Shown here: one piece after another, positions 1-64,000 of the stretch
Layout of the letters: each line of letters begins with the position of its first letter
Numbering within the stretch: position 1 is the first letter of the stretch
Virus record (IMG/VR): IMGVR_UViG_3300037249_000698
Span: 1-64,000 of that record
Origin: a virus
Lineage: Duplodnaviria; Caudoviricetes
DNA: 64,000 nt
Strand: one strand, 5' to 3'
Notes under the pieces: model-generated
What the model saw: only the letters and a program-made list of their open reading frames with translations
Database searches by the model: none
Told to the model about the DNA's origin: nothing
Made by a program: the position numbers and the translations under genes

Positions 1-85
1 TAGCAACTCCTCTAACTGTATTCTGAAAACGGTTAAACCTAAATGATAACCGTTCTTAAAATCAGGAGATGCAAATCGTAGTGGA

Positions 86-292
86 TTATCCTGCATCTTT
101 TATTACCACCTCAAATGCTTTATAATTATTTACATTTCTTATTTGCTTAAAATCTACCACGCAGTTTCCGTACTTACGCATCATCCAAAAAGCAACAAAT
201 TTAACTGGCATTGAAAAACTATATTGTTTGCTTTCGGTGTAAACCACGATATAACAATCGTAATATTTGTTTATAAATTCCCAAAACGTCAT
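86..292 (-). CDS. hypothetical protein
   Basis: ORF coupled to upstream gene, operon orientation. Confidence 0.6.
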   Translation of the reverse strand: MTFWEFINKYYDCYIVVYTESKQYSFSMPVKFVAFWMMRKYGNCVVDFKQIRNVNNYKAFEVVIKDAG

Positions 293-1197
293 TATGCGTA
301 CCTCGTATCTGCTCGTTGAACTTTACAACTAACCAATTTAAATCCATTACAAGATTTCATTAGCACAGCTTTATCATTATTCCATGTATCTAACTTCTTG
401 TAAAGTCTTTTCCAAGTCTTGTTATCATTATTCCATCTGAAACCGTATTGCTTTACGGTGTCTTTTGAATCAAATGCTACGGCAATCTCAATTTCTAATG
501 TCGCATTATTCGCACTCATATCAAGTTCCTGCAAAGAACGTGTGCGAACTAAAACAGCGAGCAAGGCTAACACATCATTTACTGCTCTGTGTGCATTGTA
601 GAATAAACCGATGTTATACATAAGCATTTCAAGACTGTGTTTTGTAGCACCTTTAGATAACCAATCCACTTCTGTTAGACTGTCTGCCCACGGTTTACCT
701 TTTAATTCAGGAAATGTCTTTTCTACAAACTTTCTATCGAATGATGCGTTGTGAGCGACAATCAGATATTTATCTGTCGGTAGATAATCTTTAAAATCAT
801 CATAGGATAAAGACTTACCTCTAACCATTTCAGCAGTAATGCCTGTAATTTTTGTGATACTGTCACTTATTGCGTTATTTACAGGTTCACGGAATTTATC
901 AAACACCTTGTCGATGCTGACTATACAATTATTTTCAACATTATAAGTAATTGTAACAAAAGCAAGCTCAATAATCTCATCGCTTGTTTTAATGCCTGTT
1001 GTCTCTGTATCAAGTATAACCATGTGTTTGTTCTGCGGATTATTAGCTAAATCCTTTTTAAAAACAATCGGCTCAAATCTGACTTCATCACCTCTAATGT
1101 CGAGATAATGTTCAAGCGGATTTTGCTCGATAACTCTGTATCGTTCAGGGAATTTTCGTATCTTTTCTAACAGTTCTTCTGTAATTTCATTAGCCAT
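292..1197 (-). CDS. DEDDh 3'-5' exonuclease (DnaQ/epsilon-like)
   Basis: LDTETTG, VAHNASFD, HRAVND motifs. Confidence 0.9.
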   Translation of the reverse strand: MANEITEELLEKIRKFPERYRVIEQNPLEHYLDIRGDEVRFEPIVFKKDLANNPQNKHMVILDTETTGIKTSDEIIELAFVTITYNVENNCIVSIDKVFDKFREPVNNAISDSITKITGITAEMVRGKSLSYDDFKDYLPTDKYLIVAHNASFDRKFVEKTFPELKGKPWADSLTEVDWLSKGATKHSLEMLMYNIGLFYNAHRAVNDVLALLAVLVRTRSLQELDMSANNATLEIEIAVAFDSKDTVKQYGFRWNNDNKTWKRLYKKLDTWNNDKAVLMKSCNGFKLVSCKVQRADTRYA

Positions 1198-1702
1198 TAA
1201 ACACCTCTTTCATTTCTTTTAAATCCCATACTTTCTGATTATCAGAGCCACGATACGGCAAAGTATGTGTAGCATCCTTATCATACCGACCGTCAACCAA
1301 ATAGTCAAATGTTCTTTTTAAATCGTCTACAAACCACCTGTCTTGTTCTTCAAGCTCTTTTAACGTGTAACCAGTATAAACCCACAGCTTTATGTGAGGA
1401 TGGCTTTCTTTGAGCATTTTAGCCACTTCTAGCACCCATTCTCTATTGCCGAGAGATAAAGGATCGCCACCACTGAATGTCAGACGCTTAATAAACTTTC
1501 TGTTCAGTAATTGTCTAATATCAAATATCGTATCATGTGTAAACGGTTTGCCCGCATGAAACGACCACGTATCTTTGTTGAAACAGTTTTTGCAGTAGTG
1601 GGTACAGCCTGCAACAAACACAGTCATTCCGAAACCTAATCCGTTATGACATTCGGTATCTTCTATACCCATGTAATTACCGAAATTTATCTTATAAACC
1701 AT
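1190..1702 (-). CDS. nrdG: anaerobic ribonucleotide reductase activating protein
   Basis: GCTHYCKNCFN, FSGGDPL, VYTGY, LVDGRY, YRGSDNQ. Confidence 0.92.
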   Translation of the reverse strand: MVYKINFGNYMGIEDTECHNGLGFGMTVFVAGCTHYCKNCFNKDTWSFHAGKPFTHDTIFDIRQLLNRKFIKRLTFSGGDPLSLGNREWVLEVAKMLKESHPHIKLWVYTGYTLKELEEQDRWFVDDLKRTFDYLVDGRYDKDATHTLPYRGSDNQKVWDLKEMKEVFNG

Positions 1703-1723
1703 AATGTTACCTTAAACCTTTAC

Positions 1724-1749
1724 AAAAAAGGGTATGGCGAACCATACCC
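1724..1749 (-). terminator. intrinsic terminator
   Basis: GGGTATGG-cgaa-CCATACCC with A6 on the left. Confidence 0.85.
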
Positions 1750-1776
1750 AAAGTGAGGACAACAAATGAACGAATT

Positions 1777-2211
1777 TTAATCTAATACACTGGCTTTAAA
1801 CTCTAATTTAGGTGCAGACTCCTTAACCTCTAATGTCTTATCAACAATCTTCTTTTCATCATCGGTAAGCATGTCGTATGCTTTCTTTGATAAAGTGTGA
1901 GAGACTTTAAACAGTTCTCCTACATTTACAAAGTTTTCATCAAGTTCACGAGCGACTTCATCGAATGTGCTTTCTACGACCTTGGTTGTATAAGACTTTG
2001 TGAAAATCAGTTCGCCACCATCCACTTTAGCCTTGTTCTTACCAACGGTGCTTTCAGCAAAGTTCTTTTCTACGAGTTCTTTACGTAAAGCCATTTCCTG
2101 TGCTTTGATGTATTCTAACAGTTCTGCGGTCTGTCTCCACGCTGTTAAAGTATCGCCTGACTTAATCTTTTCTGAAATTTCTTCTTTCGCTAATTCTACT
2201 AAAGTACACAT
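1777..2211 (-). CDS. conserved phage hypothetical protein
   Basis: start reassigned to ATG 2211 behind AAAGGAAG. Confidence 0.75.
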   Translation of the reverse strand: MCTLVELAKEEISEKIKSGDTLTAWRQTAELLEYIKAQEMALRKELVEKNFAESTVGKNKAKVDGGELIFTKSYTTKVVESTFDEVARELDENFVNVGELFKVSHTLSKKAYDMLTDDEKKIVDKTLEVKESAPKLEFKASVLD

Positions 2212-2314
2212 AATTTTACTTCCTTTGTTTGTGTTAAAACCTTTATTTGTGACTGCTCTCACCTCAACATTTACCACCTAACATCAAGGCGAGAGACTTA
2301 TTCTTTAATATCCT

Positions 2315-2692
2315 TTAATATCCTCTAATATCAGGGAATTTATCATCATAGCTATATGGTTCATCATCGCTATAATAATCTTCCAAACGTTCTTTAGCTA
2401 TATCGAACAAACGTAATGACTCTTTATCACTGTTGTATAAAATATGCTCTGCAACATTTTCCATAAGTTCATCGAAATCATCACGATAGATAAACTCTAC
2501 ATCCTGTCTTGGATTGATGCCTGTAACTTCTTCAATAATGTTAGCAAGCATCTGTGCATCCTTATCTTCATTAAAAAGTTCGATAGAATCTTCTGAATCA
2601 TCAGACATAATACCGAGTTCATTTTCAAAGAGGTCTGCAAAATCTTTAATAAAAGCACGATCAAAATCATCGTTTTCATCATAGTAACTCAT
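2315..2692 (-). CDS. acidic hypothetical protein
   Basis: CAGGAG RBS before ATG 2692; D/E rich. Confidence 0.7.
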   Translation of the reverse strand: MSYYDENDDFDRAFIKDFADLFENELGIMSDDSEDSIELFNEDKDAQMLANIIEEVTGINPRQDVEFIYRDDFDELMENVAEHILYNSDKESLRLFDIAKERLEDYYSDDEPYSYDDKFPDIRGY

Positions 2693-2733
2693 AATGTTTT
2701 TCTCCTGTATCAACTGAATATGTGTTCATTATA

Positions 2734-3129
2734 TCAAGTCGCTTTTAGTCTGTCAACTAGCGTTCTCAACTTTTTTATACACAAATTAAATTTTGTGATT
2801 ATACTCAAATGTTTTTGTAAATCAAATCTCTCAACTCGTGCTTTTTTATGAACCTTTATGATACGTGAACATCGTTCTATATCCTCTGAATTTCCTATAT
2901 CTATAAGACCTATTACTTTATGAGGATATACTATCAATCCGTAGAATGTTTTAACATCTCTGTAATGCAGAGCTATGTTTAACGCCTCGGCTTGTGTTTT
3001 TCCAACTTCTAAAAACTTTTGTACGTACTTAGGACTTAGACCATACGCACAGCAGGCGTTTTGAAAGCTGTCAAATTTTTCTAGTCTATATACAACTGGT
3101 ACATTATGATTTACATGGGGCATAATCAT
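2734..3129 (-). CDS. hypothetical protein, possible HTH-like DNA-binding
   Basis: FDSFQNACCAYGL segment resembles repeats in 30440-31168. Confidence 0.55.
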   Translation of the reverse strand: MIMPHVNHNVPVVYRLEKFDSFQNACCAYGLSPKYVQKFLEVGKTQAEALNIALHYRDVKTFYGLIVYPHKVIGLIDIGNSEDIERCSRIIKVHKKARVERFDLQKHLSIITKFNLCIKKLRTLVDRLKAT

Positions 3130-3617
3130 TTACCCTCGTTTGAATAAAATTGTACCGAAATAGGGATATTACTAGAAAACACAAGACGCTGATCAACCAT
3201 AACATCACCGATGCTAGTATCTTTTATAACACTGACTTCTATTCTAGCTATTCTGTTACCTAACAGCCTGATTGCACTTTCAATAAGCATAGCACCACCG
3301 ATTATATAAACGTTCTTATTAGGGTATGTGTCACAATATTTTAATGCAGTCTCTAGCGATGTGCAGAAATATAAATCTGTATTAGTGTTATTCTCTCTTT
3401 GTGTAATGACGTAATCATCGTTCATGCTCACAACAATGTTGATTCTGTTTGGCAATGGTTTTGAGCCGATACTCTCAAAAGTCTTTCTACCCATAATAAC
3501 AATATTATCTGTTGTAGCTTGTTTAAATTCCTGTAAATCATCCTTGCACTTCCACGGTATTATATTGTCTTTGCCAATAAAACCCAATAAATTCTGTGCA
3601 AACTTGATAATAATCAT
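3126..3617 (-). CDS. folA: dihydrofolate reductase
   Basis: IGKDNIIPW, IMGRKTFESIG, PLPNRINIV, IIGGA. Confidence 0.93.
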   Translation of the reverse strand: MIIIKFAQNLLGFIGKDNIIPWKCKDDLQEFKQATTDNIVIMGRKTFESIGSKPLPNRINIVVSMNDDYVITQRENNTNTDLYFCTSLETALKYCDTYPNKNVYIIGGAMLIESAIRLLGNRIARIEVSVIKDTSIGDVMVDQRLVFSSNIPISVQFYSNEGK

Positions 3618-3633
3618 TTTTATCCCCTTTAAG

Positions 3634-4035
3634 TTACAATGGTTTTATATAAATCTCAACTTTACCGTTATTCTTTTCAACACCACGGCTGTTCCATTCC
3701 TCGTGAATAACATGTTTTGTATTATCATCCTCTAATACACCGTATTCAACGAGAGCGTCTAAAAAGAATTTACTTGTAACACTGGCTATATTCATACCAT
3801 CATGCCTGCGGTTGTCACCTAATGTAATCTCATAGTCTATATTGACAACATTCATTTTGGGTAACTGTAAAATTTCATCACGTAACAACCGTTTATATTC
3901 CACTTTTGCCTTGTTCAGCACTTGATAATGTGCATTTCTGTAATCGTTCATGTTGAGCATAAATTTCTTTTTTCCAACATAAACGAATAATGGACTATCA
4001 ATTACAAAACACTGGCTTTCCTCATCGAACCTCAT
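3634..4035 (-). CDS. RusA-like Holliday junction resolvase
   Basis: RRHDGMN...KFFLDALVEYGVLEDDN. Confidence 0.75.
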   Translation of the reverse strand: MRFDEESQCFVIDSPLFVYVGKKKFMLNMNDYRNAHYQVLNKAKVEYKRLLRDEILQLPKMNVVNIDYEITLGDNRRHDGMNIASVTSKFFLDALVEYGVLEDDNTKHVIHEEWNSRGVEKNNGKVEIYIKPL

Positions 4036-7015
4036 CCAAGCCTCGTATATCTAATAACTTGTAACAAACACTTCTAGTCTTGTATGCAGAGTATGACATA
4101 GCTTTAGAAATTGGCTCTAACGCACCCTCTAAAACAAGTTTTTCTAGTGTAGCTAAAATACCTTTAGTATAACCGTATTTATATCGAACAAATATTTTTT
4201 GTGATGATAACACGTAATTTAAATAACTAATCGGAACAACACAATCTCTCCGCATAATCTGAATAGTCTTAGCAGGTATATTGGTTGCGTTACACAACAA
4301 TACAAAATCACTTGAAACCAAAAAGCGTTTCATATAATCAAGGATTGTTGTACTCATGGTATTTTCAGCGTTACCTGTCAAGGCTGTTTCACCGTTGTTA
4401 ATCATATCATATACGTTTGCAATATCTTGAAAAACTATTCTACTTGCCCATGCCATGTGCTGAATATTGATAACAGGATCACTATATCTCTGGCATACAG
4501 CACACAAACCTGCGAGTTTTAATATCTTTAACTGGCATCTATTCCAAGCCTGTCTAAAGTGTTCTCTGTCACCTGATTGGTCTAGCATCTCCATACACCA
4601 GTTTTCTAACATCATATTAAATTCATCTGCACTATCATCTAAGCGTATCTGAATAAAACGTGATGCCGTAATTGCAGTTCCGTGACCTGATAATGAACGT
4701 TCCTGACATAATAATTCGTTCAGCTTGTCTAGCACATAATCAGGGCAAGGAATACCAAAAGTTGTTTTATTCTGCGGAACTGCACCGCCTTTATAGGTAA
4801 TTGTTGTAAAACGGCTTAAAAATCCGTCTGATGCCATATCAGGTGTTATAGCGTCTGCGATACCGCTTATTGTTGTTTCACCAACAATACTAAATGCAGG
4901 AGCGTAAGTTTCAGTAAAATTGTTTTCAGCATTACTGTATGTCATAGCTGACAGCATATCGCTTTCAGCAGAGCCAGTGTATAAACGTAAATACTGTGAC
5001 CGTAAACTTTGTGCTGAAACATTTTTTGAGTTCTCACTCATTTCAGCAAGATTTTTACCAAACTCTTTTTGGAAATTCACAAAACTTGCGTACTGCGGTA
5101 TATCAAGGTTAAAGGCGTTATTTGCTCGACCAGTCTTAGAACCTGCCTCCTGTAAACATCTTTTTACAAGTGCCTGTCCTGACGCAAAATCATCGTCTAC
5201 AACATGTCTACGGAAATCCGTTTCAGCATAACGCTTTTTAAGCTGAACTGATAAATCGTTCTTTGTAGTGTGTAAACCCTCTTTACCTATACCACTTCTA
5301 GCACATAAAATAATATAGTTATTCAATCCTGTTGCGGTAGGTAACTGCCACATCTTTCCTACAATACCGCTAATTATAGCAATCACACTTGTTAGACTTA
5401 CCTCTAAAATAGGCTTGATACGTGATTCATAACTCCACTTGGTAAGTTCGTATAACAATCCGCTTGATGTAGGAGGAATAATCATAGCGTTTAAATTTGT
5501 AATACTAAAACCTTTTGTGCAGACAAAACCCTTATCAATAAGTCTTTTATATGATATATCTTTATCGGAATTAAACAGCATAAACTGACTGCTGATAGCA
5601 ACATTTGCTCGCTTTAACTGCTGTGCGACACCTGTGGCGTATAAGGTATCACAAAACATATTCTCTACGGTGTATGACGGATCAGTCTTTTCGTTCTGCC
5701 ATTTAGAATTGACAAGTACAGTTTCAACATCACGATTTATATAATCTCTGTTGATAAATTCATCAATTAAAGCCTTACGTTCAGCCTCTTTTTCTTTTGC
5801 TTTACGGTCTGTAATACGCTCTACAATTTCTTCAGGACAAATTGTTTTAGGTTGTTCGTTAACAGTATCGGTAACTGTAGGATTATCAACGACTATATCC
5901 TCGTTACGTTCACTTTCTCTGATACGTAAAATCATTCTATCGAGATAGTCTGTTCTCGTTGCTTTTGGTCTGCGAGCCAGTTCAGATAATGAGAAAATAC
6001 CCTTAACAATTAAATCGTTTTTACAATATCTTGCAATCAGCGACATAAGTCTGAAATCAGCCTCGGACTGACTAGGGAATGTTAATGTATTGTTTTCGTT
6101 GTAAACTGTTTTGTTCACATCGTTTTCATAGGTGTAATTGCATCTACCCTCAAACAAATCGTTGATAGTTTCCCAATCCGGACAAGTTATTAGTTCGCAG
6201 AGATAGTAGTTAACCTCGCAACTAAACTCGTCTGAATTATCAAACTTAAATTCAGTGTCAATATCAACATCGGCTTTATGGTCAACAGGTGATTTTAAGA
6301 TTGCACATAACTCGTCAAGTTCAGCCTGACGGTTTTCAATCTTATTTGTCTTGCTAACCATTTCTTCTGTAACAACCACAAATCTATCTTCGGAGTACAT
6401 TTCAAAACCGACAATGCCGAGTTCTTTATGTTTTGTACCGCTACGAATACCACTTGCACCTGTACCTTTTGTATTAGGATATTTTACAGGATCTATCTTG
6501 CCCTCGATAATTACATGATAGCCGTTACCTGATACAGAGCGTTCTGTGTAGGAATTAAACTTCTGAATCCATGAGTCTTGATAAGCAATTTCAGCTTGTG
6601 TAGTATCTGCCTTGCGGTCAAAATCAATGATTGTGCAAGGACAATTCTTTGTAAAAACAAAACCCATGCACAACTGCTTTTCTCTATTAACAGGAAACAG
6701 CATTAAGGCATTACGACAAATCTTATCGACCATTTCATAGGTTAACCAACCATTTCTAAACGCTTCGGTAGACGCCGTATTAACCAAATCACCTGTATAA
6801 CGTTTTGAGTTATCATCGGCAATAGTGTAGCTGTAATAGAGCCACAAATCATCGCTAGGACTTATATAATCTTCGTTATCCTTATCAAAATAATGTGGAT
6901 AAACAGCTAATACTTTATCTATCCACTTCTTTGTGACAATAACAGGTATCTTTTCGCCAACTTTAGCAAAACATAATACCCACTGTTTTAATTCTTTTAA
7001 TTTGTCAAAATTCAT
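4022..7015 (-). CDS. primase-polymerase (NrS-1-like) fused to DUF3987-type helicase
   Basis: IIDFD, SVSGNGYHV, EMYSEDRF, SQSEADF; C-terminal ARSGIGKE P-loop and DGFLSRF. Confidence 0.8.
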   Translation of the reverse strand: MNFDKLKELKQWVLCFAKVGEKIPVIVTKKWIDKVLAVYPHYFDKDNEDYISPSDDLWLYYSYTIADDNSKRYTGDLVNTASTEAFRNGWLTYEMVDKICRNALMLFPVNREKQLCMGFVFTKNCPCTIIDFDRKADTTQAEIAYQDSWIQKFNSYTERSVSGNGYHVIIEGKIDPVKYPNTKGTGASGIRSGTKHKELGIVGFEMYSEDRFVVVTEEMVSKTNKIENRQAELDELCAILKSPVDHKADVDIDTEFKFDNSDEFSCEVNYYLCELITCPDWETINDLFEGRCNYTYENDVNKTVYNENNTLTFPSQSEADFRLMSLIARYCKNDLIVKGIFSLSELARRPKATRTDYLDRMILRIRESERNEDIVVDNPTVTDTVNEQPKTICPEEIVERITDRKAKEKEAERKALIDEFINRDYINRDVETVLVNSKWQNEKTDPSYTVENMFCDTLYATGVAQQLKRANVAISSQFMLFNSDKDISYKRLIDKGFVCTKGFSITNLNAMIIPPTSSGLLYELTKWSYESRIKPILEVSLTSVIAIISGIVGKMWQLPTATGLNNYIILCARSGIGKEGLHTTKNDLSVQLKKRYAETDFRRHVVDDDFASGQALVKRCLQEAGSKTGRANNAFNLDIPQYASFVNFQKEFGKNLAEMSENSKNVSAQSLRSQYLRLYTGSAESDMLSAMTYSNAENNFTETYAPAFSIVGETTISGIADAITPDMASDGFLSRFTTITYKGGAVPQNKTTFGIPCPDYVLDKLNELLCQERSLSGHGTAITASRFIQIRLDDSADEFNMMLENWCMEMLDQSGDREHFRQAWNRCQLKILKLAGLCAVCQRYSDPVINIQHMAWASRIVFQDIANVYDMINNGETALTGNAENTMSTTILDYMKRFLVSSDFVLLCNATNIPAKTIQIMRRDCVVPISYLNYVLSSQKIFVRYKYGYTKGILATLEKLVLEGALEPISKAMSYSAYKTRSVCYKLLDIRGLDEVR

Positions 7016-8652
7016 TATTTATCATCCTGTGTTTGAAATTCGTAACGGACTATCCTATTATATCCTCTCATAGATTTAACTGCAATCCTTTTAGGTTCTT
7101 TCATTTTGCCTTGCAGACACATAACTAATAGTTCTTGGGTATCTTTAGGCTTATAATCAGTCTTGTTACGATAATCTATCCAAACCTGTGCAGATTTAGC
7201 AGAAAAACTTTTTTCACTTTCTAGGTTCACCCAGTCTTTTGCTATTGCCTGAATACCGCTGAAATACGTAGCCAACAACTGTACTCCGTTCTTAGTGTTG
7301 ATTTTAGCGTAACTCACTCTAGTTACATCAAACTCTTTTTCATCTTCCGTCTGTTGTTTTTTCTTAATAATTTCCTTTAAACTTGCATGTGCGGTCAAGT
7401 TTGTTGTCTTAGGAAATTCGTAATCACAACTCGGACAATGTGTAGCACTCGCAGGCACATACGTATGACATTTAGGACACACCTTTACAGGTGCTTGACC
7501 TGCTTCACCGTGTTCACCCTTTTTCTTCTTTTTCATCGGAACAGGATCGTTGATACAACCTAGTCTTGCTACGTTACCTGCAAAATCCAACACCAAACAA
7601 TTTTCTTTATTCGGACTGTAACGTATTCCTCTACCGCAAGCCTGAATGTATAAAGATACGCTCTGTGTTGGTCTTAACATAACTAAGCAATCAATATCAG
7701 GGAAATTAAACCCTGTTGATAGAACGTTAACATTTGCTACTGCTCTATATTTACCGCTTTTAAACCCCTCGATACGTTCTTTTCTTGTTGTCATATCGAG
7801 TTCGCCACTAATAACCGTACTCGGAATATCATGCTCGTTTAAAAAATCGCATACGTGTTCAGCATGTTCAATACCTGTGCAGAATATCAACCAATGCTTT
7901 CGGTCTTTTGCCAATTTAATTGTCTCTGTGAGAGCAAGCCTTGTGACTTCTGCTTTGTCTACGGCGTTCTGCAATTCCTTTTCTATATACTCACCACCTC
8001 TAGTACCAACGTCTGAAACGTCAATCTGAAATTCAGGTCTACGAGGAACAGCATCGCACAAATAATGATTTTCGATTAACCACTGAAAATTATCAACCGT
8101 ACACATATTGTAAACAATATCATCGAATATGCCGTTTTCGGTGATTAAACCACAATCTAGTCTGTACGGTGTGCCTGTAAAGCCAACTACTTTGAGTTTA
8201 GGATTTATTTCTTTTAAACCTTTTATTAAACGTCTGTATGTAGTTTCCTCTCTAACAGGAACTAGGTGACATTCATCAATAACGATACAATTAACCTTAC
8301 CAAATTCTTTATAGTTCTTTGCTATACTCTGTACCCCACAGCAGATAATCTTGTTTTGCGTACATTTGGCTTTAAGACTCGCAGAGTATATGCCTATATT
8401 AGCACCCTGCCACACATCAACAATCGCTTGATAATCCTGTTCTATGAGTTCTTTTACATGTGTTACCACAAGGATTTTTGACATTCTATCGCCGTATCTC
8501 TCGTAACACGTTTTTATGAAAAAACCCATTGTCGGACTTTTGCCTGAACCTACTGGCATCACAACAACAGGATTGCCTTGATTTTGATTGTTCTTCCAAT
8601 AATCGAAAATGCTGTTTACCGCATCTACTTGATATTGTCTAGGTGTTATCAT
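7015..8652 (-). CDS. SF2 DNA helicase (RadD/YejH-like) with Zn ribbon
   Basis: PVGSGKS, IDECH, TGTPYR, QACGRGIR, CPKC..CPSC. Confidence 0.92.
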   Translation of the reverse strand: MITPRQYQVDAVNSIFDYWKNNQNQGNPVVVMPVGSGKSPTMGFFIKTCYERYGDRMSKILVVTHVKELIEQDYQAIVDVWQGANIGIYSASLKAKCTQNKIICCGVQSIAKNYKEFGKVNCIVIDECHLVPVREETTYRRLIKGLKEINPKLKVVGFTGTPYRLDCGLITENGIFDDIVYNMCTVDNFQWLIENHYLCDAVPRRPEFQIDVSDVGTRGGEYIEKELQNAVDKAEVTRLALTETIKLAKDRKHWLIFCTGIEHAEHVCDFLNEHDIPSTVISGELDMTTRKERIEGFKSGKYRAVANVNVLSTGFNFPDIDCLVMLRPTQSVSLYIQACGRGIRYSPNKENCLVLDFAGNVARLGCINDPVPMKKKKKGEHGEAGQAPVKVCPKCHTYVPASATHCPSCDYEFPKTTNLTAHASLKEIIKKKQQTEDEKEFDVTRVSYAKINTKNGVQLLATYFSGIQAIAKDWVNLESEKSFSAKSAQVWIDYRNKTDYKPKDTQELLVMCLQGKMKEPKRIAVKSMRGYNRIVRYEFQTQDDK

Positions 8653-8658
8653 TTGTTG

Positions 8659-9585
8659 TTACTTCTCCTTAATTTCCACAGGGATATAGCAATCCTCATT
8701 AAACTCTAATTCTAACTGACATTTATTTTCTTGTACGTTAAACAACTCACATGTTCTGCAATTATGTGGTAAAGGCTTTTTATCGAAACAATACTTGTTA
8801 AGGCTACACATCTTGCATGTAACAAACTTGATACTATCATGGAGTGTTGATGGAGGTGTCTGTGATAAAGCCTTTTCAATTCTATCGTTTAAATTCCTTA
8901 TAACCCATTCATCATCACGATGTATCAGAGTGGCGTGTATTTCGTCTGTATTCTTATTCACAGCCATGAACAGTGTATTCCATAAGGTAGGCTCAACCGT
9001 TCGATTCTCGCACGATTTAGCAAGGGTATTTAACGTGTCTTGTGAATACTTACACATGCAATACATATTAACCTTGCACTGATTTTCGTACCCTTTAAAG
9101 TTCAGCATATCTGTGCTAACAAACTGCTTAAATCTGCTGTCATTCATTGTCTTAAATTCGAGCATAACTAATTCATCAGGACAATCAGGGGTGCCGACCG
9201 CTAATCCGTCAATACTGCCTGCAAACACACCGTCTTTATATCCGAACTGTTTGCCGTTATCATCAAACCATGTGATACATCCGATTGCTCTTAGCATCGC
9301 ATGAAAACGTGCCTCCTCTAAGTGACCTCGATTAAATAATCTAATCATTCTAGCGTCTATTGTATTCTGATTGCACCCACGATAATTTAGCCATATCTTT
9401 CTAAGGCATGTTTCACCGATAACACTTGCACCTAAATGGTCACGTAAACCGTCTTTTTTGTCTGCTTTATAAGCATCGTGCATCTGCGGTAGGATTATCT
9501 GTTCCTGTCTTTTAAATTCAGCACCGTTGTCTGATTCTATTTGTTCTTTTATAGCATTTAATGTTTTTTCTGCTGTTACATTCAT
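8659..9585 (-). CDS. Cas4-like PD-(D/E)XK exonuclease
   Basis: HLGASVIGETC, GSIDG, LEFKT, CxxCxxxxxC C-terminus. Confidence 0.8.
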   Translation of the reverse strand: MNVTAEKTLNAIKEQIESDNGAEFKRQEQIILPQMHDAYKADKKDGLRDHLGASVIGETCLRKIWLNYRGCNQNTIDARMIRLFNRGHLEEARFHAMLRAIGCITWFDDNGKQFGYKDGVFAGSIDGLAVGTPDCPDELVMLEFKTMNDSRFKQFVSTDMLNFKGYENQCKVNMYCMCKYSQDTLNTLAKSCENRTVEPTLWNTLFMAVNKNTDEIHATLIHRDDEWVIRNLNDRIEKALSQTPPSTLHDSIKFVTCKMCSLNKYCFDKKPLPHNCRTCELFNVQENKCQLELEFNEDCYIPVEIKEK

Positions 9586-9611
9586 GTGTTTATCCTGTAT
9601 TCTGCACCTAT

Positions 9612-9638
9612 AAAAAAGGGCATTATTACATGCCCTTT
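9612..9638 (-). terminator. intrinsic terminator
   Basis: AAAGGGCAT-tattac-ATGCCCTTT. Confidence 0.75.
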
Positions 9639-9665
9639 AACGACCAAGTTAACGACTAAGTTAAG

Positions 9666-10436
9666 TTAGAATGGTAAATCATCTAATTCGTTCTTTGGTG
9701 GTGTAGGTTCTTTTGAAACGTTATTAACTGGCGTACTGTTAAAATTGTTACCACCAAAATTATTGTTGCCTAAACCACCTGTCATTGAAACGCTGTTTAC
9801 AAGTTTTGCCTGTTCAGCGAGTTCTGCCTCCTTTTCCTTAATTACTTTCTGTAAATAAGTAAAATCTTTTCCGATACTTGTAGCAGGTAAACCTTTCCAA
9901 ATTTCGATACCGCTTTGCTTATTCTTGTTATACATAAAATACAGAGCATACTTAGGGTATATCTGACCGTTAGAACCCGTGTTTTCACCAGTCTTTACGA
10001 TACCCATGTAGATACGCTTATTACACAAGGCTTTGTACTGACGGATTGGCTTACCATCATAACCAATGACTTCTGTACCATCTTTCTTAGTCATATTGGT
10101 TTCCTCGCAACCATTACGATTATCGGTGATAAGTAACAGTTGGAAGATTTTTGTTTTTGCCTTTTCGTTAGTTTCATCTAAACTAAAATTAACCTTGAAC
10201 TTGCCTAACACATCTTCTGCCTTTGAGTATGCTACGCAAGTACATTCGATAATATCATTTGTAGCACCTGTATTGCTGTTTGTGAGAGTCTTTACAATAG
10301 CAGAACTAATCTCACAAGCGTACATTCCTGAACCTACCCATTCAAGCTCTTTAGTATCAACAAAGTTTCCACCGTTAGAGCCTGTGTCTAACATTTTTGT
10401 GACCTGATCATCAGTAGCGTTTATATTAAGATTCAT
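9666..10436 (-). CDS. putative ssDNA-binding protein
   Basis: G/N-rich linker and acidic DDLPF C-terminus; next to recombinase. Confidence 0.65.
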   Translation of the reverse strand: MNLNINATDDQVTKMLDTGSNGGNFVDTKELEWVGSGMYACEISSAIVKTLTNSNTGATNDIIECTCVAYSKAEDVLGKFKVNFSLDETNEKAKTKIFQLLLITDNRNGCEETNMTKKDGTEVIGYDGKPIRQYKALCNKRIYMGIVKTGENTGSNGQIYPKYALYFMYNKNKQSGIEIWKGLPATSIGKDFTYLQKVIKEKEAELAEQAKLVNSVSMTGGLGNNNFGGNNFNSTPVNNVSKEPTPPKNELDDLPF

Positions 10437-10495
10437 AATCTTTCCTTTAAATTGTTAACAATGTGAATAAATCGTATTATATTTTACAGGATTTG

Positions 10496-11377
10496 TCAAT
10501 CCTTTTGTTCGTCTTTTGATTCCGCATTTTTCTTCAATTCTTCTAATTCGGCTCGTCTTTTCTTAAATAAGTCTACAATTATAGAACTTTCTGCCATATT
10601 CATTTTAGGTTTGATTTCTTTGAAATACGCACCTAGTTTTTGAGTATCGTTGATATTAAGCAGTTCAGTCTTAATATCCTCTAACGGCGTGTATGAAATT
10701 GCTACAACATCCTCAACAGCCTTTTCAACCTTTTTTACGGTAGGCTGTGCAATAACGTTTGTGTACTGACTTGCAGGCTCGTTGCTGATTTCTCGTGCCT
10801 CCTCGGTTGTTATTACACCTTGTAGCACATCAGGGAATATATCTCGGAACGCATAAGTCTTGGCTCTCTGACTAGCCATTCTTTCAGGATATTTCGCCCA
10901 CACGCCCTTACCTAATAAACCTGCTCTCTGTGCCTGCTGTAATGAGAATGTGCGTGTTTCAGGCTTACTCATGTCTTTACGTTTGATTGTGCAGATAGCC
11001 GTGTTAGTGGCATAGTCAAAAGATTCCTCTTTGTAATCCATTAACCCTGACTTGTAGATAATCGCACCTAAAGCATCGCCCCATACTGTCATTTTGCCGT
11101 TAACAATCATTGTGCAATCGAGAGCTAATTTTGCACCGATACCCAGTGATTCACCATAGCTTATACACGCCATAGCCTCGTCTAACTTCTGCTCGGAAAT
11201 TTTATTATTGACCTTATCATCAACATAACGAGCAGGCAACACACCGTGTTCAAAACAGAAACGCAACTTCTCACGATACGCTTTTTGTTCGTCAATACTT
11301 AAAGTCTCTAAAGGTTTTGCAGGTGGATTTTCTAAGTCTATGTCTGCTACAATCACATCATTCTTTTCTTTTACCAT
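10496..11377 (-). CDS. RecT-like ssDNA annealing recombinase
   Basis: GESLGIG...IVNGK...WGDAL, AQRAGL, WAKYPERM, FRDIFPDVLQG. Confidence 0.85.
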   Translation of the reverse strand: MVKEKNDVIVADIDLENPPAKPLETLSIDEQKAYREKLRFCFEHGVLPARYVDDKVNNKISEQKLDEAMACISYGESLGIGAKLALDCTMIVNGKMTVWGDALGAIIYKSGLMDYKEESFDYATNTAICTIKRKDMSKPETRTFSLQQAQRAGLLGKGVWAKYPERMASQRAKTYAFRDIFPDVLQGVITTEEAREISNEPASQYTNVIAQPTVKKVEKAVEDVVAISYTPLEDIKTELLNINDTQKLGAYFKEIKPKMNMAESSIIVDLFKKRRAELEELKKNAESKDEQKD

Positions 11378-11380
11378 AAA

Positions 11381-12076
11381 TTACTCCTTGTAGTCAGGTA
11401 AGTCGTTTAACGCCATGATATTCTTAATATCCATACTGGATATAACGTTTTGCAATTCCAAAATTTTATCAGCTATAGTTCTGCTATTAAAACACGATAT
11501 TGCCACAAAAAACAACTTTAATTCTCTAGGGTCGGGATAAAACTTTTTCAGTAGTTTAATCATATACACCTTTGAATTGTTTTTATGATAAGCACTTCCT
11601 AAATATCCTGCAAGAGCAAAAAGAGCGTCAGGAATTAAAAATATATTGTGCTTAATTCTCTTAACAACATCCTCGACTTCTTCCGGAACTTTATCATCAA
11701 AAGAACTGACAACTATATCAACTGCTGGCTGATTTCCGTGTTTTACCTTGTATTCAGCAAACATAATTTCGCAGAATGACGGTGTTTTAAGCAGTAAATA
11801 CTGGTCATTTTTAAACACGTATAACTGATTTGAATATCGCTTAATTGCCATATTTGAATAAATGTCGATGCTGATAATTTTTGACTCGGCATTTTGAAAA
11901 CGTATATCGTTCTTATTTAATCGTTCAATAAGTGTTTTGCTATGAATTTCGTTAAACACATCGCTATAATCTTTCATGTAATATCTACCGTTGTATTTTG
12001 CAAGAACCTTATTAACAGGAACGCCCTGTTCCATAACCTTTACAAACACAACCTTTGCTAAATCTCTAATAATCAT
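11381..12076 (-). CDS. hypothetical protein
   Basis: 231 aa ORF, TAGGAG RBS. Confidence 0.75.
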   Translation of the reverse strand: MIIRDLAKVVFVKVMEQGVPVNKVLAKYNGRYYMKDYSDVFNEIHSKTLIERLNKNDIRFQNAESKIISIDIYSNMAIKRYSNQLYVFKNDQYLLLKTPSFCEIMFAEYKVKHGNQPAVDIVVSSFDDKVPEEVEDVVKRIKHNIFLIPDALFALAGYLGSAYHKNNSKVYMIKLLKKFYPDPRELKLFFVAISCFNSRTIADKILELQNVISSMDIKNIMALNDLPDYKE

Positions 12077-12084
12077 GTGTTCTC

Positions 12085-12558
12085 CTAATCTAAAAACATA
12101 ATATCGCTGTTATCAAATTCAAAGTCCGTATCACCGTTTAAGAGGCGTAACTTAACTTCGGGTAATATCTTGCTATCCATAAAATCTGAAAACTTATCTG
12201 TATCTTTATTGCACTTGTACCAATATGTATAAATAGTGTTAACCGTGTAACCAGTTACTTTTGACAAAGTTCTAGCAGGAACTACTTTTCCGTGATACAT
12301 AATTTTGCAGTTACCGTTACTAAACATTTGCTCTTTCTGTAAATCGTTCTTAAATGGTATTTCGTTTAAACCCCATGTTTTTACAACTTTATCGTTTGGG
12401 ATTAAGACTATGTTATTAGTAAATCCACCCTCTGATAAAAAACCGTTATTCTTTGAGACTACTCCCATAACGCTTTCCCAATCGATAACCCCATCAATTA
12501 TTTGTTTTGCTAGATAGTTGTTCAAGACAGCATACGAAACATCTCTAATCTTCTTCAT
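12085..12558 (-). CDS. hypothetical protein, possible HTH
   Basis: LSKVTGYTVNTIY HTH-like. Confidence 0.65.
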   Translation of the reverse strand: MKKIRDVSYAVLNNYLAKQIIDGVIDWESVMGVVSKNNGFLSEGGFTNNIVLIPNDKVVKTWGLNEIPFKNDLQKEQMFSNGNCKIMYHGKVVPARTLSKVTGYTVNTIYTYWYKCNKDTDKFSDFMDSKILPEVKLRLLNGDTDFEFDNSDIMFLD

Positions 12559-13039
12559 TTACGACTCCATATTTTTCCATGTTCATTAGTATTTTATGCA
12601 ATTCCTCTATTGTTTGCATCATACTAATAAATAAATCTTTATTTGTATCACATATTTTATAAAATAGTTTTTGTTTTAAACACATTAATTCTGCGATTGG
12701 TTTATTGTCACTGTTATAAAATTTCATTTTTAACAACGGTACTATAAACTCTGTTTTTCTCAAATCGTTCATATACTGTTGATAATTACATGATATTAAA
12801 TCAGACAATATTTTGACAGAACGTTTTATATTATCCTGATTTTCTAGTATCACATCATGTAATTTATTAACAACTGGCTTATCCCATTCAGCAACGCCTA
12901 ATTTTATATGCTCAATTTGTTTAGGCGTGATACCTATATATTTATATAGCACTGTTGGTTTTATGTGTATCAAGTGACAAATGTTAATCAAGTCGGCATA
13001 ATTCAACAGTGTCATATCGTAGTTTGTGTAGTAAAGCAT
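12545..13039 (-). CDS. hypothetical protein
   Basis: ORF with AAGGAA RBS. Confidence 0.65.
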   Translation of the reverse strand: MLYYTNYDMTLLNYADLINICHLIHIKPTVLYKYIGITPKQIEHIKLGVAEWDKPVVNKLHDVILENQDNIKRSVKILSDLISCNYQQYMNDLRKTEFIVPLLKMKFYNSDNKPIAELMCLKQKLFYKICDTNKDLFISMMQTIEELHKILMNMEKYGVVNEED

Positions 13040-13047
13040 TTTATTCC

Positions 13048-13782
13048 TTACAGCGGTAAATCTTCATAATCCTTATCAAGTCTTAATCTCACAAGTCTAG
13101 GGAATCTGAATTTGCCGTTAACTGTAATTTCACGATAACCCACTTGAATGATTTTTCCGATATATTTATCTTTGTTATCGTAAAGTTCTTTTCTGAACTC
13201 CATATCTGACATATCAGGTTGTAACAGGAACGATGCTACTTTACCCATTTTAGTTTTGATAGAACCCGCAACGTTTTCGTATTTACCGTTGCCCTTGTTT
13301 ATATCGTCTATACGGATGTCGGCAAATTTTTCAGGAACGACTTTTATCCAGTTATTTCTAGCAACTTCACGTAAGACAATTCCCTCATATCCGAGTTCGT
13401 TAGCCTTTTTGAGTAATGCTCTTATAGTATCTGCGGTAGGGTCTACAACTCTGCCGATAAACAATCTTGTATCAACACGGTCAGGCGTAAGCTCATAAAA
13501 CATGCTTTGATTGAAAGGTATATCAGGTTCTTTACTGTTATTGAGCATAGAAGATGTCGTGTTAAAGTCCTTGTAAAAGAACTCTGCATCATCAAACTTA
13601 AAACGTTCAAGATTATGCTTTACGAGTTCTGATTTACGTGAGTAGATACGACCGTCTTTACCACGAATACATCTAATACCGTCAATTTTGTAAGTTGCGA
13701 CAAAAATTCCTTTTAGGTCTGTATCTTCCCAATAGTTAGCCTTAATCCACTTTGTACCATCATCTAATATCTTAGTTGTCAT
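13048..13782 (-). CDS. minimal ATP-dependent DNA ligase
   Basis: KIDGIRC, EGIVLR, WIKV, OB tail FRFPRLVRLR. Confidence 0.85.
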   Translation of the reverse strand: MTTKILDDGTKWIKANYWEDTDLKGIFVATYKIDGIRCIRGKDGRIYSRKSELVKHNLERFKFDDAEFFYKDFNTTSSMLNNSKEPDIPFNQSMFYELTPDRVDTRLFIGRVVDPTADTIRALLKKANELGYEGIVLREVARNNWIKVVPEKFADIRIDDINKGNGKYENVAGSIKTKMGKVASFLLQPDMSDMEFRKELYDNKDKYIGKIIQVGYREITVNGKFRFPRLVRLRLDKDYEDLPL

Positions 13783-13824
13783 AATAATTCCTTTTGATAA
13801 AACTTGTTTGTGAAAACAAGTGAT

Positions 13825-13853
13825 ATTATACGACAAGTATTATACATCGTCAA
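13825..13853 (-). promoter_or_regulatory. sigma70 promoter for replication operon
   Basis: TTGACG-N17-TATAAT. Confidence 0.8.
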
Positions 13854-13894
13854 TAGTTATTTTTAATATTTTTAATTTTGTAAATAGTTTGAGC

Positions 13895-13924
13895 AAAAAA
13901 AATGCCCACTCAAAAGAGTGGGCA
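13895..13924 (-). terminator. terminator of tRNA/ncRNA transcript
   Basis: TGCCCACTC-aaaa-GAGTGGGCA with A8. Confidence 0.9.
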
Positions 13925-14135
13925 AAATGGAGTATAACACATGATTAACGAATTTGGAAAGCACACCTAGCACTATACCAACAGGAAAGCAATTAATAAA
14001 CACAATGCCGATGTGCTTTCTAAATTCTAGGTGAGATACAGGTAGCTAAGGAGAAAACAATGAAAGAAAAAACTACCTGTATCTCCTGCCTATTTTATTT
14101 TACTTTGCATAGGCGGGCAAAGTAGGAGTATATAT
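13925..14135 (-). ncRNA. candidate multi-hairpin sRNA with anti-SD/anti-AUG loops
   Basis: 16-bp and 13-bp stems; loops/linkers complementary to RBS+ATG. Confidence 0.55.
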
Positions 14136-14258
14136 TTAAAAATACCAATCATCTTCGGGTATCTTTTCGTTTTCTTTAATTCTATCGTATATGCTCTTAT
14201 AATAACACACTCCACATATAATTGCAAGAACTATTAAAGAAATAATTGCGATACCCAT
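14136..14258 (-). CDS. small membrane protein (40 aa, not in ORF track)
   Basis: GGAGAA RBS; MGIAIISLIVLAIICGVCYYKSIYDRIKENEKIPEDDWYF. Confidence 0.65.
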   Translation of the reverse strand: MGIAIISLIVLAIICGVCYYKSIYDRIKENEKIPEDDWYF

Positions 14259-14275
14259 AAAATTCTCCAAAATTT

Positions 14276-14364
14276 TGGCGGTGAGTGCAGGGATCGAACC
14301 TGCAAAACGCTTTTCAACGTTTACGGATTAGCAATCCGCTGTAATACCATTATACGAACTCACC
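14276..14364 (-). tRNA. tRNA-Ser(GCT)
   Basis: cloverleaf, long variable arm, GTTCGA, encoded CCA. Confidence 0.9.
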
Positions 14365-14370
14365 TGTTAA

Positions 14371-14458
14371 TGGCGGTAGATAAAGGACTCGAACCTTTAA
14401 GCCGTTTCCGACAGACAGTTTTCAAGACTGTTGCATTTACCAACTCTGCCAATCTACC
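14371..14458 (-). tRNA. tRNA-Ser(TGA)
   Basis: ACAGT-CTTGAAA-ACTGT, long variable arm, CCA. Confidence 0.92.
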
Positions 14459-14465
14459 ACATCGG

Positions 14466-14608
14466 TAATGGTTAGTGTGGATTCTATCGGCTGATCGTTT
14501 CCAATCCTACCACTGTAATATCCATGTACCCTATATTACGTAATTCAAATATTTAGGATATTACATTATCTTATCCTCTGCAATTTTCTACGGAGGCTCT
14601 AACCATTA
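14466..14608. ncRNA. candidate multibranch structured RNA
   Basis: closing stem TAATGGTTAG/CTAACCATTA plus three internal stems. Confidence 0.45.
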
Positions 14609-14644
14609 GTATGCACTATCGTATTAAACAATAACGCATAGTAA

Positions 14645-14747
14645 TGGTGGGGCGTACAGGAATTGAACCTGTTATTACCTCCCTCTCTTTGTACTTAAAC
14701 AAAGAAGAGATAACGGAGATGATGATAACCATTGTCACTAACGCCCC
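14645..14747 (-). ncRNA. tRNA-like RNA with extended anticodon arm
   Basis: perfect acceptor stem+ACCA and T-arm; no canonical anticodon loop. Confidence 0.7.
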
Positions 14748-14820
14748 AAATATCCGTTGATTACACTGGCTCAACGGAAAGCCTTGATAACCACAAGCAA
14801 TAAGCAAATGGTCTAGTAAA

Positions 14821-14905
14821 TGGTGGAGAGAGGTGGAGTCGAACCAACCGAACCACGAGGGAACAGATTTACAGTCTGTCGCATTTACCGTTCTGCAATC
14901 TCTCC
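14821..14905 (-). tRNA. tRNA-Tyr(GTA)
   Basis: ACAGA-CTGTAAA-TCTGT, CCA. Confidence 0.9.
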
Positions 14906-14907
14906 TA

Positions 14908-14982
14908 TATCACAGCGATAGGAATCGAGCCAACGACCTATGGTATCTTCAGTCCATCGCTCTACCATTGAGCTACATCATC
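14908..14982 (-). pseudogene. degenerate tRNA-Phe(GAA)
   Basis: intact D-arm TAGCTCAATGGTAGAGC and CTGAAGA loop; broken T-arm/acceptor, no CCA. Confidence 0.6.
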
Positions 14983-15065
14983 AATTTATCGTGTACGGTT
15001 ATTTTTCACGATGATACCGCAAAACATCTCAATGCCTTGATTGCAAGAATCAAGTCCTCTTAAAC

Positions 15066-15141
15066 TGGCTGGGGCAGGTGGGTACGATCCACCGCATGAC
15101 GGTATCAAAAACCGTTGCCTTACCAACTTGGCTATACCCCA
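15066..15141 (-). tRNA. tRNA-Gln(TTG)
   Basis: ACGGT-TTTTGAT-ACCGT, CCA; atypical T-loop ATCGTAC. Confidence 0.88.
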
Positions 15142-15147
15142 AATTCA

Positions 15148-15431
15148 TTATAGAGTGCATTTTACCAACCATAAGGGAGTAGCATCTTTCGGATCGGATA
15201 TAAGTATTACAAGGTAAAATGCACTTTATAACAAACTTGTGTGACGTAAAAAGACTTTCTGAAAAATCGCCACTTTAAAGACATTCCGGAATATCTTTAA
15301 ATATTTTCATTTCAAAAGACCCTTTCTGCTACACTTCCATTGTGACAAGTCAATGGTCAAACGTGATGAGTGGGTTCGTTACTACTAAGCAGGAGTTAGA
15401 CTTAGTAATGGTTTGCAATCAGCTAAACCAT
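15148..15431 (-). ncRNA. structured leader/ncRNAs of tRNA operon
   Basis: 19-bp stem 15148-15231 plus several hairpins; two loops carry anti-SD. Confidence 0.45.
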
Positions 15432-15438
15432 GATTAGT

Positions 15439-15466
15439 ATTATACACGGTTTTTAAGTTTATGCAA
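15439..15466 (-). promoter_or_regulatory. promoter of tRNA/ncRNA operon
   Basis: TTGCAT-N16-TATAAT. Confidence 0.7.
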
Positions 15467-15513
15467 ATCTTTTTTAAAAAAATTTTCTAATCGTATGCAA
15501 AATAATCAGAAAA

Positions 15514-16116
15514 TTAGATCCACTTCAAAATTGTATCGCCTTTATATCCCTTTTCCCATACAAACCATGCGTAACACATCATGCTACCATTTTTAGATTT
15601 AATCCCATCTTTCTCACATTTTATTCGTTCGCTAAAAATAAAAACAAATTTAGGTGGATGTTCATAAAACAATGATTTACGAGATTTGCTTTCTAAAAAC
15701 TGTATTCTTTGTAACGAGCATAAATACTCGCCGTTCTGCAATATATTGTTTAAGCCGTGTTCTATAAACTGTTGTGAATGTTTGAAAGGTGGATTTTCAA
15801 CAATCATAATCGTTTCGTGTTTGGGAACGCAACGCTCCACAAAACGATAATCTTTTAATATTGTGTTTTGCCAACCTCTGTCAACAATGTCATATCCGAT
15901 AACTTTTCTACCAGTATCTTCAAAAACATTTGCTATTGAACCTCTGCCAACTGAACTGTCAATTATGGTCGCAGGTATAGGAATATAATTTTCAGCTAAT
16001 TTTTCAATTAGCTTTTTTACGGCAAAAGGATCAGTCTCATAAAAATCGTCTTGCTGTCGGTCTTGTCTCGCTCTAACGCCAAAACTTTTAAAGCCACTAT
16101 CACTCATTCTAATCAC
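15514..16116 (-). CDS. DNA N6-adenine methyltransferase
   Basis: DDFYET, DSSVGRG, VENPPF. Confidence 0.8.
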   Translation of the reverse strand: MIRMSDSGFKSFGVRARQDRQQDDFYETDPFAVKKLIEKLAENYIPIPATIIDSSVGRGSIANVFEDTGRKVIGYDIVDRGWQNTILKDYRFVERCVPKHETIMIVENPPFKHSQQFIEHGLNNILQNGEYLCSLQRIQFLESKSRKSLFYEHPPKFVFIFSERIKCEKDGIKSKNGSMMCYAWFVWEKGYKGDTILKWI

Positions 16117-16333
16117 CGTTTAATTTTCTTCTTATAAAATGTTTCATTAAAATTTTTTCGTGTTTTTCTTTGTCGTGCTTTTTTACAAATTTTTCTAACT
16201 CACCCATCACTTCAAGCAGACATCTGTAACGTTCAGTAGATGTTACCATGCTAGATAATAAATCGCCTGCCTGCTCTACATTTAATCTAAGTGTTATTTC
16301 TTTCACATCTGATTCGGTCTGTGTTTTTGCCAT
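16109..16333 (-). CDS. hypothetical protein
   Basis: operonic ORF. Confidence 0.6.
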   Translation of the reverse strand: MAKTQTESDVKEITLRLNVEQAGDLLSSMVTSTERYRCLLEVMGELEKFVKKHDKEKHEKILMKHFIRRKLNGD

Positions 16334-16346
16334 TACTCATCTCTCA

Positions 16347-16919
16347 TTATATAAAATCTTTAATGTTGAACTTATACTTATGGTCGGTATTATCAATTAC
16401 TATGTCAGCATCTATAACATCTGTTAGCAGTTCTGATTCGTGCTTTGATGATTTAATTGTGCTGTTATTGATAACCTTGACAACCTTAACGTTATAATCT
16501 GTAAGATTATACAAATCGTACAGCTTTATATAGTCTACAACGTCTAACTCATTTGGAAAACGATAATCGGTAATCAGATAATAATTGTAGTCAGTATTCA
16601 CGATTCTAGTTGCTACAAATTTTATCCAATAATCCTTATCAACATGTTTCCGTATTATATCTGTACCGAATCGTTGCAGGATTTCTCTCATTGTTGTGCC
16701 GTTAGCGGTAAATGGCTGTTCATTCAATTTCCATTTGTCGACTTCCTCTATCGGCATATCGAATAGAGTGCTGATAAAGGATTTCAGTTTGTATGCAAAA
16801 GACAATTCAAGAACGGTTTTATGCTCGCTTGTTAACGCCTTGTTTAACTCACGAGCAATATAATTTTTACCTGATTGTGCTTTACCAGTAAACAGATAAA
16901 TAGTCTTTATATTGCTCAT
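16347..16919 (-). CDS. deoxynucleoside monophosphate kinase
   Basis: GKAQSGKN, SFAYKLK, REILQRFGTD, ITDYRFPNE, HESE. Confidence 0.88.
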   Translation of the reverse strand: MSNIKTIYLFTGKAQSGKNYIARELNKALTSEHKTVLELSFAYKLKSFISTLFDMPIEEVDKWKLNEQPFTANGTTMREILQRFGTDIIRKHVDKDYWIKFVATRIVNTDYNYYLITDYRFPNELDVVDYIKLYDLYNLTDYNVKVVKVINNSTIKSSKHESELLTDVIDADIVIDNTDHKYKFNIKDFI

Positions 16920-17094
16920 AGATTTTATCCTAACCAAACGTGAATACAATTCAAACCATCGGTAATTTTGTGTACTTCTCTGAACGGAAAATCGCATATA
17001 AGAAAATCGTTTCTCTTACCGCTTTTAACAATGTTATTACAATGTACCTCTAACGTTAGATTAGGACTAACAACGCACAGCAAATCAAAAAATT

Positions 17095-17430
17095 TCATTC
17101 CAAATTACCCAAACCCTTTTTATCACATAACTGACGTAAGATTGTAAGCATCGCTCGTTTAAAATGAGCATCTACATTATACTCGTTTATTAAATCCATT
17201 TCATTTTTAATCAGAACTTCCTGCTCTGATGTACTCATGGCGTAGAATAACTTTCTCATTCGCTTAATTATTCTAAAACCTTTATGAGTAACTTTCTGAA
17301 TATCCTGTAAATCGTTAGCTTTAATTTTGTACCACAACTCTCTTGAAGTATCAATCATAAGTTGTGAATAGTGTTTACCTAGTCTAATCTTTTCCTCTGT
17401 CGGCAGAGAGGTTAATTTGTGAGTGTTCAT
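17095..17430 (-). CDS. hypothetical protein
   Basis: operonic ORF. Confidence 0.65.
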   Translation of the reverse strand: MNTHKLTSLPTEEKIRLGKHYSQLMIDTSRELWYKIKANDLQDIQKVTHKGFRIIKRMRKLFYAMSTSEQEVLIKNEMDLINEYNVDAHFKRAMLTILRQLCDKKGLGNLE

Positions 17431-17732
17431 GTTTCGCTATCCTTAATAATCTCTTTACAACGCTTGTATATCCATGTTTTGAGTTTGTTAAAGCTGTCTA
17501 ATTGTGAACCTGTTATAAGATAATCATCAATAATGCTTAACCATATCTTGTATCTGAACAATAGTTCATAATCGTCTAAATTTTTACCATTAACAAGTTT
17601 TAAAAGCTCAAAAATTGCAAATCTAACCTCATAAACTGTAACGTCTACGTTTATTTTATCAATATAATTCCACAGTGACATTAGAGCAAGATAACCGTGT
17701 TCTAAACCGTTTAATTCAACTGATTTATCCAT
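17427..17732 (-). CDS. hypothetical protein
   Basis: operonic ORF. Confidence 0.65.
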   Translation of the reverse strand: MDKSVELNGLEHGYLALMSLWNYIDKINVDVTVYEVRFAIFELLKLVNGKNLDDYELLFRYKIWLSIIDDYLITGSQLDSFNKLKTWIYKRCKEIIKDSET

Positions 17733-18019
17733 TCATTTAACCTCTTTTCTAATTTCTCTGATAGTTCACCAACAGTATTGTCTAAAGACATTCCTAAAGT
17801 GTCTACCACAACATAAAATTCCTGCAAATTAGTTTCGGTTCTTAATTTATTAACCTTGTCTGACAACAGTTCTAAATCGGCTGGATATAACTTTGTTTCC
17901 TCTTGTAACGATACTAGTAAACTTGCTAAAGTTCTATTTGGATTTAAACCGCTGATTTTGCAATAAAAGCTATACAGATACAAAAATATTGTCTGATTCG
18001 CCAACTTACTTATTTTCAT
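17711..18019 (-). CDS. hypothetical protein
   Basis: operonic ORF. Confidence 0.65.
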   Translation of the reverse strand: MKISKLANQTIFLYLYSFYCKISGLNPNRTLASLLVSLQEETKLYPADLELLSDKVNKLRTETNLQEFYVVVDTLGMSLDNTVGELSEKLEKRLNEWINQLN

Positions 18020-18324
18020 TGTTCATCCTTAAACATATCTTGCTGTACCACACCTTGTTGCTGAACATCGCTAAACGGTAACGATGCCTGCTGTGTAATA
18101 AATTCGTTCTCATCTACAAAAATATCATCGTGAACGGATTTGGTAATTATTGCATTATCAACAACCGTATCAGAACTTTCGATAATACCAAATTTAGACA
18201 GTTCTTCATCAACATCATGCGGATGGTTATCAGCATCGGGATCACCGACCATTCTGTTTAACATGATAGAATCTTTAATAACTGTTTTGAAATAATCTTC
18301 GGGAACAACGTAATATCTAGTCAT
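18016..18324 (-). CDS. hypothetical protein
   Basis: AAGGAG RBS; N-terminus like 18811-19155. Confidence 0.7.
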   Translation of the reverse strand: MTRYYVVPEDYFKTVIKDSIMLNRMVGDPDADNHPHDVDEELSKFGIIESSDTVVDNAIITKSVHDDIFVDENEFITQQASLPFSDVQQQGVVQQDMFKDEQ

Positions 18325-18817
18325 TTTCTTCTCCTTTGTAATTAGCCAATTCGTGAATCTTTTTCAGAAATTCCTTTCTATGAGTCAAAACCTTTTTCGT
18401 TTCAAAAAAGTCGATAATATCCCAAATCTGAATAGCTAACTTATCAGCACACATATCAACATACATACAAATATCGTGTAAACAGCTTTTCTTTTCATCA
18501 AGCGTTTGAGGTGTGGTGCAAGCACTGGCTATAACAGGTCTTGAACCGTTTAACAATCCTATCATGTGATTGTATGTGTAAAACAAGTCAAAAAGGTATT
18601 TCTGATAATCGCCTGTCGCATGATTAAGTTGTTTTCTCAAAACGTCACGCTGTTGTATCATTTGCTTTTCTTGATAATCAATTTCATCAATGATGTGATT
18701 TATTGCTCTATCATAATCAAAATCTTCCGTAGCATCCAACCACCACTCATAGATGTTATTTTCCAAATCGCCCCAAAAATTTCTATTGTTTGCAAGTATT
18801 GAAATCTGTTCTAACAT
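18317..18817 (-). CDS. hypothetical protein
   Basis: operonic ORF. Confidence 0.7.
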   Translation of the reverse strand: MLEQISILANNRNFWGDLENNIYEWWLDATEDFDYDRAINHIIDEIDYQEKQMIQQRDVLRKQLNHATGDYQKYLFDLFYTYNHMIGLLNGSRPVIASACTTPQTLDEKKSCLHDICMYVDMCADKLAIQIWDIIDFFETKKVLTHRKEFLKKIHELANYKGEEND

Positions 18818-19155
18818 TTATTTTCTCCATCATAAGAACCTGCTAAATAACCACGTAAAAACGCTCTAATATCATTATTAGAAACACTGTGTTCGTCTAA
18901 TAAACTTAACACATCATGTATTGCTTGTCGCTTCTGACATGACTTAGTAACCAAAAATATTTCGTCAGGATCATCATCCACAAGATAAACCTTTCCATCG
19001 CCTGTAAGCAAATCTGCTGGGTTAAATTCCTGCTCAAATATAGGATTGTTTGAAATATATTCGTTGTCTTTATAATAATTTTTTAACAGATTTAACCTCT
19101 GTCCGTCATTGTAGATACGCTTAAATAATTCTTCTTCAACCTTATAATATCTCAT
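18811..19155 (-). CDS. hypothetical protein
   Basis: TAGGAG RBS. Confidence 0.7.
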   Translation of the reverse strand: MRYYKVEEELFKRIYNDGQRLNLLKNYYKDNEYISNNPIFEQEFNPADLLTGDGKVYLVDDDPDEIFLVTKSCQKRQAIHDVLSLLDEHSVSNNDIRAFLRGYLAGSYDGENKC

Positions 19156-19164
19156 TTTTTACTC

Positions 19165-19521
19165 CTATTTAAAATCATCCTCTGTCGCTTTACCTGCTTT
19201 GCAATCTTCAAACAGTTTTTTCATTCGTTTTGAATTGCTGTCATTATCATACAGTTTTTCCCAAAGACTTGCAATAATATCGTCTTTTCTGTCTTTATAA
19301 TAATGAATATAGTCAGTATCAATAACTACAGTATCGCCATATTTTATTTCAATGTTATACACTAATGAATCTAACAATTTAGCATCTTTTTCAGCAATAT
19401 TATTGCAAAAATTTTCATACCCAGTCGAAGAAAACCATTGTCCGTAAGTTTTAATGTCAATGTACTTTCGTATTCTTGGCAATACACAAATCCATTCTCT
19501 CAATGTGTTAAACTTAGGCAT
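19165..19521 (-). CDS. hypothetical protein
   Basis: operonic ORF. Confidence 0.7.
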   Translation of the reverse strand: MPKFNTLREWICVLPRIRKYIDIKTYGQWFSSTGYENFCNNIAEKDAKLLDSLVYNIEIKYGDTVVIDTDYIHYYKDRKDDIIASLWEKLYDNDSNSKRMKKLFEDCKAGKATEDDFK

Positions 19522-19523
19522 AA

Positions 19524-19730
19524 TTATTTCCCTTGTTCGTAAAGTTCCTGAATATTATCACTATACATTCTTAGATTTTTTGCACTCTCGCTAAGAAGAT
19601 TAGCCTCGGCATGAACCATTTTTTCATAACGGTCTATCGTTTTATGACATATCTCAATTTCTCGGTTTGCTATTTTTAACTCATTTTCAAGCCGTTCAAC
19701 CTGCATAACTAAATCATCTATTTCAGCCAT
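19524..19730 (-). CDS. coiled-coil hypothetical protein
   Basis: operonic ORF. Confidence 0.65.
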   Translation of the reverse strand: MAEIDDLVMQVERLENELKIANREIEICHKTIDRYEKMVHAEANLLSESAKNLRMYSDNIQELYEQGK

Positions 19731-19966
19731 TAGTGTGCCTCGCTTATATCAATTTTCATGTTCAGCCACAAACGTTCGTCTTTTAAACACGCTTTATAAC
19801 CGTCTAAAAACTGTTGTGCATTATCACTACAAACAGAATTTCTGTTTAAAAGGTGTGTAACACGGTCTATTGCATTTATATCATCTGAAAGCTCTCTGTA
19901 TCTTTCTAATAAATCGTTATTCTTTTCAGTCAACGTCTGTCTTAATTTTTCTTCTAAATCACTCAT
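19730..19966 (-). CDS. hypothetical protein
   Basis: CAGGAG RBS. Confidence 0.65.
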   Translation of the reverse strand: MSDLEEKLRQTLTEKNNDLLERYRELSDDINAIDRVTHLLNRNSVCSDNAQQFLDGYKACLKDERLWLNMKIDISEAH

Positions 19967-20133
19967 TTTTTACTCCTGTAGTCTTGCAACTCTTTTAACC
20001 ATGAGATTAAGCACTCATATATCATCAGTTCTTCTGCCATATCGCCATTAGTATCACCTAAAGAATAGATTTTATAAAAATACTCTAAATGCTCGATATA
20101 CTCCTCTAAAGACATTGGTTTTTCCTCATCCAT
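19963..20133 (-). CDS. small hypothetical protein (56 aa, not in ORF track)
   Basis: fills operon gap; ends WLKELQDYRSKK. Confidence 0.6.
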   Translation of the reverse strand: MDEEKPMSLEEYIEHLEYFYKIYSLGDTNGDMAEELMIYECLISWLKELQDYRSKK

Positions 20134-20138
20134 ATAGC

Positions 20139-20558
20139 CTACCTATTAAAAAATCTAACACAATAATCTTCTCGTTCGTGCATAAGGATAAAATCAAATA
20201 TCCTACCCATTTGTTCAGCTGTAAAGTTAGTGCCATACACTAAAACCGTTTTAGGTCTACGACCTGTTAAAAAGAACTCATCAGGTCTACCGACTGCAAT
20301 ATTCATTTTAAAAATGTTTTTAGACTTTAAGTTAAAAACTTCGAACGTGTCGTGAATTACATTAGCTTTCAGACAGTCGTTGTCAACATCCTTTAGCATT
20401 TCCATTAACATATTCCATATCGGTGCTTTTAGCTGTGCCATCATTTCACCTGCACTAACGATGATAACGACTTGTTCTTCTATGAAGTTTGATTTACCAT
20501 TATCAAGTTTATTTTGAATATAATCTCGTAAAAAGTCAACAAGTTCGTATCTATCCAT
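20139..20558 (-). CDS. hypothetical protein
   Basis: operonic ORF. Confidence 0.7.
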   Translation of the reverse strand: MDRYELVDFLRDYIQNKLDNGKSNFIEEQVVIIVSAGEMMAQLKAPIWNMLMEMLKDVDNDCLKANVIHDTFEVFNLKSKNIFKMNIAVGRPDEFFLTGRRPKTVLVYGTNFTAEQMGRIFDFILMHEREDYCVRFFNR

Positions 20559-21075
20559 GTACTTTTACTCCGAACGGAATCCAACCAATGGTATCGTCAA
20601 GATATAATTCATAATCGTTAAATAATTCTGTAAAAGTATATATATCGTTAGCTATATAAGCATAACAACAACAATCAATAAATTTAACACCTGTGAGCAT
20701 CGACTTTTCGTAATTATACGTATAGCCTTTTCGTCTAAATTTTATAATATCTCCAATCGTAAAGTATTCTAAAAATTGATCAATGGTACGAAACTGTGCG
20801 TATTTTTCAGTAGGTGGCAATAAATCTTCATCAGCAATAAAATACATACCGGCTGATGGTTCGCCATAACAATTAAATTTAAAGCAATAGTCGGTTTTGC
20901 CTGATTCGTCAACGCCTGTGATTTTACCGTGGTAACACCACTTGTTTAAATCTGTTAATTCATGTAAACAATATGCAAAATATCCAGTCTTACCCACAAA
21001 ACTTTTATTAGCTTCTAAAACTGTTTTGATTACAGATCTGTCTTTAATTCTAGGGTCTAACTCTAACATAATCAC
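20551..21075 (-). CDS. paralogous family protein (LDxRI...GYF...WxPFG), copy 1
   Basis: motifs shared with four other ORFs. Confidence 0.8.
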   Translation of the reverse strand: MIMLELDPRIKDRSVIKTVLEANKSFVGKTGYFAYCLHELTDLNKWCYHGKITGVDESGKTDYCFKFNCYGEPSAGMYFIADEDLLPPTEKYAQFRTIDQFLEYFTIGDIIKFRRKGYTYNYEKSMLTGVKFIDCCCYAYIANDIYTFTELFNDYELYLDDTIGWIPFGVKVHG

Positions 21076-21080
21076 TCCTA

Positions 21081-21440
21081 CTATTTAAAATACGCTCTAG
21101 CAACATTTGTTGTGTAGTTGTAGCCTTTATTTGACCGTTTTGTTTCATCGACAGCATTGTTATAGTCTTTAACAATGTTGTATAGTGTATTCCAACCGTC
21201 TTTTGTCTCTCTGTCATTGTATTCTGATAATGATGCTTTTAACAATAATTCTTCTATCTTTTTATTGTCAGAATACCTAATATCCTTTATAGGATTTCTC
21301 TCATCAAACTCTTTTGTTTGATCAACAACGTCAAAAAACATACACAAGAAAATTTTAATCAGCATAAAAAGACCGATTATTGATATTACACATATCAATA
21401 CGGTAACACAACCAACAATGATGTTTATCATAATATCCAT
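21081..21440 (-). CDS. membrane-anchored hypothetical protein
   Basis: hydrophobic N-terminus. Confidence 0.65.
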   Translation of the reverse strand: MDIMINIIVGCVTVLICVISIIGLFMLIKIFLCMFFDVVDQTKEFDERNPIKDIRYSDNKKIEELLLKASLSEYNDRETKDGWNTLYNIVKDYNNAVDETKRSNKGYNYTTNVARAYFK

Positions 21441-21442
21441 AT

Positions 21443-22414
21443 TTAATCCTTAACGCTTAACAGTGCATTACCACATGTGATTCTATCTGCATCTTCTTCC
21501 TTTGACGGAATGAATACTATTACCTGCCAACCCTCGGCTAATAACGGCTCTTCAAACTGTTTATACACATCGTACTTATAATACCCATCAGCGGTGTTAA
21601 TGCCGTTATCAGTAGCCTCATGTGTTTCATGGATTGGTGTAATTTTAACGATGAATTTATCCTTATCAAACAGTCTTGACAGTTCTTTAGGATCTAAGAC
21701 TGTATCAGTCGTAACAGGAAAATTCAATGTGTATTTTCTACCAACAGGCATTGGCAAATCTCGGCAAATTTCAGATATTTCAGCTAATGATAAAGACTGA
21801 CCTCTGAACAAATCATTACGCTGATTTTCATCGGTAGAATTTATTGATAACTGTAAACCTGCCTCACCTGCATAAACATCGTTTTTGATAGAACAAAAAT
21901 CTTTTAAAATCTGTCTTAACTTTTCCTTGCCTAAACCTTTTGGTAACATTGTTGTGAATACTGGGTGTATCACATCTGCTTTCATGTGAGTGTTTACAAT
22001 ATCACGCAAATCATTTACTAAAAATCTGAATACACATTCTGCATTAAATGCAGGTTCACCCATACGAGCCAAGTGTAAATTAAAACGCTTTGTGTACTTA
22101 CAACCGCTGAACTTAATAGCGTTAATTACTTCCTCTGCAAGTTCTTCTCGTGAGATATTACCCTTGAATTTAACTTTAGGACAGTCGCAGAACTTACACT
22201 TCATAGGACAACCTTTTTGGGTAGAGATTGTGACAACGAATTTATCTGCTAAATCTACCTCGTGATGCGGAACGGAATTTATTTCTTTTGTAAAACCTAA
22301 AAAGTCAGCCTTGATATTATTTTCCTTACCATAATCGCCTACATACAGATATTCCATTGTCTTATCAGTATCGCAAAAGATAACACCAGTATGAGTTTTA
22401 AATTCCTTAATCAT
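21443..22414 (-). CDS. RlmN/Cfr-like radical SAM protein
   Basis: ISTQKGCPMKCKFC, MGEP, LSINS, terminal TCGN. Confidence 0.85.
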   Translation of the reverse strand: MIKEFKTHTGVIFCDTDKTMEYLYVGDYGKENNIKADFLGFTKEINSVPHHEVDLADKFVVTISTQKGCPMKCKFCDCPKVKFKGNISREELAEEVINAIKFSGCKYTKRFNLHLARMGEPAFNAECVFRFLVNDLRDIVNTHMKADVIHPVFTTMLPKGLGKEKLRQILKDFCSIKNDVYAGEAGLQLSINSTDENQRNDLFRGQSLSLAEISEICRDLPMPVGRKYTLNFPVTTDTVLDPKELSRLFDKDKFIVKITPIHETHEATDNGINTADGYYKYDVYKQFEEPLLAEGWQVIVFIPSKEEDADRITCGNALLSVKD

Positions 22415-22436
22415 AATTACTAATTACTCCTTAAAA

Positions 22437-22670
22437 CTAATTAAAATCTTGTTCACTTTTATGTTCGTCATTCTTAATATAGGTTACAACAATCTGCAAA
22501 AATCTACCATTATCAAGTGTATTGCCACCTTCACCTGACAGATATTTAATATCAGTTACCACATGTGTTTTACAAAAATCCTCAATATCACTCAAAATAA
22601 TACTTCTATCAATACTACTATACGCATTTCCAAAAGTTTTTACAGTCAATCCATTAAAACCTTTTTCCAC
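22437..22670 (-). CDS. hypothetical protein
   Basis: AAGGAG RBS. Confidence 0.6.
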   Translation of the reverse strand: MEKGFNGLTVKTFGNAYSSIDRSIILSDIEDFCKTHVVTDIKYLSGEGGNTLDNGRFLQIVVTYIKNDEHKSEQDFN

Positions 22671-22673
22671 TAC

Positions 22674-23075
22674 TTACTCCTTAATCAATTCAATATAAGC
22701 CTTTTTATTATAGCTATCGTACATAGTCGCTTTACCGAACCTGTACTTAACGCCATTTAACTGTTCAAGTATCTGTTTATCTTCTTCACATTCTTTGTGA
22801 GTTTTCTGAACGTCAACTCGATTTTCGTCTTTTTCAAAAAATCCTGTTGGAATCCAATAAACTTTACACGGAATTGTAACAGAGCCATTATTATCTGACA
22901 ATAGTTTTGCATTATTTATTTGATGTGGATCACTAGGCTTTTTATTATGAAAGATATGATAAATTGACGCTGTACTACTAGCACTAGAGATAACAGCAGA
23001 ACTAACGGCAGAACCAACTGCATGTGCGTCACTAACGCAAGCTAATGTGATAATTGCTAAAACGATTATTTTCAT
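22674..23075 (-). CDS. putative exported protein
   Basis: signal peptide MKIIVLAIITLACVSDAHA. Confidence 0.65.
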   Translation of the reverse strand: MKIIVLAIITLACVSDAHAVGSAVSSAVISSASSTASIYHIFHNKKPSDPHQINNAKLLSDNNGSVTIPCKVYWIPTGFFEKDENRVDVQKTHKECEEDKQILEQLNGVKYRFGKATMYDSYNKKAYIELIKE

Positions 23076-23308
23076 TCTTCTTCCTTGGTTTTTAGTTCGA
23101 CTTCGTATAACATACAGCCACCCATAGAGTGAAAATGAATCTGAATGACAACCTTTTTCAGTTCATAATCCAAATATTTTGCATAATCATCTACATTGAG
23201 TTTTTTGCCGTTATCTAACTTAAATGTAGCTAAACCGATATAAAAACACTCTGCATCCTCAATACGACCGCTGTCTATTTCACGTTGTATAAATTCGTCT
23301 AACGTCAT
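23072..23308 (-). CDS. hypothetical protein
   Basis: operonic ORF. Confidence 0.65.
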   Translation of the reverse strand: MTLDEFIQREIDSGRIEDAECFYIGLATFKLDNGKKLNVDDYAKYLDYELKKVVIQIHFHSMGGCMLYEVELKTKEEE

Positions 23309-23313
23309 GTTTA

Positions 23314-23568
23314 TTAGTCCTCTGCTTCGTTATCCAACCACCAAAAATCTGTTTCATTGTAGGTTGTTGGCAATTCCTCAACCTGCAACTCGCCACAATA
23401 CAGCATATCGTATGGCTCTGAATACTCGTGCGGATTCTGATATTTTTCTTTAAAAGCATTTGCTTTTTCTTCTGAATCAAAAATACAAATCAAGTCTTTT
23501 TGAGGGATAGCGTCACCGAACCCACCATCCTCATCCCAACAGTGAAAAACACCATACATCTTATTCAT
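23314..23568 (-). CDS. acidic hypothetical protein
   Basis: operonic ORF. Confidence 0.7.
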   Translation of the reverse strand: MNKMYGVFHCWDEDGGFGDAIPQKDLICIFDSEEKANAFKEKYQNPHEYSEPYDMLYCGELQVEELPTTYNETDFWWLDNEAED

Positions 23569-23572
23569 AAGT

Positions 23573-23818
23573 TTATTCCTTTAAGTATTTAATACAGTAT
23601 TCTTTATCATTTACGTTTTGCATGCAACTACCATACAAATCTTCGTCAGTTTTATATGTAACACCACTCATTATTGTGAAAAATATAAACGAAAGAACCG
23701 TTATTATAATTAAACCACCAACTATTTCCCCATCATCAATTTTTTCTTTATACCTAATAGTCAAATAAAAACCTATTACTGCGAACAAACTTAATAAACC
23801 AAAAATAAGACTCCACAT
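23573..23818 (-). CDS. two-TM membrane protein
   Basis: two hydrophobic stretches; GAGGAG RBS. Confidence 0.7.
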   Translation of the reverse strand: MWSLIFGLLSLFAVIGFYLTIRYKEKIDDGEIVGGLIIITVLSFIFFTIMSGVTYKTDEDLYGSCMQNVNDKEYCIKYLKE

Positions 23819-23821
23819 AAA

Positions 23822-24328
23822 TTACTCCTCAACCCCGAATACTCGCCAATTACCATCGCTGTCTTTCCACCGATAATAATCAAACAGTGTTTGTAAGGAA
23901 AATTCATGCGAACCAAAACAAACTGCAAACGTATCATCAGGAGCGTGAAAATATCCAACAATCTGAAAACATGATTCTTTATTATCAACAATGTTTTTCA
24001 TCGTTACCCACTGACCGAAAACCCCATTGTTAAACATCTTTATAAATTCGTCTTTTGTTAACGGTCTATACTTAACTTCTTTTAAAAGGGATTCAGGGAT
24101 AAAAAAGCGATAAAATCCATTACCAGCATCGAATAGATTATCAGTAACAGTATCATCGTCAATCGCCACTAAAACTGATTTTTTACATCTACTCAAATCT
24201 GTTAAATCGGCAAAATAATCAGTGAAATAACCTGTTTTACCAACGTATTTATCATCATACTGTCTGTATGACTGAACATCGGAAAAATCCTTAATTCTCT
24301 TATCTAACTCGTTACGTATAACTGTCAT
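23822..24328 (-). CDS. paralogous family protein, copy 2
   Basis: start reassigned to MTVIRNELDKRIK behind GGAGG. Confidence 0.8.
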   Translation of the reverse strand: MTVIRNELDKRIKDFSDVQSYRQYDDKYVGKTGYFTDYFADLTDLSRCKKSVLVAIDDDTVTDNLFDAGNGFYRFFIPESLLKEVKYRPLTKDEFIKMFNNGVFGQWVTMKNIVDNKESCFQIVGYFHAPDDTFAVCFGSHEFSLQTLFDYYRWKDSDGNWRVFGVEE

Positions 24329-24329
24329 A

Positions 24330-24515
24330 TTATTCTTCCTCCACTGTTTCAATGTCTTGCTTTGCTTTTTCTTCCAACCTGTTTGCTCTGTATAACCGAT
24401 TATCTTTTTCCCAATCATCAGAGCCGTGATTTCTACAAGTTTTGTCAACAGCTTTTGCACCTCGGTACTGTTTACGATGTTCTTTGCCGTGTTCAATGGC
24501 TTTGTCTAGTGTCAT
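24330..24515 (-). CDS. conserved small phage protein
   Basis: LDKAIEHGKEHRK...CRNHG; fills operon slot. Confidence 0.7.
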   Translation of the reverse strand: MTLDKAIEHGKEHRKQYRGAKAVDKTCRNHGSDDWEKDNRLYRANRLEEKAKQDIETVEEE

Positions 24516-24521
24516 AGTGTT

Positions 24522-24761
24522 TTATCCTAACGCTTTTCGTAACCTGTCGTATACTTCTTTGCTAAATTCATCCTCGGTTTCTAATTTAATAATATCGGAT
24601 TTTTCTTCGATTTTAATAACTTCTGCAAACCTGTATAGCAACTCACGAACATCTAAATAATATTCTTTATGAGCTACAATAACACCATTTTGAATCCATC
24701 CGTCTGTTATTTCTAAAGTGTTTTTAAGTTTCTTTTTAAATTCATCACTGGCTCTAATCAT
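24522..24761 (-). CDS. hypothetical protein
   Basis: CAGGAG RBS. Confidence 0.65.
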   Translation of the reverse strand: MIRASDEFKKKLKNTLEITDGWIQNGVIVAHKEYYLDVRELLYRFAEVIKIEEKSDIIKLETEDEFSKEVYDRLRKALG

Positions 24762-24772
24762 ATTTACTCCTG

Positions 24773-25165
24773 TTATTCCAACACTATCACATTAGTTAAA
24801 TAATCGTCTTTGTTTATATCGTTATGCCAATAGCCATTTAACTGTTTTATCGGCTTTTTACCGCCTTGTGTTAGTTCGTGGAGTGATGTTATTCTGATTT
24901 TACTACTAACTAGCTTATAATCATCACCGTCACGAACAACAATTTGCTCAATTCCTTTGAGCATACCGCAGTCTTTTGCTCTTTCTAAAAAATCTATAAT
25001 GTCATTTATAGCAGAAACATAATATGATTCAACACCTTGATCTTTCAGCTTTGATTTTAAACGCTCGATTTCTGCTTCTTGTTCTCTAACCTTTTGTTGT
25101 AATCTTGCATTTTCGATGCTACCCAAAACGCCCATGTTTTGTAAAAACTGATCGTCAAACAACAT
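24773..25165 (-). CDS. hypothetical protein
   Basis: start MLFDD behind GGAGGAG. Confidence 0.65.
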   Translation of the reverse strand: MLFDDQFLQNMGVLGSIENARLQQKVREQEAEIERLKSKLKDQGVESYYVSAINDIIDFLERAKDCGMLKGIEQIVVRDGDDYKLVSSKIRITSLHELTQGGKKPIKQLNGYWHNDINKDDYLTNVIVLE

Positions 25166-25167
25166 AA

Positions 25168-25710
25168 CTACTCCTCCATGCCAAATGGCTTCCATTCTCC
25201 GTTGGTGCAAATTTCATAATCTTTAAATAAATTTTCTAAAAAATATCCTATGTTTATTAGCATTATTCTTCCTGTTGTTCTTTTGTCTTGAATATCTTCT
25301 TCACCATTATCAATAACATATCCGGTATACATAACATGAAATTCTTGTCCTTGTCTATTTCTGAACGTGATAACTTCGCCTATTTCATGCTGGTCTACCC
25401 ATTCTGCAAGGGTATAAGGTCTGTATTTCTTTTCAACAGACTTTAATAATTTTTCAGGAATGAAAAATCTGTAATAACCAATACGTTCATTCCCATTTTT
25501 GTCTCTTGCTTTGAAACAATGGTCTTCACTCTCACCATTAATATTTACCAATGTTCCGTAATCACATTCTATTAAATCTTGTGTTTGAACGAAGTCGTCA
25601 AAAAAGAACCCTTTGCAACCGATAAAATCATGATCATTGTGTATAATTGTTTGAATATCGTCTATGCTTTTAATTCTATCGTCTAACTTAAAGTTTGATT
25701 TTACTGTCAT
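25168..25710 (-). CDS. paralogous family protein, copy 3
   Basis: LDDRIK...GFFF...YRFFIPE...WKPFG. Confidence 0.8.
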   Translation of the reverse strand: MTVKSNFKLDDRIKSIDDIQTIIHNDHDFIGCKGFFFDDFVQTQDLIECDYGTLVNINGESEDHCFKARDKNGNERIGYYRFFIPEKLLKSVEKKYRPYTLAEWVDQHEIGEVITFRNRQGQEFHVMYTGYVIDNGEEDIQDKRTTGRIMLINIGYFLENLFKDYEICTNGEWKPFGMEE

Positions 25711-25711
25711 G

Positions 25712-25978
25712 TTATTTACCCCCTAAAACCACAATCCACTCATTTGAACAACGTCTAGTCACAACAAGAAATTCATGTAAAATTTTTCTATCACCGTATT
25801 TAGCAATAGTTTCATAATCAAGTTTATAATCCCTGTGCGAAATTTTAAAACTCAATTTAAAGCCTGTTGGTTGCACTATAACAGTGTATAAAACATTGTT
25901 TTCTTTGTAATGTTTGTCATACCATTCTCTGAAAGTTATTCGATTATCGTTGTTATCTTTTTTCTTAAACCAAAACAT
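25712..25978 (-). CDS. hypothetical protein
   Basis: GGAGAG RBS. Confidence 0.65.
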   Translation of the reverse strand: MFWFKKKDNNDNRITFREWYDKHYKENNVLYTVIVQPTGFKLSFKISHRDYKLDYETIAKYGDRKILHEFLVVTRRCSNEWIVVLGGK

Positions 25979-25993
25979 TGTTTATCTCTCCAC

Positions 25994-26521
25994 TTACTTA
26001 TCCACTCTCGGATTTTCTGAATCGTCTAAACCTACAACAAATTTTTTCAAAAGATACTGTACTCGTTCTTTAGAAAACGGAAATTCAGCAGTTCCCAGTT
26101 TTTTCCAACTATGCTTAAAATCACCTCGGCTATCAAACGAACCACAAATAAAATATATTTTTAAATAATCTTCTTTATCTTGACGTTCTTCATCAGTTTC
26201 AGAATTTATGCGGTTTTGCCATTCTATATATTCTTTTAGTTCTTCTATTGTTCTCACGTTATCAGCAGGAATAAAATAACGATATGCCCAGTGATTGTCA
26301 CATACGAAACACATATCACCGCCATAATCTAAATCGGTTAAATAGAGTAATTTACCGTATTTAATGCCGTTAGAACCCTCTAAGTCTTTGAAATTCTGTA
26401 TAGAATTTGCAAAGTAACCCATCTTGCCAACGTCTTTTTCATTAGCGGTTATGACGGTTTTTATATCTTCAATATCGTAAATTCTAGCGTCAAGTTCTAT
26501 AGGTATGTTGTTCAGTTTCAT
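25994..26521 (-). CDS. paralogous family protein, copy 4 (different C-terminal half)
   Basis: LDARIY...GKMGYF...YRYFIP. Confidence 0.75.
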   Translation of the reverse strand: MKLNNIPIELDARIYDIEDIKTVITANEKDVGKMGYFANSIQNFKDLEGSNGIKYGKLLYLTDLDYGGDMCFVCDNHWAYRYFIPADNVRTIEELKEYIEWQNRINSETDEERQDKEDYLKIYFICGSFDSRGDFKHSWKKLGTAEFPFSKERVQYLLKKFVVGLDDSENPRVDK

Positions 26522-26523
26522 TG

Positions 26524-27060
26524 TTACTTCTCCCTAATTCCGAAAGGACACCATGTATCTTTCAGCTTAATTTCAAAATTTTCAAAAACGGATTTTGGTT
26601 CATACGCATAAGAACCTAACCATATCTTTTTGAGTTCTAGTGTCTCCAAATCGTAATCTATTCTCGTACAAAAACACTGTATGATATTCTTAGGGTATTT
26701 CTTTTCTCTTATGGTTAGTACCTTACCGACTAAACCACCGAACTCGCCAACATCAAGAACGTTTGCAAATTTTCTGTAACCACTGTCTAATTCAGATTTA
26801 GAATTGGATTTTAATGCGTATAATGGTAAAAAATAACGGAATTTTGCTATGCCATTGTATTCAAAACAAGCATCAGTATTATCAACAATGTTTGTTAATT
26901 TTCCTGTTTGTAGCTTGCGTAAATCACAAAATCTCTCAATATTATCACCGAAATAACCTATCTCGTTGATAAGTTTATATTCAGAACCTTTGATATTATT
27001 AAAGGCTTTTATATCCTCAATAGACCGTATTCTGCGGTCGAGCATTGTTAAACTAATCAT
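26524..27060 (-). CDS. paralogous family protein, copy 5
   Basis: LDRRIR...IGYF...FRYFLP...WCPFG. Confidence 0.8.
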   Translation of the reverse strand: MISLTMLDRRIRSIEDIKAFNNIKGSEYKLINEIGYFGDNIERFCDLRKLQTGKLTNIVDNTDACFEYNGIAKFRYFLPLYALKSNSKSELDSGYRKFANVLDVGEFGGLVGKVLTIREKKYPKNIIQCFCTRIDYDLETLELKKIWLGSYAYEPKSVFENFEIKLKDTWCPFGIREK

Positions 27061-27394
27061 GTATAACTCCTAATAGTTTTAAGTGTTTACGTGTTGTTAT
27101 TTTATCAACCTGCAAGTTTTTCAGCAAGACAAAAAATGCGAATATTCGATTGATTTCTGACTCGCTTAACATTTTTTCGTAAAACGGATTTTTTAAGTCA
27201 TGCAAAACGTTTTTCATCCAATGTTTTAAAACATAATCAGGAATTTCTTCTGTAAAACGGATTAAGCGAGTTAGAGTGTTATCTGACATATTTAGCAAAC
27301 CGAATATTGCTAGGTGCAGGTAACGATTAAATAATTCGTAATGTAATTCGTAATGGTCGAGTGGTCGCATCTGCCGTAATTTAAGTCGGTTCAT
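27053..27394 (-). CDS. hypothetical protein
   Basis: operonic ORF, ATGA overlap. Confidence 0.6.
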   Translation of the reverse strand: MNRLKLRQMRPLDHYELHYELFNRYLHLAIFGLLNMSDNTLTRLIRFTEEIPDYVLKHWMKNVLHDLKNPFYEKMLSESEINRIFAFFVLLKNLQVDKITTRKHLKLLGVIHD

Positions 27395-27852
27395 AGTTCT
27401 ATATCCGCTGTAATGGTTATTTCCCAATCAAAATCATCATCGTCTGTAACTCTATCAACATAAGAATTGCCAACACAACTATCTAACATTTGCTGATCAA
27501 ATACGTTATTGAACGTATCAAAATCAGTATCTTCATATAATCTAAAATTCATGTGTTCATAACCGTCAATATCAGAAATGCGAACTCTAACCTTTTCTAA
27601 AAGCACTTGCTCCGTATGTTTTATGCGTTCTAAAAATTCTCTTACTGTCTCTCGTGTATGAACATAAGATAAATGCTGTATAGATTTATCACCATGTTTT
27701 TGTCGCTCGTCTGTGTTCTTTGCAACAATTCGCATAAGATTGTATGCTCGATTAAAGCCTAACTCGTATGCCTGCTTAACAGAAATGTTTTCAGCGTCTT
27801 TACAATCTGTTCTAAACCAATTTTTCATCGCAATATCTTTTTTATTTACCAT
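27391..27852 (-). CDS. hypothetical protein
   Basis: GAGGT RBS. Confidence 0.7.
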   Translation of the reverse strand: MVNKKDIAMKNWFRTDCKDAENISVKQAYELGFNRAYNLMRIVAKNTDERQKHGDKSIQHLSYVHTRETVREFLERIKHTEQVLLEKVRVRISDIDGYEHMNFRLYEDTDFDTFNNVFDQQMLDSCVGNSYVDRVTDDDDFDWEITITADIEL

Positions 27853-28138
27853 AAACGTACCTCATTTTTATTATTTCCTCGTAACCTGAATGATACTTTG
27901 GAAAGCGTTTATGTAATACTTCAAACAATCTGTCCGCACGTCTTTTACGAATCTCTGTCTGAATAAAGGACTCTGTATAAAAAATCATCCGCTTGATGCC
28001 TGCTATTTTAGATAATTGATGTTTGTAATAGCCTTCATCAGAGTACCACTTACTAAGCTCTTGTGCCTCCTTTAATTCTTTTTCTAAAATGGATTTTAAG
28101 AACTTTAAATCTCTTTTTGCATCTGATAATCTACCCAT
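27842..28138 (-). CDS. basic hypothetical protein
   Basis: AAGGAG RBS before MGRL. Confidence 0.65.
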   Translation of the reverse strand: MGRLSDAKRDLKFLKSILEKELKEAQELSKWYSDEGYYKHQLSKIAGIKRMIFYTESFIQTEIRKRRADRLFEVLHKRFPKYHSGYEEIIKMRYVYGK

Positions 28139-28163
28139 TATTATCTCCTTATCCAAACGGATT

Positions 28164-28460
28164 TTACACACAACAATATTCTTCGTCAACACTTGGCTGA
28201 ATATTTATTTTGAATCTAAAATCACAAGCCATAATATCGAAACCACTAACAATCCAGTCTTTATACATCTGATAATGCGGTAATTTTGTAATGTCTGCCC
28301 ACGTTCTATCGGTAATAGTCAACACAACTTCCTCTAAAGAATCATCAAGATCACCGCCTTTAGGTATCATCTGCACATACACCTCGATAAACGGATCTTC
28401 ACGGCAGGTATCAATAAGCATCTCGACAAGTTCATGTAACGTTCTATAAGCCATATTCAA
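28164..28460 (-). CDS. hypothetical protein
   Basis: operonic ORF. Confidence 0.65.
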   Translation of the reverse strand: MNMAYRTLHELVEMLIDTCREDPFIEVYVQMIPKGGDLDDSLEEVVLTITDRTWADITKLPHYQMYKDWIVSGFDIMACDFRFKINIQPSVDEEYCCV

Positions 28461-28463
28461 CTC

Positions 28464-28844
28464 CTATAATGTAATATTCTTTAATAAACCTATTGAACAA
28501 TTTACAAGTTTTAACATTTCAGCTTGTGTTAGACAATCCTTTTCTGACAAACCGAATTTAACTCTATTTAAATTGTCTAATACACAGACTATGTTTGTCA
28601 AACGTTCATTATCAGAGTGTACTATTATTTTTAGGTTGGTCAGTTCCATTCCGTCATCACCGAATTTTAAGGAATCTGTTACTTCCTCAACGTCTGCATC
28701 CATAAACGGAATTAAATCATTTATGCGAGTTAAGTATGAATAATTTGGATTTCTGATGTAAACCCCAAAAGCAAAATCAGGTGCTTTGTTAAACTGGTCT
28801 ACAGTGAGTTTTCTGCTATCTAAATAATCTCTTAATTTAATCAT
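28464..28844 (-). CDS. hypothetical protein
   Basis: TAGGAG RBS. Confidence 0.7.
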   Translation of the reverse strand: MIKLRDYLDSRKLTVDQFNKAPDFAFGVYIRNPNYSYLTRINDLIPFMDADVEEVTDSLKFGDDGMELTNLKIIVHSDNERLTNIVCVLDNLNRVKFGLSEKDCLTQAEMLKLVNCSIGLLKNITL

Positions 28845-28865
28845 TGTTGTCTCCTAAGTAATGTT

Positions 28866-29078
28866 TTAATCAACATCTCGAACGCAAACGAATAAAGTAT
28901 CATTATGTGCGTTTAAAATAACAACTTCATCGTCTTGACAAATCTCATAGGCTTTTGATTTTAAAAGTTCCTGCCTTGAATTGCACTTGCCCATAAATAC
29001 ATGCTTTTTACCATCCCAAAAACGGATTTCTATTTTGCCTGATAAGGCGTGAACAATGTCTCTCAAACGGATAATCAT
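28866..29078 (-). CDS. hypothetical protein
   Basis: CAGGAGG RBS. Confidence 0.65.
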   Translation of the reverse strand: MIIRLRDIVHALSGKIEIRFWDGKKHVFMGKCNSRQELLKSKAYEICQDDEVVILNAHNDTLFVCVRDVD

Positions 29079-29094
29079 AAACCCTCCTGAATTG

Positions 29095-29280
29095 CTATCT
29101 ATTCTGTTCTAACTCATAGTTAGTGTAGTTATACCCAGTGTTATTGCAAGGCGTGTTAATCGCCCAAATAAAGGCTAAGAATGAGCCAATTAAAAAGTAT
29201 GTACGTCTGTAACTTGTGCTTCTCATATAACTAATTGCTAGATATACGGAAATAAACAAAAGTAATACTGACAAAAACAT
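29095..29280 (-). CDS. small membrane protein
   Basis: two hydrophobic stretches. Confidence 0.6.
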   Translation of the reverse strand: MFLSVLLLFISVYLAISYMRSTSYRRTYFLIGSFLAFIWAINTPCNNTGYNYTNYELEQNR

Positions 29281-29285
29281 TATGT

Positions 29286-29582
29286 TTACTCCTTAAAATT
29301 AGCTACAACATCTTCAAAAATGGTATATACGACTTCTACAGTCTTTGTATCGAGGTTAATCTTAGACAGATATTCACCATCACATAAAGCCTCCATACCA
29401 GCCTTACAAATATCACCAATGGTCACATCACAATCTTTGCGACATTCGTAAACATCAGTCAATACGTCAATCGCATCATCTGCATATTCAGCCAGATGCT
29501 TATTTTGACAGCAGTTTGTGATTACTTCTTCAATTTCAAACAGCATATCATTGTACTTACAAGTTCTTTCAAATTCGTTCAT
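29286..29582 (-). CDS. acidic hypothetical protein
   Basis: first gene behind promoter 29631-29659. Confidence 0.7.
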   Translation of the reverse strand: MNEFERTCKYNDMLFEIEEVITNCCQNKHLAEYADDAIDVLTDVYECRKDCDVTIGDICKAGMEALCDGEYLSKINLDTKTVEVVYTIFEDVVANFKE

Positions 29583-29630
29583 GGTTAAATCCTCTAATCA
29601 ATTACTTCTAATTCGTTAATCTATGTATTC

Positions 29631-29659
29631 ATTTTACTAAAGTTTATTTCAATAGTCAA
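29631..29659 (-). promoter_or_regulatory. sigma70 promoter
   Basis: TTGACT-N17-TAAAAT. Confidence 0.75.
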
Positions 29660-29667
29660 CAAAAATT

Positions 29668-30378
29668 TTATACCAAAATCGGATTTGTGATAGTTGTCAC
29701 TTTTTCAATTTCTGACATAGCTACATCGTAATACTTTTTGTCTATCTCATAGCCTATAAACTGCCGACCTGTGAGCATACACGCTATTGCCGTACTGCCA
29801 CACCCGACAAACGGATCTAAAACAATCTCATTTTCTTTAGTGCTATTCAGAATTAAATGTTTTAATAATTCAACAGGTTTTTCAGTAGGATGTAATTTAT
29901 TTCCTAGCTTGTTACGATATTCGAGTACAGTATTACTACCTAGCATGTTAATGTTCTTTGCACCACCTTTTCTAAGCATAAGGATAAACTCGGCTCTGTT
30001 CATGTAATACTTGTTAGGAACGGAATTTTGCTTTACCCAAACTAATAGATTTTGATAAATAAAGCCTGCTTTTAATGCTTCTGTAGTAAGTTCATTTAAT
30101 CTTCTACCCGAACAGAAAATATAAGCGTGTGATTTAGGTTTAAGCACTCTATACACATCAGACAGCCAATCGGAAAATTTAATCGAATTATGGTCAAAAA
30201 CTCTACCGTGTTTAACGTTAGATAATTCGCTATGTTTATTCCCTAGCATACCGCCTAAAGGTTTTGTGCAACCGCCTTGTACTATAAGATAAGGGGGATC
30301 GGTAACTAATAAGTCAATAGAGTTATCGGAAACGGATTTTAATTCCTGTTTCATATCAGAATTTTTAAGTGTAATCAT
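29668..30378 (-). CDS. N4-C/N6-A DNA methyltransferase (beta class)
   Basis: VTDPPY, HPTEKP, LDPFVGCGST, GYEID. Confidence 0.92.
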   Translation of the reverse strand: MITLKNSDMKQELKSVSDNSIDLLVTDPPYLIVQGGCTKPLGGMLGNKHSELSNVKHGRVFDHNSIKFSDWLSDVYRVLKPKSHAYIFCSGRRLNELTTEALKAGFIYQNLLVWVKQNSVPNKYYMNRAEFILMLRKGGAKNINMLGSNTVLEYRNKLGNKLHPTEKPVELLKHLILNSTKENEIVLDPFVGCGSTAIACMLTGRQFIGYEIDKKYYDVAMSEIEKVTTITNPILV

Positions 30379-30439
30379 AGCAACCTCTAAAGGGGGTATA
30401 TACAAAAAGTTAAACGGTCATATACCCCGAAAACGGATT

Positions 30440-31168
30440 TTAATTATTAGATTCAAAAAGGGATTCTTCATCAAGTTCAACAGTCTCAACGGTAACATTA
30501 TCTTTATTTGTAATGTCTTTCCCTAAAATTGCGAACTTTACTTTCCAACGTAAATAAGCCGGAGAGCGTAAAACCTCCTCAATTTTCTTTAATCTTTCCA
30601 CAGGATTTTTATTTTCCTTTAAAATCTTTGCGACAGTAGTTCTTGAAACACAATAATGCTTTTCAATTTCCCTAACACTGGTAAATTCTTTATTACCAAT
30701 CATATAATGATGCTTTAAATCCTTTGTTAAAGCGTCTTTTATACTAAAGTTGCGGTTTAATCGTAAAGATACCGTATTATTTTTTACACCCCAGTATTCC
30801 GCACGTTCTTTGTGAGACTTAAACTTGTTACCCAAGTGATCCTCACATTCTTTTTCTACAGACTGCACAGGTGTATTCAGAATTTTATCTAAATTCCATC
30901 CCTGTTTCAGTCTATGAAAATATGTCGGCTTATCAATTCCGTATTCCTTGCATAACTCATAGATATTTCTATAATGTTTGCCACCGTAATTTACGCCACC
31001 GCTTTTATACGTGCGAGAGTTTGTTGTTAAAGCTCGTTCTAAATCCCATTTATAACGGAGTCTCGCTCGGACAGTCACCGCATCAATACCATAGTAATCG
31101 CACATGTCGTTAAAAGATGGAAATTCATTTCCTAAATGATCGCAAACGTTCTTTTTTGCCATATTCAC
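30440..31168 (-). CDS. protein with repeated HTH-like DNA-binding modules
   Basis: repeats DHLGNxFxS...R.RL..GW.LE.AL. Confidence 0.65.
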   Translation of the reverse strand: MNMAKKNVCDHLGNEFPSFNDMCDYYGIDAVTVRARLRYKWDLERALTTNSRTYKSGGVNYGGKHYRNIYELCKEYGIDKPTYFHRLKQGWNLDKILNTPVQSVEKECEDHLGNKFKSHKERAEYWGVKNNTVSLRLNRNFSIKDALTKDLKHHYMIGNKEFTSVREIEKHYCVSRTTVAKILKENKNPVERLKKIEEVLRSPAYLRWKVKFAILGKDITNKDNVTVETVELDEESLFESNN

Positions 31169-31199
31169 CTCGATAGATATTTGTTAAATGATGTTTGAA

Positions 31200-31228
31200 A
31201 TTATAATAGAAATAAAAGTTCATGTCAA
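31200..31228 (-). promoter_or_regulatory. sigma70 promoter (leftward)
   Basis: TTGACA-N17-TATAAT. Confidence 0.85.
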
Positions 31229-31261
31229 CAAAATTTTAATAAAATTTAATTTAACCGTAAA

Positions 31262-31446
31262 GAAACCCAACTGCCTAAATGAACACGGCAACCGAAATGG
31301 ATTTTGTGCAAAAGGGGGGGGTCAAGCCAAATGAAAAGGGCAATCAGCCTAAATGGATAGTGCCGACCCACCGCCCGACCCTGCCGACCTGTGCCAAGAG
31401 CCAATGAACCGGAAACCTAGCGACCTACTGGGTGAATGTGACCTGC
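31262..31446. repeat. GC-rich repeat island at the strand switch
   Basis: 5x RCC(N)AAATGRA-like, 4x CGACC, G8 run. Confidence 0.65.
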
Positions 31447-31520
31447 ATCACTATTTTAGTCCGGCTATTTAGTAAACGGATTTTAAAAATTCATTCCTAT
31501 ATAGATGTATAAACCGCAAA

Positions 31521-31581
31521 AGTGACTTATATCACAAATTTCAAACTTACTATTGACAAATAAAAACTGTTATGCAATAAT
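31521..31581 (+). promoter_or_regulatory. early promoter with CRP-like site
   Basis: AGTGA-N6-TCACA; TTGACA-N17-AATAAT with TG extension. Confidence 0.75.
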
Positions 31582-31616
31582 GACATCATGTTGATAACAC
31601 ATAAGGAATTAAACAA

Positions 31617-32027
31617 ATGAATAAAACAGAATTAAAAAACAGATTATCTAAAATTATTGATAGTTTTGAAAGCAGTTATGATGCGGATGATTATTATGAA
31701 TTAACATCTCGATATGGGTGTGATTGTGATCCCGAATGTAAAATTTATCAGTTAGAAGAATTAAACGATCTATATTGCGGTTATACAGTCTTAAATATTT
31801 TAGATGAATTAAAAGACATAGATACTGGAGATACATATTTTTGTTACACTATTTATGGTATAGAGTCTTTTACATGCTTTAGGGATATTAAGCGTCATTT
31901 AGAATATGAAAAGATTGTCGATATTATCCTAAAAGATATTGATATTTTCTTAGATTGTGATTTTTATAGTTCAGAATTGACCGATCTTCAAAATGAATTA
32001 TATGATGATGAAATAACAGAAGATTAA
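31617..32027 (+). CDS. acidic early protein
   Basis: own promoter and RBS; D/E rich. Confidence 0.8.
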   Translation: MNKTELKNRLSKIIDSFESSYDADDYYELTSRYGCDCDPECKIYQLEELNDLYCGYTVLNILDELKDIDTGDTYFCYTIYGIESFTCFRDIKRHLEYEKIVDIILKDIDIFLDCDFYSSELTDLQNELYDDEITED

Positions 32028-32035
32028 AATTATTG

Positions 32036-32073
32036 TTGACAATTTAAAATGATAGGTATATAATGTACCTATC
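32036..32073 (+). promoter_or_regulatory. early promoter, -10 inside inverted repeat
   Basis: TTGACA-N17-TATAAT; GATAGGTA/TACCTATC. Confidence 0.85.
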
Positions 32074-32096
32074 TTTTGAAAACAGGAGTTAAAGAT

Positions 32097-32420
32097 ATGG
32101 AAAAGAATTTAATTGCAAAGTGTGTTGATATTGTTAAACAAGGGGATATTGAAGATCGTTATCCTTTTGAAATGAGTGTGTATTTAATATACGATAACGG
32201 CACTTGTGAAAACGATGAAATGTATCAAATGTCATGCGATGATATGGAATTTGTAACAGGTATGAAAATTGAAGAATTAAACGGATTATCTGATATTGAA
32301 ATTGCTAGAATTATTGCGGAAAATTCCCATCCATACGGCATCGGAGATGAACAGGATGTGTATGATTATTATTCTAGCGGATTACGTTATTATTCTAATA
32401 CTATTGCTATTAAATTATAG
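32097..32420 (+). CDS. acidic early protein
   Basis: CAGGAG RBS. Confidence 0.8.
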   Translation: MEKNLIAKCVDIVKQGDIEDRYPFEMSVYLIYDNGTCENDEMYQMSCDDMEFVTGMKIEELNGLSDIEIARIIAENSHPYGIGDEQDVYDYYSSGLRYYSNTIAIKL

Positions 32421-32428
32421 GTGACTAT

Positions 32429-32731
32429 ATGAACAAAATTACAGATGATATTGAAAAATTAGCTACTGAATGTACTAACAAATTACAAGATTTAACAGGC
32501 TATAACTATGTAATTAAACCATCCACAGGAGGCACAATACAGTTAGATATTTATGAGTCTTTAGAAGATAGTGATCTCTATTTAGCAAACATCACATATA
32601 AATCAAGACATGATTTGTATGATAGATTAGTGATATTCAAAAACAGTTTAGATATACTAAATTTGATAACTGATAATAATACTAGACAAGCTGTAGAATG
32701 TTACCTGTTTAACATTTTCAATACTTACTAA
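32429..32731 (+). CDS. early hypothetical protein
   Basis: TAGGTG RBS. Confidence 0.7.
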   Translation: MNKITDDIEKLATECTNKLQDLTGYNYVIKPSTGGTIQLDIYESLEDSDLYLANITYKSRHDLYDRLVIFKNSLDILNLITDNNTRQAVECYLFNIFNTY

Positions 32732-32740
32732 AATTTATTG

Positions 32741-32769
32741 TTGACAAATGGATTTTATTATCGTAAAAT
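32741..32769 (+). promoter_or_regulatory. early promoter
   Basis: TTGACA-N17-TAAAAT. Confidence 0.8.
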
Positions 32770-32802
32770 ATGGTTATCAATTTGGTTAAGGAGCAAACAC
32801 AA

Positions 32803-33351
32803 ATGAAATTTTTTAAAAATACTGAATGTGCATTAAAAGAAGATTTAGAAAGTCTTGTAAAAAATAGTATGAATCTAGATACTTTTATCAAATTGTATAA
32901 CTATGATAATACTAATAGCATAATACCATTTTCAGAAATAGATCGCTTTATGCAGGATATTATTTTTGATTGTTACGGCAATTATGATTTAATACTCGCA
33001 AATATTAAGAAGCTAAAAGAAATCAAACAACAATTAAAAGCGAATGATTTTGATATTTTTACAGAAGATCATGATGATCAATCGGACTTGTATTTTATTA
33101 TAAACGGAAATGATATAAAGGATTATTTCTTTGCACATGAATTTGAAAATTTATATGAAGATGAATCCACAAGTAACAAGTTATTATTAGATGCTTGTGA
33201 ACTTGTAATTAACAATATACTTGCAAGTTATAAAGCGTATTTATCACTTGTTGAAAGGATGAATAAAATTAATGATGTGAAAAATGATGTTACTATCAGA
33301 TTAGAAAACCTGTTACGCTGTTATGATGAATTATGCAAACTTGAAAAATAA
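32803..33351 (+). CDS. early hypothetical protein
   Basis: AAGGAG RBS. Confidence 0.8.
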   Translation: MKFFKNTECALKEDLESLVKNSMNLDTFIKLYNYDNTNSIIPFSEIDRFMQDIIFDCYGNYDLILANIKKLKEIKQQLKANDFDIFTEDHDDQSDLYFIINGNDIKDYFFAHEFENLYEDESTSNKLLLDACELVINNILASYKAYLSLVERMNKINDVKNDVTIRLENLLRCYDELCKLEK

Positions 33352-33363
33352 TCAAAATATTTG

Positions 33364-33406
33364 TTGACAATTAAAATAAGATATAGTAATATATACTATA
33401 TCTTAT
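33364..33406 (+). promoter_or_regulatory. early promoter, -10 inside inverted repeat
   Basis: TTGACA-N17-TAATAT; ATAAGATATAGTA/TACTATATCTTAT. Confidence 0.85.
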
Positions 33407-33425
33407 GAAACAGGGAGCAAACACA

Positions 33426-33839
33426 ATGGATAATCAGATAATTAAAAAAGTATTAAATGCTATGTTTGATAACGGATTAGAAAGTTTTATTGAAAAAATG
33501 GTTTTCAGTAAAGCTAGATATAAGGATGATTATTTTAAAAAGTATTTCAAGACTAATGATAAAATCTATTATTTAACTTATAATCAGTATTCTAATATGG
33601 TATGTAGTAATATTGAAATAGAATTACAAGAAATTGATGAAGATTTGATCGGTTATACTCCTGTAGACTCTGAAAGAATTGTGCTTTATGATACAGTGAA
33701 CGATGCTTGGGATAGTTTTAGATCTAAACATGATGATGATAATTTAACGGATTCTGAAATGGATGCTTTATATGAAGATGAATACAAAGACATTATTTTT
33801 GAAGATGTGATAGATATTCTATCAAATTATTGTTATTAA
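33426..33839 (+). CDS. acidic early protein
   Basis: AGGGAG RBS; acidic C-terminus. Confidence 0.8.
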   Translation: MDNQIIKKVLNAMFDNGLESFIEKMVFSKARYKDDYFKKYFKTNDKIYYLTYNQYSNMVCSNIEIELQEIDEDLIGYTPVDSERIVLYDTVNDAWDSFRSKHDDDNLTDSEMDALYEDEYKDIIFEDVIDILSNYCY

Positions 33840-33842
33840 CTG

Positions 33843-33871
33843 TTGACAAAAGAAAAATTATATAGTATCAT
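33843..33871 (+). promoter_or_regulatory. early promoter
   Basis: TTGACA-N17-TATCAT. Confidence 0.8.
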
Positions 33872-33904
33872 GTATAACATCAAATAACAAATGGAGTTGA
33901 ACAA

Positions 33905-34423
33905 ATGAACACATCAATTATAAAACATGCTAACGTACGTAACATTAAAGACAAAACTGTTGTTGATGTTGATTACGGATTGGAATATATAAAAGGAAAT
34001 AGGGATGCATATTTCTTTATAACCGGCACTGAATATCATGCAAATAAAAACGGTGAACGTGATGCAAGGCGTAAAGATTGTATTCAGTGCGGAGCAATAG
34101 GAGAATATATTTGTACCTTAAACAAAAATTTTGAAGATTTAAATCACTTTCATGGTAGATATGCGGATGGATCTCCATTATATCCTGTTGAAAATGGTTT
34201 GTTTTGGTTAGGTTGCACTAAATATGAAGCGTTTAATTTAAAATACGTGTGTGAACATTTTATGATAAATGAACAGGAGGCATACAGACTTAAAGATATT
34301 ATTCATTCAGAAATGGATGATAATAAAAAGCGTGAAATTTTACAAAATATTATTGATACTGAATATAAAAGTAAATGGTTAGCGGAGGCAAAACGGATTC
34401 GAGATAAGTATAACTTGTGGTAA
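33905..34423 (+). CDS. early hypothetical protein
   Basis: YFFITG...CGAI...GSPLYPVENGLFW. Confidence 0.8.
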   Translation: MNTSIIKHANVRNIKDKTVVDVDYGLEYIKGNRDAYFFITGTEYHANKNGERDARRKDCIQCGAIGEYICTLNKNFEDLNHFHGRYADGSPLYPVENGLFWLGCTKYEAFNLKYVCEHFMINEQEAYRLKDIIHSEMDDNKKREILQNIIDTEYKSKWLAEAKRIRDKYNLW

Positions 34424-34440
34424 AAAATTTAAAATAACTA

Positions 34441-34482
34441 TTGACAATACAAAAAGGATAGAATATAATGTATCTATCCTTT
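34441..34482 (+). promoter_or_regulatory. early promoter, -10 inside inverted repeat
   Basis: TTGACA-N17-TATAAT; AAAGGATAGA/TCTATCCTTT. Confidence 0.85.
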
Positions 34483-34518
34483 AGAAACAAAGCGAGTTTA
34501 ACACAAAAAGGAATTATT

Positions 34519-34836
34519 ATGGAAACTATTAAAGAAGTACGACAGGATATTAAAAACAAATTAGAAGCTATAAATCAAGATGATTACATGGTAGAAAATG
34601 ACTTAAAATTAGTATTTGCTCCATCCTGTGGTAAATATCGTATCGAATTAACAGGGAGTGTAAACAAGGTATTTTTTGCACATAATCTCCGTGAATACAA
34701 GCTATGTTTATATAATTTTCACTCTTTAACTTGGATTTTGAGTAGACATTATAAGAATCCTAACACTGATGATGTTTTATCTATACAAAGTGTTATTGAA
34801 CTTTTGGAGCATTGCGGATTTTATTATTATTGTTAA
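34519..34836 (+). CDS. early hypothetical protein
   Basis: AAGGAA RBS. Confidence 0.75.
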   Translation: METIKEVRQDIKNKLEAINQDDYMVENDLKLVFAPSCGKYRIELTGSVNKVFFAHNLREYKLCLYNFHSLTWILSRHYKNPNTDDVLSIQSVIELLEHCGFYYYC

Positions 34837-34852
34837 ATTTTAAAAATAGTTG

Positions 34853-34893
34853 TTGACAAATAAATTAAGATAGTGTATCATAACACTATCTTA
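34853..34893 (+). promoter_or_regulatory. early promoter, -10 inside inverted repeat
   Basis: TTGACA-N17-TATCAT; TAAGATAGTGT/ACACTATCTTA. Confidence 0.85.
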
Positions 34894-34922
34894 TAAAGAA
34901 AACCTAACAGGAGTACCAAAAA

Positions 34923-35621
34923 ATGGGATGGGATGGAATTTATATCAGTGAACCGCACAAAACTGTATCTGAAAAGTTATCTGTATATTTCAAGTATCAC
35001 GGATTTTGTGAAAATGAAGTTGTAAAAGCTACTATCAAAAATGGTGTTGTTTACGGAGCAATCCGGAACTTAAAAACAAATGATGTATGGGCTATGGTTA
35101 GTTTGTTAAAATTCAGAAAGGATGGATGGCAAACTGAAATGCTAGTAAAAAATATGAGTGAAGATATGATGCCGTATTATTTTGATTGCCCTAAAGCTAT
35201 ACTTGATTTATTGACAAAAACTGATAATGAACATTCTAACGAATGGAGAAAAAGATGCTATGAACAGTTAGCAAACCAAAAGGAAAAAGCAAAAGTAAAA
35301 AAGAGTCCATATATTTTTGTAAAATCCGGTATTAGATTTAGCATGGGTTGTACTTATCATGTGTTTGAAAAAGATTCTACTATGCGAACTAAATATCATA
35401 CCTTTGAAACAGGATATGGATTAAGAATCAGTCATATAAATGATTTTGATGTGCAGTACATATCAGAAGAACAATATTTAAGATGTAAGGATGCATATTA
35501 TAAGATTAGGGATGCTAAAATTTTAGTAGAGTATGAAAAGACTAACGATCCGGAAATGATTAAATTATCACAATTAGAATTATGTGATGTATATCAAAAT
35601 ATTATAAATCAGACTGAATAA
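34923..35621 (+). CDS. DUF6927-like protein
   Basis: MGW start; KNMSEDMMPYYFDCPKAILDLL...EWR. Confidence 0.65.
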   Translation: MGWDGIYISEPHKTVSEKLSVYFKYHGFCENEVVKATIKNGVVYGAIRNLKTNDVWAMVSLLKFRKDGWQTEMLVKNMSEDMMPYYFDCPKAILDLLTKTDNEHSNEWRKRCYEQLANQKEKAKVKKSPYIFVKSGIRFSMGCTYHVFEKDSTMRTKYHTFETGYGLRISHINDFDVQYISEEQYLRCKDAYYKIRDAKILVEYEKTNDPEMIKLSQLELCDVYQNIINQTE

Positions 35622-35624
35622 TTA

Positions 35625-35667
35625 TTGACAAATAAAACTAGATAGATTAAAATAAATCTATCTAGTT
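35625..35667 (+). promoter_or_regulatory. early promoter, -10 inside inverted repeat
   Basis: TTGACA-N17-TAAAAT; AACTAGATAGATT/AATCTATCTAGTT. Confidence 0.85.
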
Positions 35668-35684
35668 AGCAAGGGAGTTATATT

Positions 35685-36107
35685 ATGGGATATGAAGTAA
35701 GGGATGTGTTTGATATATTAGAAAAAGAATTAACAGATTATTTTTTGTCTTTACCTGTTGAAAAGCAAGTACCATTAATAAATGAATATTATAACACTAT
35801 TAAAATTATAAAATTAACAGATTGTCTATCAGATGATCAAATGGAAAATTTTTATAAAAAAGTTGAAAATTTATATGTAGTATTTTTTGGTAAAACTACA
35901 TTAGAACCGATTATTTATACAAAAACGGAATTGATAAAACAAGACTGGTTTATACATGCCATTAAAACATTATGTTATTGTTATGATAAATTTTCTTTTG
36001 ATGATATTGAAGATTCTCATATTCAAGATATTATTATAACTATGCAAAATGTCGCAAGGGCAATAGACAAAATTAAAAATCAAAAAGTTGAAATAATTTT
36101 AAAATAA
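35685..36107 (+). CDS. early hypothetical protein
   Basis: AGGGAG RBS. Confidence 0.8.
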   Translation: MGYEVRDVFDILEKELTDYFLSLPVEKQVPLINEYYNTIKIIKLTDCLSDDQMENFYKKVENLYVVFFGKTTLEPIIYTKTELIKQDWFIHAIKTLCYCYDKFSFDDIEDSHIQDIIITMQNVARAIDKIKNQKVEIILK

Positions 36108-36110
36108 TAG

Positions 36111-36152
36111 TTGACAACAAATAAAGATAGTATTATAATGATACTATCTTTA
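36111..36152 (+). promoter_or_regulatory. early promoter, -10 inside inverted repeat
   Basis: TTGACA-N17-TATAAT; TAAAGATAGTAT/ATACTATCTTTA. Confidence 0.85.
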
Positions 36153-36171
36153 ATACAGGGAGTAATAACAA

Positions 36172-36648
36172 ATGATGATAGATTTAGAAATTATTATTGA
36201 AGAATTAGATCGCTTTTATAACGTTCACTGTTTAGAAAATGATAGATTAAACAAGTTTTCAAAGTGCATTATTGAAGATGCAAAAAGAATGATAACAAAT
36301 GTTATTTCAGACTATGGATTTGAAATTGAGTCTAAACAGGAATTAGCAAAACGGATTTCAAAAAACAGATATGAATATTTAGATCTCACAAAATTTGCGG
36401 AATTAATATCATCCTGTAGTATTGATGCGGAAATTTGCACAGATACAATTTATAAAAGATATTTATCAGATAATCTGTATAATGCGTATAAGAATGAAGA
36501 TCCAAGTTTTGAAGATGCTAGAAAACGTATGATCGGATATAGACAAAATATGACTGATATTTATTTAGAGGCTAAAAGTTATGCTAAGGCATGGCAAAAA
36601 ATCGAACGTATTATTGATGATATAGAAGAATTTAAACTAACACATTAA
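36172..36648 (+). CDS. early hypothetical protein
   Basis: AGGGAG RBS. Confidence 0.8.
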   Translation: MMIDLEIIIEELDRFYNVHCLENDRLNKFSKCIIEDAKRMITNVISDYGFEIESKQELAKRISKNRYEYLDLTKFAELISSCSIDAEICTDTIYKRYLSDNLYNAYKNEDPSFEDARKRMIGYRQNMTDIYLEAKSYAKAWQKIERIIDDIEEFKLTH

Positions 36649-36656
36649 AATAATTG

Positions 36657-36697
36657 TTGACAAGTTTTGTGAGTAGTAGTAAAATACTACTCATAAA
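36657..36697 (+). promoter_or_regulatory. early promoter, -10 inside inverted repeat
   Basis: TTGACA-N17-TAAAAT; TGAGTAGTA/TACTACTCA. Confidence 0.85.
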
Positions 36698-36719
36698 CCA
36701 AAAACAGGGAGTTAAAATT

Positions 36720-37253
36720 ATGAATGATTGTGAATATATAAAAGACTTTTGGACTAATGATGATGTTAGAATTGTTTACAGTACAGACTTTTTGAAACAG
36801 GATAAGGAAAACGATTTTAAAAAAGCTATTGAAAACCTGTATGAATATATGGTAAACGGAGATTTTGAAACAGAATTTGATTTTGATGTAGAAAACGATT
36901 ATTGCATCTTATGTGAAGAATATCCGGAACTTGAAACATATAATATCTTGCATCGTATGGGGGATTTAGACTCATATTGTGAAGAATTTAATATAACAAT
37001 TAGTAACTTTTTGGAAAATATGGATGATAGCTTTAGTTTGTGCGATAATTATTTTTGTGATAGTAGACAATATATAAGCGGAGATAGTTTAACTAGTTTT
37101 AATATTGATTATTTAGATATTGTTAGACAAATAGCATTTTCACCGGAAAAATTACTACAATTTGAAAACGGAAAAAACATTATTTTAAAAAATTTAGATT
37201 GTGACCATTTAAAAAAGATACTTATTGATATTCTAAACTGTATTGAAAAATAA
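36720..37253 (+). CDS. acidic early protein
   Basis: AGGGAG RBS; weak similarity to 31617. Confidence 0.8.
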   Translation: MNDCEYIKDFWTNDDVRIVYSTDFLKQDKENDFKKAIENLYEYMVNGDFETEFDFDVENDYCILCEEYPELETYNILHRMGDLDSYCEEFNITISNFLENMDDSFSLCDNYFCDSRQYISGDSLTSFNIDYLDIVRQIAFSPEKLLQFENGKNIILKNLDCDHLKKILIDILNCIEK

Positions 37254-37256
37254 ATC

Positions 37257-37299
37257 TTGACAATATTTTTAAAGTAGTATAGATAATTCTATACTACTT
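37257..37299 (+). promoter_or_regulatory. early promoter-like element with inverted repeat
   Basis: TTGACA; AAGTAGTATAGA/TCTATACTACTT; -10 poorly spaced. Confidence 0.6.
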
Positions 37300-37319
37300 A
37301 ATAAAGTAAAGTTATAGAT

Positions 37320-37412
37320 ATGGAGAAAAACGGATTGTATTATTTTTGCTTAATTATTCTTTTATCATTCCTGTTTGTTATTGATAACATTCTTTTACAG
37401 ATAATGAGATGA
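37320..37412 (+). CDS. 30-aa hydrophobic peptide (not in ORF track)
   Basis: MEKNGLYYFCLIILLSFLFVIDNILLQIMR; weak RBS. Confidence 0.35.
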   Translation: MEKNGLYYFCLIILLSFLFVIDNILLQIMR

Positions 37413-37444
37413 TAAACGGAATTTAAATTTTTTTAAAATAGTTA

Positions 37445-37473
37445 TTGACAAAAGAAAAATAGTATATTATCAT
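37445..37473 (+). promoter_or_regulatory. early promoter
   Basis: TTGACA-N17-TATCAT. Confidence 0.8.
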
Positions 37474-37558
37474 ATATAGCATAGTAACGGAGCAATATCA
37501 AAAAGTTAAACCTGTTACTGATTAAAAAACGGATTATAAATAAAAGGAATATAACACT

Positions 37559-38587
37559 ATGAATACTAAAATTGAAACTCTTATTAAAAAATCACTCTGT
37601 TTAAACTCTAATACCAATAAAGTTTTAGTTAGTCAAAAAGACAATATTTTGACTCTTGAAACATCAAACTTTATGGTTAAAATTCCTGTTAATAGTAATG
37701 AAACATTTGAAGGTTTTACAAGTTCTGATATTATTAAATCTAACAGTATTGATAATATTAAATTTATCACTCGAATTGAAGATACTTCAAACGAATATAG
37801 ACACGAATTTAAAACTTATTCCAAAAAGGTAGTTATTAATCCAGTAAATTTTAAAAAGTTATTATTACAGAAAACACAGAGTAATAATGCAAATATTTGT
37901 GATGCCGTATGGTTTAATTACGATAATATGTATGAAACAAACGGACATTACATCATAGCTATAAATAACGCTTATTCAGAAAACGATTGTACTTTTGGAA
38001 TAGATAAAAAGATTGTAGAACTATTAAAAAATTGTACTGAATACTTGTTTGTAAGTTATGAAAATAATGATACAGATTATCACAAATCACAAAATACCAG
38101 TATAGAATTAAATATTGACGGAATACTATTTCATTATAATTCAGTAATTACTATTTGTGATTTTAAGTCTATGATCCATAATGCTATGAGTTTTAAATCA
38201 CAAATTTTAAAGGAATACAAGTTTGACAATTTAAAGGAATTTTCAAAACTGTTAGCGAGTGCTAAAAACGATGAAAAAAGGATTGTATTAGATTTTAAAA
38301 AGGATAAATTGACCGCATATAACATCTTTAATGCAGGTACTATAAACAATTATAAAATGAGTGAGATCGGCACATGTAACAGTAATTATCATTCAGATGA
38401 TGAATTAAATAGAATTGTAATTGATAGTAACTATGCAAAAAAGATAAAAGATGCGATTAAAAATGATGCGGAAATATTATTAAAATTAGAGGGAGATAAA
38501 AGATACGGAATAAATAAAATGACCATTAGAAATAGTAATTTGACTTTAATTATTATGGGAGTTGTGAATTGTAATTTTATTGAATAG
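37559..38587 (+). CDS. divergent beta sliding clamp (DnaN)-like protein
   Basis: ETNGHY ~ ATDGHR, IDSNY ~ FNxxY, LIIMGV ~ YVVMP; 342 aa. Confidence 0.5.
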   Translation: MNTKIETLIKKSLCLNSNTNKVLVSQKDNILTLETSNFMVKIPVNSNETFEGFTSSDIIKSNSIDNIKFITRIEDTSNEYRHEFKTYSKKVVINPVNFKKLLLQKTQSNNANICDAVWFNYDNMYETNGHYIIAINNAYSENDCTFGIDKKIVELLKNCTEYLFVSYENNDTDYHKSQNTSIELNIDGILFHYNSVITICDFKSMIHNAMSFKSQILKEYKFDNLKEFSKLLASAKNDEKRIVLDFKKDKLTAYNIFNAGTINNYKMSEIGTCNSNYHSDDELNRIVIDSNYAKKIKDAIKNDAEILLKLEGDKRYGINKMTIRNSNLTLIIMGVVNCNFIE

Positions 38588-38669
38588 TCATAAAAATTAT
38601 AGGGAGTATATATGAATACTCCCTATTAAATCAGTATGAAAAACGGATTAAAAATTTTTAAATTTTTTA

Positions 38670-38698
38670 TTGACAATAAAAAGTCATTGTAGTATCAT
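38670..38698 (+). promoter_or_regulatory. early promoter
   Basis: TTGACA-N17-TATCAT. Confidence 0.8.
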
Positions 38699-38740
38699 GT
38701 ATTCCATACGATGAACGGATAACAAATACGGAGTAACGAT

Positions 38741-39094
38741 ATGAATACTTTAAAAGATTTAATTAAAAATTCATTCCATAATTTTAATGAAAAATTTTCT
38801 TTATTAAAAAATGATGTTTTCTATACTGTAGAGATCCAGTATGATTTAAATGTGGAATATTCAGATCCGGAAATTGTTGTATGTATGGAGACAAAAAAGC
38901 ATAAAATTGAATTTAGTTTTCATTTGAATAGTTTTTTTAATGATTATTATAATGGGGATAATTTTGAAAAACAGTATAATCATTTTCAAAATTCTGTTTT
39001 AAACTCTATTAGAAACAGATATTCATTTGTTAAACATAATGATGATAGTTTTATTAAAAAGTGCTTTTTTGGAGGTCAATATATATATTACTAA
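38741..39094 (+). CDS. early hypothetical protein
   Basis: ACGGAG RBS. Confidence 0.75.
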   Translation: MNTLKDLIKNSFHNFNEKFSLLKNDVFYTVEIQYDLNVEYSDPEIVVCMETKKHKIEFSFHLNSFFNDYYNGDNFEKQYNHFQNSVLNSIRNRYSFVKHNDDSFIKKCFFGGQYIYY

Positions 39095-39139
39095 TAATGT
39101 GATACAGGTCATAAAACGGATTATTTTAAAATTGACCTG

Positions 39140-39168
39140 TTGACAATTAAAAAACAATATGCAATAAT
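39140..39168 (+). promoter_or_regulatory. early promoter
   Basis: TTGACA-N17-AATAAT with TG extension. Confidence 0.75.
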
Positions 39169-39200
39169 ATATTCATGTTTTGAGATATGGAGTAAACAAT

Positions 39201-39440
39201 ATGACTAATAAAGAATTTAGCGAATACAGATCCGGCAAAAAATGTGCTTCAGAATATATCATGGAGCTTGTCAATATACGTGTATATAATCCGGATAGTT
39301 TAACATCAAGACAATTAAAACAGATTATTAAAGATAAAATTGATTTATCAAATAAGTTAATTACTGATAATAATCAAGTATCATTTAATCAAGGTTATAA
39401 ACATACTATGGAGGATTTTTTACACTTCATCACAAAATAA
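39201..39440 (+). CDS. early hypothetical protein
   Basis: ATGGAG RBS. Confidence 0.75.
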   Translation: MTNKEFSEYRSGKKCASEYIMELVNIRVYNPDSLTSRQLKQIIKDKIDLSNKLITDNNQVSFNQGYKHTMEDFLHFITK

Positions 39441-39452
39441 ATCAAATAGTAA

Positions 39453-39494
39453 TTGACAATTAAAAAAGATAGTATTATGATAATACTATCTTTT
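39453..39494 (+). promoter_or_regulatory. early promoter, -10 inside inverted repeat
   Basis: TTGACA-N17-TATGAT; AAAAGATAGTATTAT/ATAATACTATCTTTT. Confidence 0.85.
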
Positions 39495-39513
39495 AGAAAA
39501 CAGGAGCAAAAAA

Positions 39514-39840
39514 ATGACTATTAAAAGATCTGATATTGATTTTCTTGTAAATGATATAAATGAACAGTTAAAAAATTTTTATTTATCAAATATAGATAAA
39601 ATTGTCGCTAGAAAAGATCAAAAAGGATTCTGTATTGAATATATAATTAATGGTAAACAATCAAATAGTTTTTATGCTAACCTTAGTAAAAATCAGATTT
39701 ATATTTTTCTTGAAACATTAAACAGGTTATTATATAAAAATGTGACCATAACAGGATGCACAGATACCGAAGATCAGAAAAAAGGCAATACAGATTTAAT
39801 CGTTAATTTGATTGAATTTTGGAATAAATCAAATATATAA
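39514..39840 (+). CDS. early hypothetical protein
   Basis: CAGGAG RBS. Confidence 0.8.
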   Translation: MTIKRSDIDFLVNDINEQLKNFYLSNIDKIVARKDQKGFCIEYIINGKQSNSFYANLSKNQIYIFLETLNRLLYKNVTITGCTDTEDQKKGNTDLIVNLIEFWNKSNI

Positions 39841-39868
39841 AATGTGGAAATAAATCACAAAATTTTAA

Positions 39869-39934
39869 AAATAGTGTTTGACAATAAAACAAAATTAGTT
39901 TAGAATGATACTCATAAATCGTTAAACACTATTT
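39869..39934 (+). promoter_or_regulatory. early promoter enclosed by inverted repeat
   Basis: TTGACA-N17-TAGAAT; AAATAGTGTTTGAC/GTTAAACACTATTT. Confidence 0.8.
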
Positions 39935-39947
39935 AAGGAGTACAAAA

Positions 39948-40259
39948 ATGATTATTTTAAACACTGAAAACAAATTAAAACTTGAAATTATTTACAATGT
40001 AATTAGTTCTATTATTTATGATTACAGAGTAACTTTAAATTTAAGTGCTAGATACAGAATTGAATTTTCATGCGATAAAGGTATTGTATCCGCTGTATTC
40101 TTAGATAATGATGAAGAAGTAATTAAATGCGATACTTTTAAGGATATATCCTTTTATAAAATGTTTTATGGATTCGTAAACGGCATTATTATTGAATATG
40201 CTTATAACGATATAGTAATTGAACAGGAGCACAAAATTATTGCCACAATAAAAATCTAA
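39948..40259 (+). CDS. early hypothetical protein
   Basis: TAAGGAG RBS. Confidence 0.8.
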   Translation: MIILNTENKLKLEIIYNVISSIIYDYRVTLNLSARYRIEFSCDKGIVSAVFLDNDEEVIKCDTFKDISFYKMFYGFVNGIIIEYAYNDIVIEQEHKIIATIKI

Positions 40260-40277
40260 CAGGGATCACAAAATTTA

Positions 40278-40315
40278 ATAGTGCTATTGACAACAAAATT
40301 GAATAGCACTATAAT
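40278..40315 (+). promoter_or_regulatory. early promoter with inverted repeat across -35/-10
   Basis: TTGACA-N17-TATAAT; ATAGTGCTATT/AATAGCACTAT. Confidence 0.85.
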
Positions 40316-40356
40316 AAAAACAGTTAAACGGATAAAACAATACAGGAGCTAAAGCT

Positions 40357-40614
40357 ATGAACAAATCATTATTAGTTAAAAGTGCGTATATTAAACTTGA
40401 AAACAATGATGCTTATATTGTAAGGCAGTATGAAGATCGATTAAGTTTAGAGTTTAGTCCGGCGGGGGATCGTGAATTTTACGAAGTGCGGATTTCTCCT
40501 GTATTGAATAGCTTTATTAAATTGATTCAATGGTATAAGGCAGTAGAAAATTACAAATTTATTCAGATTGCCTACCGTCATTCTAAGGAATTTTTAAAAG
40601 TAAAAACAATTTAG
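40357..40614 (+). CDS. early hypothetical protein
   Basis: CAGGAG RBS. Confidence 0.75.
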   Translation: MNKSLLVKSAYIKLENNDAYIVRQYEDRLSLEFSPAGDREFYEVRISPVLNSFIKLIQWYKAVENYKFIQIAYRHSKEFLKVKTI

Positions 40615-40635
40615 TTGTATTGTACTCCAGTGATT

Positions 40636-40664
40636 AAAGGGACTAATTTTTTAGTCCCTTTTTT
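40636..40664 (+). terminator. intrinsic terminator
   Basis: AAAGGGACTAA/TTAGTCCCTTT + T run. Confidence 0.85.
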
Positions 40665-40920
40665 GTTATTCCAGAAAAAACATAAAATTTAATACAGGGA
40701 CTATAAATTATTTGAAACAGGATAATTAAAACCAAAAACGGATTAAAAGTTATATTATAAAAATTACCATAAAGGGATTATAAATTATTCAGATAAATAT
40801 AAATAATTGTGTAAACGGATTAAATTTTAAAGGGATTTTAAAAATTAAAAGTCAAGTAAATTAAATCAAAAATTAGATAAAAGTCACAAAATATTTTGAA
40901 TGATAAACGGATTATTAAAT

Positions 40921-40983
40921 TGTGCATAAAGTCACAAAATAAATTAAAAAGTAATTGCAATTTGAATTTAATTTAATTATAAT
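40921..40983 (+). promoter_or_regulatory. promoter with CRP-like site at -61.5
   Basis: TGTGC-N6-TCACA; TTGCAA-N17-TATAAT. Confidence 0.75.
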
Positions 40984-41032
40984 AGAATACATAAAATGAT
41001 TAAGGCATAAATCAATTTTAGGAGTACACATT

Positions 41033-41359
41033 ATGAAACAATTTATTACATTTAAAAAACTGAAGAAGTGTTATGACATCGTTGTTTGTGGTGGTAATTT
41101 TTCTGAAATTGCAAAAAGTATTGAACCTGTATACTATCATCACGGCAAATATGGATGGGATTGCGACATTATAACCGGATTTGTAGAACACGGAGATCGG
41201 GTGTATAGCGTTGCGGTGTGTTTAGGTTATCGTTGCATTGGTATGGAATTAAAAGGCATGTATGAGTTTATGCACGCTAAAAATGAACTTGCCAAAATGC
41301 ACGTATTGAATGAAGAAGAATTTTGGATAGATTTACAAAATTTTGTATTTAAAAATTAA
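41033..41359 (+). CDS. conserved early phage protein
   Basis: YYHHGKYGWDCDI motif; TAGGAG RBS. Confidence 0.75.
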   Translation: MKQFITFKKLKKCYDIVVCGGNFSEIAKSIEPVYYHHGKYGWDCDIITGFVEHGDRVYSVAVCLGYRCIGMELKGMYEFMHAKNELAKMHVLNEEEFWIDLQNFVFKN

Positions 41360-41397
41360 AGCACATGGCACATCAATTACACATTAAAATCACGCTT

Positions 41398-41426
41398 AAA
41401 GACTGATAAAAATATCAGTCTTTTTT
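41398..41426 (+). terminator. intrinsic terminator
   Basis: AAAGACTGATA/TATCAGTCTTT + T run. Confidence 0.85.
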
Positions 41427-42233
41427 ATTTATCCGCCAAAATATGATAGTTAAAACAGGTAGAAAGAATTTTACTCAAATAATAGTTTGACTTATTAAGA
41501 AGATATGGCATCAATCACTAAGAATTAACGCCATAAGATCTAATAAGTGCCGTTTTTAATTCATAGTATTATATGTTAAATTCAGATTTTATAGTAAATT
41601 GTTTGACTTTTTTAAAAGTAAGTAATAAGTTTTAATTATCTCACGATATTTTATACTTATAATTCCGCTTAAAAACAAAAAGTAATACTTTATGAAAATT
41701 TAGTCTAATAAAAAAAATTACTCATAAAATGCACTTTTTTAACGTTTTTTAAGGGATAGAGCACGATATACACATATTGGTATATGTCTTGTCAACCATT
41801 CCTATAGCAAACACCTAAAAGCCCAAAAATCAAAAATATAAATAATATATATTTTTTAAAAATGAAATATAGATATATATATCTACATCATTATATATTA
41901 GAGTATAAATATCATGGTATAGAGTAGTATTCAGTATTTAGAAAAAACCGAAGTAAAAGCATATTAAACATAGTAATTTAGTATGATATACAGCGTGTAT
42001 ATTTCAGTCTGATAATGCGGAATAGTTATCTATATGATGTGGTTTATTAGTCTGTATAGATACGTGATTATAACTGTATAGATAGAGTGACCATATAAGC
42101 GTAAAATCTCATAGAATAAGGCTAAATTGCAAAATATCCGCTTGTAATAGTCCGGTAATATGGTTAATAGGGAAATACGCTACAGGGCAATAAAACACAA
42201 ATAAACCGCATTTTTGACGATGTGTAATATTAG

Positions 42234-42296
42234 TGTGATATAAGTCAAAAAATTTATTAAATAATGATTGTAAAGTGAATTATATTTTGATACAAT
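42234..42296 (+). promoter_or_regulatory. promoter with CRP-like site at -61.5
   Basis: TGTGA-N6-TCAAA; TTGTAA-N17-TACAAT with TG extension. Confidence 0.7.
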
Positions 42297-42331
42297 TTAA
42301 GTATGTAAAAACCATTTAAGGAGCGTAAACT

Positions 42332-42709
42332 ATGATAAAAAATTCAAATTTAAATGAAGTATTTTACAGTACTGTAAAAATGCTATTGGATGGAGTATGG
42401 AACGGAGCACAGGTTCTTTTTTCACAAAATTTAGACAAGGAGACTAAATTTGATATAGAGTTTAATATCAAAAAAAATGCCGGATCACAAAATTCTTACT
42501 CTGTAGAATTTAATGACATCGATTTAATCGATCCTTCCAATAATGCCGATCCCGCTAAATTTACAGTCTACACTGAAACTAGACTGTTTCAAGTGATTGA
42601 CATGTTATTAGAGCACTCTATGTTAGACGGCAATGCTAAATGCCGGATCTATGACTCAGACGGAGATAGAGTGTGTGAATTTTGTTTTGTGTGGGAAAGT
42701 GATATATAA
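42332..42709 (+). CDS. hypothetical protein
   Basis: AAGGAG RBS. Confidence 0.8.
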   Translation: MIKNSNLNEVFYSTVKMLLDGVWNGAQVLFSQNLDKETKFDIEFNIKKNAGSQNSYSVEFNDIDLIDPSNNADPAKFTVYTETRLFQVIDMLLEHSMLDGNAKCRIYDSDGDRVCEFCFVWESDI

Positions 42710-42748
42710 TCGATATTGTTTCATGTAAAACATTTAAGGAGTACAAAT

Positions 42749-43096
42749 ATGACATTATATGAAGAACTTTACAAAATCGTGAAAGAAAAAAAGGTTAAAG
42801 TCTGGAATTTTGCGGGTAATACTTATGAGTTCACCCATTTTACAGGGAATCATCATTATCAGGTTAGACTTGCTTATGTGGGTAAATATTACGATGAGTA
42901 TTTGACGACAACTCATATTGTAAAATTATCTAGACATAATTTTGATTACATTATCAAAAAACTAATGTATCAAATTATCAGAAACACTTTAAGAAATTCC
43001 GCACAAGTTCGCTTTAATGTTTATTACGCTAAACAAAAACTTGTGCAAGTTCACAGCTCTACAGGTGATTTTTACGGATGGAAAAAACCTGAGTAA
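42749..43096 (+). CDS. basic hypothetical protein
   Basis: TAAGGAG RBS. Confidence 0.75.
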   Translation: MTLYEELYKIVKEKKVKVWNFAGNTYEFTHFTGNHHYQVRLAYVGKYYDEYLTTTHIVKLSRHNFDYIIKKLMYQIIRNTLRNSAQVRFNVYYAKQKLVQVHSSTGDFYGWKKPE

Positions 43097-43151
43097 AGTC
43101 ACAAAATAATCTTTTCATAGCTTGCAAGTAATATGCGAGCTATGATAGAAT
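43088..43151 (+). promoter_or_regulatory. promoter with CRP-like site and inverted repeat
   Basis: CCTGA-N6-TCACA; TTGCAA-N18-TAGAAT; TCATAGCTTGCA/TGCGAGCTATGA. Confidence 0.7.
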
Positions 43152-43182
43152 AGTCTTACAATTTAAATATAGGAGTAACAAT

Positions 43183-43389
43183 ATGAACAGTAACAACAGT
43201 ATGCCGTATAACGCTTCAGTAGAAAAAACAGGAGTGATCTTGACTCTCATCGGTATGATAGCCGGCTTTTTTATCATGCTTTACGGCTTGGCAGTAAATA
43301 ACGCTTATATCGGCTTGATCGGGTTATTCCTTAGTTTAGGTGTATTCATGTTAATGCCATTATTCTACAAGTTGGCTAAAATATTGTAA
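43183..43389 (+). CDS. two-TM membrane protein
   Basis: hydrophobic; TAGGAG RBS. Confidence 0.75.
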   Translation: MNSNNSMPYNASVEKTGVILTLIGMIAGFFIMLYGLAVNNAYIGLIGLFLSLGVFMLMPLFYKLAKIL

Positions 43390-43410
43390 CAATTACAGGG
43401 AGGAAACATT

Positions 43411-43659
43411 ATGAATTTATCTTATTGTGGTTTAATGCTTAATATCATGTTTGCTTTAACTCTATCCAGTAACACCAGTAATGCCCTTGTTATGCGTGAT
43501 TTGCGTACACTCGAGACAATAGTCAATAACAAGAAGTCTAGTAAGGCAATCGATGTTAATGCACTTTTAAGCGAGTTTAAACAGGTTACACACCTTAAAA
43601 TCAGTCATAATGACCTGTATAATTATTTCATGTTTCATGGTGTGAAGTTTCATGTATAA
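43411..43659 (+). CDS. hypothetical protein
   Basis: GGAGG RBS. Confidence 0.7.
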   Translation: MNLSYCGLMLNIMFALTLSSNTSNALVMRDLRTLETIVNNKKSSKAIDVNALLSEFKQVTHLKISHNDLYNYFMFHGVKFHV

Positions 43660-43728
43660 AGGTATGATATGTTACTTGTAATTATTGTGGCTATTGCATG
43701 TATTTGTTATGTGTGTTAGCCTAAAATT

Positions 43729-43757
43729 TAGCCGGAGCAATATCCGGCTATTTTTTT
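43729..43757 (+). terminator. intrinsic terminator
   Basis: TAGCCGGA/TCCGGCTA + T7. Confidence 0.85.
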
Positions 43758-43903
43758 GCCTGTTAAATATCCCATATAGTTTTTATATGCTTGACAACAA
43801 AATTTAATCTAATATAATTATTAAGTTAGATTTATTTTTAGGTTGTCTATCTAACATAATATCACATATAATTATTATGCTTTATACTTGACATAATATC
43901 TAG

Positions 43904-44149
43904 TATAATTTTTATATAGTGTAATTGACCTAAATATACAGTATAATTTTTATACATATAATTTTTATACCAGACCAAACCAGCTTTTATACGTATGATA
44001 TGGCTATAATTTTTATGTGGTATGCGTCTAAAAACTAGGCGGAGGGGGCATACTTTTTATACCCATTTTTTGCCCTCGGAATATCTAAAGTTTCCCCTCT
44101 GATATAAAAAGTTTTACAACATTCCCCTCTGATTCAAAAAATGTTACAA
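43904..44149. repeat. iteron-like repeats at end of early block
   Basis: 4x TATAATTTTTAT; 2x ~30-bp TTCCCCTCTGAT..AAAAA..TTACAA. Confidence 0.65.
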
Positions 44150-44185
44150 TGTGCAAAAGCAAGATAGGTTTAATAAGGAGAGTCC

Positions 44186-45283
44186 ATGAGATATTTGATA
44201 TGGTGTGAAGTCAATCGTGCGTGGCAAGAAGCATGTTTAGTGTGGCTGTATTCACTGTGCAGGGAGTTGTGTTTTTGTGAGCATGAGGTAAAGGTTGTGA
44301 TATTTTACGATGTAGGCAAAACCTCCGCTGACAACAATGATACCAACACAATCTCATTCAGCAACCGTGTTCAGCAGATAGGGATGAGATTTAACGTAGA
44401 GATTGAGGTTGAATTATTTAGCAGTCGAGATTTTGTATCAGACCTCCCACCGACATTTGCATCAAACAGGTGTATTGACGAGGATAGTGTAGCGATAGCA
44501 ATATCTAGGGTGATGAATTACAACAAGTTATTGTCTGACAATTTAGATAGCTCTATACAACCGATGATGTTATCTGCGGATAGTCGCAACGTAATCAACT
44601 CAAATCTACGGATATGCAATCCGAACGCCCCTGACAACACCATCGACAACGGTGTGGTTTATATCCATTGTGATATTGACGGAATGTTTTTAGAGGATAG
44701 TAATTTAGAGTTATTATTTGACGGTATTGACTCTGTGATAGCTGACAATGATTCCCCATTGTTAATCGGCGTAAACGAGTATGATGATATTGAGCCTGCC
44801 TTATCCAAGACTCATTCAGAGGAGTTTATGACTAGGTTACAAGGCGTGTATTTAAATTGTGGTTTTATTTGTTTTTACAATGTACCAACATTTGACCTTG
44901 CTGAACTGAAAGACTTTTTATCTACCGAGGACTCTTACTGTTTAGAGCAAGACTATCTCAACTTATTAGGCTGTGACAATCCCTCTCTGACTCGCATTTG
45001 TTTACAACCTCAATACAATTACACTTACAGGAAGATGCTTGTCGAAACGCCAAAACAACCTTTTACGTTGCCTGTATTCGTACATTACTACGGCTCTGAC
45101 AAACCGTTTTTACCGAATCCCAAATCTACTAACGGTATAGACTCTGACGTAACGCCTGCGATAGCTCACTATTATTTTCCTGAATATGGTCAGTTAGTAT
45201 TTAAGATTCGTTGCTTATTAAGCGTAGATTTTGTGAATTTAGTACGCAAAAGATGCGTAGAAGAATATTGGACTGAGCGATAA
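44186..45283 (+). CDS. GT8-family glycosyltransferase
   Basis: CDID, LNCGF, EQDYLN, QYNY, VHYYGSDKPF. Confidence 0.75.
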   Translation: MRYLIWCEVNRAWQEACLVWLYSLCRELCFCEHEVKVVIFYDVGKTSADNNDTNTISFSNRVQQIGMRFNVEIEVELFSSRDFVSDLPPTFASNRCIDEDSVAIAISRVMNYNKLLSDNLDSSIQPMMLSADSRNVINSNLRICNPNAPDNTIDNGVVYIHCDIDGMFLEDSNLELLFDGIDSVIADNDSPLLIGVNEYDDIEPALSKTHSEEFMTRLQGVYLNCGFICFYNVPTFDLAELKDFLSTEDSYCLEQDYLNLLGCDNPSLTRICLQPQYNYTYRKMLVETPKQPFTLPVFVHYYGSDKPFLPNPKSTNGIDSDVTPAIAHYYFPEYGQLVFKIRCLLSVDFVNLVRKRCVEEYWTER

Positions 45284-45329
45284 ACTACTGGTCAGAACGA
45301 TAACCCTTACCACCAACAAGGTAATTATT

Positions 45330-45545
45330 ATGAACAAGATTAAGTTATTTTTAGCCGAAACCATCACTCACAGTCTCTTTTGCTGTTTAGGCGGAGGGTT
45401 GCTGTATCTGATTTACCCCCTGCACCCGATAATTGTTTCGGTACTTTTTCCGACAGTGTATTTTTATGTGTTGTATTTTTGTTATGACAACGTATCAAGG
45501 TTTATAAATCGTAAGTTGAGTGTGGTAAAGATTTTGGGTAGATAA
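45330..45545 (+). CDS. small membrane protein
   Basis: two hydrophobic stretches. Confidence 0.6.
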   Translation: MNKIKLFLAETITHSLFCCLGGGLLYLIYPLHPIIVSVLFPTVYFYVLYFCYDNVSRFINRKLSVVKILGR

Positions 45546-45708
45546 TTTTGGGCAGTAATTAAAAATTAAAATTTCAAAATTTTCTATTGACAAACTCATT
45601 TCAGAGGTGTAAACTAAGACTTACTTAGTCGGAGGCGGTATTATTTACTATCACTACCGCCATAACCCCGACACTACCCTCCCTTTATACTTTATTTAAG
45701 GAGAATAA

Positions 45709-46248
45709 ATGCTACAAAAAGAAAATGAAGATGTTATCTCGCATCTCAAACAGCGTGGCTACGACATTATCAGACAGCTACAAATTATCGACAAGGAATA
45801 TGACGAAAATGATTTTCCCGACCCGAAAAAAGTTATCTCAAACGATACTATTGTTAAAGACCTGCTGTTAAGAGAGCCTAGAGTTATTGATTACAAAAAC
45901 CTACGGCGGTCTGAAAAAGAATATTTATTGAAACGTGCCGACTTAGGTCAGGAAAGTATCGACTATCGGTTAAGAATTGGATGGACATTAGAGGATGCGT
46001 ATATGATTCCAAAAGCGTGTAAAAGACCTGTTACCCCTAGAGTTTACAAAAACAAACCACAAAACTCCTACAACTTAAAACAGCTTGCCAAAGTTACTGG
46101 TATTCCTGCCGAATGTATCACTGACTTTGTTGAGGAATGGCTTTTTCCTGAACCGTCTGTCGCATCTCCTATGACTTGGAATAAAGAGACTTTTCCTGAA
46201 ATAAAGAAATTTGTCAGACGTTACTTGAAAAAGGAGATAACATTATGA
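45709..46248 (+). CDS. putative DNA-binding protein
   Basis: RLRIGWTLEDA and LKQLAKVTGIP HTH-like. Confidence 0.6.
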   Translation: MLQKENEDVISHLKQRGYDIIRQLQIIDKEYDENDFPDPKKVISNDTIVKDLLLREPRVIDYKNLRRSEKEYLLKRADLGQESIDYRLRIGWTLEDAYMIPKACKRPVTPRVYKNKPQNSYNLKQLAKVTGIPAECITDFVEEWLFPEPSVASPMTWNKETFPEIKKFVRRYLKKEITL

Positions 46249-46517
46249 TGATAAAAGAACCTGTTAGCTGTGGAGAAGATGATTCCGAATCATCATCACC
46301 ATTTTGGCAATACGTATTCTTCACAGTATTTATTTTATTAGCCATTGTTTCTGTGGTAGTGTGTGCAGTCTTATACGACACTCGCACATCCGAAACAGTT
46401 GTGATTGATAGTCCTAAAACCAATCCCATCACCATCCACTCCTACACTATTCAATGTACTCATAACGATGAATATTACTGTTCAGAGTACAAAGTGTATA
46501 AAATTATTAGAGATTAG
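46245..46517 (+). CDS. membrane protein
   Basis: single TM. Confidence 0.6.
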   Translation: MMIKEPVSCGEDDSESSSPFWQYVFFTVFILLAIVSVVVCAVLYDTRTSETVVIDSPKTNPITIHSYTIQCTHNDEYYCSEYKVYKIIRD

Positions 46518-46566
46518 AGAGATATTATTATGCAGTTAGTTATCAAATATAATACAAGGAGTTAAA

Positions 46567-47040
46567 ATGCAGTTAGTTATTAAATACTTACATCACGAAG
46601 AACAGCTTAAAAACACAACTTTCACCCCTCACGGTCAATCCGCAGGTTACGACCTATGTGTTGCCGTGGATGAACCTGTTGTTCTGCAACCTAATGAGTC
46701 AAAGTTACTCCCTACAGGTATTTCTTTACGCATGTATCAATTTGACTGCGGTGGATTTATCTTTCCGAGAAGTGGTCTAGGCTCAAAAGGTATCGTTCTG
46801 CGTAATACCGTAGGCGTTATCGACCCTGACTATACAGGCGAGATTAAGTTAGCGGTGTGGAATACAACAAACGAACCTGTGACAATCGAGCCGTTTCAGC
46901 GTGTGGCACAAATTGTATTCCTGCCTGTGATACATCCATCTGTGTTTTACGCAAGCTCTACTGAATATACTTTGCCTGACCAAGAATTTAAAGGTGTAGT
47001 TACTCGTGGCGACAAAGGCTTTGGCTCGACAGGTATTTAA
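46567..47040 (+). CDS. dut: trimeric dUTPase
   Basis: AGYDL, PRSGLG, GVIDPDYTGEI, RVAQ, RGDKGFGSTG. Confidence 0.95.
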   Translation: MQLVIKYLHHEEQLKNTTFTPHGQSAGYDLCVAVDEPVVLQPNESKLLPTGISLRMYQFDCGGFIFPRSGLGSKGIVLRNTVGVIDPDYTGEIKLAVWNTTNEPVTIEPFQRVAQIVFLPVIHPSVFYASSTEYTLPDQEFKGVVTRGDKGFGSTGI

Positions 47041-47076
47041 AACATTTTGATATAAACATCTTCTAAGGAGTTTGCT

Positions 47077-47340
47077 ATGATTATGCTTATTGTAATTTTA
47101 TTGGTTGTAGTTTTACCATTTACAATCTTTTATGCTTTTGCATCTTCCGACCCAAGTGCGTGTGCTTTTACTATAACAGGCGTTATTATATGCCAGTTGC
47201 TTGACTCTGCATGTGGAACAACAGTATTTTTTCTAATTGTCGGCTCTATGTTTGCTTGGTGTTTTTACGTTATCGGTCAATTTTGTTATGACGCTTACAA
47301 AAATTACAAAAAAGGCAAAAAATGGTTCGATATTGGCTAA
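47077..47340 (+). CDS. membrane protein
   Basis: three hydrophobic stretches. Confidence 0.65.
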   Translation: MIMLIVILLVVVLPFTIFYAFASSDPSACAFTITGVIICQLLDSACGTTVFFLIVGSMFAWCFYVIGQFCYDAYKNYKKGKKWFDIG

Positions 47341-47379
47341 AAATACTTGCAAAACATTTTTAATTTGTTATAATAGCTA

Positions 47380-47461
47380 TATCAAAGTTCATATTTTGAT
47401 ACTCCTTATGTGAAGTTGTTTGTGTTATACCCACGGTCGCTTTTTGGCTGTGGGTTTTTTT
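47380..47461 (+). ncRNA. candidate sRNA with anti-SD/anti-AUG and GU-rich seed
   Basis: own promoter 47347-47374, G-U-containing terminator, no ORF. Confidence 0.65.
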
Positions 47462-47486
47462 ATATTTTGACGTTATATAATTCCAT

Positions 47487-47519
47487 TTGCTACTCTAATT
47501 GCTACTCTATTTGCTACTC
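47487..47519. repeat. 3x TTGCTACTCTA tandem repeat
   Basis: direct repeats upstream of lysis promoter. Confidence 0.8.
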
Positions 47520-47617
47520 AATTTACCCTTTAAAAGCGTTTTCTTAAACATAGTGTATAATATCCGTATAAAGATGTGTTAATAGTCGATAAATTATACG
47601 TAATAAGAGGTTGAGAG

Positions 47618-48112
47618 ATGATTTTTAGTAGCAAGATTCCTGACGATGGTAAAAAAGCATTATTGCAATTACAACAACAGTTCGGATGGTCAGAAGATCA
47701 ACTCGATTACCTTATTGCTTGTATGAAATTCGAGTCAAATCTTAATCCGCAAGCCGTAAATAAGGCTTCGGGTGCTGTGGGTTTGATTCAGTTTATGCCT
47801 AGTATCTGTAAAGCATACGGCACAACCGCAGAACTTATGAAATCTCGCTCTTTTGCCGAACAGATACCTTACGTTAAAAAGCATTTTCTCCCTTATTACA
47901 AACGTACTTGCACCCTTTCCGATATGTATATGGCTATTCTTTATCCTAGCTGTATCGGTAAGCCTGACGATTATCCTATGTTCGTCAACGGCAAAAAATA
48001 TGAACAGAACAAAGGTCTTGATAAAAACAAAGATCATATAGTCACAAAAATCGAGGCTACTCTTATGGTTTTAAAGTGCTATGAGCAAGGTTTGCAAGAT
48101 AGAGGACTATGA
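47618..48112 (+). CDS. endolysin, SLT-type lytic transglycosylase
   Basis: KFESNLNPQA, GAVGLIQFMP. Confidence 0.88.
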   Translation: MIFSSKIPDDGKKALLQLQQQFGWSEDQLDYLIACMKFESNLNPQAVNKASGAVGLIQFMPSICKAYGTTAELMKSRSFAEQIPYVKKHFLPYYKRTCTLSDMYMAILYPSCIGKPDDYPMFVNGKKYEQNKGLDKNKDHIVTKIEATLMVLKCYEQGLQDRGL

Positions 48113-48113
48113 A

Positions 48114-48443
48114 ATGTTTGATGAACAGTTTAAAGAAATCTTGAACGGCTTGTTATTTGCCGTGATAGCAGGTGTAGGAGGTTCTGTGGCATATTTATCT
48201 TCATTGTTCGGCAACCGTAAAAAGTTCGTGCTATTCGACTTTTTTGTTAAGGTTTTGTCAAGTGCGTTCGCAGGTCTGCTGATAGGTTGGCTTTTGAGCT
48301 ACTATCAGTACCCTATTTCAGTCATTTGTTCCGTTACAGGTACAGCAGGCTATATAGGGGCAGATTTTACTATCAACCTATTAAAACGCATCATTACAAG
48401 TAAGGCAGAATTAGTCGTTGTTGACAAGGAGAATGACAAATGA
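48114..48443 (+). CDS. holin (3 TM)
   Basis: three TM segments, SAFAG and AGYIG motifs, lysis context. Confidence 0.8.
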   Translation: MFDEQFKEILNGLLFAVIAGVGGSVAYLSSLFGNRKKFVLFDFFVKVLSSAFAGLLIGWLLSYYQYPISVICSVTGTAGYIGADFTINLLKRIITSKAELVVVDKENDK

Positions 48444-48976
48444 ACTGGTTAAAAATTCTCCCACAGGCTCTACTCGGTGTTACTTGGCTCATTCTGTTCG
48501 CAACCGGATATTACATGGGGTCAGACGCTACTAATCAGCGTAATGAACTTAAACAGAGCCAAATTACTAATGATTATCAGAATAAAATTAACGAACTTGT
48601 TGAACTTGTACGTTCACAGGAAATTGCAAATCAACACAAAATAAACACTATTATTTCAGAACAGCTTGAAAAAGAGGAGATGATTAAAAATGACTACGAA
48701 AACATTATTGAAGATTTGCGTAATAACACACTTGTTGTTGATGGGTTGCACGAATGTAAAGACAGTTCAAACACCAAAGCAGATATGCCCCGAAATAAGC
48801 CAGTTACCGCCGAACTTGTCTGTTTTACAAAAGCCGATTTATACGGAAAAATTGAAAAAAGTTTGGCTATCACAGCCGAATGTGACAAAGTAGTTGAGAA
48901 ATACAATGCTCTGCTAAAGGTCTATAACGAACAATTTAACACATTAAACCATAAAGAGGCTTTATATGGAAAATGA
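48440..48976 (+). CDS. i-spanin (Rz-like)
   Basis: N-terminal TM + coiled coil after holin. Confidence 0.8.
   Translation: MNWLKILPQALLGVTWLILFATGYYMGSDATNQRNELKQSQITNDYQNKINELVELVRSQEIANQHKINTIISEQLEKEEMIKNDYENIIEDLRNNTLVVDGLHECKDSSNTKADMPRNKPVTAELVCFTKADLYGKIEKSLAITAECDKVVEKYNALLKVYNEQFNTLNHKEALYGK
48690..48893 (+). CDS. o-spanin (Rz1-like lipoprotein) embedded in Rz
   Basis: AGGAG RBS, lipobox LLMGC, Pro-rich, +1 frame. Confidence 0.8.
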   Translation: MTTKTLLKICVITHLLLMGCTNVKTVQTPKQICPEISQLPPNLSVLQKPIYTEKLKKVWLSQPNVTK

Positions 48977-49439
48977 TATTGTACTAAAAAACAAGGAAGT
49001 CTCTGAACGTGAGAGATTACTGTTTGATGAGTTTTTAGAGGAATATAAAAAAGATTATGACCCCGAAAGAGCCTGTTTACGTCTCGGCGTTGAGCCTGAA
49101 AGCGTAAATAGGGCATTGTTATATTTCTTTCAATCATCGTACGTGCAACAGCAACTTGCAAAAGATGTTGTTTTGGGTAAACCTGATACACAGGAAAATG
49201 TCGATAAGGCGTTTAAATACGTTGTTAATAAACTTCGTTGTATCGCAGATTCAGGCTCAAATAAAGAACGTTTAGAGGCTTGTAAACAGCTTGCTCTTAT
49301 CTACGGTCTTAACAAGCCTATTGACATTCGTACAAATAATTCACTTACAAATGTTATTATGTCACCTGCCCCTATTACTGATGCTGAATGGGAAGAACAG
49401 GCAAGCGTGACTATGGAGGCAAATTTTGACGGACACTAA
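48966..49439 (+). CDS. terminase small subunit
   Basis: F.EEY..D.D..RAC.R.G; precedes TerL. Confidence 0.75.
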   Translation: MENDIVLKNKEVSERERLLFDEFLEEYKKDYDPERACLRLGVEPESVNRALLYFFQSSYVQQQLAKDVVLGKPDTQENVDKAFKYVVNKLRCIADSGSNKERLEACKQLALIYGLNKPIDIRTNNSLTNVIMSPAPITDAEWEEQASVTMEANFDGH

Positions 49440-49546
49440 TCTTGGTGACCTTTTGATTTTCTTTGCAATAGTTTTTATAGGAATTTTAATTATAATAAAT
49501 TTAATCGACAGCATGAAATAGTCGATAGTCACAAATAAGGTGAGAA

Positions 49547-51196
49547 ATGGCTTTTAAGTTACCCGATAATATCAACGTTGTTTGGAAACCGTTAGAGGGT
49601 CGAGTTATTAACGGTAAGTATTACATGAGTTCGCAGGAACTTGTGCTGTCCTGTAATTGTGATACTATTTTTATGTCAAGTTCTCGTGCAAGCGGTAAGA
49701 CAGAAGTCAGTCTTATCAAATTCTGCCTCCCTATCGGCATGGGTTACGGTTCATATTATCGAGGTGTTTACATTGATATGCACTACAAAGACTTGAACGA
49801 TGTTATTGCACGTTCAAAACGTCTTTTCCCGATGATTTATGGTAACAAAGCACGATATTACAGTTCAAGAGGTGATGAACATTGGACTTGGGATACAGGC
49901 GAGGAATTGTGGTTTAGACAAGGTGCAACCGATGAGGACTACAATTCTTTCCATGGTCAGGAATTTGCCGTTATATTGTATAACGAATTGTCTAAAAACC
50001 CTACTCCTGACTTTTTCGATAAAATGCGTACAACAAACCGTACATCATTTAATCCTTATGACCATCCGTATTACATTGACGCTAAATATTATAAAGAATA
50101 CGGCATCGAAAGGCGTGTAAAGCCTGAACATCCGTATGCGGTAAAGAAATTTTTACCACCACTTAGACCAAAAATAATTATAACAACCAACCCATCCGGT
50201 GCAGGCAAGCAGTGGGTCAAAGAGCGTTTTGTTGACCCCGCCCCTGCTGGCAAGATTGTGAAAACAGAGATTAAAGCCTATAATCCGCAAACTAAAAAAG
50301 ATGAGATTATGGTCAAAACACAAGTTCACATATTCAGTTCGTATAAAGAAAATACACATCTTTCACCTGAATATGTACTCGAACTTGAAAGCATTAAAGA
50401 CCCTGAACTTAGAAAGGCGTGGTTATACGGTGATTGGAACGCTAGTTACGGTGATGGTATGTTTAATGATATATTCAGAACATCAATTCACGTTGTTCCG
50501 CAATTTAAAATTCCTGATACTTGGAATATTTATACAGGATTCGACTGGGGTTGGTCAAAACCGTTTGCAACTTTGTGGCTTGCTGTTTCCGATGGCTCTG
50601 ATATAGTTCTGCCTAGCGGTGCTAAACGCCGTACAGTTCGTGGGGATATATTCATAATTAACGAATACTACGGTTGTGTTAAAGGCAAGGCTAATACAGG
50701 TGTTTGTATGCTTGCTAGAGATGTCGGTAGAGAAATATTAGAACGTGAAATCGGTCTTGGTTATAAGCCTAGAATTGTTGCTAGTATCGCTGATAATGCT
50801 ATTTTTAGCAAGGAAGATGGTCACTGTATTGCAGATGAAATGAGAAAACCTGTTAATATAGCAGGTAAAATTATGGGTGGTAAAACTTGGATTGGTGCTG
50901 ATAAACGAGCAGGTTCGAGAGCCGTTGGTTGGAACTTAATAAAGCAACGCCTTAAAAATGCTGTTCCTGAAACTGACGTTGTAACAGGCGTTACACTACC
51001 TAGAGAAGAAAAAGGCTTGTTTGTTTGCGATAATTGTAGAGATTTTTTAAGAACTTTCCCTAATCTTCCTAGAGATGAAAAGAAAGATGGCGATATTGAT
51101 ACAAGTACCGAGGATCACTTAGCGGATGCTTTACGTTATGCGGTATCATACATCGACCACGGTGAACGTTCTGTATCTACTTACGGCATGAATTAA
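49547..51196 (+). CDS. terminase large subunit
   Basis: RASGKT, TTNPSG, AWLYGDW, GFDWG, EDHLADALRY. Confidence 0.93.
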   Translation: MAFKLPDNINVVWKPLEGRVINGKYYMSSQELVLSCNCDTIFMSSSRASGKTEVSLIKFCLPIGMGYGSYYRGVYIDMHYKDLNDVIARSKRLFPMIYGNKARYYSSRGDEHWTWDTGEELWFRQGATDEDYNSFHGQEFAVILYNELSKNPTPDFFDKMRTTNRTSFNPYDHPYYIDAKYYKEYGIERRVKPEHPYAVKKFLPPLRPKIIITTNPSGAGKQWVKERFVDPAPAGKIVKTEIKAYNPQTKKDEIMVKTQVHIFSSYKENTHLSPEYVLELESIKDPELRKAWLYGDWNASYGDGMFNDIFRTSIHVVPQFKIPDTWNIYTGFDWGWSKPFATLWLAVSDGSDIVLPSGAKRRTVRGDIFIINEYYGCVKGKANTGVCMLARDVGREILEREIGLGYKPRIVASIADNAIFSKEDGHCIADEMRKPVNIAGKIMGGKTWIGADKRAGSRAVGWNLIKQRLKNAVPETDVVTGVTLPREEKGLFVCDNCRDFLRTFPNLPRDEKKDGDIDTSTEDHLADALRYAVSYIDHGERSVSTYGMN

Positions 51197-51237
51197 AAAT
51201 GGGGTATAATGAGTAAAAGTTTTGTGCGGAGATTAAA

Positions 51238-52839
51238 ATGTTAGATTCTGTAAATTATGAATATCTTAATATGCTTCCTTATTGGGAAAAACTTGACGAT
51301 TTGTACCGTGGGGAAGATTTTGTTAAAAAGGCAGGTGTTAAGTACCTGCCACCGTCAGCAGGTATGATTATTGACGATATGCGGTCAATAAATTCACTTG
51401 GCTTTAAAATCTATATGTCGTATATAGGCAGAGCTGATTACATCAATCATGTTAAAAATGCCGTGGATAGATATGTAGGGTTGTGCCATCAAAGTTCACC
51501 GACTATTCAACTGCCGAAAGAGATGGAATATTTGAGAGATAAGGCTACTAAAGACGGTCAATCCCTCGAAAGTCTTTTGCGTATGATTAACACCGAACAG
51601 GTTAAACTCGGTCGTTGCGGTCTGTTTGTCGATATTAGCACTGACGTTGCTAGAGATAATAAACCTTATCTCGCTTTTTATGATGCGTTCAGTATTACTA
51701 ATTGGAATAATAGCGATAATCCGTTCGGTTATACCGACCTTAATATGCTAGTTCTAAAAGAGACTGAACACGTTTTAAAAGACTTTTCTTGGACTGACGA
51801 AATTCGCTACAGAGTTTGTCTTTTAGGTGACGGACACGTTGTTAGAGGTAATGATTACTACCGTCAAGGTGTGTTTAAAGATACTGCATTTAACGACAAC
51901 CTGATGTTTACCCCTAGTTATCTCGGTACAAAATTACACGAGATACCGTTCGTATTTATCAATGCTTGTGATACCGTTACTCGCCCTGATTTTCCACCGC
52001 TTGATGATTTGGCTAATTGCTCGCTTAGTGCGTACAGATTGTCAGCCGACTATAAACAGGCATTACACATGCAAGGACAGGACACGCTCGTTATCAAGGG
52101 TAATCTGCTGAACGTTACTGAAAACGCTCCTACCGACAACAGCAAAAATGCACAAGAACAAGGTATCAGAACAGGTGCAGGTGCGGTATTAAACGTTGCT
52201 TGTGATGGAAATGCTGAATTTATCGGCGTTAGCGGTGACGGTATTCCCGAAATGAGACAGGCTCTTGAAAACACCTATAATCGTTGTGAGGTTAAGAGTG
52301 GTAACTTGCTGACTAATGGTGCTACATTTGAAAGCGGTGAGTCATTAAAGACTCGTCTTACTGCTCAAACAGCCAACCTTAATCAGATTGCTCTTACAGG
52401 TGCGTTTGGTCTGCAAAAAGCATTACGCTTTATCGCTCGTTGGATTGGTGCTAACGAAGATGAAGTTGTTGTTCAGCCTAATCTTGAATTTAGTGATTAC
52501 CGTATCACAGGTGATGATTTGGTTAAGGTTACAACTGCTATCAAGCTCGGTTTCCCTATGTCATTACAATCCGCATACGAATATGCACAGTCTAAGGGTT
52601 ACACTAAAGAACCGTTTGAGACACAGATTGATATGATTAAAAAGGAAAAAGAAAGCGGTTTGAGAGATTTGCTTATGCCACCTGAACAACAGTTTGCGGA
52701 AAGCAATAGCGGTCTAAATCCGCTGAACGGCAATAATGCAGGAGGTAGCGTTTCGGCTACAAGTGTGCAAAAGAAAACTACATCGGCTAACAAAGACTTA
52801 ACCGATGTGTCTAAAATTACAAACAATTCAAATTCGTGA
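51238..52839 (+). CDS. portal protein (DUF4055-like)
   Basis: GVKYLP, GRCGLFVD, IPFVF, ESGESL; synteny. Confidence 0.88.
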   Translation: MLDSVNYEYLNMLPYWEKLDDLYRGEDFVKKAGVKYLPPSAGMIIDDMRSINSLGFKIYMSYIGRADYINHVKNAVDRYVGLCHQSSPTIQLPKEMEYLRDKATKDGQSLESLLRMINTEQVKLGRCGLFVDISTDVARDNKPYLAFYDAFSITNWNNSDNPFGYTDLNMLVLKETEHVLKDFSWTDEIRYRVCLLGDGHVVRGNDYYRQGVFKDTAFNDNLMFTPSYLGTKLHEIPFVFINACDTVTRPDFPPLDDLANCSLSAYRLSADYKQALHMQGQDTLVIKGNLLNVTENAPTDNSKNAQEQGIRTGAGAVLNVACDGNAEFIGVSGDGIPEMRQALENTYNRCEVKSGNLLTNGATFESGESLKTRLTAQTANLNQIALTGAFGLQKALRFIARWIGANEDEVVVQPNLEFSDYRITGDDLVKVTTAIKLGFPMSLQSAYEYAQSKGYTKEPFETQIDMIKKEKESGLRDLLMPPEQQFAESNSGLNPLNGNNAGGSVSATSVQKKTTSANKDLTDVSKITNNSNS

Positions 52840-52876
52840 TAAAATTAAAGAGTTCACAAATTAGAGGTACATAATT

Positions 52877-53731
52877 ATGGCATTTAAAGATCCTAACACA
52901 AAAACTTTTCAACCTATCGTAGATTCTCTCGATGGTGTTGATGAAAACATTAAGTCGCTTTATGCAGAGACTACTGACGGTAAGTATCAAATTCGAGCTG
53001 ATATAGCATTTCAGAGCGACTTTGAACGTGTGCGTGATACTCTCACAAAAGAACGTACAAGTAATAAAGAGTTAAACGCAAAACTGAAAGAATTACAGTC
53101 TAAACTCGATGCTTACGGCGGTATCGACCCGACAGGCGTAAAGGGTATGCAGACTGAACTCGCTAACCTTAAATCTACCGAAACTGATTTGAGCAAGATT
53201 AAGTCTAGTAAGGCAGATTTAGAGTTGCAGTTTAAAAACTTAAAAGAACAGTTTGATGAACTCTCTAAAATCAATCAGCGTTACGAAAAAGAACGTACTG
53301 AACAGCGTCTAAAAGACAGTGCTAGAAAGGCGTTTGGTGATAACGGCATTTTAGACAGTGCTATGGAAGATGGTCTGTTATGGGCAACACAGGTACTTGA
53401 AAGTGCCGAAGATGGCTCTGTAAGAGTTAAAGACGGTACTAAATATCCTGCCGGGGTAAGCGTTGACAGTTGGGTTCAGCTTTTCAAGAAAGACAAGCCA
53501 CATCTTTTCGGTGGTTCTGTCGGTGGCGGTGCAGGCGGTAGCGTAAGCAATTCAATAGAAATTGAAAACTGGACTAACACAGGTCTTGATGGTGGCATCA
53601 ACATTACTAAGTTAGCACAGGCAATTAAGGAAGATCCAAAGGCTGTAGTTGCCGTTGCAAAGGCTAAAGGACTTGAAAAGGTGTTAAGAGAACGTTACGG
53701 TTATCTCTATAATCAAATCGCTGATAAGTAA
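52877..53731 (+). CDS. capsid scaffolding protein
   Basis: coiled coil, PHLF..GGGAGG. Confidence 0.8.
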   Translation: MAFKDPNTKTFQPIVDSLDGVDENIKSLYAETTDGKYQIRADIAFQSDFERVRDTLTKERTSNKELNAKLKELQSKLDAYGGIDPTGVKGMQTELANLKSTETDLSKIKSSKADLELQFKNLKEQFDELSKINQRYEKERTEQRLKDSARKAFGDNGILDSAMEDGLLWATQVLESAEDGSVRVKDGTKYPAGVSVDSWVQLFKKDKPHLFGGSVGGGAGGSVSNSIEIENWTNTGLDGGINITKLAQAIKEDPKAVVAVAKAKGLEKVLRERYGYLYNQIADK

Positions 53732-53750
53732 TTTATAATCTAATGTTTTT

Positions 53751-53778
53751 AAGCCGATACTTAGTTATCGGCTTTTTT
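53751..53778 (+). terminator. intrinsic terminator
   Basis: AAGCCGATA/TATCGGCTT + T run. Confidence 0.85.
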
Positions 53779-53808
53779 GTTTATACTATTTATCGTGTAT
53801 AATAAAAA

Positions 53809-53856
53809 TACTCCTTTATTTGTGACTTTTGGGGTTGAGAAATCAACCCCTTTTTT
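53809..53856 (+). ncRNA. candidate ~48-nt anti-SD sRNA
   Basis: TATAAT 53798, TACTCCTTT, terminator GGGGTTGA-gaaa-TCAACCCC-T6. Confidence 0.55.
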
Positions 53857-54016
53857 AACAAAAATACCGCTTTTTTCAGAAAATTTAAAAGTGTGATATT
53901 ATAGTATCTGTTACGAATACGTGATGTTGAGTAGCAATCTTCGGTGCGTGATGCTAAGAATGATTTAATAAAGTTATTTTTTGTTTTAATGTTATTTTTA
54001 TAGGAGATGGCTACTC

Positions 54017-55042
54017 ATGGCTACAACTCGTTTACAAGACCTTATCGTACCCGAAGTGTACGAGGGTTATCAAACCGATGAAATTACTCGTAAGTTAAAT
54101 CTTATTCAGAGTGGAACTGTTGCTCGTTCTGAAAAATTGGACTCTCTGCTTAACGGCGGTGGTGCTACCTTTAATTTCCCATTCTATAACAACCTTTCTG
54201 ATAGCGGTGAAACTATTGCTACCGATAATCCTGCTGACGTTATCGTTCCTGAAAAGGCAAGTGCTAGTAACTTAGTAGTTGCTCGTTGCGTTCGTACAGC
54301 ATCTTGGGAAGTAGCCGACATTGACGAAATGCTGACCGCAGACGATCCAATGGCATTTATCAGCTCTCGTACCTTAGATTTCCGTCTTGGTTGCTTGCAA
54401 AAGCAGTTCATGTCTGTTGTAAAGGGTATTTTCGCTAACAACGCCACTGCAAGCGATGATTATCATACTCAAAATGACCAACGTTGGGTTGTTTCAGGTA
54501 CTACCTATTCCGCAGGTGTTACCGATTTCAACGTAAATCATCTTATTGACGCAATCTCTCTCATGGGTGATGCACAAGATGGTTTCGGTATGATTATGGT
54601 TCACCCAACTGTATTTGCTAACATGCAGAAGCAGGATATTATCGACACTCGTATTCCTAGCGGTGCATCTGCTCCTGTTCGTTACTACAACGGCTATCAG
54701 ATTATTCTGAATCAGGATCTTCCTAATACTGGCGGTGTTTACTCAACCTACATCTTTGGTCGTGATCAGTTCAAGCTCGGTTTCGGTTCAGTTAAAGAAC
54801 CAATCGCCTTTGAAAAACATCAGGCACAGGGTAATGGTTACGGTGTTACTACTATGTATAACCGTTGGTGTAACGCTATTGCTCCAAAGGGTTACAGCTA
54901 TATTGGTAGTGGTTTCGCTGTGGGCGGTCCTGCAAACGATACTACTAACGGTGCTTTGTCTACCGCAAGTTCATGGCGTAGAGTATGCGGAGATAAGCGT
55001 TCAGTCAAGATGGTTGAACTCGTAACTCGTGAAACTGCATAA
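54017..55042 (+). CDS. major capsid protein
   Basis: MATTRLQDLIVPEV, FPFY, MVHP; synteny. Confidence 0.9.
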   Translation: MATTRLQDLIVPEVYEGYQTDEITRKLNLIQSGTVARSEKLDSLLNGGGATFNFPFYNNLSDSGETIATDNPADVIVPEKASASNLVVARCVRTASWEVADIDEMLTADDPMAFISSRTLDFRLGCLQKQFMSVVKGIFANNATASDDYHTQNDQRWVVSGTTYSAGVTDFNVNHLIDAISLMGDAQDGFGMIMVHPTVFANMQKQDIIDTRIPSGASAPVRYYNGYQIILNQDLPNTGGVYSTYIFGRDQFKLGFGSVKEPIAFEKHQAQGNGYGVTTMYNRWCNAIAPKGYSYIGSGFAVGGPANDTTNGALSTASSWRRVCGDKRSVKMVELVTRETA

Positions 55043-55070
55043 TCTCACGATAATGTGAGTTGAGAATGAT

Positions 55071-55107
55071 AAGGGCGGTTTGAGATTAATTTCTACCGCC
55101 CTTTTTT
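55071..55107 (+). terminator. intrinsic terminator
   Basis: AAGGGCGGT/ACCGCCCTT + T run. Confidence 0.85.
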
Positions 55108-55134
55108 GAGAAGTCATAGATAAGAGAGGCTAAA

Positions 55135-55641
55135 ATGCTGTCAATAGAAAGAGCGTATAACTGGGTTAAGACTCGCCCTGCCGAAGAATACAATGCGATG
55201 AAGAATGATTTAGATAGTGCTACCGCAACTATCAGACGAATTTTTAGGGATAATAACATTCGTAAAGAATCAGTCGAAATCATGTTCACCGCTGACGATG
55301 AGCTTGTTACCACTAAAAAGCTGATTGAAGAAGAATTAGTTAATGTTAATGAAAAGCTGTTAGCTATTGAAAACGAACGTGAAAAGCTGACTAATAAGCT
55401 GACAATGTTAAACTGCATTATCAAGGTTAATAACGTTGTGGTTAATGACGAACGTGAACGTAGAGAACGCACTCGCATTTTACAGGCACAGGCTAAAGAG
55501 GCTCAAAAGGCATTTTTGTTAAAACAGCAGGAACTTATTGCTAAAGAATTAGGCATAGCAAAGACCGAGGTTGAATTACCTCAAACTGAACAGAAAACAA
55601 AAAGAAAGAAGTCAATGGTAAAAGAAAATGGCTCTGATTAG
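55135..55641 (+). CDS. coiled-coil hypothetical protein
   Basis: ORF with GAGG RBS. Confidence 0.7.
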   Translation: MLSIERAYNWVKTRPAEEYNAMKNDLDSATATIRRIFRDNNIRKESVEIMFTADDELVTTKKLIEEELVNVNEKLLAIENEREKLTNKLTMLNCIIKVNNVVVNDERERRERTRILQAQAKEAQKAFLLKQQELIAKELGIAKTEVELPQTEQKTKRKKSMVKENGSD

Positions 55642-56023
55642 TTTTGGTCAAAGATTTTTCACTCATTGGCGTAAGTACAAAGCTAGACTGTTTAAGGTAT
55701 CGGGTTGGATAAGCAATCCGTTACCGTCAGGCTCTACCGTTTTAATGCCATCGAGAGTACGCATTAAAATGACCGCTAGAGATGCGGATAGTTCTTTTAC
55801 TATTCGTAGCGGTAATACTAGCATTACGTACAATTTACATCAAGGCGAAGAATTTATTACGGTTGTAAATGCCAACAATTTCCTTGTTACGGATAATGCT
55901 GGCATGGTTGAGGTTGACTTAGGGCATCTTAGGTCAGATTGGGCAATTATCATAGGCGTAGGACACCCTATAACAGACGGTTACGGTTTATCTGCATACG
56001 GTGTAGACCCTTACGGAGAATAG
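55628..56023 (+). CDS. putative virion protein
   Basis: C-terminal GYGLSAYGVDPYG. Confidence 0.6.
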   Translation: MALISFGQRFFTHWRKYKARLFKVSGWISNPLPSGSTVLMPSRVRIKMTARDADSSFTIRSGNTSITYNLHQGEEFITVVNANNFLVTDNAGMVEVDLGHLRSDWAIIIGVGHPITDGYGLSAYGVDPYGE

Positions 56024-56025
56024 AA

Positions 56026-57816
56026 ATGGGAACAACATTAGAAAACGGCGTTTATTTGCCAAGTGAGGGCGAGCGTAACTGTTATGCTGGCTTAAAGACA
56101 AATTGGGAGATTTTAGACCAAAAAGTTGCTGATGTAACAGCATTACAACAAGCTGTCGCAGGTGCGTTACACAGAGAAATTGTCGAAAGTTTGCCGACTA
56201 CTGACATTGATCCTAATACTATTTACATGGTTTTAAGTGGCACAAGTGCTACTGAAAACGTGTATAACGAGTACATGTACGTCAACAACGCATGGGAGTT
56301 AATTGGTACAAGTGCGACTGATTTAACAAACTATTATACAAAGGGTGAGATTGATGGCAAGTTACTGTTAAAAGCTAATGATAGTGATGTTGTTCATAAG
56401 AGTGGGAATGAGACTATTAGTGGTGTTAAGAGTTTTATCAATTATTTTTTGGGAAAAGATTTATCTGGACAAACAGTAGACTTAAACGACTGTGTTGATG
56501 CTTATAGTGGTGCGATGCACTATTACTATGCTGTATCAAATTATACAAACATTTCAAACAAGCCAGAAAACAAGCCTTTTATTCTAGAAAGTAAAACAGT
56601 AAGGTATGTGTCTTCAGCAGATTACACCTATTATCAGAAAATTTATACTGCTGATTATAATGCTACTCCGTCTATCTATACTCGGTATTATCGTTCTGGG
56701 TCTGCATCATGGTCAAATTGGATAAAAGATACTGATAAATTTGTAACAACTGATACTAATCAGACTATATCAGGAAATAAGACATTTCTTGATATACCTA
56801 TTTCTTTTAAGAGCTCAACTGCTGAATTAGGTGTGACAGGTGGAAATGCAAAGGTAATTTTCACTGATAAAAATCTGTTAAATTTAGCTGGTATAACTTT
56901 TGGAAATTATGAAAGTTCAAAATTATCATATTGTAGATTCCATATCTATGACAAAGATTCAAATAATCAGGAAGTTGAAAATTTTATTGAATTTTCTTAT
57001 GTGAACAATAATCAGGTTGCCTACCTTAGACCAAATAAATCAAATTTTGCTACTTTGGGTACAGTTAATAATAGGTGGTCTAAAGTATATGCAAATGAAT
57101 ATTATTATGGTTCAAACAATGTAGAATTTAGCACTAAATTTGTCACTACTGATACTGATCAAACAATAAACGGTGTTAAGAGTTTTAGTGATAATATCAG
57201 TACAAAGAAAATAATATCTAATGTTGCACAATTACAGATAAATGCAAAGTCTAGTGCTGATAGTGTTGCTATAATAGCAGGGGCTGATGCTTCTGAGGGT
57301 GGTGGTTTTTGGTGTTATGGTAAGAACTCTGGAAATGGCTCTGATTGTCGTATGCAGATATACAACACATCCAAATCACGCTATGAGAGTATTGATTTAG
57401 TAGGTTCTCAATTTTTGCCTAACCCATCAGGTGAATTAGACTGTGGTGGAACATCAAACAAATGGAAAACATTTAACGGCTTAAATCCAGGTTGTTTATC
57501 TTTACCCGATTTTTCTAATGCAATAGATATAAGCTCATATATTACCGTTACAGGCGGGTCAATAATTAGTAATTCATACACACCTCCAACTGATGGTTAT
57601 ATTTCTGTAAACTTAGGTCGTTCAAGTGGTGCTATAGGATTGGTTTTAAGTAATGGCAAAATTGAAGTGTGTGTAAGAGAAAATACTTTTCCTGATAATC
57701 ATAGGGAATGCGGAGGATTTATACCAGTTCAAAAGAATGATACTGTTGTAATCATAAGCTGTTTAGCTGATTCTACTATTTGGGCGTACTTTATACCATG
57801 CTTAGGAAATGTTTAA
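56026..57816 (+). CDS. fibre / receptor-binding protein
   Basis: three xxTxxxQTISGxKxF repeats; start reassigned to MGTT. Confidence 0.8.
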   Translation: MGTTLENGVYLPSEGERNCYAGLKTNWEILDQKVADVTALQQAVAGALHREIVESLPTTDIDPNTIYMVLSGTSATENVYNEYMYVNNAWELIGTSATDLTNYYTKGEIDGKLLLKANDSDVVHKSGNETISGVKSFINYFLGKDLSGQTVDLNDCVDAYSGAMHYYYAVSNYTNISNKPENKPFILESKTVRYVSSADYTYYQKIYTADYNATPSIYTRYYRSGSASWSNWIKDTDKFVTTDTNQTISGNKTFLDIPISFKSSTAELGVTGGNAKVIFTDKNLLNLAGITFGNYESSKLSYCRFHIYDKDSNNQEVENFIEFSYVNNNQVAYLRPNKSNFATLGTVNNRWSKVYANEYYYGSNNVEFSTKFVTTDTDQTINGVKSFSDNISTKKIISNVAQLQINAKSSADSVAIIAGADASEGGGFWCYGKNSGNGSDCRMQIYNTSKSRYESIDLVGSQFLPNPSGELDCGGTSNKWKTFNGLNPGCLSLPDFSNAIDISSYITVTGGSIISNSYTPPTDGYISVNLGRSSGAIGLVLSNGKIEVCVRENTFPDNHRECGGFIPVQKNDTVVIISCLADSTIWAYFIPCLGNV

Positions 57817-57825
57817 GAGGTTTAT

Positions 57826-58011
57826 ATGTCAGAATTAGAAGAAGATATAAAACACTGTGAAGAAGTCCTTGCTGATTGGCATGGATGCGATGAATGTAAG
57901 GCAGACCACGAAAGGCTTTTATCGTATATGAAAGAATTACTAGAGTATAGAAAAGCAAAGGACAGCATTATGACAGATAATACAGATATTGAATTTTCTT
58001 CCCATGCTTAG
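57826..58011 (+). CDS. small phage protein
   Basis: IKHCEE...CDECKADHERLL..MKELLEYR. Confidence 0.6.
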   Translation: MSELEEDIKHCEEVLADWHGCDECKADHERLLSYMKELLEYRKAKDSIMTDNTDIEFSSHA

Positions 58012-58031
58012 AAAACGTATAAGGAATTATT

Positions 58032-58151
58032 ATGAGTGATGAATTAGAAAATATTGAAAATGTAGAGCAATCTACAGGTGAAGTAAGTGGTGAAGTAAGT
58101 GGTGAAGTACCTGAAGATAATTCTAATTCTGATAAAAGTTTATTTAACTGA
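58032..58151 (+). pseudogene. truncated fibre-chaperone-like ORF (39 aa)
   Basis: AAGGAA RBS; MSDELENIENVE resembles 58452; 12-bp tandem repeat. Confidence 0.5.
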
Positions 58152-58451
58152 TGAAATCGCATACAATGCGAAAATTTTAACGATAGTGCTAATCTATTGA
58201 TTTTCTCGATAGATTACACTATCAAATAACTACAATCGAATATAACGCAATCTAGCGAGGTTTTACGAGGTTTATGAAGTGGTTTAATGATTGGCAGTTT
58301 GTCGAGCTTGTCTTTATGGTCATTGTCCTTTCAATGTTGCTTTCTTGCAGATTGCTCGGCTTTATGTAATAAAACCTAAAAATTCATACTTTTTATTTTT
58401 ATGCTATAATTATTTTTGCCGTTCCGAGTAATCAGAACGTAAGGATTTAAA

Positions 58452-59126
58452 ATGTCAGATGAAAATAACGAAAATGTAGAGTTAGAGGTAGAAAAACCTA
58501 CTGACGAATTACCACCTACTACCGATGAAAACAAGGTCGTTGAGGATTTTGAAGAACCTGTAGAATCTGAACCTATCGAACAGGCTTTCGGTGTCTATTA
58601 TTACGACAAAATCTTCGATGATGGTCGCTTAGGTCAGTTCACCGAAAGCACTCAACTTGCATATCAACTCGGTTGGCAGGATAACGTTATTCAGCAAGCA
58701 GATACCGAAAAAGATTGGCGTGGCTATACCTACGTTAAAGGATATGCACAGGCTAAATCCCTTGAAGTCGCTAAACAGCAAAAACTCTCTCAACTCAAAC
58801 AAGAGTCTGAAAAGTATTCTGCTTATGAGTGCGAAACTATGTTCGTTGTTTCTTCTCTCGGTTTTAAAATTAACGCAGACCATAAATCACAGGATAATAT
58901 CCGAGGTCTTATCGCTCTCAATGCCCCGACAGCGTTTAAAGACTTTGATAATCAGTTCCACCAAGTCTCGGTTGATGATTTGAATACTTTGCTTGACGAA
59001 TGTTACGCAAACGGTGCAAATCTTTATCAGCAGAAATTCAAAATGGAACTCGAAATATCACAACTACAAAATGTAGAGGAAATAGATAACTATCCTATTG
59101 TATTTACTATGGCTGATTTTTCTTAA
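58452..59126 (+). CDS. fibre assembly protein (DUF4376-like)
   Basis: AKQQKLSQL...SQDNI...FKDFDNQF. Confidence 0.75.
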   Translation: MSDENNENVELEVEKPTDELPPTTDENKVVEDFEEPVESEPIEQAFGVYYYDKIFDDGRLGQFTESTQLAYQLGWQDNVIQQADTEKDWRGYTYVKGYAQAKSLEVAKQQKLSQLKQESEKYSAYECETMFVVSSLGFKINADHKSQDNIRGLIALNAPTAFKDFDNQFHQVSVDDLNTLLDECYANGANLYQQKFKMELEISQLQNVEEIDNYPIVFTMADFS

Positions 59127-59181
59127 TCACCTATACCCTCTTTTCTATAAAGAGGGTTTATTTTTATAAGGCAGACAACTT

Positions 59182-59448
59182 ATGTCTAATAACTATAACG
59201 CTCTTGTGGTGGCTCTCGCACAATTCGGTTATGTCACCGTTTCAGATAACTATAACATTGAACTAACTATCGACTATGCCCATTTCAATTCAGACGAACA
59301 ATCTATTATCAATACTATTAAATCTGTTTTCGAGGAAAATAATTTTGAGCCTATTATAGAAAATCTGCCTTATTACTCTAGTTACGACCTCGCTATTACC
59401 TCTACTGATTTTAGCAAGCCGTTTGTCGTTTCAGTAATATACGCATAG
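59182..59448 (+). CDS. hypothetical protein
   Basis: 88 aa ORF. Confidence 0.6.
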   Translation: MSNNYNALVVALAQFGYVTVSDNYNIELTIDYAHFNSDEQSIINTIKSVFEENNFEPIIENLPYYSSYDLAITSTDFSKPFVVSVIYA

Positions 59449-59615
59449 CAGTTCCGAACTTATTGACCAAAAGGGTATGCAAATCTACATGGGTAATACG
59501 TCTACTCAAAACATTGTCGATGTTTGTTCAGCGTTAATTACTTATAAGGTATTGCATAATAAATCTTAATCTGCTATAATCGTCTCAACATGTTTGACAA
59601 TTCATTGGAGTTATT

Positions 59616-60077
59616 ATGAAACTTGATATAAATTTAGACTTGCTTGACGAGTTAAAAGAACCATTACCTAAAGGTACTTACGTTCTTGAATATGTTAGAG
59701 ACGATTTTAGTAATTCAAACACTATTATTGACATTTATTGCAAAGTTCTTTCTAGTCCTGACCATCCTGAAAAAGTCGGAACCAAATGTAAGATACAGAC
59801 TTGTTATAGTTCTAACAATAAGCAAATTGTTGCAGTCGGCAACTCAATTCGTAATCAAATATTTAAGGCTTGTATCGGTAAAGATTTGTTTGACGCTGAA
59901 AGTAAAAAAGGCGGACTGAATACGTCTAAGCTCTATGGTCTTAAATTTCAGTGTTTTGTCGATATTAAGGAAACCACCTACGGTTTTAATACTAGCAAAA
60001 ACACTTTCAAAACTTTTAAATGTGTTTATAACGATGAAGATTTATTGCAGATTGCAAAAGAAAGATTTTTAGACTAA
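59616..60077 (+). CDS. DUF669-like putative ssDNA-binding protein
   Basis: EPLPKGTY N-terminus; own TTGCAT-N17-TATAAT promoter. Confidence 0.5.
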   Translation: MKLDINLDLLDELKEPLPKGTYVLEYVRDDFSNSNTIIDIYCKVLSSPDHPEKVGTKCKIQTCYSSNNKQIVAVGNSIRNQIFKACIGKDLFDAESKKGGLNTSKLYGLKFQCFVDIKETTYGFNTSKNTFKTFKCVYNDEDLLQIAKERFLD

Positions 60078-60157
60078 TTTATACTTTCCCACTCTTTTAA
60101 AGCCATTTCAAAATTAAGGTATAATATCATGTGTGTGATATTATATGAGGTTTTGTC

Positions 60158-60718
60158 ATGGCTTTTATTGTTGAAAATGGTACTAATGTTCCTAATGCCA
60201 ATGCTTACGTTACCGTAGAATTTGCCGATAGCTATTTCGAGGACAAAGGCAATTCTTTTTGGGAAACTCTTACTACCGAACAAAAACAACAACGCATTGT
60301 CGTTGCTACTCAATACATTGATTCTCGATGGTACGGTCAATTCAAGGGTAATATGTTTTATGAAAAACAATCCCTTGAATTTCCTAGAACTGTTTGGGTT
60401 GAGGAAGAACCCGATCCACTAGACCCTGAACAGACTGTCGAAGTTCCGTTTATGCCTCTCGCATTGTTAAGAGCGTGTTCTGAATACGCTATCAATGTTG
60501 ACGAGGAATCAATGTCTCTTGCCGTTAATTTTGAAACGTCTGAAACAGGCAGTGCTATTAAGCGTAAGAAAGAACAGGTCGGTACTCTGCAAACTGATAC
60601 CGAATACTTTTCTAATGGCACTGAACTCGGCTCATTATGGGAAAAGTACACCCTCGCAGATAGCCTTATGGCATCTCTGTTAAAGCAGAATTTAGTATGG
60701 AGATGTTATAGAGCATGA
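60158..60718 (+). CDS. head-tail adaptor (DnaT-like)
   Basis: IVENGT.VPNANAY, QSLEFPR, KEQVGTL. Confidence 0.8.
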   Translation: MAFIVENGTNVPNANAYVTVEFADSYFEDKGNSFWETLTTEQKQQRIVVATQYIDSRWYGQFKGNMFYEKQSLEFPRTVWVEEEPDPLDPEQTVEVPFMPLALLRACSEYAINVDEESMSLAVNFETSETGSAIKRKKEQVGTLQTDTEYFSNGTELGSLWEKYTLADSLMASLLKQNLVWRCYRA

Positions 60719-61152
60719 GTAAGAAAGAATCATACATCAAGTATAAAAAACTTGCTGAAAAACTTTTAAATAAATATGGTACTGAAAAGGTTAACATTAC
60801 ACTTGCTATGAATATCGGTGATGATGATGTTCCTTTTCAAGTTAATCCACAAAAAGTTGTTGAATATAATACGGTAGGCGTTATTATGCCTCCTGTTCGT
60901 GGTTTGTACTTTCAGGGTACACGTTTCGGTTTTCATACAGAATACGATAAAGGCGATTATGAGGATAAAATGTCCTGCATGGTTCTCCCTATCTATGACG
61001 ATGAGGGCAAGGTTATTGATTTAACAAAAGCTACTCACATCACTATTAAAAATGTCGATGGCTCTGCCGATGAACGCTATCGAGTGTTTTTCTGCGATGT
61101 CATGAAACCTGCCGATGTTGTTATCCTGTTTTCATTCGGTCTTGGTAGATAA
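60715..61152 (+). CDS. head closure protein
   Basis: AEKLLNKYG; synteny. Confidence 0.65.
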   Translation: MSKKESYIKYKKLAEKLLNKYGTEKVNITLAMNIGDDDVPFQVNPQKVVEYNTVGVIMPPVRGLYFQGTRFGFHTEYDKGDYEDKMSCMVLPIYDDEGKVIDLTKATHITIKNVDGSADERYRVFFCDVMKPADVVILFSFGLGR

Positions 61153-61161
61153 GGTGAAATT

Positions 61162-61578
61162 ATGCAAGTTAAAGATGCCGTTTTTTACATGAAAAAACTA
61201 TTCACCGATTATTGGTGCAAAGAACTTAAATACAAGTGTATCTTTCAGAACATCCTCGGTGATACTCCTATTGACAACGTTCCGTTCGCTAAAATGGACT
61301 TGGTTCACTCTTATGCGGATAGGGCAACTTTAATGGGTATGAATAAAACCAAATATCGCAATCGTGGTCTGATTTATATTCAGTTATTCGTACCTAGTAA
61401 CACAGGCATGGATAATGCGTATGAATTAGCACAGTCTATTATGAATATTTATCGTAGACCACCACATGATTGTCAGATAAATTTTCACGGTTTTAGATTT
61501 GAAGAAAGCACACTCCGATACAAAGACTTTTTTAAAGTCACAGTTATCGTTGGCTTTGATTATGACTATCATTTCTAG
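61162..61578 (+). CDS. tail terminator
   Basis: RNRGLIYIQLFVP..G. Confidence 0.75.
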   Translation: MQVKDAVFYMKKLFTDYWCKELKYKCIFQNILGDTPIDNVPFAKMDLVHSYADRATLMGMNKTKYRNRGLIYIQLFVPSNTGMDNAYELAQSIMNIYRRPPHDCQINFHGFRFEESTLRYKDFFKVTVIVGFDYDYHF

Positions 61579-61648
61579 GTTTTATGATTTTAGTGTATAA
61601 TATCACTACCTATTTGTTTTCTTTCTTTTAGCTAAAGGATTAAATAAT

Positions 61649-63187
61649 ATGACTAAAGCGTTAAAAATTGACTCATCTGCCGTAGGGTTGTATATGGCTA
61701 AGGAACAGTCTATCAATGTTCTGCCTACTACACCTGTTTGGCAACAACTTGAACCATCTGAAATTGGCGATATTGGTGGCGAAACCACTCAAACCTCTCG
61801 TACAATTATCAGACCTGATAGACAGAACAACCGTGGTGCTATTACCGATTTGAGTGCTAGTGCTGACTTTACACAGGAACTTTCTCAAAACAATTCAAAC
61901 GAGTTGTTTCAAGGTTTCTGCTTTGCAAAGGCTCACGAACAGTTTACTACTAAGCCTCTGAATGTCGGTGATCCTACTACCACCGTTTCGTGTTCTACTG
62001 ACACCTACACTCTTACCGATACTACTTTTGATACTTCCTCTATCAAGGCTGGTACTCTTATTAAGGCTAGTGGTTTTACAGTTGCATCTAATAACGGTTT
62101 AAAGGTTGTTGATAGCGTTGCCGATAACGTAATCACCATTACAAGTGCAGGCGGTGTTACTACCGAAGATGCCGGTGACGGTGTTCTCGAAGTCGTTGGT
62201 AAGACTGTTTCAGCTACTATTACCGTAACAGGTAAGGTTAAACTCGGCTTTACTGATGCTGACGATTTAGGACTTGAAATCGGTCAGTGGGTATTCGTTG
62301 GCGGTGATACTAACAAGTTCGCTAATAACGACCCATTCTACGCTCGTATCGGTGCTATTGAAAGCGATGGTTTAGTTCTTGACTTTACCACTAATGCTAC
62401 CGAACTTACCGCTGAATCAGAAACCACTATCGACCTGTTCTATGGCATGACAATCCATAACGAAAAGGATATTGATAAGATTAAGAGAACCACATATACA
62501 ATCGAGGAACGTCTTGGCTTTGCGGATCAGGAAAACACTATCCCACAAGCATCTTACGTTTCAGGTTGTGTTCCTAGTGAAATTACAATCAATATCGAAA
62601 ACTCTGCTCTGTCTGCTATTCAGTACACCTTTACAGGTTGCCGTTTCTACACTAAGAAAGGTACTCTCGCTACTGGTACTCGTTTAGATCCGTGGGATGA
62701 AAAGGGTTATAACAATGCAAACGAAGTTTACCTCGCTTGTCTCTCTACCGTTTCAAACGACCCTACCAAGACAGCACCTAACGAACTCTTTGCATTTATG
62801 AGTTCAGGTAATATCAGTATCAACAACAATACCTCTGAAAACAAGGCTGTTGGTTGTCTCGGAGCTTTCGATATTTCTGTCGGAAAGTTCGATGTTACAG
62901 CAAATCCTAGTGTATATTTTGTCGATGTTGACGTTATCAAGTCTCTGAAAGAGAACGTTGACGTAGGTATGCAGGTGATTTTAGCACGTAACAACGAGGG
63001 TATTATCTTTGATATTCCTATGATGGGTATGGGTGCTAGTATTCCGTCTGTAAGTGATGGTGAACCGCTGACTATGGACTTGACTGCAAACGGTGCTAAG
63101 TCTAAGTATGGTTATACTTTCGCATATCAGAACTTTAAGTATCTGCCTGACGTAGCTATGGCTAGTGATATGACTGGTTTTGATTAA
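61649..63187 (+). CDS. major tail tube protein
   Basis: YTIEE, ISINNN, GKFDVT...YF; synteny. Confidence 0.85.
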   Translation: MTKALKIDSSAVGLYMAKEQSINVLPTTPVWQQLEPSEIGDIGGETTQTSRTIIRPDRQNNRGAITDLSASADFTQELSQNNSNELFQGFCFAKAHEQFTTKPLNVGDPTTTVSCSTDTYTLTDTTFDTSSIKAGTLIKASGFTVASNNGLKVVDSVADNVITITSAGGVTTEDAGDGVLEVVGKTVSATITVTGKVKLGFTDADDLGLEIGQWVFVGGDTNKFANNDPFYARIGAIESDGLVLDFTTNATELTAESETTIDLFYGMTIHNEKDIDKIKRTTYTIEERLGFADQENTIPQASYVSGCVPSEITINIENSALSAIQYTFTGCRFYTKKGTLATGTRLDPWDEKGYNNANEVYLACLSTVSNDPTKTAPNELFAFMSSGNISINNNTSENKAVGCLGAFDISVGKFDVTANPSVYFVDVDVIKSLKENVDVGMQVILARNNEGIIFDIPMMGMGASIPSVSDGEPLTMDLTANGAKSKYGYTFAYQNFKYLPDVAMASDMTGFD

Positions 63188-63203
63188 CAGTAGATAACTA
63201 AGT

Positions 63204-63233
63204 AAAAGGCTAGGGTAAAACCTAGCCTTTTTT
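63204..63233 (+). terminator. intrinsic terminator
   Basis: AAAAGGCTAGG/CCTAGCCTTTT. Confidence 0.85.
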
Positions 63234-63291
63234 ATTTTGTGTTATAATCTTAATACTATAATTTTTTATTCACAAATTTACGGAGATTGTT

Positions 63292-63786
63292 ATGGGTGGT
63301 TTATTAGGAAAGTTTTTAACCGATAAGCAGGCTGAAAATCAGGGCGTTTGGGTGGCTTATGAAGATGCTGTAAACGATGATGGTACTTACCCTGAATTTT
63401 GTATCAAGCGTATCAGCACAAACAATACCTCTTATCAGGCTAAAGTAAATCCTTTGTTACGCCAGTTAGACGCTTTATCAAGAAAAGAAAACGCTAACTA
63501 CAACGAATACAAGAAAGTCAATGAAAAACTTGCTTATCTGTATATTGACGAAATTCTTGTCGATTGGCGTAACGTAAAGCATGAGGCGGTCATTGACCAA
63601 GAGGGTAATGTTGTCGTTGATGAAAACGGCGTTGCTATCTGCGAGGAAATCCCATTCTCAAAGGAAAAGGCTAGAGAAATTTTGGGTGATCCTGATTTTA
63701 TCGAAGTCCTTAACTGGTTAATGAAACAGAGTACCGATGTTAGTAATTTCCTCGTTTCAAACCGTAATAAAGATTTAAAATTCTAA
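63292..63786 (+). CDS. tail assembly chaperone (G)
   Basis: E..GVWV, ILVDWRNV, IPFSKEKA. Confidence 0.85.
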   Translation: MGGLLGKFLTDKQAENQGVWVAYEDAVNDDGTYPEFCIKRISTNNTSYQAKVNPLLRQLDALSRKENANYNEYKKVNEKLAYLYIDEILVDWRNVKHEAVIDQEGNVVVDENGVAICEEIPFSKEKAREILGDPDFIEVLNWLMKQSTDVSNFLVSNRNKDLKF

Positions 63787-64000
63787 TCGAGTTTTTTGAC
63801 TATTGTTATAAAAACAGTTCTCAAAAACATAAAAACCTCGAACGTGCTGTTGAAATGGCAAAAAGGTTCGGTCGTAAAGTTAGTAATACTGTTGAGGAAA
63901 AGCTAAATACTGCCGAACCTGTTTTACCCGATTATTTAGTCCTGTTCTTTCAGGCTTTTAAAAATCTCGACAGACAACGCTCATCAGGATTTGGCGTTGG
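63774..64000 (+). CDS. tail assembly chaperone -1 frameshift extension (GT), partial
   Basis: slippery T-TTA-AAA; -1 frame open to window end with AFKNLDRQRSSGFG. Confidence 0.8.

Follow-up and report, generated by a model that had tools for sequence, protein, structure and literature searches.

GcvB of enterobacteria reportedly uses a G/U-rich seed against C/A-rich elements that lie in or upstream of ribosome sites. It is a host RNA of around 200 nt, is Hfq-dependent and has many targets; some of the targeted elements upstream of the Shine-Dalgarno (SD) sequence act as translational enhancers. In Bacillota, RsaE/RoxS, the loops of RNAIII and LhrC pair an exposed C-containing motif with a GGAG-type SD, and sRNAs of the RsaE/RoxS type present UCCC or C-rich motifs, often more than one, in the loops of hairpins. 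Lambda 6S RNA and StxS are short, abundant transcripts that start at a strong late promoter and end at a promoter-proximal terminator; in lambdoid phages Q overrides the terminator to express the late operon. Few experimental cases are known in which the genes of a lytic phage are controlled by the phage's own trans-acting sRNAs. The c4 antisense RNA of P1/P7 (Citron and Schuster 1990, reviewed in PMC12197685) is a short phage RNA of 77 nt, processed from the operon of its own target, which pairs around the ribosome-binding site (RBS) and blocks translation; its seeds sit in loops and it serves temperate-phage immunity. SviR, encoded by the PLE satellite of Vibrio cholerae, lowers translation of a putative structural protein of ICP1 (bioRxiv 10.1101/2022.04.08.487710), and lambda LPR1/PreS is an sRNA that affects host genes during lytic growth (bioRxiv 10.1101/2024.10.31.621285); both have experimental support.

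The locus described here is a candidate small transcription unit at 53.8 kb in the genome of an uncultured tailed phage (Caudoviricetes). By analogy it would work like c4, GcvB and the C-rich anti-SD sRNAs, though it belongs to none of these groups. As with c4, a short phage-encoded RNA would act against a phage RBS, exposed complementary stretches giving the specificity. Unlike c4, the mini-gene has its own promoter, a 5′-terminal seed and several distant candidate targets, and the phage is apparently lytic. The U/G-rich seed faces C/A-rich leader elements, as in GcvB, but there is no sequence relation to GcvB and the seed adds an anti-SD part, CUCC. In contrast to the RsaE/RoxS type there is a single CUCC, which sits at the extreme 5′ end and not in a loop; the U/G-rich extension that follows it would supply the specificity of the seed. 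Like SviR and LPR1, the candidate unit would be a mobile-element sRNA altering mRNA translation in lytic growth. SviR differs in being satellite-encoded and directed against a phage, LPR1 in acting on host genes; both belong to other hosts, have other sequences and are longer RNAs. In Rfam no family, GcvB and the RsaE/RoxS type included, matched the 53.8-kb unit, and none matched the DUF7173 leader that it would target, a second unit at 47.4 kb or the capsid leader. The C4 covariance model gave no match; only tRNAs reached Rfam gathering scores in the window, and nothing relevant was found at E up to 1 in the related contigs L001 and L009.

Genome context and the mini-gene at 53.8 kb

The window is the whole stretch of DNA that was analysed, 64,000 nt in length, and forms the first 64 kb of a genome of 95,133 bp with 34.6% G+C. 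An exact direct repeat of 127 bp at the two ends (window 1-127 and genome 95007-95133) is most likely the overlap of a circular assembly. Genes on the minus strand extend from 86 to 31404 and include NrdG, DUF7173, primase, helicase and polymerase exonuclease. Small early genes follow on the plus strand from 31617 to about 44000, where TTGACA-type promoters are numerous, and structural genes occupy 44186 to 81242. The phage looks lytic. No close sequenced phage was found: megablast returned nothing and the best capsid identity is at most 40%. We note that a contig from IMG/VR (3300031760_000552, L001/L011) is 100% identical to the window in capsid and scaffold, 99.8% in portal and 98.8% in transglycosylase but just 81% in TerL, which indicates mosaicism. 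A fifth tRNA, missed by ARAGORN, is placed by Rfam at 14910-14982 on the minus strand (37.7 bits). The 3′ end of the tRNA cluster (13900-14140, minus strand) has several CUCC-containing stretches beside hairpins, upstream of a strong terminator.

The features of the structural region referred to below are as follows.

49547-51196, TerL
51238-52839, portal
52877-53731, scaffold
53796-53803, plus strand, -10 box of the mini-gene, TGTATAAT; the same octamer is found at the late promoters 47554 and 61594
53810-53856, plus strand, candidate sRNA of about 47 nt, comprising a 16-nt seed (53810-53825), a terminator (53831-53850) and a U tract
54017-55042, capsid

The mini-gene sits between the scaffold terminator and the conserved capsid promoter. 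From its -10 box, six bases lead to a 16-nt block; four U then separate this block from a GC hairpin of 8 bp, after which there is a run of six T. The same layout is present in two further lineages (L002 and L008), at 76% and 80% capsid identity. In all three the 16-nt block is identical and begins at the predicted +1, 6-8 nt past the -10 box; none of the 8 bp of the terminator stem is shared, and the spacer and flanks differ as well, so that the seed is conserved amid turnover of its surroundings. Each lineage has its own -10 box and its own 8-bp GC stem with T6. An invariant block amid diverged flanks is the pattern that would be expected of selection on a short RNA with a 5′-terminal seed, and the unit looks like a real, selected small transcription unit. 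The T tract is confined to the plus side and thus fixes the orientation. The candidate RNA folds with a z score of about -4 and no predicted fold pairs the first 9-13 nt of the seed; where a weak helix covers the 3′ part of the seed, it does so with bases past the U tract. No conserved ORF was found in the mini-gene on either strand across the three lineages. A small minus-strand ORF using the SD-like complement of the seed was considered and rejected, as neither start codon nor frame is conserved in the three lineages. The arrangement resembles that of lambda 6S/StxS in that a late promoter is followed by a terminator within tens of bases, just upstream of late structural genes. It differs from the lambda late promoter in that the terminated leader is not the sole route, a separate capsid promoter lying downstream. 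If real, the unit would be unusually small and simple, having a seed at its first base and then a terminator alone.

The mini-gene is absent from relatives at 70% capsid identity, and the record G002 (77 kb, 88% complete, of the L006 type) contains no sequence, on either strand, that matches the seed with 3 or fewer mismatches. A metagenome scan with the capsid profile added no further mini-gene lineage, and pattern scans of IMG/VR with a 14-mer and a 16-mer found the promoter-terminator layout in the three known lineages only. The other matches from these scans are mostly chance, or antisense copies of ribosome sites in unrelated phages; about half of 30 unrelated 16-mer matches (L151-L180) are antisense copies of RBS-plus-ATG regions. 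The seed thus mirrors a strong ribosome-site context that is common in AT-rich phages. Part of the seed match thus comes cheaply, because the complement of the seed is common RBS context in unrelated AT-rich phages. The three known seed-bearing lineages all belong to one clade, and the co-occurrence of mini-gene and target motif is therefore confounded by descent.

Two observations concern the neighbouring capsid gene. Its promoter, downstream of the mini-gene, is conserved even in relatives that have no mini-gene. Its leader contains a block of about 47 nt (53920-53966) with two GTGATG repeats that is nearly invariant down to 70% capsid identity and is also kept in relatives without the mini-gene; the predicted consensus structure is weak.

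The DUF7173 leader and its match to the seed

The opposite end of the window holds the leader to which the seed was matched, with the following features.

1777-2211, minus strand, DUF7173 gene, 144 aa (PF23791 at E 5e-20; phrog_2480)
1730-1749, minus strand, intrinsic terminator closing the DUF7173 unit, an 8-bp stem then a T run
2728-2756, minus strand, promoter of the two-gene unit, sigma-70-type consensus (TTGACA-17-TATAAT, 12 of 12 positions, TG upstream)
2256-2295, minus strand, intercistronic leader hairpin of 16 bp, G-U rich, assigned by fold energy; the same in L009 and L139
2240-2254, minus strand, tandem unit 1, perfectly complementary to the 53.8-kb seed over 15 nt, -43 to -29 relative to the start codon
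2219-2236, minus strand, tandem unit 2, containing the 12-nt match (2225-2236) and the real SD (2219-2227)

DUF7173 is the second gene of a two-gene unit, the first being gene 2692-2315, and homologues beginning MCTL place its start codon at 2211. Its message is early/middle, from a gene of the replication module. On the plus strand, 2240-2254 and 53813-53827 share one 15-mer, and 2225-2236 and 47416-47427 share one 12-mer, so that the minus-strand leader has complementarity to plus-strand RNAs from both 53.8 and 47.4 kb. A preliminary description of this DNA had reported both matches, with coordinates and sequences that are all correct, and a stem that pairs best on the minus strand, which also exists as described and is specific to that strand: its minimum free energy is -25.6 kcal/mol (z -2.3) on the minus strand vs -12.5 kcal/mol (z -0.4) on the plus strand. 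The two adjacent sites were likewise positioned correctly there; what had been overlooked is that both represent the same tandem unit, about 18 nt long and made up of ACAYAAAYAAAGG and a few additional U. The units are C/A-rich pseudo-ribosome sites, each ending in an SD-like AAAGG, and the second copy supplies the real SD. Both are unpaired in the predicted fold of the leader.

The number of units varies from 2 to 4 among near-identical phages, with four in L009 (99% identical) and two in L139 (98%). The window, L009 and L139 agree fully in the 15-mer of unit 1 and in the hairpin, and the 12-mer of unit 2 has two changes in L139 and one in L009. A search for DUF7173 homologues gave two protein clusters only, whose contigs yielded one near-identical leader and one short unrelated leader. 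At 58-59% identity (L138, and L150 from the 77-kb record G002), the homologues are preceded by short leaders of ordinary type in which both the hairpin and the units are missing; in G002 the spacer before DUF7173 is 26 nt. The leader with hairpin and units is thus known from near-identical phages only. Two other readings of this stretch were discarded. An sRNA paralogue antisense to the leader is disfavoured by the weak plus-strand fold (z -0.4), the absence of a U tract and the G-U pairs, which favour the minus strand. Iterons or an origin at 2.2 kb do not agree with the cumulative GC skew, which turns at about 31 kb and about 81 kb instead, nor with the position of the tandem units in a transcribed leader, each with a terminal SD-like AAAGG.

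The preliminary description had proposed a genome-wide repeat comparison as a gauge of chance. Length alone proved uninformative in this respect, the 95-kb genome containing about 60 maximal exact repeats of at least 15 nt, 185 of at least 14 nt and about 2800 12-mer pairs; the 15-mer does stand out when it is set against the conserved seed. For this test, 138 leaders of 85 nt were matched to the seed, which had been defined independently by its conservation. The longest complementary run is 15 nt in the DUF7173 leader and 12 nt in the TerL leader, and the antisense control does not exceed 9. When the anti-SD heptamer was kept and the other 10 bases of the 17-nt seed were permuted, the run in the DUF7173 leader had a P of about 0.003, and jointly with the TerL run about 0.0005. 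The 15-nt match, the longest among the 138 leaders, is therefore far beyond chance. Duplex energies show an excess of seed complements in leaders: five ribosome-binding regions pair with the seed at -17 kcal/mol or better vs a mean of 0.7 in 60 controls that retain the anti-SD part of the seed, and none of the 60 reached the observed values. Cofolding of the seed RNA with the DUF7173 leader gives a net energy of about -19 kcal/mol. Because the partner looks selected and its seed matches the leader beyond chance, an interaction between the candidate sRNA and the DUF7173 leader is plausible. The seed is invariant except at position 17; as to seed-target covariation in relatives, the leader comes from near-identical phages only and target positions shift.

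Further candidate targets and the 47.4-kb unit

The seed complement, or a close variant of it, is also found immediately before the SD of TerL, gene 55135, gene 85535 and scaffold. The sites within the window are given here with their duplex energies.

49527-49540, plus strand, TerL leader site, 12-nt perfect seed complement (13 bp with one G-U), -21.9 kcal/mol
55111-55129, plus strand, gene 55135 leader site, imperfect, -20.5 kcal/mol
52851-52867, plus strand, scaffold leader site, weaker match, -16.2 kcal/mol

The TerL site directly follows a 5′ hairpin and extends into the SD. Where the variant sites of 55135 and 85535 depart from perfect complementarity, the changes are C to U and A to G, both of which keep G-U pairs. 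A hairpin stands 1-4 nt away from the motif in the leaders of DUF7173 and TerL, and also in the mini-gene itself, where the motif is reversed. Intergenic and leader copies of CAYAAAYAA are all sense to the local gene, except two that lie inside promoter-terminator units; the other intergenic copies of AGTCACAAA are sense in six of six cases. The scaffold-leader motif is present in all three lineages with the mini-gene and in none of four without it. A strong TerL site is confined to the window and L011, a transglycosylase-leader site was found only in L010, and the L008 type has no strong target within 10 kb. Strong sites thus fall at different genes in the three lineages, which counts against a fixed regulon. 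Because the motif also occurs in the TerL, scaffold and 55135 leaders, which the preliminary description had missed, the DUF7173 leader is one of several candidate targets.

The partner of the 12-nt match is a second unit:

47347-47461, plus strand, 47.4-kb unit with TTGCAA-16-TGnTATAAT promoter, 5′ hairpin, anti-SD core, a variable stretch containing the 12-mer, and terminator

This unit may well be an sRNA. The 12-mer lies in its variable part, where the sequence of L011 is already different; the units at the same position in L011, L012 and L015 have only the anti-SD core and the terminator in common with it. We note that units with promoter, anti-SD and terminator precede the promoter of the transglycosylase gene in four lineages (the others being L011:2785-2900, L012:2885-2970 and L015:2870-2985), and that L010 and L013 have no unit at this position.

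In its fullest form the preliminary description envisaged that two late sRNAs, from 53.8 and 47.4 kb, converge on the DUF7173 leader, or that the leader sponges them, with its 3′UTR as a module of a cascade. The DUF7173 leader does have the longest run of the 138 leaders against both units, the 47.4-kb RNA can, in cofolding, pair through its 12-mer and through anti-SD/SD contacts together, and a unit copy number of 2 to 4 is what a titrating element might show. The 12-nt match, however, is at chance level (P about 0.07, the antisense control likewise reaching 12), and the leader ranks only 29th of 138 in duplex energy with the 47.4-kb unit. Its site is mutated in L139 and L009, the corresponding region of the 47.4-kb unit has not been kept in L011, and the L012 and L015 units are unrelated apart from the anti-SD part. 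Nor are the two leader matches independent, because both partners share a UUGUG/CACAA-type motif. We treat the 12-nt match as incidental similarity of related U/G-rich and C/A-rich low-complexity motifs. Convergence of a second sRNA on the leader is thus not borne out and the sponge and cascade ideas find no support, which makes the full model highly improbable. With it falls what had made the finding look special, namely two sRNAs matching a single leader.

Proposed action of the RNA and alternative readings

The observations are probably best explained by one late anti-ribosome-site sRNA with several phage targets, and not by a pair of sRNAs, by sponging or by a cascade. Transcription from a late-type promoter located between scaffold and capsid would give an RNA of about 47 nt (53810-53856), whose seed is antisense to a strong ribosome-binding region plus its C/A-rich upstream flank. 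Late in infection this RNA would pair with the open stretch between the hairpin and the start codon of DUF7173, perfectly at unit 1 and with one internal mismatch at unit 2, which covers the SD. Pairing would lower the translation or stability of the early/middle DUF7173 message, and the same effect would be expected on late messages with the motif just before the SD, namely those of TerL, 55135 and scaffold. At -43 to -29 the perfect site is beyond the region that a ribosome usually covers, and translation may therefore effectively be blocked at unit 2, or through interference with unit 1 acting as an enhancer or standby site, as in targets of GcvB. We infer that the RNA is made, that the pairing occurs and that its effect is repression; taken as a whole, this explanation is our tentative preference, at a probability a little short of even. 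An extended version, in which the 47-nt RNA runs a regulon of terminase, scaffold, a head-region gene and DUF7173 through C/A-rich elements that lie between a 5′ hairpin and the SD, seems quite unlikely. There the DUF7173 leader would be both a target and a titrator of variable copy number, its 2-4 tandem copies setting the amount of free RNA that reaches the late targets. The candidate targets are easy to read, and the natural variation in the number of sites in one target leader would make the system convenient for reporter tests.

The main rival takes the shared motif as a cis element of mRNAs, such as a C/A-rich translational enhancer, a standby site or a site for an RNA-binding protein, to which the 53.8-kb RNA is merely antisense, as to any generic ribosome site, with no regulatory consequence. 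On this reading the tandem units would only boost or tune DUF7173 translation, and the 53.8-kb RNA may be real. Several features suit such an element: the units are pseudo-ribosome sites repeated 2-4 times, the motif directly precedes the SD of several well-expressed late genes, the complement of the 16-mer is frequent RBS context in unrelated phages, and the target positions are not conserved across lineages. We nevertheless regard this rival as somewhat unlikely; it leaves unexplained both the invariant antisense copy that three lineages retain as the 5′ end of a promoter-terminator unit and the absence of the motif from the scaffold and DUF7173 leaders of lineages without the unit. Chance combined with low complexity would make the 53.8-kb unit a promoter-terminator insulator or abortive unit with no function in trans, the 15-mer being one of many short repeats. 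The genome does hold its 60 or so exact repeats of at least 15 nt, and its intergenic DNA is AT-rich and full of ribosome-site-like strings. The permutation result (P about 0.003, or 0.0005 jointly with TerL) and a 16-nt block that is invariant between fully diverged flanks make this reading improbable.

A regulator of the phage or host that binds GTCACAAA-type sequences as DNA would offer a different account. The copies at 2246, 49528 and 53819, which resemble a CRP half-site, would be operators, and RNA complementarity a by-product of two oppositely oriented sites. It is notable in this respect that AGTCACAAA occurs in seven copies, six of them intergenic, vs about 1.2 expected from base composition. 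In the early region the 16-mer with GTCACAAAA (40927-40942 and 43094-43109) lies exactly 12 nt upstream of a TTGCAA -35 box, with a third early copy (40880-40893) 48 nt farther upstream, and CRP-like inverted repeats are present at 31523 and 42234. The early-region copies at 40927 and 43094 are themselves likely to be regulator sites, and one protein may bind both the early and the leader-type copies. The early copies are nevertheless a distinct subclass, in which an additional A is present and AAGG is missing. A promoter 12 nt downstream is seen for none of the three leader-type copies, and the leader-type motif lacks palindromic symmetry. An operator would serve no obvious purpose at positions +1 to +17 of a transcript that ends 30 nt later, the sense orientation shared by all leader copies is not required of a DNA site, and variants that preserve G-U pairs fit RNA pairing better. 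Operators thus appear an improbable explanation of the leader-type copies, to about the same degree as chance.

Two further observations were made in passing. The CRP-site-like sequences are of the 14-nt form TGTGA-N6-TCA, one in each orientation; that at 31523-31536 is placed at the divergent early/replication switch, and that at 42234-42247 before gene 42332. Outside the window, the minus strand of genome 86690-86860 carries another unit of promoter, body and terminator, the body of which is antisense to an SD-plus-ATG region.

Follow-up and report, generated by a model that had tools for sequence, protein, structure and literature searches.

Phage-encoded regulatory RNAs are, to our knowledge, still few, and most of them come from temperate coliphages. 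In Gram-positive bacteria, small RNAs such as RsaE/RoxS and the hairpins of Staphylococcus aureus RNAIII use loops or linkers of the CUCC or UCCC type to pair with the GGAG of several mRNAs. They are chromosomal regulators with validated target sets, and an intrinsic terminator is located at their end. Stem-loops are also known from phage DNA as part of the T4-type recombination cassettes, in which a repeated module of promoter plus stem-loop flanks shuffled genes.

Among the RNAs described in phages, the c4 RNA of P1 and P7 is a structured RNA that blocks translation through loops complementary to a ribosome-binding region, and its action requires a secondary structure that exposes these loops (PMC12197685). 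The tRNA gene region of T4 gives rise to two small stable RNAs, RNAC and RNAD, whose role is unknown (PMC3014915). In the T4 genes e, soc, 49 and I-TevI, a cis-acting anti-Shine-Dalgarno stretch pairs with the Shine-Dalgarno (SD) sequence and the AUG and limits binding of the 30S subunit, and a review from 2010 records no trans-acting regulatory RNA functionally characterised for T4 (PMC3014915).

The locus presented here belongs to a phage lineage that is not T4-like. The window (the whole stretch of DNA analysed) covers the opening 64 kb of a virus record that is 95,133 bp long and has direct terminal repeats; among its genes are those for a primase, a helicase, a Cas4-type exonuclease, a small DNA ligase, a terminase and tail proteins. 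The samples with near-identical contigs belong to rumen metagenome projects, and near and distant DNA searches against GenBank phages returned nothing except one tRNA match. Concerning the organization of the genome, the coding strand switches from minus to plus at ~31.2 kb, and the GC skew turns at this same point, at ~31 kb, with no turn at 14 kb. The typical start region of the phage genes is AGGAGTAA-N-ATG; these regions are very strong and mutually similar.

In this genome, the initial annotation had described an array of four modules with single-stranded parts complementary to ribosome-binding sites (RBS), located at the 3' end of a minus-strand tRNA cluster and ahead of a terminator. 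The location was confirmed, with four to five tRNA genes upstream on the minus strand (Gln, an extra tRNA found with Rfam, Tyr, Ser-tga and Ser-gct). The elements of the region are as follows:

14276-14364, minus strand: tRNA-Ser(gct), the last tRNA upstream, which anchors the unit to the tRNA operon.
14136-14258, minus strand: 40-aa membrane mini-ORF between tRNA-Ser and the array, not mentioned in the initial annotation.
14030-14132, minus strand: conserved RNA unit of ~100 nt (ACUCC, pseudoknot and hairpin H2), scoring 122.3 bits with covariance model R1.
14125-14129, minus strand: single-stranded ACUCC directly 5' of the pseudoknot, conserved in relatives.
14101-14124, minus strand: pseudoknot helix S1, 8 bp (14124-14117 paired with 14108-14101), detected by script.
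14088-14114, minus strand: pseudoknot helix S2, with 14114-14109 (inside the S1 loop) paired with 14093-14088 and an A-rich third loop L3 (AAAUAAA) between.
14033-14085, minus strand: hairpin H2, with a perfect 13-bp stem (15 bp with U.G and U-A) and the pyrimidine loop UUUUUUCUUUCAUUGUUUUCUCCUUAG.
13950-14027, minus strand: hairpin A, with a 16-bp stem (core AAAGCACA/UGUGCUUU) and a 46-nt loop; accessory, outside the conserved unit.
13931-13949, minus strand: module 4 of the initial annotation, GUUAAUCAUGUGUUAUACU, read as a promoter-like relic (TGTG-T-TATACT).
13895-13924, minus strand: intrinsic terminator of the tRNA/mini-ORF/RNA transcript, a 9-bp stem (13924-13903) followed by U8.

The comparison with relatives does not sustain four equivalent modules, conservation being limited to the ACUCC that precedes the first hairpin and to the loop of H2. 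As far as can be judged from related sequences, this part of the flagged array is a genuine conserved structured noncoding RNA motif of a narrow clade of rumen phages, previously undescribed, and the stretch 14132-14030 is very probably a functional structured RNA.

In its working mode, this unit is closest to the c4 antisense RNA (phages P1 and P7; family C4 in Rfam), with which it shares a structure that presents an RBS-complementary loop. Unlike c4, which has defined cognate targets in its own operon, the unit is complementary to start regions as a class, with no target above chance; furthermore, it has no Rfam match at gathering or E-value thresholds, it adds a pseudoknot and it sits in a tRNA operon. 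When the 64-kb window was searched with Rfam 15, whose families include the C4 antisense RNA, ROOL, GOLLD, pseudoknotted riboswitches and small ribozymes, only tRNAs reached the gathering score. In a permissive scan of 13850-14300 the best results were terminator-like matches, with 12-28 bits against cut-offs of 41-141.

The likeness to RNAC and RNAD of T4 is one of position only, the unit also lying inside a phage tRNA cluster, but in a different phage lineage. With the Gram-positive RNAs the unit shares a pyrimidine-rich loop of the CUCC type and an intrinsic terminator, whereas it is phage-borne, has a much longer invariant loop and carries a pseudoknot at its 5' side. The cis sequestration of T4 takes place within one mRNA, beside the regulated gene; here, in contrast, the unit is parted from the next gene by the terminator and, 3' of it, the strong promoter of the ligase gene, and its neighbours change between families. 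Regarding the T4-type cassettes, hairpin A and a promoter-like box do shift relative to the unit between families, but a single copy is present in the region, and the unit itself shows covariation at the RNA level.

DNA from relatives was taken upstream of the ligase gene, from relatives whose ligases are 98% and 72% identical. The near-identical family (L073-L090, L106; the window family) contains the same array with few substitutions, and the 72% family (L002, L008, L091-L102; the L002 family) contains a rearranged version of it. The near-identical contig L005 begins only 78 nt before the ligase gene. In the relatives with ~60% ligase identity (L006, L007, L009) there are no tRNAs or unit at the corresponding position. 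Scans of IMG/VR with the loop pattern gave ~190 loci, nearly all of them true gene starts on the opposite strand, and the only new members confirmed by the model among them were L214 and L004. A search of metagenome and genome collections with the promoter/hairpin-A pattern returned only the window and L002 families and unrelated promoters.

The minus-strand fold of the flagged region reaches -84.3 kcal/mol, compared with -45.7 +/- 4.0 kcal/mol for shuffled sequences (z = -9.7). The covariance model R1, built from two families (window and L002), detected one significant copy over the whole 95-kb genome, at 14030-14132, and scored 95.6 bits in L002, 73.7 bits in L214 and 56.5 bits in L004. In the four-family alignment, which was fitted to the model and thereby favours structure somewhat, 97.1% of the cells are paired (27-44% with slid partners), 15 of the 21 pairs present changes on both sides, and the covariation score, which rests on four lineages, is 0.642, a value reached by 0 of 500 shuffles, against at most 0.197 for slid partners. 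Two families aligned with MAFFT, with no fitting to the model, had 98.6% paired cells and nine double changes. Moreover, all six variable events counted within the L002 family fall at unpaired positions.

The hairpin at 14101-14124, initially considered a simple hairpin for the display of an adjacent sequence, is real; it corresponds, though, to one helix (S1) of a conserved pseudoknot. The sequence of the inner pairs of S1 differs by family with the pairing kept (UACUUUGC/GCAAAGUA, ACUUGC/GCAAGU, ACUCGG/CCGAGU and ACUCG/CGAGU). This helix was counted by script only, because its registers differ in the alignment and MAFFT gave no single one. In S2, 100% of the cells are paired and 4 of the 6 pairs are double-changed across families. 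All five modules have an H-type geometry (S1 of 5-8 bp, L1 of 1-2 nt, S2 of 6-9 bp, L2 of 0-1 nt and L3 of 7-10 nt, A-rich in four of the five), and the topology found in 5/5 modules appears in 0.4-1.4% of the shuffles of each module. Both helices are thus backed by compensatory changes, and they may also form mutually exclusive hairpins instead of a simultaneous pseudoknot. CUCC is located 0-3 nt ahead of S1 in copy a of L004 and in the other three families (window, L002 and L214), and copy b of L004 has CCUC; over all five modules the distance is 0-4 nt. The TATACT at 14132-14127 was considered as a -10 box of the unit and rejected, given that most near relatives read TAACTCC.

Hairpin H2 with its invariant loop is the core of the unit. 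Its perfect 13-bp stem (14033-45/14073-85) and its 27-nt loop are as the initial annotation described them. Across families the stem measures 10-15 bp and is free in sequence, while the loop, of 23-27 nt, is almost fixed as UUUUUCUUU..UUUUCUCCUU(A/G). The stems share almost nothing (GAGAUACAGGUAG in the window family, AAGAUGCGAGUAG in L214, GAUGUGCUAUCAG in L002 and AAAGCGUUGG in L004), and 11 of the 15 stem pairs are double-changed across the four families. The loops, on the contrary, are near-identical (UUUUUUCUUUCAUUGUUUUCUCCUUAG, GUUUUUCUUUCAUUGUUUUCUCCUUAA, GUUUUUCUUUUAUUUUCUCCUUGA and UUUUUUCUUUUGUAUGUUUUCUCCUUA, in the same order). Both the minimum-energy fold and the centroid fold leave the loop unpaired. 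Hence, at least one hairpin displaying a single-stranded anti-SD-like sequence exists, namely H2, with a conserved loop that contains CUCCUU. The anti-start codon, which had been proposed as part of the display, varies: two families have CAU, a third has UAU or UGU, and the fourth has UGUAU. Since the anti-AUG is not conserved, the H2 loop is no faithful antisense copy of a start region. A covariation-supported RNA motif accompanies the tRNA genes in uncultured rumen phages, and the one part of it that is invariant is a long loop with complementarity to the generic ribosome-binding region. Model R1 can be used for annotating this motif in rumen viromes.

Hairpin A and module 4 behave differently from the core. 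The 16-bp stem reported at 13950-65/14012-27 exists: 15 of its 16 positions pair and one, on the minus strand, is A x C. In near relatives, too, mismatches in this stem are tolerated. Hairpin A follows the unit in the window and L214 families and precedes it in the L002 family; in the stretches of L004 that were read, none was seen. In the L002 family, the same AAAGCACA/UGUGCUUU stem core encloses a different 46-nt loop. The proposal that this loop is an anti-RBS element did not hold, as it favours start regions no more than coding-internal controls and is not conserved in L002. Module 4 (GUUAAUCAUGUGUUAUACUCC) does not stand as an anti-RBS module either: in the L002 family it aligns with a TRTGnTATAAT promoter, and L214 lacks it. 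The promoter scan gives TTTCCA-18-TATACT with an upstream TG at module 4, and this module (GTTAATCATGTGTTATACT) is the homologue of the L002 box GTTAATTGTGTTATAAT, placed in the window after the body and directly ahead of the terminator.

Regarding transcription, the only bounds of the unit in the window are the operon promoter (15467-15439) and the terminator (13924-13903). In the window family, and only there, the unit is the 3' UTR of the 40-aa mini-ORF, whose protein is identical across six members of that family and is gene-called in relatives; this mini-ORF is missing from the L002, L214 and L004 families. The unit also lies downstream of the same tRNA-Ser(gct) in L002 and L214. In the L002 family the order is tRNA-Ser, a hairpin of the hairpin A type, the box GTTAATTGTGTTATAAT, the body and a terminator. 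This body aligns with window 14132-14030, its stems being wholly different yet paired and the loop of its long hairpin almost identical. Directly before the unit, the box TGTGTTATAAT is, by its sequence, an extended -10 promoter of the TRTGnTATAAT type, which does not appear in the promoter-scan output because it has no -35 box. With its own extended -10 promoter and a scanned terminator, the body is predicted to be a free-standing gene of ~145 nt in this family. In L214, the unit lies 14 nt after tRNA-Ser(gct); hairpin A and a terminator unlike that of the window come next, without module 4. In L004, it is found in the 5' leader of the tRNA operon, with a diverged tandem copy just upstream. 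In 4/4 families the unit is inside the tRNA operon and on the tRNA strand. We also rejected an 83-aa ORF that is called on the opposite strand in contigs of the L002 family, since in our reading it overlaps the tRNA-Ser gene and is without an SD site.

The complementarity of the H2 loop to the start regions of the phage is clear at the level of the class. Its mean duplex energy with 133 start regions is -12.0 kcal/mol, compared with -9.1 +/- 0.67 kcal/mol for shuffled loops, which it beats in 100 of 100 cases. It reaches -10 kcal/mol or lower with 96 of the 133 regions (45.9 for shuffles) and with 8 of 74 coding-internal windows, and its mean energy is near the best 5% of true reverse-complemented start regions. 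The best single duplex, at -21.4 kcal/mol, is an ordinary value for a start region in reverse complement (median -20.5). Pairing of module 4 with start regions is weaker than that of the H2 loop (P = 0.01), and that of module 1 is marginal. The small genes at 15.5-47 kb have a slightly stronger predicted pairing with H2 (-12.9 kcal/mol) than the replication and structural genes (~-11 kcal/mol).

The specific targets named in the initial annotation are another matter. The match of 16/18 nt to gene 28844 and those to the other named genes are at chance level, as 41% of the real start regions match each other as well or better. Likewise, a 12-nt exact complement between the array and the gene leaders is the longest found anywhere, and shuffles average 11.5 nt (P = 0.46). 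Accordingly, the predicted pairing with phage mRNAs stands for the H2 loop against start regions as a class, above shuffles, and no specific target rises above chance.

The unit would thus be a phage RNA of the sRNA type, probably acting on SD regions. The best overall explanation, which has close to an even chance of being right, is a conserved structured RNA of the tRNA operon that pairs with SD regions in trans. The H2 loop contains the CUCCUU core of the 16S anti-SD tail flanked by U tracts, so that it is the complement of the consensus phage start region (A-rich, AGGAG, A-rich). Base pairing of the loop in trans with the SD regions of many mRNAs would lower or time their translation, and the pseudoknot and the terminator would serve as end-protecting or scaffold elements. 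In the window phage, the unit would be the 3' part of the tRNA/40-aa-ORF transcript, ending at the terminator 13924-13895. What the sequences show is the structure, its strand, its conservation and the complementarity to start regions as a class. As to the mechanism of SD pairing itself, we infer a discrete RNA, pairing in vivo and a change in translation, and its chance is somewhat short of even.

If the unit acts on SD sequences, two translation-directed tools of the phage, tRNAs and an SD blocker, would be joined in one operon, and the way in which such phages time or bias translation would become accessible to simple tests. It should be noted that a CUCCUU loop would also strike the own genes of the phage, all of which have strong AGGAG sites; a general blocker would therefore need some additional selectivity or timing. 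Moreover, the placement of the unit varies by family (3' UTR, own gene, 5' leader of the tRNA operon), so that protein binding or processing of the tRNA transcript fit too.

Concerning protein binding, the unit could be a decoy, sponge or recruiter whose invariant pyrimidine loop is the site for a host or phage protein, with the pseudoknot as a second contact or scaffold. The candidates would be a binder of pyrimidine tracts or of the 16S tail, e.g. ribosomal protein S1, an Hfq-like chaperone, an RNase or a defence nuclease. Where a stem covaries and its loop is invariant, a reader specific for the loop sequence is the classic explanation, and the lack of a specific mRNA target, the tolerance of different transcript positions and the retention of the U tracts and CUCCUU without a conserved anti-AUG all agree with this possibility, which would make the unit a new RNA decoy. 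However, no candidate protein is linked to the unit, whose neighbour genes differ between families, and the strong complementarity to start regions as a class would be a coincidence; such a role is rather unlikely.

The unit could also be a cis-acting module for processing or stability of the tRNA operon transcript, whose pseudoknot and long hairpins block exonucleases or mark sites for RNase III or RNase P/Z, the anti-SD likeness being incidental. Its constant presence in the tRNA operon and on the tRNA strand, 14 to ~130 nt from a tRNA or in the operon leader, is what such a module would show; its perfect 13-16-bp stems are plausible substrates of a double-strand RNase, and CUCC loops are present on several other hairpins of the same operon. 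Nevertheless, stability or cleavage needs structure and not an invariant loop of 23-27 nt, and the L002 unit, with its own promoter and terminator, is separate from the tRNAs, which makes this role fairly improbable.

A variant of the preferred reading, pairing with SD regions in trans, is that the unit is an RNA mimic of the 16S anti-SD tail, made together with the tRNAs and holding CUCCUU rigidly in a U-rich loop, that would compete with ribosomes for SD sites genome-wide. This is a decidedly doubtful possibility; if true, the unit would be a global translation switch (host shut-off, or early to late phage genes) and not a gene-specific antisense RNA.

A structured RNA of the minus strand, as initially proposed, and not a coding or plus-strand feature, is supported by the minus-strand tRNAs, the U-tract terminator and the pattern of G.U pairs. 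In the near-identical family, the stem transitions at 14074 (A>G), 14042 (C>U), 14033 (C>U) and 13904 (C/U) each produce a G.U pair when the minus strand is read, whereas the plus strand would have A x C, the last of them lying in the terminator, where the variant of the relatives forms a G.U pair on the minus strand only. U.G pairs are also present in H2 of other families, and one contrary substitution, at 13956 in hairpin A, favours the other strand. A DNA-level replication origin at the array was considered and rejected on the basis of the skew turn at ~31 kb and the G.U pattern, which fits RNA.

On the plus strand, the mini-ORFs of 9 and 21 codons reported by the initial annotation do exist. 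Their start-region matches at 13941 and 14060 score 11.5 and 12.2 bits, compared with a median of 10.3 for true starts, using a position weight matrix built from 134 translation start regions of the same phage. These scores would suit an array without RNA function, made of decayed inverted gene starts, tiny plus-strand ORFs or DNA recombination cassettes (promoter and stem-loop modules shuffled between phages), as would the rearranged module order between families and a loose repeat, TATACTCC(N2-3)TTTGCCC, that we read at 14132 and 13936. This explanation is nonetheless very improbable: compensatory changes preserve the helices in four families, the G.U pairs fit the minus strand only, the GC skew does not turn at the array, and the opposite-strand 21-codon ORF is without its ATG in two families, while in a third, in our reading, its peptide is unrelated. 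A plus-strand RNA with GGA/AGGAG loops acting as a CsrA-type decoy, the alternative named in the initial annotation, is scarcely credible: the plus strand also folds well (z = -7.6) and is the only one to pair the hairpin A mismatch 13956/14021 as G.U, but it has neither a promoter nor a terminator with a U tract, while 4 of 5 stem transitions and the U.G pairs elsewhere favour the minus strand, on which all flanking genes and tRNAs lie.

Finally, the unit is not the only place where antisense copies of the RBS motif occur in this phage. Scored with the same weight matrix, intergenic DNA contains seven antisense start-region-like matches, compared with 2.1 +/- 1.45 in dinucleotide shuffles (P ~0.012), and three of the seven are in the tRNA region. 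On the sense strand of intergenic DNA, TACTCC is found 7 times against 1.0 expected (a count reached by 0 of 300 shuffles) and ACTCC 9 times against 2.7 expected. With the antisense matches and TACTCC above chance, the antisense copies of the RBS motif are therefore enriched, modestly but really.

Among the elements outside the array (the stretch of hairpins at the 3' end of the tRNA operon, minus strand), a very short unit with its own promoter and terminator was found:

window 53800-53856, plus strand: tiny promoter-to-terminator unit between genes 52877-53731 and 54017-55042

Within this unit, AGUCACAAAUAAAGG is a perfect 15-nt complement to the leader of gene 1777-2211 (window 2240-2254), a length that was equalled in none of 200 shuffles (shuffle mean 10.3, maximum 14). 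As a putative sRNA with one specific target, the unit together with this leader is more promising than anything in the array.

Another stretch with antisense content lies upstream of a terminator:

window 1724-1777, minus strand: 3' UTR, antisense of GTGAGGACAACAAATGAACGAATTT

Here, GTGAGGACAACAAATGAACGAATTT scores 10.2 bits against the weight matrix made from the phage's own translation start regions, and AAATTCGTT is common to this 3' UTR and module 4, the promoter-like relic before the array's terminator. The 12-nt complement between the 3' UTR and the start of gene 29286-29582 was not significant (P = 0.12).

Palindromes were also present among the plus-strand genes:

window 33376-39494, plus strand: intergenic series of palindromes, perfect and built as AAGATAGT-N6-7-ACTATCTT
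window 38599-38626, plus strand: palindrome ATAGGGAGTAT-ATATGA-ATACTCCCTAT

Those of the series sit between small early genes and are probably linked to promoters or operators. In the palindrome at 38599-38626, a strong SD is paired to its own complement, an ATG is left in the loop and the site reaches a start-region score of 14.3 bits; it looks like a hairpin sequestering the SD in cis.

Regarding the conserved unit of the array (ACUCC, pseudoknot and hairpin H2), a further copy was found in a related rumen-phage family, and a long hairpin in the window itself:

L004 5880-5989 (G001:C1:15880-15989), minus strand: diverged second unit, the upstream member of a tandem pair with the main L004 copy
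window 15140-15239, minus strand: long hairpin directly before tRNA-Gln

The second L004 copy scores 26.9 bits and has UUAACUCCUAC and a pseudoknot, along with a long hairpin whose loop differs. The hairpin before tRNA-Gln has arms of 27 nt, 85% paired, with three of the four mismatches being G.U on the minus strand, and carries CUACUCCCUUAU inside a loop that is once more 46 nt long; R1, the covariance model of the unit, gave no match to it.

Moreover, the contig ends of L005, L076, L077, L081 and L082, all from the window's own phage family, fall inside or beside the array. These breaks, from several independent assemblies, lie 78-458 nt before the ligase gene, the next one downstream, and may be caused by the long hairpins or by local micro-diversity. 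L082 begins with about 30 nt that appear to be an artefact of assembly.

The tRNA cluster holds two additional elements:

window 14910-14982, minus strand: fifth tRNA (Rfam, 37.7 bits), not called by ARAGORN
window 14643-14750, minus strand: tRNA-like element, acceptor and T arms intact, very long inserted arm
L002 2544-2640 and L214 2200-2297: counterparts of the tRNA-like element

The tRNA-like element, called by neither ARAGORN nor Rfam, is kept in the tRNA clusters of these two relatives.

Follow-up and report, generated by a model that had tools for sequence, protein, structure and literature searches.

Clusters of tRNA genes in phage genomes are usually explained by codon supply or, lately, by the replacement of host tRNAs that were destroyed by defence systems. 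Species 1 RNA of phage T4 (rnaC) is a non-decoding stable RNA encoded among the phage tRNA genes, and we know of no function that has been established for it in about fifty years. According to its annotation and fold, this RNA possesses a tRNA-type T arm (CCGGG-UUCGAAU-CCCGG) near the 3' end, and its ends are paired. By analogy, it appears to be the nearest natural precedent, among those checked, for the tRNA-shaped RNA gene described here (14645..14747, minus strand), which is referred to as the tRNA look-alike. It differs from the look-alike in its length of 139 nt, its several long hairpins, and the lack of a cloverleaf and of an encoded CCA. No sequence similarity between the two and no match to the T4 family were obtained by blastn against a phage collection; species 1 RNA is an analogue and not a relative, and a homologue of rnaC was rejected.

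Other described RNAs share single properties with the look-alike. Ponchon and Dardel reportedly obtained engineered tRNA-scaffold RNAs that are processed in E. coli and accumulate as stable RNAs. Their topology is identical, i.e. a tRNA body with a foreign hairpin in place of the anticodon loop, but these scaffolds are artificial, whereas the look-alike is natural and conserved. The tRNA-like domain of tmRNA also consists of an acceptor stem, a T arm, CCA and a long helix replacing the anticodon arm. However, the look-alike has G3-C70 where tmRNA has G3-U70, its D stem is complete and its length only 103 nt, it contains neither a tag frame nor pseudoknots, and a tmRNA search with ARAGORN remained empty, in agreement with an earlier note on this DNA, which had stated that the RNA is not a tmRNA. 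In YrlA (RF02553), a Y RNA of bacteria and phages that mimics tRNA, a tRNA-shaped module is likewise joined to a long helix; both ends of this RNA lie on the long stem and the acceptor-like stem is closed. This arrangement is reversed in the look-alike, which ends at its acceptor stem; YrlA and Y RNAs were also rejected with regard to the absence of an RF02553 match at E-values up to 10 and of a Ro/TROVE gene in the phage. Like the t-elements of plant mitochondria and mascRNA, which are tRNA-like processing signals (PMC1920247), the look-alike is tRNA-shaped and non-decoding; these signals are cut by tRNA-processing enzymes and define the ends of neighbouring RNAs. They are of eukaryotic or organellar origin, whereas the look-alike keeps a D arm, an anticodon stem and CCA, which is more than such a signal needs. 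Finally, 'enigmatic' short introns were described in the tRNA genes of Lak megaphages from gut metagenomes (Devoto et al. 2019, PMC6784885). In both cases short, unexplained insertions in the anticodon region are missed by bacterial tRNA finders, and splicing is putative in both. The Lak tRNA genes were called intron-bearing, their anticodons are assignable, and alleles with and without the insert occur (PMC6784885). In contrast, the intron search of ARAGORN (-i) fails for the look-alike, no canonical loop is restored, and the insert is present in all variants listed.

The window (the whole stretch of DNA analysed, 64,000 nucleotides) belongs to a complete virus record of 95,133 bp with direct terminal repeats and a G+C content of 34.6%. 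The portal protein of this gut-metagenome phage shares about 45% identity with its counterparts in siphoviruses of Proteobacteria that belong to the Seurat and JG054 types. All features described below for the window are located on the minus strand. The look-alike is part of an RNA operon, in which tRNA-Gln (15066-15141), a decayed tRNA-Phe-like gene, the upstream neighbour tRNA-Tyr(GUA) (14821..14905), a leader of about 70 nt and the look-alike are followed by a structured RNA of 184 nt, tRNA-Ser(UGA) (14371..14458) and tRNA-Ser(GCU) (14276-14364). CCA is encoded by the look-alike and by all four genuine tRNAs of the operon. The operon likely starts at a candidate sigma-70-type promoter upstream of tRNA-Gln (TTTGCA-17-TATAAT; 15439..15467) and likely ends at an intrinsic-terminator-like hairpin with a T run (13903..13924), both being matches to a consensus.

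Three further elements of this region are worth describing. The tRNA-Phe-like gene (14910-14982), the decayed tRNA-Phe of the earlier note, reached 37.7 bits in Rfam, but its acceptor and T stems are mismatched. Its last approximately 18 nt, which make up the 3' halves of the T and acceptor stems, are identical to the 3' end of the tRNA-Pro(UGG) present in the relatives L003 and L005, and for this reason the gene seems to be a Phe/Pro chimera produced by recombination rather than by slow decay. The 184-nt structured RNA (14459-14642), which separates the look-alike from tRNA-Ser(UGA), is conserved in L002, L071 and L101; its site differs in L006, where tRNA-Thr and tRNA-Met flank it. Its consensus fold consists of several hairpins and includes four pairs with compensatory changes; a match in Rfam was not obtained. 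In the window, L005 and L046, the RNA operon is adjoined at its 3' end by a gene for a small ATP-dependent DNA ligase (262 aa, 13048-13836 in the window), and no sign of an action of this ligase on RNA was found.

Position p of the look-alike RNA corresponds to window coordinate 14748-p. The 103-nt RNA starts with GGGGCGU (14741-14747), which forms a 7-bp acceptor stem with ACGCCCC (14649-14655) and is followed by U8 and A9. The D arm GUGA-CAAUGGUUA-UCAU (14722-14738) has a 4-bp stem, holds G18G19 in its loop and is separated by one spacer base from the anticodon stem, in which AUCUCC (14715-14720) and GGAGGU (14677-14682) form six base pairs. The arm continues with a bulge of 5 nt on the 5' strand (GUUAU, 14710-14714) and a distal hairpin of 27 nt (CUCUUCUUUGU-UUAAGU-ACAAAGAGAG, 14683-14709), which is located at the site of the anticodon loop, between positions 37 and 38 in the canonical register, and contains one additional bulged U. 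A variable loop of 4 nt (14673-14676), the T arm ACAGG-UUCAAUU-CCUGU (14656-14672), the discriminator A73 (14648) and the encoded CCA (14645-14647) complete the element. The observation of the earlier note was thus confirmed, on the minus strand.

With regard to sequence and fold, the look-alike agrees with canonical tRNAs in the 7-bp acceptor stem, the discriminator, CCA and the UUC-type T loop, but it lacks a 7-nt anticodon loop with U33 on a 5-bp stem. Among the tertiary positions, U8, G18G19, U54 and A58 are present. Nearly all tRNAs possess A at position 14 and U at position 33; the look-alike is noncanonical at positions 14 (C, in all ten variants listed), 33 (G) and 37 (U). The statement of the earlier note that the element apart from its long arm is well preserved needs correction for C14 and G33. 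Since a closed, irregular hairpin takes the place of the anticodon loop, it is, judged from the sequence, almost certain that the look-alike cannot read codons.

Exactly this long-armed cloverleaf was calculated with ViennaRNA as the structure of minimum free energy (MFE), with -37.5 kcal/mol and a z-score of -4.9. Shuffled sequences reached -21.0 ± 3.3, and none of 200 was as stable; folded jointly with the leader, the RNA showed a z-score of -5.3. The minus strand was assigned to the look-alike because of the G-U pairs in its D and anticodon stems, and the family covariance model R1 yielded 129.5 bits on the minus strand versus 24.9 bits on the plus strand. Matches of R1 with 30 bits on tRNA-Ser(GCU) were ascribed to generic tRNA features. 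ARAGORN made no call for the look-alike, either with or without intron search. In Rfam searches of a 6-kb region, neither a match for the look-alike at E-values up to 1 nor any RF00005 match at this site was detected. When 391 nt were searched at E-values up to 10, the best match was tRNA-Sec (RF01852) with 22.7 bits versus a gathering threshold of 47 and with 45 nt unaligned. Since tRNA-Sec is defined by 47 bits, an acceptor stem of 8-9 bp and a long variable arm, this assignment was rejected. The sequence of the hairpin occurs a single time in the window (0 expected by chance).

Several other readings of the element were discarded. A minus-strand ORF of 63 aa (14616-14807) overlaps the look-alike. 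The relatives differ by -8, -5, -2, +3 and +4 nt, and indels of 1-2 nt occur in the leader; length changes that are not multiples of three exclude a coding role for these 63 codons. A class II tRNA with the hairpin as variable arm was rejected upon inspection since the preceding 17 nt form no anticodon arm, and a K-turn or a sarcin-ricin motif in the bulge does not fit the sequence. A group I intron requires at least about 200 nt for its catalytic core, whereas the insert has a length of 17-31 nt, and no intron match was obtained in Rfam. An alternative helix of GUUAUCUC(C/U) with GGAGGUAAU, which is the MFE structure for L002, would be broken by the changes in L027, L033, L058 and L101 and is therefore not conserved.

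Relatives were collected by exact and gapped pattern scans of IMG/VR, JGI and other metagenomes. Including the window, at least ten distinct variants of the look-alike were found; the relatives are L002, L003 (= L071), L004, L006, L027, L033, L046, L058 and L101. They originate from at least three sources, namely JGI Ga0326511-14 (four samples of one project), IMG 3300037400 and GenBank JAEEGL01. The long arm is present in every listed variant (at least ten) and a normal anticodon loop in none, so that neither a normal tRNA in the relatives nor an insertion private to this phage, both of which had been considered as counterevidence, was seen. The total length of the element is 95-107 nt among the variants listed, with a distal hairpin of 17-31 nt and a variable apical loop. 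In the listed relatives, the body, i.e. everything except the arm, is 93-100% identical to that of the window, and the arm 50-94%. On the same contigs, tRNA-Gln shows 74-96% and tRNA-Ser(GCU) 77.5-100% identity to the window. In terms of sequence identity, the look-alike is kept more faithfully in related phages than some real tRNAs.

The coding flanks are 66-72% identical to the window in L005, L004 and L046. In L027, L033 and L058, nothing can be aligned to the window except a module of about 180 nt, and in L006 the alignment is confined to this module and the downstream RNA of 184 nt. A neutral remnant would not keep 93-100% identity in genomes that are diverged or unalignable to such a degree. 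As the family is shallow, part of the conservation could stem from a small module having been exchanged recently. Either strong constraint or recent spread of the module between phages accounts for this pattern, and both point to a use of the element. The conservation of the body in nine listed relatives, always together with the long arm, supports the proposal of the earlier note that the element is a tRNA mimic under selection.

The variants also retain the structure. Three substitutions occur in the stems, and all are wobble-compatible (C-G to U-G twice, U-G to U-A); 97% of the alignment cells of the listed variants are paired in the structure given above. At the single-nucleotide bulge of the distal helix, these variants have C, A, U or no base, and the flanking pairs are retained. 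The 5-nt bulge is polymorphic for U and C (GUYAU), and the base of the arm and this bulge are conserved in nine of the ten variants listed. In L004, the GUUAU bulge is missing, nine bases of the arm are lost and a 5-nt bulge is present on the opposite strand, while the body is kept. Changes at the acceptor end comprise A73 to G in two variants, CCA to CCC in L006 and G1 to U in L046. Among the variants listed, no arm is broken except for the terminal 1-72 pair in L046. Compensatory double changes were not detected in the alignment of the listed variants of this shallow family.

Directly upstream, a conserved leader of about 70 nt (14748..14815) starts with TAGAC and contains UUGCUUAUUGCUU and a hairpin predicted by folding (CCGUUGA...UCAACGG, 14753-14778). 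It precedes the look-alike in nine of the ten variants listed, shows a mean column identity of 87% (alignment A3) and is 81-95% identical to the leaders of the relatives. Within IMG/VR, the pattern of the leader was found solely beside the look-alike. No covariation was detected in alignment A3, and a consensus scan revealed no promoter within the leader. Since the conservation of the leader almost reaches that of the body, the function may lie outside the tRNA body. In L101, the leader is absent and the look-alike follows directly after tRNA-Tyr, which shows that the look-alike can stand alone.

Two more sequences of contig L006 were examined. At the site that corresponds to tRNA-Tyr in the window, just upstream of the leader, L006 contains a sequence of 77 nt (~5586-5662, minus strand) with the acceptor GGGAGUA/UGCUCCC, the T arm UGUGG-UUCGAGU-CCACA and CCA, whose anticodon region is aberrant. 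It was called neither by ARAGORN nor by Rfam and may therefore be a second odd tRNA-like gene. Furthermore, a tRNA(CAU) with an A1-A72 mismatch (L006 4758-4828, minus strand) possesses the D arm UAGUGA-AAAGGUA-UCAU in comparison to UAGUGA-CAAUGGUUA-UCAU in the look-alike. By this likeness of the D arms, the look-alike may have descended from a CAU-type tRNA.

Homologues in cultured phages were not found by blastn against the phage collection, which yielded only generic T-arm matches, e.g. to tRNA-Asn of a Vibrio phage. An attP site or a copy of a host tRNA was rejected, as neither the 3' half nor the whole element had a match in 185,579 species genomes. A mobile or repeated palindrome was rejected as well, since the hairpin and the whole module are single-copy in the 95-kb genome. 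Searches with the arm pattern outside the family, in the genome and in IMG/VR, gave chance matches only. No partner gene co-occurs with the look-alike; its neighbours vary by contig (NrdD, sliding clamp, Dam methylase, DUF3310, ligase), and no homing endonuclease was detected among the neighbouring genes of the contigs compared.

The favoured explanation, which as a whole is considered possible though short of probable, is that the look-alike is a non-decoding tRNA mimic, matured like a tRNA and kept by the phages of this group under purifying selection; an action through its body as a decoy or competitor is the more tentative part of it. The RNA would be co-transcribed with the tRNAs of the operon, cut by the RNase P of the host at G1 and trimmed to CCA. 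Its L-shape would be as stable as that of a tRNA, and the helix beyond the anticodon stem would bar it from the decoding site of the ribosome, so that the elongated arm would prevent an interference with translation. The body could then compete for a host or phage protein which recognises the shape of acceptor, elbow and anticodon stem but not the anticodon. Possible targets are a defence toxin directed against tRNAs or a factor that processes or senses them. Across otherwise diverged phages, the body stays conserved while the tip of the arm varies freely. The variable discriminator (A/G73), CCC in place of CCA in L006 and U1 in L046 argue against a decoy that depends strictly on the CCA end and against charging by a specific synthetase. 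Two more specific proposals of the earlier note were not borne out. A decoy for anticodon nucleases is unlikely because no 7-nt anticodon loop is present that could be recognised, and L004 even lacks the GUUAU bulge. The phage protein regarded as RlmN-like (21443-22414, 323 aa) matched RlmN with 36 bits versus a cut-off of 290, and only in the Fe-S core of radical-SAM proteins. Its Pfam match is below the cut-off, and it belongs to PHROG 24834 (E = 2e-98), which is annotated as of unknown function. The label RlmN-like is an overstatement, and the protein is lacking in a relative of 75% completeness in which the look-alike is present, which speaks against the RNA as its substrate.

If, on the other hand, the arm is the working part, the look-alike would be a natural tRNA scaffold, whose arm (AUCUCC/GGAGGU, GUYAU and a CU-rich/GA-rich helix) binds a protein or an RNA, while the body merely provides RNase P processing and nuclease resistance, as in the engineered tRNA-scaffold RNAs with the same topology (PMC3753655). 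The conserved arm base and bulge in nine of the ten variants listed are consistent with this, as is the resemblance of the 3' strand GGAGGU to a Shine-Dalgarno sequence and of the 5' strand CUCC to its complement. However, the arm is the least conserved part of the element (50-94% versus 93-100%), its apical loop and helix length vary, matches to it were found neither at other sites of the genome nor in IMG/VR, and L004 has retained the body despite the loss of the bulge and of nine arm bases; a scaffold function is thus regarded as unlikely. The high conservation of the leader (81-95%) and its invariable connection with the look-alike in IMG/VR would also fit a processing signal, in which the tRNA shape directs RNase P and either defines the 3' end of the leader as the real product or punctuates the operon. 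The t-elements (PMC1920247) are a known precedent for such signals. Since the look-alike occurs without the leader in L101, the leader shows no covariation, and D arm and anticodon stem are invariant in the listed variants although the acceptor/T domain suffices for RNase P, this role is rated as improbable, even more so than that of a scaffold. It is still less probable that a tRNA gene was disabled by a palindrome inserted into its anticodon loop and merely persists or is carried along by recombination of the array. The presence of the chimeric tRNA gene (14910-14982) in the cluster, the visible shuffling of modules between contigs and the lack of covariation in the look-alike would agree with a dead gene. 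Nevertheless, neutral sequences are not expected to be 93-100% identical where genes show 66-72% identity or cannot be aligned, the arms of the listed variants are unbroken apart from the 1-72 pair of L046, and the module is the sole element common to different flanks.

Equally doubtful as a disabled gene is a precursor tRNA with a hairpin mini-intron that is removed by proteins and whose product would decode AUA (anticodons UAU/CAU, register shifted by one) or stop codons (UUA/UCA, canonical register). When the hairpin was deleted in silico, ARAGORN called a tRNA with the anticodon UUA, or UCA in L027 and L101. If the register is shifted by one, the loop reads G-U-UAU-A-G, with CAU in L027 and L101. 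The hairpin is then located directly after position 36, while it is found between 37 and 38 in the canonical register, and the U/C exchange as the sole polymorphism of the bulge among the listed variants gives sensible anticodon pairs in both registers. Moreover, 30% of all Ile codons are AUA, no tRNA for Ile is encoded by the phage, and unexplained introns were reported for the Lak megaphage tRNAs (PMC6784885). On the other side, the loop in the canonical register is CGUUAUG, with G33 and U37, and the shifted register requires G32/G38 and a spacer of two bases that separates the D stem from the anticodon stem; in addition, C14 replaces A14. The 5-nt and the 1-nt bulge are both located on the 5' strand and thus form no bulge-helix-bulge motif, ARAGORN made no call in the intron search, L004 has no equivalent loop, and a hairpin-free allele was not found among the at least ten variants. 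Within the complete phage genome, no Pfam match to EndA, RtcB or RNA_ligase was detected, and the genes are intact in the standard code, so that no suppressor is needed. The intron-containing tRNA considered in the earlier note is therefore a weak candidate. To our knowledge, a protein-based route of tRNA splicing of this kind has not been described for bacteria or their viruses. If it existed, splicing of the mini-intron would allow the phage to switch on a decoder of AUA or of a stop codon.

Because standard tRNA finders and Rfam miss the look-alike, the number of genes of this kind in phages is probably underestimated. The family of this 103-nt RNA with its natural arm variants represents a convenient test object. 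A non-decoding tRNA shape that is at least as conserved as the genuine tRNAs next to it fits neither the supply of codons nor the replacement of tRNAs, and the look-alike suggests that phages use the tRNA shape itself, be it as a decoy, as a competitor for tRNA-binding proteins or as a stable carrier of another RNA element.

Follow-up and report, generated by a model that had tools for sequence, protein, structure and literature searches.

A polar nine-base word fills a bounded zone beside a candidate genome end in a large phage and its relatives

KOPS (GGGNAGGG) and SRS (GAGAAGGG) are asymmetric 8-bp words whose orientation guides a DNA translocase, FtsK and SpoIIIE respectively. Both are G-rich, extend over the whole replichore and switch polarity at dif. 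The iterons of phage P4 ori and crr, octamers bound by the alpha primase-helicase, form clusters of direct repeats in non-coding DNA that extend over a few hundred bp only. In the E. coli lambdoid phage LLS, 20 of 23 copies of Chi (GCTGGTGG) are on the top strand (3 on the bottom) and are concentrated at the right end, and in Pseudomonas phage MD8 the counts for the Chi word GCTGGCGC are 32 and 0 (Genome Res 2025, PMC12315714). For these phages the word is the known Chi of the host, and a cos end and dependence on RecBCD are established. The left terminal repeat of T5 contains pre-early genes and conserved untranslated repeat regions with DnaA boxes, which have been proposed to be an injection stop signal and whose elements are far better conserved than the ORFs of the terminal repeat (bioRxiv 10.1101/866236). 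Strand specificity in a large lytic siphovirus genome is seen at the locus described here and also in the single-strand nicks of T5 and BF23 virion DNA, those of T5 falling at a few major sites spread genome-wide (PMC10644984).

The window analysed is a stretch of 64,000 nucleotides (positions 1 to 64,000 of IMG/VR record IMGVR_UViG_3300037249_000698, Caudoviricetes) of a 95,133-bp phage genome. Between 26587 and 40913 the + strand has 20 copies of AACGGATT and the − strand none, against approximately 0.27 copies expected from the local base composition of this 14.3-kb interval. A preliminary description of the window had listed these copies by eye and put the expectation at under one; all of its coordinates are correct, including that of the one other + copy (18133), and the four − copies that it reported outside the zone are at 1638, 5215, 51718 and 55715. 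No further copies are found in the remainder of the genome. Counting both strands of the window, there are 25 copies, whereas dinucleotide shuffles gave 2.3 on average and never more than 10. The shorter word AACGGA is equally polar within the zone (36 on the + strand, 0 on the −, two-sided binomial 3e-11) and is balanced in the 79.5 kb beyond it (16 and 19). Its density is 3-9 per 2.5 kb across the 15 kb left of 41360, after which it is at background level. For AAACGGA, 30 of the 32 + copies genome-wide fall in the zone, where − copies are absent.

A closer inspection revealed that the longer conserved word is the 9-mer AAACGGATT, of which there are 18 exact + copies, all within the zone. When one mismatch is allowed, the zone (26586..41181) contains 40 sites on the + strand and a single site on the − strand, at 28535. 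The many one-off variants noted previously are real, and they differ mostly at position 4 (AAATGGATT, AAAGGGATT, AAAAGGATT) or in the last two bases. Across 126 distinct sites the informative core is approximately 10-11 bases, (A)AAACGGATT(Y)T, with flanks that carry no information and no dyad symmetry. In being short, asymmetric and held in one orientation (a 9-10 nt core without a dyad, with a polarity of 36:0 or 40:1), the word resembles Chi.

The sites are unevenly arranged within the zone. One group, cluster B (40736..40913), packs five + sites into a non-coding 178 bp, at 40736, 40771 (AAAGGGATT), 40813, 40829 (AAAGGGATT) and 40905, with gaps of 35, 42, 16 and 76 bp. It is preceded by a terminator (40636-40661) and followed by the promoter of gene 41033. 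Counterpart clusters of 4-6 copies occupy the same place in the relatives L127, L128, L129, L130 and rel1. Gaps in the clusters of relatives are approximately 7-51 bp; neither these nor the 16-76 bp gaps of cluster B are phased with the helix. This irregular, unphased spacing is easier to reconcile with independent sites for a tracking enzyme than with a cooperative array. An intergenic + strand trio (37328..37535; 37328, 37414 (AAACGGAAT) and 37527) is situated upstream of gene 37559. Another trio (30330..30465; 30330, 30431 and 30457, all +) lies where the DNA methyltransferase gene meets the HNH gene; both genes are on the − strand, so that the sites are antisense to them. This trio is possibly the counterpart of a cluster A that relatives carry (seen in L129). 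The intergenic + site at 39114 is within the loop of an 8-bp hairpin (ACAGGTCA / TGACCTGT, 39105..39140) which, as read from the sequence, is directly upstream of a TTGACA −35 box. Loop placement of this kind was also observed in L014 and L040. A divergent switch at 31200..31581 consists of consensus sigma-70 promoters, leftward at 31228-31200 and rightward at 31553-31581, and the word stays + oriented on both of its flanks.

The word is independent of both reading frame and transcription. Sites are found in all three frames, both sense and antisense to genes, and approximately 16 sites in the window are either antisense or in untranscribed spacer and have no strong promoter of the + strand on their left. 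The distance to the nearest −35 box ranges from overlap up to 80 bp. With no fixed orientation or distance relative to transcription units, the word does not behave as a promoter, operator or RNA motif. The enrichment also persists under the codon-aware null that had been proposed as a check. When synonymous codons were shuffled within each of 29 genes, the 11 copies of AACGGATT in coding sequence compared with a mean of 1.5 and the 18 copies of AAACGGA with a mean of 3.2, and neither observed count was reached in any of 2000 shuffles.

The same word, polarity and bounded zone (roughly 10-20 kb) were found again in at least five diverged relatives. In rel1, whose TerL shares 79% amino acid identity, all 12 + copies of AACGGATT are contained in 15236-27579, across its own divergent switch, and the single − copy is outside the zone. 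The counts on the two strands are 8:0 and 6:0 in L127 and L128 (53-57% identity in the anchor protein), 12:0 in L129 and 18:0 in L130. In rel2 (contig C48 of the metagenome-assembled genome G001) AAACGGA is present 35:0 within 28959-46432. G404 has 43 copies on one strand against 2 on the other, with 38 in 15.5 kb. In G405 the counts are 15 and 5, and 14 of those 15 copies fall within the final 9.6 kb. Positional and strand bias, whose absence from relatives would have counted against the preliminary description, are thus both kept, and the word is kept exactly while early ORFs fall to 30-35% identity or are absent.

The genes inside the zones differ. In the window the zone covers early ORFans, and the replication genes are outside it and carry no copies. 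The zones of rel2 and G404 cover RecT, helicase, primase and thyA with the word on the sense strand; that of G405 covers the same genes with the word on the antisense strand. The earlier tie between the zone and the early region does not hold, given that primase, helicase and thyA are included in relatives. In particular, thyA has six copies of AACGGA in rel2, where it is within the zone, and none in the window, where it is outside. The rel2 copies arise through the choice of GGA and ATT codons together with Asp-to-Asn replacements. Since word, polarity and bounded zone recur while the genes inside differ, the word is a DNA-level signal that is placed by position. That the signal is read as DNA had been suggested before; sites in every frame and on both gene strands, and the same replication genes carrying it sense or antisense, bear this out.

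In the window the zone is adjoined by an AT-rich untranslated region (41360..42330, 17-28% GC, AT palindromes at 41840-41890), which starts 180 bp past the last site and is faced by the 3′ side of the word. An untranslated region of this kind, with the word pointing toward it, adjoins the zone in the window, rel1 and rel2, where flanks are known; in rel2 the comparable AT-rich stretch follows the zone at the contig end. Moreover, the zone is at one extreme end of three long linear contigs and points outward in each (C48, 49 kb; G404, 77 kb; G405, 72 kb). Contigs ending beside the zone and the adjoining untranslated region hint at a genome end nearby, and 41360..42330 is a candidate for a genome end, a repeat boundary or an origin. 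The gene that probably encodes the small terminase (48966-49439) is found 7 kb rightward of this region, and the lysis genes between the two lack the word; a lambda-like cos or pac site beside the terminase genes would thus not agree with an end here.

Of the published systems, the end-clustered, one-strand Chi sites of LLS and MD8 appear to be the best match to the zone. As in those phages, approximately 20-40 copies of a short asymmetric word are almost all on one strand and concentrated in one part of the genome, near a putative end in the present case, are found inside genes in any frame, and have the same proposed orientation logic, with the 3′ side toward an open end. In contrast, the DNA end and the enzyme are putative here, and the word, an AT-rich one of 9 nt, shows no enrichment in the bacterial genomes sampled. 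The inner border of the zone is sharp, and the phage is of a 95-kb lytic type with its own RecT and Cas4-type exonuclease, whereas phages of the LLS class are without any recombination module.

T5 offers a second comparison. In both cases an early region dense in strong sigma-70 promoters adjoins an untranslated region of approximately 1 kb, short cis elements are much better kept than adjacent ORFs, and a conserved array of 9-bp protein-binding words (binding is putative here) is found in untranslated early DNA beside promoter-rich genes. In T5, however, the elements comprise inverted repeats, palindromes and paired DnaA boxes and are restricted to untranslated regions, whereas here a single word in one orientation is spread over 15 kb of coding DNA and a terminal repeat is only putative. 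KOPS and SRS share with the word its occurrence inside genes in any frame. Translocase guidance of their type fits less well, as the word is not replicon-wide, occupying one bounded phage zone without a polarity switch, outside which AACGGA is balanced. The preliminary inference of polar sites is borne out in part, namely for a polar signal at the DNA level and for Chi as the best published match; nicks, guidance of a translocase as by KOPS and a host nucleoid protein are hypothetical or fit less well.

The word may represent Chi-like sites for a helicase-nuclease that enters at the nearby putative DNA end, and we tentatively favour this reading. We infer the end, the enzyme and the switch as follows. 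An enzyme of the RecBCD or AddAB kind would enter at a double-strand end made at or near 41360-42330, this being a virion end, a terminal-repeat boundary or a packaging cut. Moving leftward, it would meet the word from its 3′ side on the 3′-ending (+) strand and there stop degrading DNA and begin to generate a recombinogenic 3′ tail. Several chances of recognition in the first kilobase would come from cluster B, with the scattered sites as a back-up across the following 15 kb. The exposed end would thereby be protected and concatemers could form through recombination. Against this, simple decay with distance from an end does not predict the sharp inner border. To our knowledge all Chi words are G-rich and 5-8 nt long, and the AT-rich 9-mer is unlike every one of them. 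Within G001, which holds phage contigs and may not be the host, the ratio of AACGGATT to an order-3 Markov expectation is 1.2 (rank 15,284 of 60,876). Among 401 Clostridia genomes, which may not include the host, the densest two (G295 and G382) show no order-3 Markov excess either, and none reaches a Chi-like density, the maximum being approximately 60 per Mb.

The main alternative, which is possible if on balance doubtful, is that the polar signal serves DNA machinery of the phage itself within a physically defined terminal domain, either a long direct terminal repeat or the segment that enters first or is packaged last, as in T5 or SPO1. The sites would be read by a packaging motor or terminase close to the genome end, or by a protein pulling or braking DNA in ejection, or would be primase starts needed only on the strand displaced during terminal-repeat duplication. 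The zone has sharp borders on either side and a similar length in several phages (approximately 12-20 kb), as expected of a terminal repeat or fixed segment. The contrast between an exactly kept word and diverging or vanishing early ORFs is one that T5 also shows, and the lack of enrichment in G001 and in the 401 Clostridia points the same way. Irregular triple clusters of the word are limited to this phage family in IMG/VR, other hits being regular tandem repeats, which leans toward a family-specific reader, and in L040, L141 and rel2 the clusters follow immediately after the primase-helicase gene. Yet the terminal repeat and the end are putative, the assembly closes circularly with a 127-bp overlap, and the strongly conserved neighbour gene at 42332 has no homologue in the examined part of the zone-bearing rel1. 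We are not aware of any packaging motor, primase or ejection system in which a 9-bp word is repeated some 40 times.

It is unlikely, in our estimation, that the word is instead a private 'self' code of the phage family, read by a conserved phage protein and not by a host Chi enzyme. The reader would be a helicase acting with the neighbouring Cas4-type nuclease and RecT, or the primase-helicase, or the packaging motor, and DNA with correctly oriented AAACGGATT near an end would be handled unlike host DNA. For example, a phage nuclease might halt on phage DNA yet destroy the host chromosome; alternatively, terminal-repeat duplication or recombination might be steered to one strand. If this is true, the phages would encode a Chi-like system that uses a sequence of its own.

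A sequence-specific DNA-binding protein assembling along the region is a decidedly unlikely reader of the sites. Such a protein could be a replication initiator with iteron clusters, its origin beside the AT-rich region as at P4 ori and crr, or a partition-type or silencing protein, nucleating at the clusters and covering the domain as a head-to-tail filament that could explain the single orientation. As with the P4 iterons, direct 8-9-bp repeats (4-6 copies per cluster) are found in non-coding DNA adjoining the AT-rich region, in some relatives beside the large primase-helicase gene, and a consensus promoter directed into the cluster gives L127 and L128 the arrangement of an origin activated by transcription. 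However, that transcription is not conserved, since a terminator precedes the cluster in the window. Regular, helically phased repeats within a few hundred bp were not found, even though the clusters are near AT-rich DNA: spacing is irregular and no multiple of the helical repeat, and more than half of the sites are single, lying scattered over 15-20 kb of coding sequence at a polarity of 40:1, unlike iterons.

A signal in RNA, whether a site for an RNA-binding protein or cleavage or a seed that pairs both early transcript sets, is highly improbable. The constant orientation across the divergent switch means that rightward transcripts carry AAACGGAUU and leftward ones its complement. CsrA sites have GGA within hairpin loops; some intergenic sites are held in such loops, the variable fourth base leaves GGA untouched, and the cluster is downstream of a strong promoter in L127 and L128. 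Nevertheless, the sense word of rel2 and G404 is antisense in the orthologous replication genes of G405, the approximately 16 antisense or untranscribed sites of the window are at odds with a transcript signal, and orientation tracks the neighbouring untranslated region rather than transcription. On this comparative evidence an RNA-level role seems unlikely. Restriction by Type III and Type ISP enzymes requires two sites in opposite orientation, between which they cut, and T7 keeps its EcoP15I sites in one orientation only. Selection to escape them does leave one-strand polarity of an asymmetric short word, yet as a by-product of this kind the zone is scarcely credible, since removal of one orientation does not raise the other ~70-fold over expectation, the recognition sites (5-7 bp) are shorter than the 9-mer, and neither confinement to one 15-kb domain nor site-creating amino acid replacements would be explained.

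If the word is the Chi of the host, which is probably a ruminant-gut bacterium, the phage reveals the recombination hotspot of an uncultured organism, one that is AT-rich, 9 nt long and unlike any described Chi. The strategy of end-clustered Chi would then extend from temperate lambdoid phages to a large family of lytic type, and the word would offer a means of linking phage and host from sequence only. If the reader is a phage protein, the word would be a new kind of cis-acting code marking a terminal genome domain, strong enough to override protein sequence, as in the Asp-to-Asn changes of thymidylate synthase. Under either reading, the position of the genome end or of the terminal-repeat boundary can be predicted from the zone.

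The preliminary description had placed 20 plus-strand copies of the octamer AACGGATT between 26587 and 40913; all of its coordinates proved right, and none was found on the minus strand. Elsewhere in the window the octamer occurs on the plus strand at 18133 only and on the minus strand at 1638, 5215, 51718 and 55715, again as first listed, and the remaining 31 kb of the genome holds no further copy. From local base composition, 0.27 copies would be expected there, in agreement with the original estimate of less than one. What is conserved is a 9-mer, AAACGGATT, longer by one base than first reported, and all of its exact plus-strand copies (18/18) lie inside the zone (26586-41181). The one-off variants that had been noted by eye are present, since 40 plus-strand sites in the zone are within one mismatch of this 9-mer, with one such site on the minus strand. 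Of 32 plus-strand copies of AAACGGA, 30 fall in the zone, and none occurs there on the minus strand. The shorter AACGGA splits 36:0 between plus and minus strands within that stretch (two-sided binomial, 3e-11) and 16:19 across the 79.5 kb outside the zone. When 126 distinct sites, drawn from the phage and from its relatives, were combined in a frequency matrix, only ~10-11 bases, (A)AAACGGATT(Y)T, proved informative, with no dyad symmetry.

Zone sites occupy all three reading frames. They are on the sense strand of the rightward genes (31.6-41.4 kb) and on the antisense strand of the leftward ones (26.5-31.2 kb), and 14 of the 40 are intergenic. When synonymous codons were shuffled inside each of 29 genes, the enrichment persisted: none of 2000 shuffles reached the counts observed in coding sequence on the plus strand, either for AACGGATT (11 against a shuffle mean of 1.5) or for AAACGGA (18 against 3.2). 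A protein-motif artefact is thus ruled out, all frames being occupied and the shuffles failing to yield the counts. Composition is ruled out by the ~70-fold excess over local expectation together with the polarity, and a promoter element by the lack of any constant orientation or distance. Most likely the signal is read from a single strand, or by something that moves one way along the DNA, and is set by distance from a landmark on the 3′ side of the motif.

Searched by megablast against 50,697 phage records, the zone retrieved no cultured close relatives, and the best matches to TerL were only ~45% identical. The word, its strand and its bounded zone are kept in every relative whose corresponding region was retrieved. 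Relatives lacking the strand and positional bias had been anticipated as grounds for abandoning the idea; instead both are retained. In rel1, a 93-kb relative with a TerL 79% identical and early proteins 30-35% identical or missing, two overlapping loci were merged into 39 kb, and all 12 plus-strand copies of AACGGATT fall within 12.3 kb across the divergent switch, the sole minus-strand copy lying outside. The related contigs L129 and L130 have ratios of 12:0 and 18:0, with copies on both flanks of the switch. A contig with 81% portal identity carries three exact 9-mers on the plus strand and none on the minus, all within 3 kb upstream of its homologue of gene 42332. Two Logan contigs (anchor protein 53-57% identical) have AACGGATT at 8:0 and 6:0, each with a cluster of 5-6 copies within a long untranslated stretch. 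The strand-polar word is therefore real, strong and conserved. A second short word, (G)AAAAGCTG, lies between AAACGGATT copies in clusters of L129 (10600-10720, 4560-4640) and of L127 (6980-7110), one of those two Logan contigs, and is not obvious in the window's own cluster (40736-40913). In L127 the dUTPase gene is separated from the lysis genes by one for an IS605-type OrfB/TnpB (Cas12f-like) protein (13397-14638).

The zone is placed by position rather than by genes. In rel2, a 49-kb phage contig (C48) in the Eubacteriales MAG G001, AAACGGA is found at 35:0 within 28959-46432, on the sense strand over RecT, exonuclease, helicase, primase, thyA and the genes downstream, stopping ~1.8 kb short of AT-rich untranslated DNA at the end of the contig. 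The orthologues of these genes in the 95-kb genome, at 0.3-12 kb and 92 kb, are essentially motif-free. The thyA gene of rel2 has six copies of AACGGA and its orthologue in the present phage has none, the enzymes being 67% identical; the rel2 sites come from the choice of GGA and ATT/TTT codons and from Asp-to-Asn replacements (GAT GGT to AAC GGA). A 77-kb relative with the layout of rel2 (G404) has 43 copies on one strand and 2 on the other, 38 of them within 15.5 kb, whilst in a 72-kb relative (G405) the zone is antisense to the same replication genes and points toward the contig end. Leftward from the untranslated region, tabulated density stays level at 3-13 sites per 2.5 kb, over 15 kb in the window and 20 kb in rel2, beyond which it falls abruptly to background. 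Readings tied to transcription direction or to gene class are therefore excluded.

The genome, one 95,133-bp contig that assembles as a circle through a 127-bp overlap of its ends, belongs to a large tailed phage. It encodes a primase-helicase (4022-7015), further replication and nucleotide functions (helicase, Cas4-type exonuclease, RecT, ligase, dNMP kinase, thymidylate synthase and a tRNA cluster) and packaging and structural proteins (TerL at 49547, portal, major head protein). On the minus strand, nrdD (anaerobic ribonucleotide reductase) is in two pieces (genome 86.9-89.8 kb; L136:2876-5754), parted by an HNH/I-HmuI-like homing endonuclease gene. Consensus promoters drive the leftward genes from 31228 and the rightward genes from 31553. 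Between them, the intergenic region (31240-31450) has a GC-rich stretch, odd in a genome of 25-33% GC, with a G8 run and repeated CCGACC/GCCGACC, and it matches no Rfam family. The rightward arm to 41 kb (23-28% GC) has ~18 near-consensus sigma-70 promoters, one small ORFan behind each. About 15 early promoters (32024-40989) share a longer template, TTGTTGACAA, a 17-bp spacer and a TATAAT-like box, and in many the -10 box is the centre of a palindrome, perfect or nearly so (e.g. AAAGATAGTATTATAATGATACTATCTTT at 36123-36151), which looks like a common operator for a putative dimeric repressor. Five minus-strand paralogues of 174-224 aa (20551-27060; genes 20551, 23822, 25168, 25994 and 26524) all match one rel1 gene, a local family expansion at the left border of the zone. 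Searches of the zone proteins against PHROGs and Pfam identified a DNA methyltransferase and an HNH endonuclease only, the others being ORFans, and Rfam and tRNA scans found nothing that accounts for the zone. Directly to its right is a 1-kb untranslated region (41360-42330; 17-28% GC) with AT palindromes, containing no block conserved across relatives that would qualify as cos or pac. Beyond this region come a handful of small genes, then those for lysis, a gene that probably encodes the small terminase, and TerL. Reverse copies of AACGGATT (window 51718 and 55715; merged rel1 37164) lie mostly in structural genes up to ~14 kb right of the untranslated region; they could form a faint mirror-image set of opposite facing, the 2 observed against ~0.3 expected being too few to weigh.

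Among published patterns, the best match is the clustering of Chi at the ends of phage genomes: the lambdoid phage LLS has 20/23 Chi octamers on its top strand, massed at the RecBCD-open end, and Pseudomonas phage MD8 carries host Chi at 32:0 by strand (PMC12315714). The zone word agrees with these in number, polarity, frame indifference and clustering. For these reasons, and because spacing within clusters is irregular, in keeping with sites that a tracking enzyme encounters independently, a Chi-like mechanism is tentatively placed first, at somewhat short of an even chance. In its AT-rich composition and its length of 9 nt the word differs from known Chi sequences, and those of E. coli, B. 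subtilis, S. aureus and L. lactis show neither polarity nor enrichment in these phages.

That AT-rich 9-nt word, and probable terminase genes 7 kb away, leave ample room for a reader encoded by the phage itself, for which the word would be a terminal-repeat-specific, packaging, ejection or priming signal; we regard this as the main rival, a serious possibility though less likely than the Chi-like mechanism. A long terminal repeat would naturally yield the sharp borders and the similar length of the zone in several phages, and T5, with short cis elements conserved beside fast-evolving early ORFs, is the nearest analogy. Also in favour of a phage-encoded reader, IMG/VR scans for word pairs and triplets gave mostly coding tandem repeats or chance matches unrelated to this phage, with irregular clusters in this phage family only, and the word is unexceptional in the bacterial genomes sampled. 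Its ratio to an order-3 Markov expectation is 1.2 in the bacterial contigs of G001 (the GTDB species-representative 'Eubacteriales bacterium fecal_MAG_27'), which may not be the host, and of 401 Clostridia genomes sampled, among which the host may not be, the two richest in the word show no excess of it. G001 holds at least three contigs of the family (C31, C48, C107) and may be its host, or these may be misbinned; an endolysin profile matched, among species genomes, only small phage-like contigs in Eubacteriales, Bacteroidales and Dyella MAGs. In four large first contigs of Clostridia genomes (G361:C1, G128:C1, G287:C1, G235:C1) the first nine AAACGGATT among the matches listed are all on the plus strand (0.3-2 Mb), which suggests that in this class the word keeps to one strand, possibly the leading one, or may reflect purine and gene-orientation skew only. 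A literature search for the word itself returned primer lists only. The product of gene 42332 is an unlikely reader, since it has no family and no homologue in the examined part of rel1. This gene and 42716 (42332-43096) have 88-93% DNA identity to a relative whose structural genes reach only ~71%, with 98% identity for the 42332 protein, which would point either to unusual constraint or to recent exchange.

Iteron-type or silencing arrays would explain why clusters adjoin AT-rich DNA and, in some relatives, the primase gene, but irregular spacing and scatter across 15-20 kb make them improbable. A signal acting in RNA is very hard to sustain, as the same genes switch between sense and antisense sites among relatives. 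Restriction-escape polarity, which cannot produce a 70-fold excess, is the least credible.

As for the Chi-like reading, a polar DNA signal of this kind near a genome end had been proposed from the outset. The polar DNA signal is upheld by the frames, the codon null and the relatives; its likeness to Chi and its nearness to an end are only partly supported, and are the best available account. A helicase-nuclease would enter through a DNA end in the untranslated region or close to it and, moving along the 3′-ending strand, would reach the word with its 3′ side first. In rel2, G404 and G405, which are long linear contigs, the zone lies at one extreme end and points outward, which lends indirect support to an end or discontinuity there. 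The probable terminase genes lie 7 kb past the untranslated region, with lysis genes free of the motif between, and cos or pac of the lambda type, placed at those terminase genes, would be at odds with the zone. The Chi-like reading would therefore need a T5- or SPO1-like layout for these phages, in which an end or terminal-repeat boundary lies beside the early genes.
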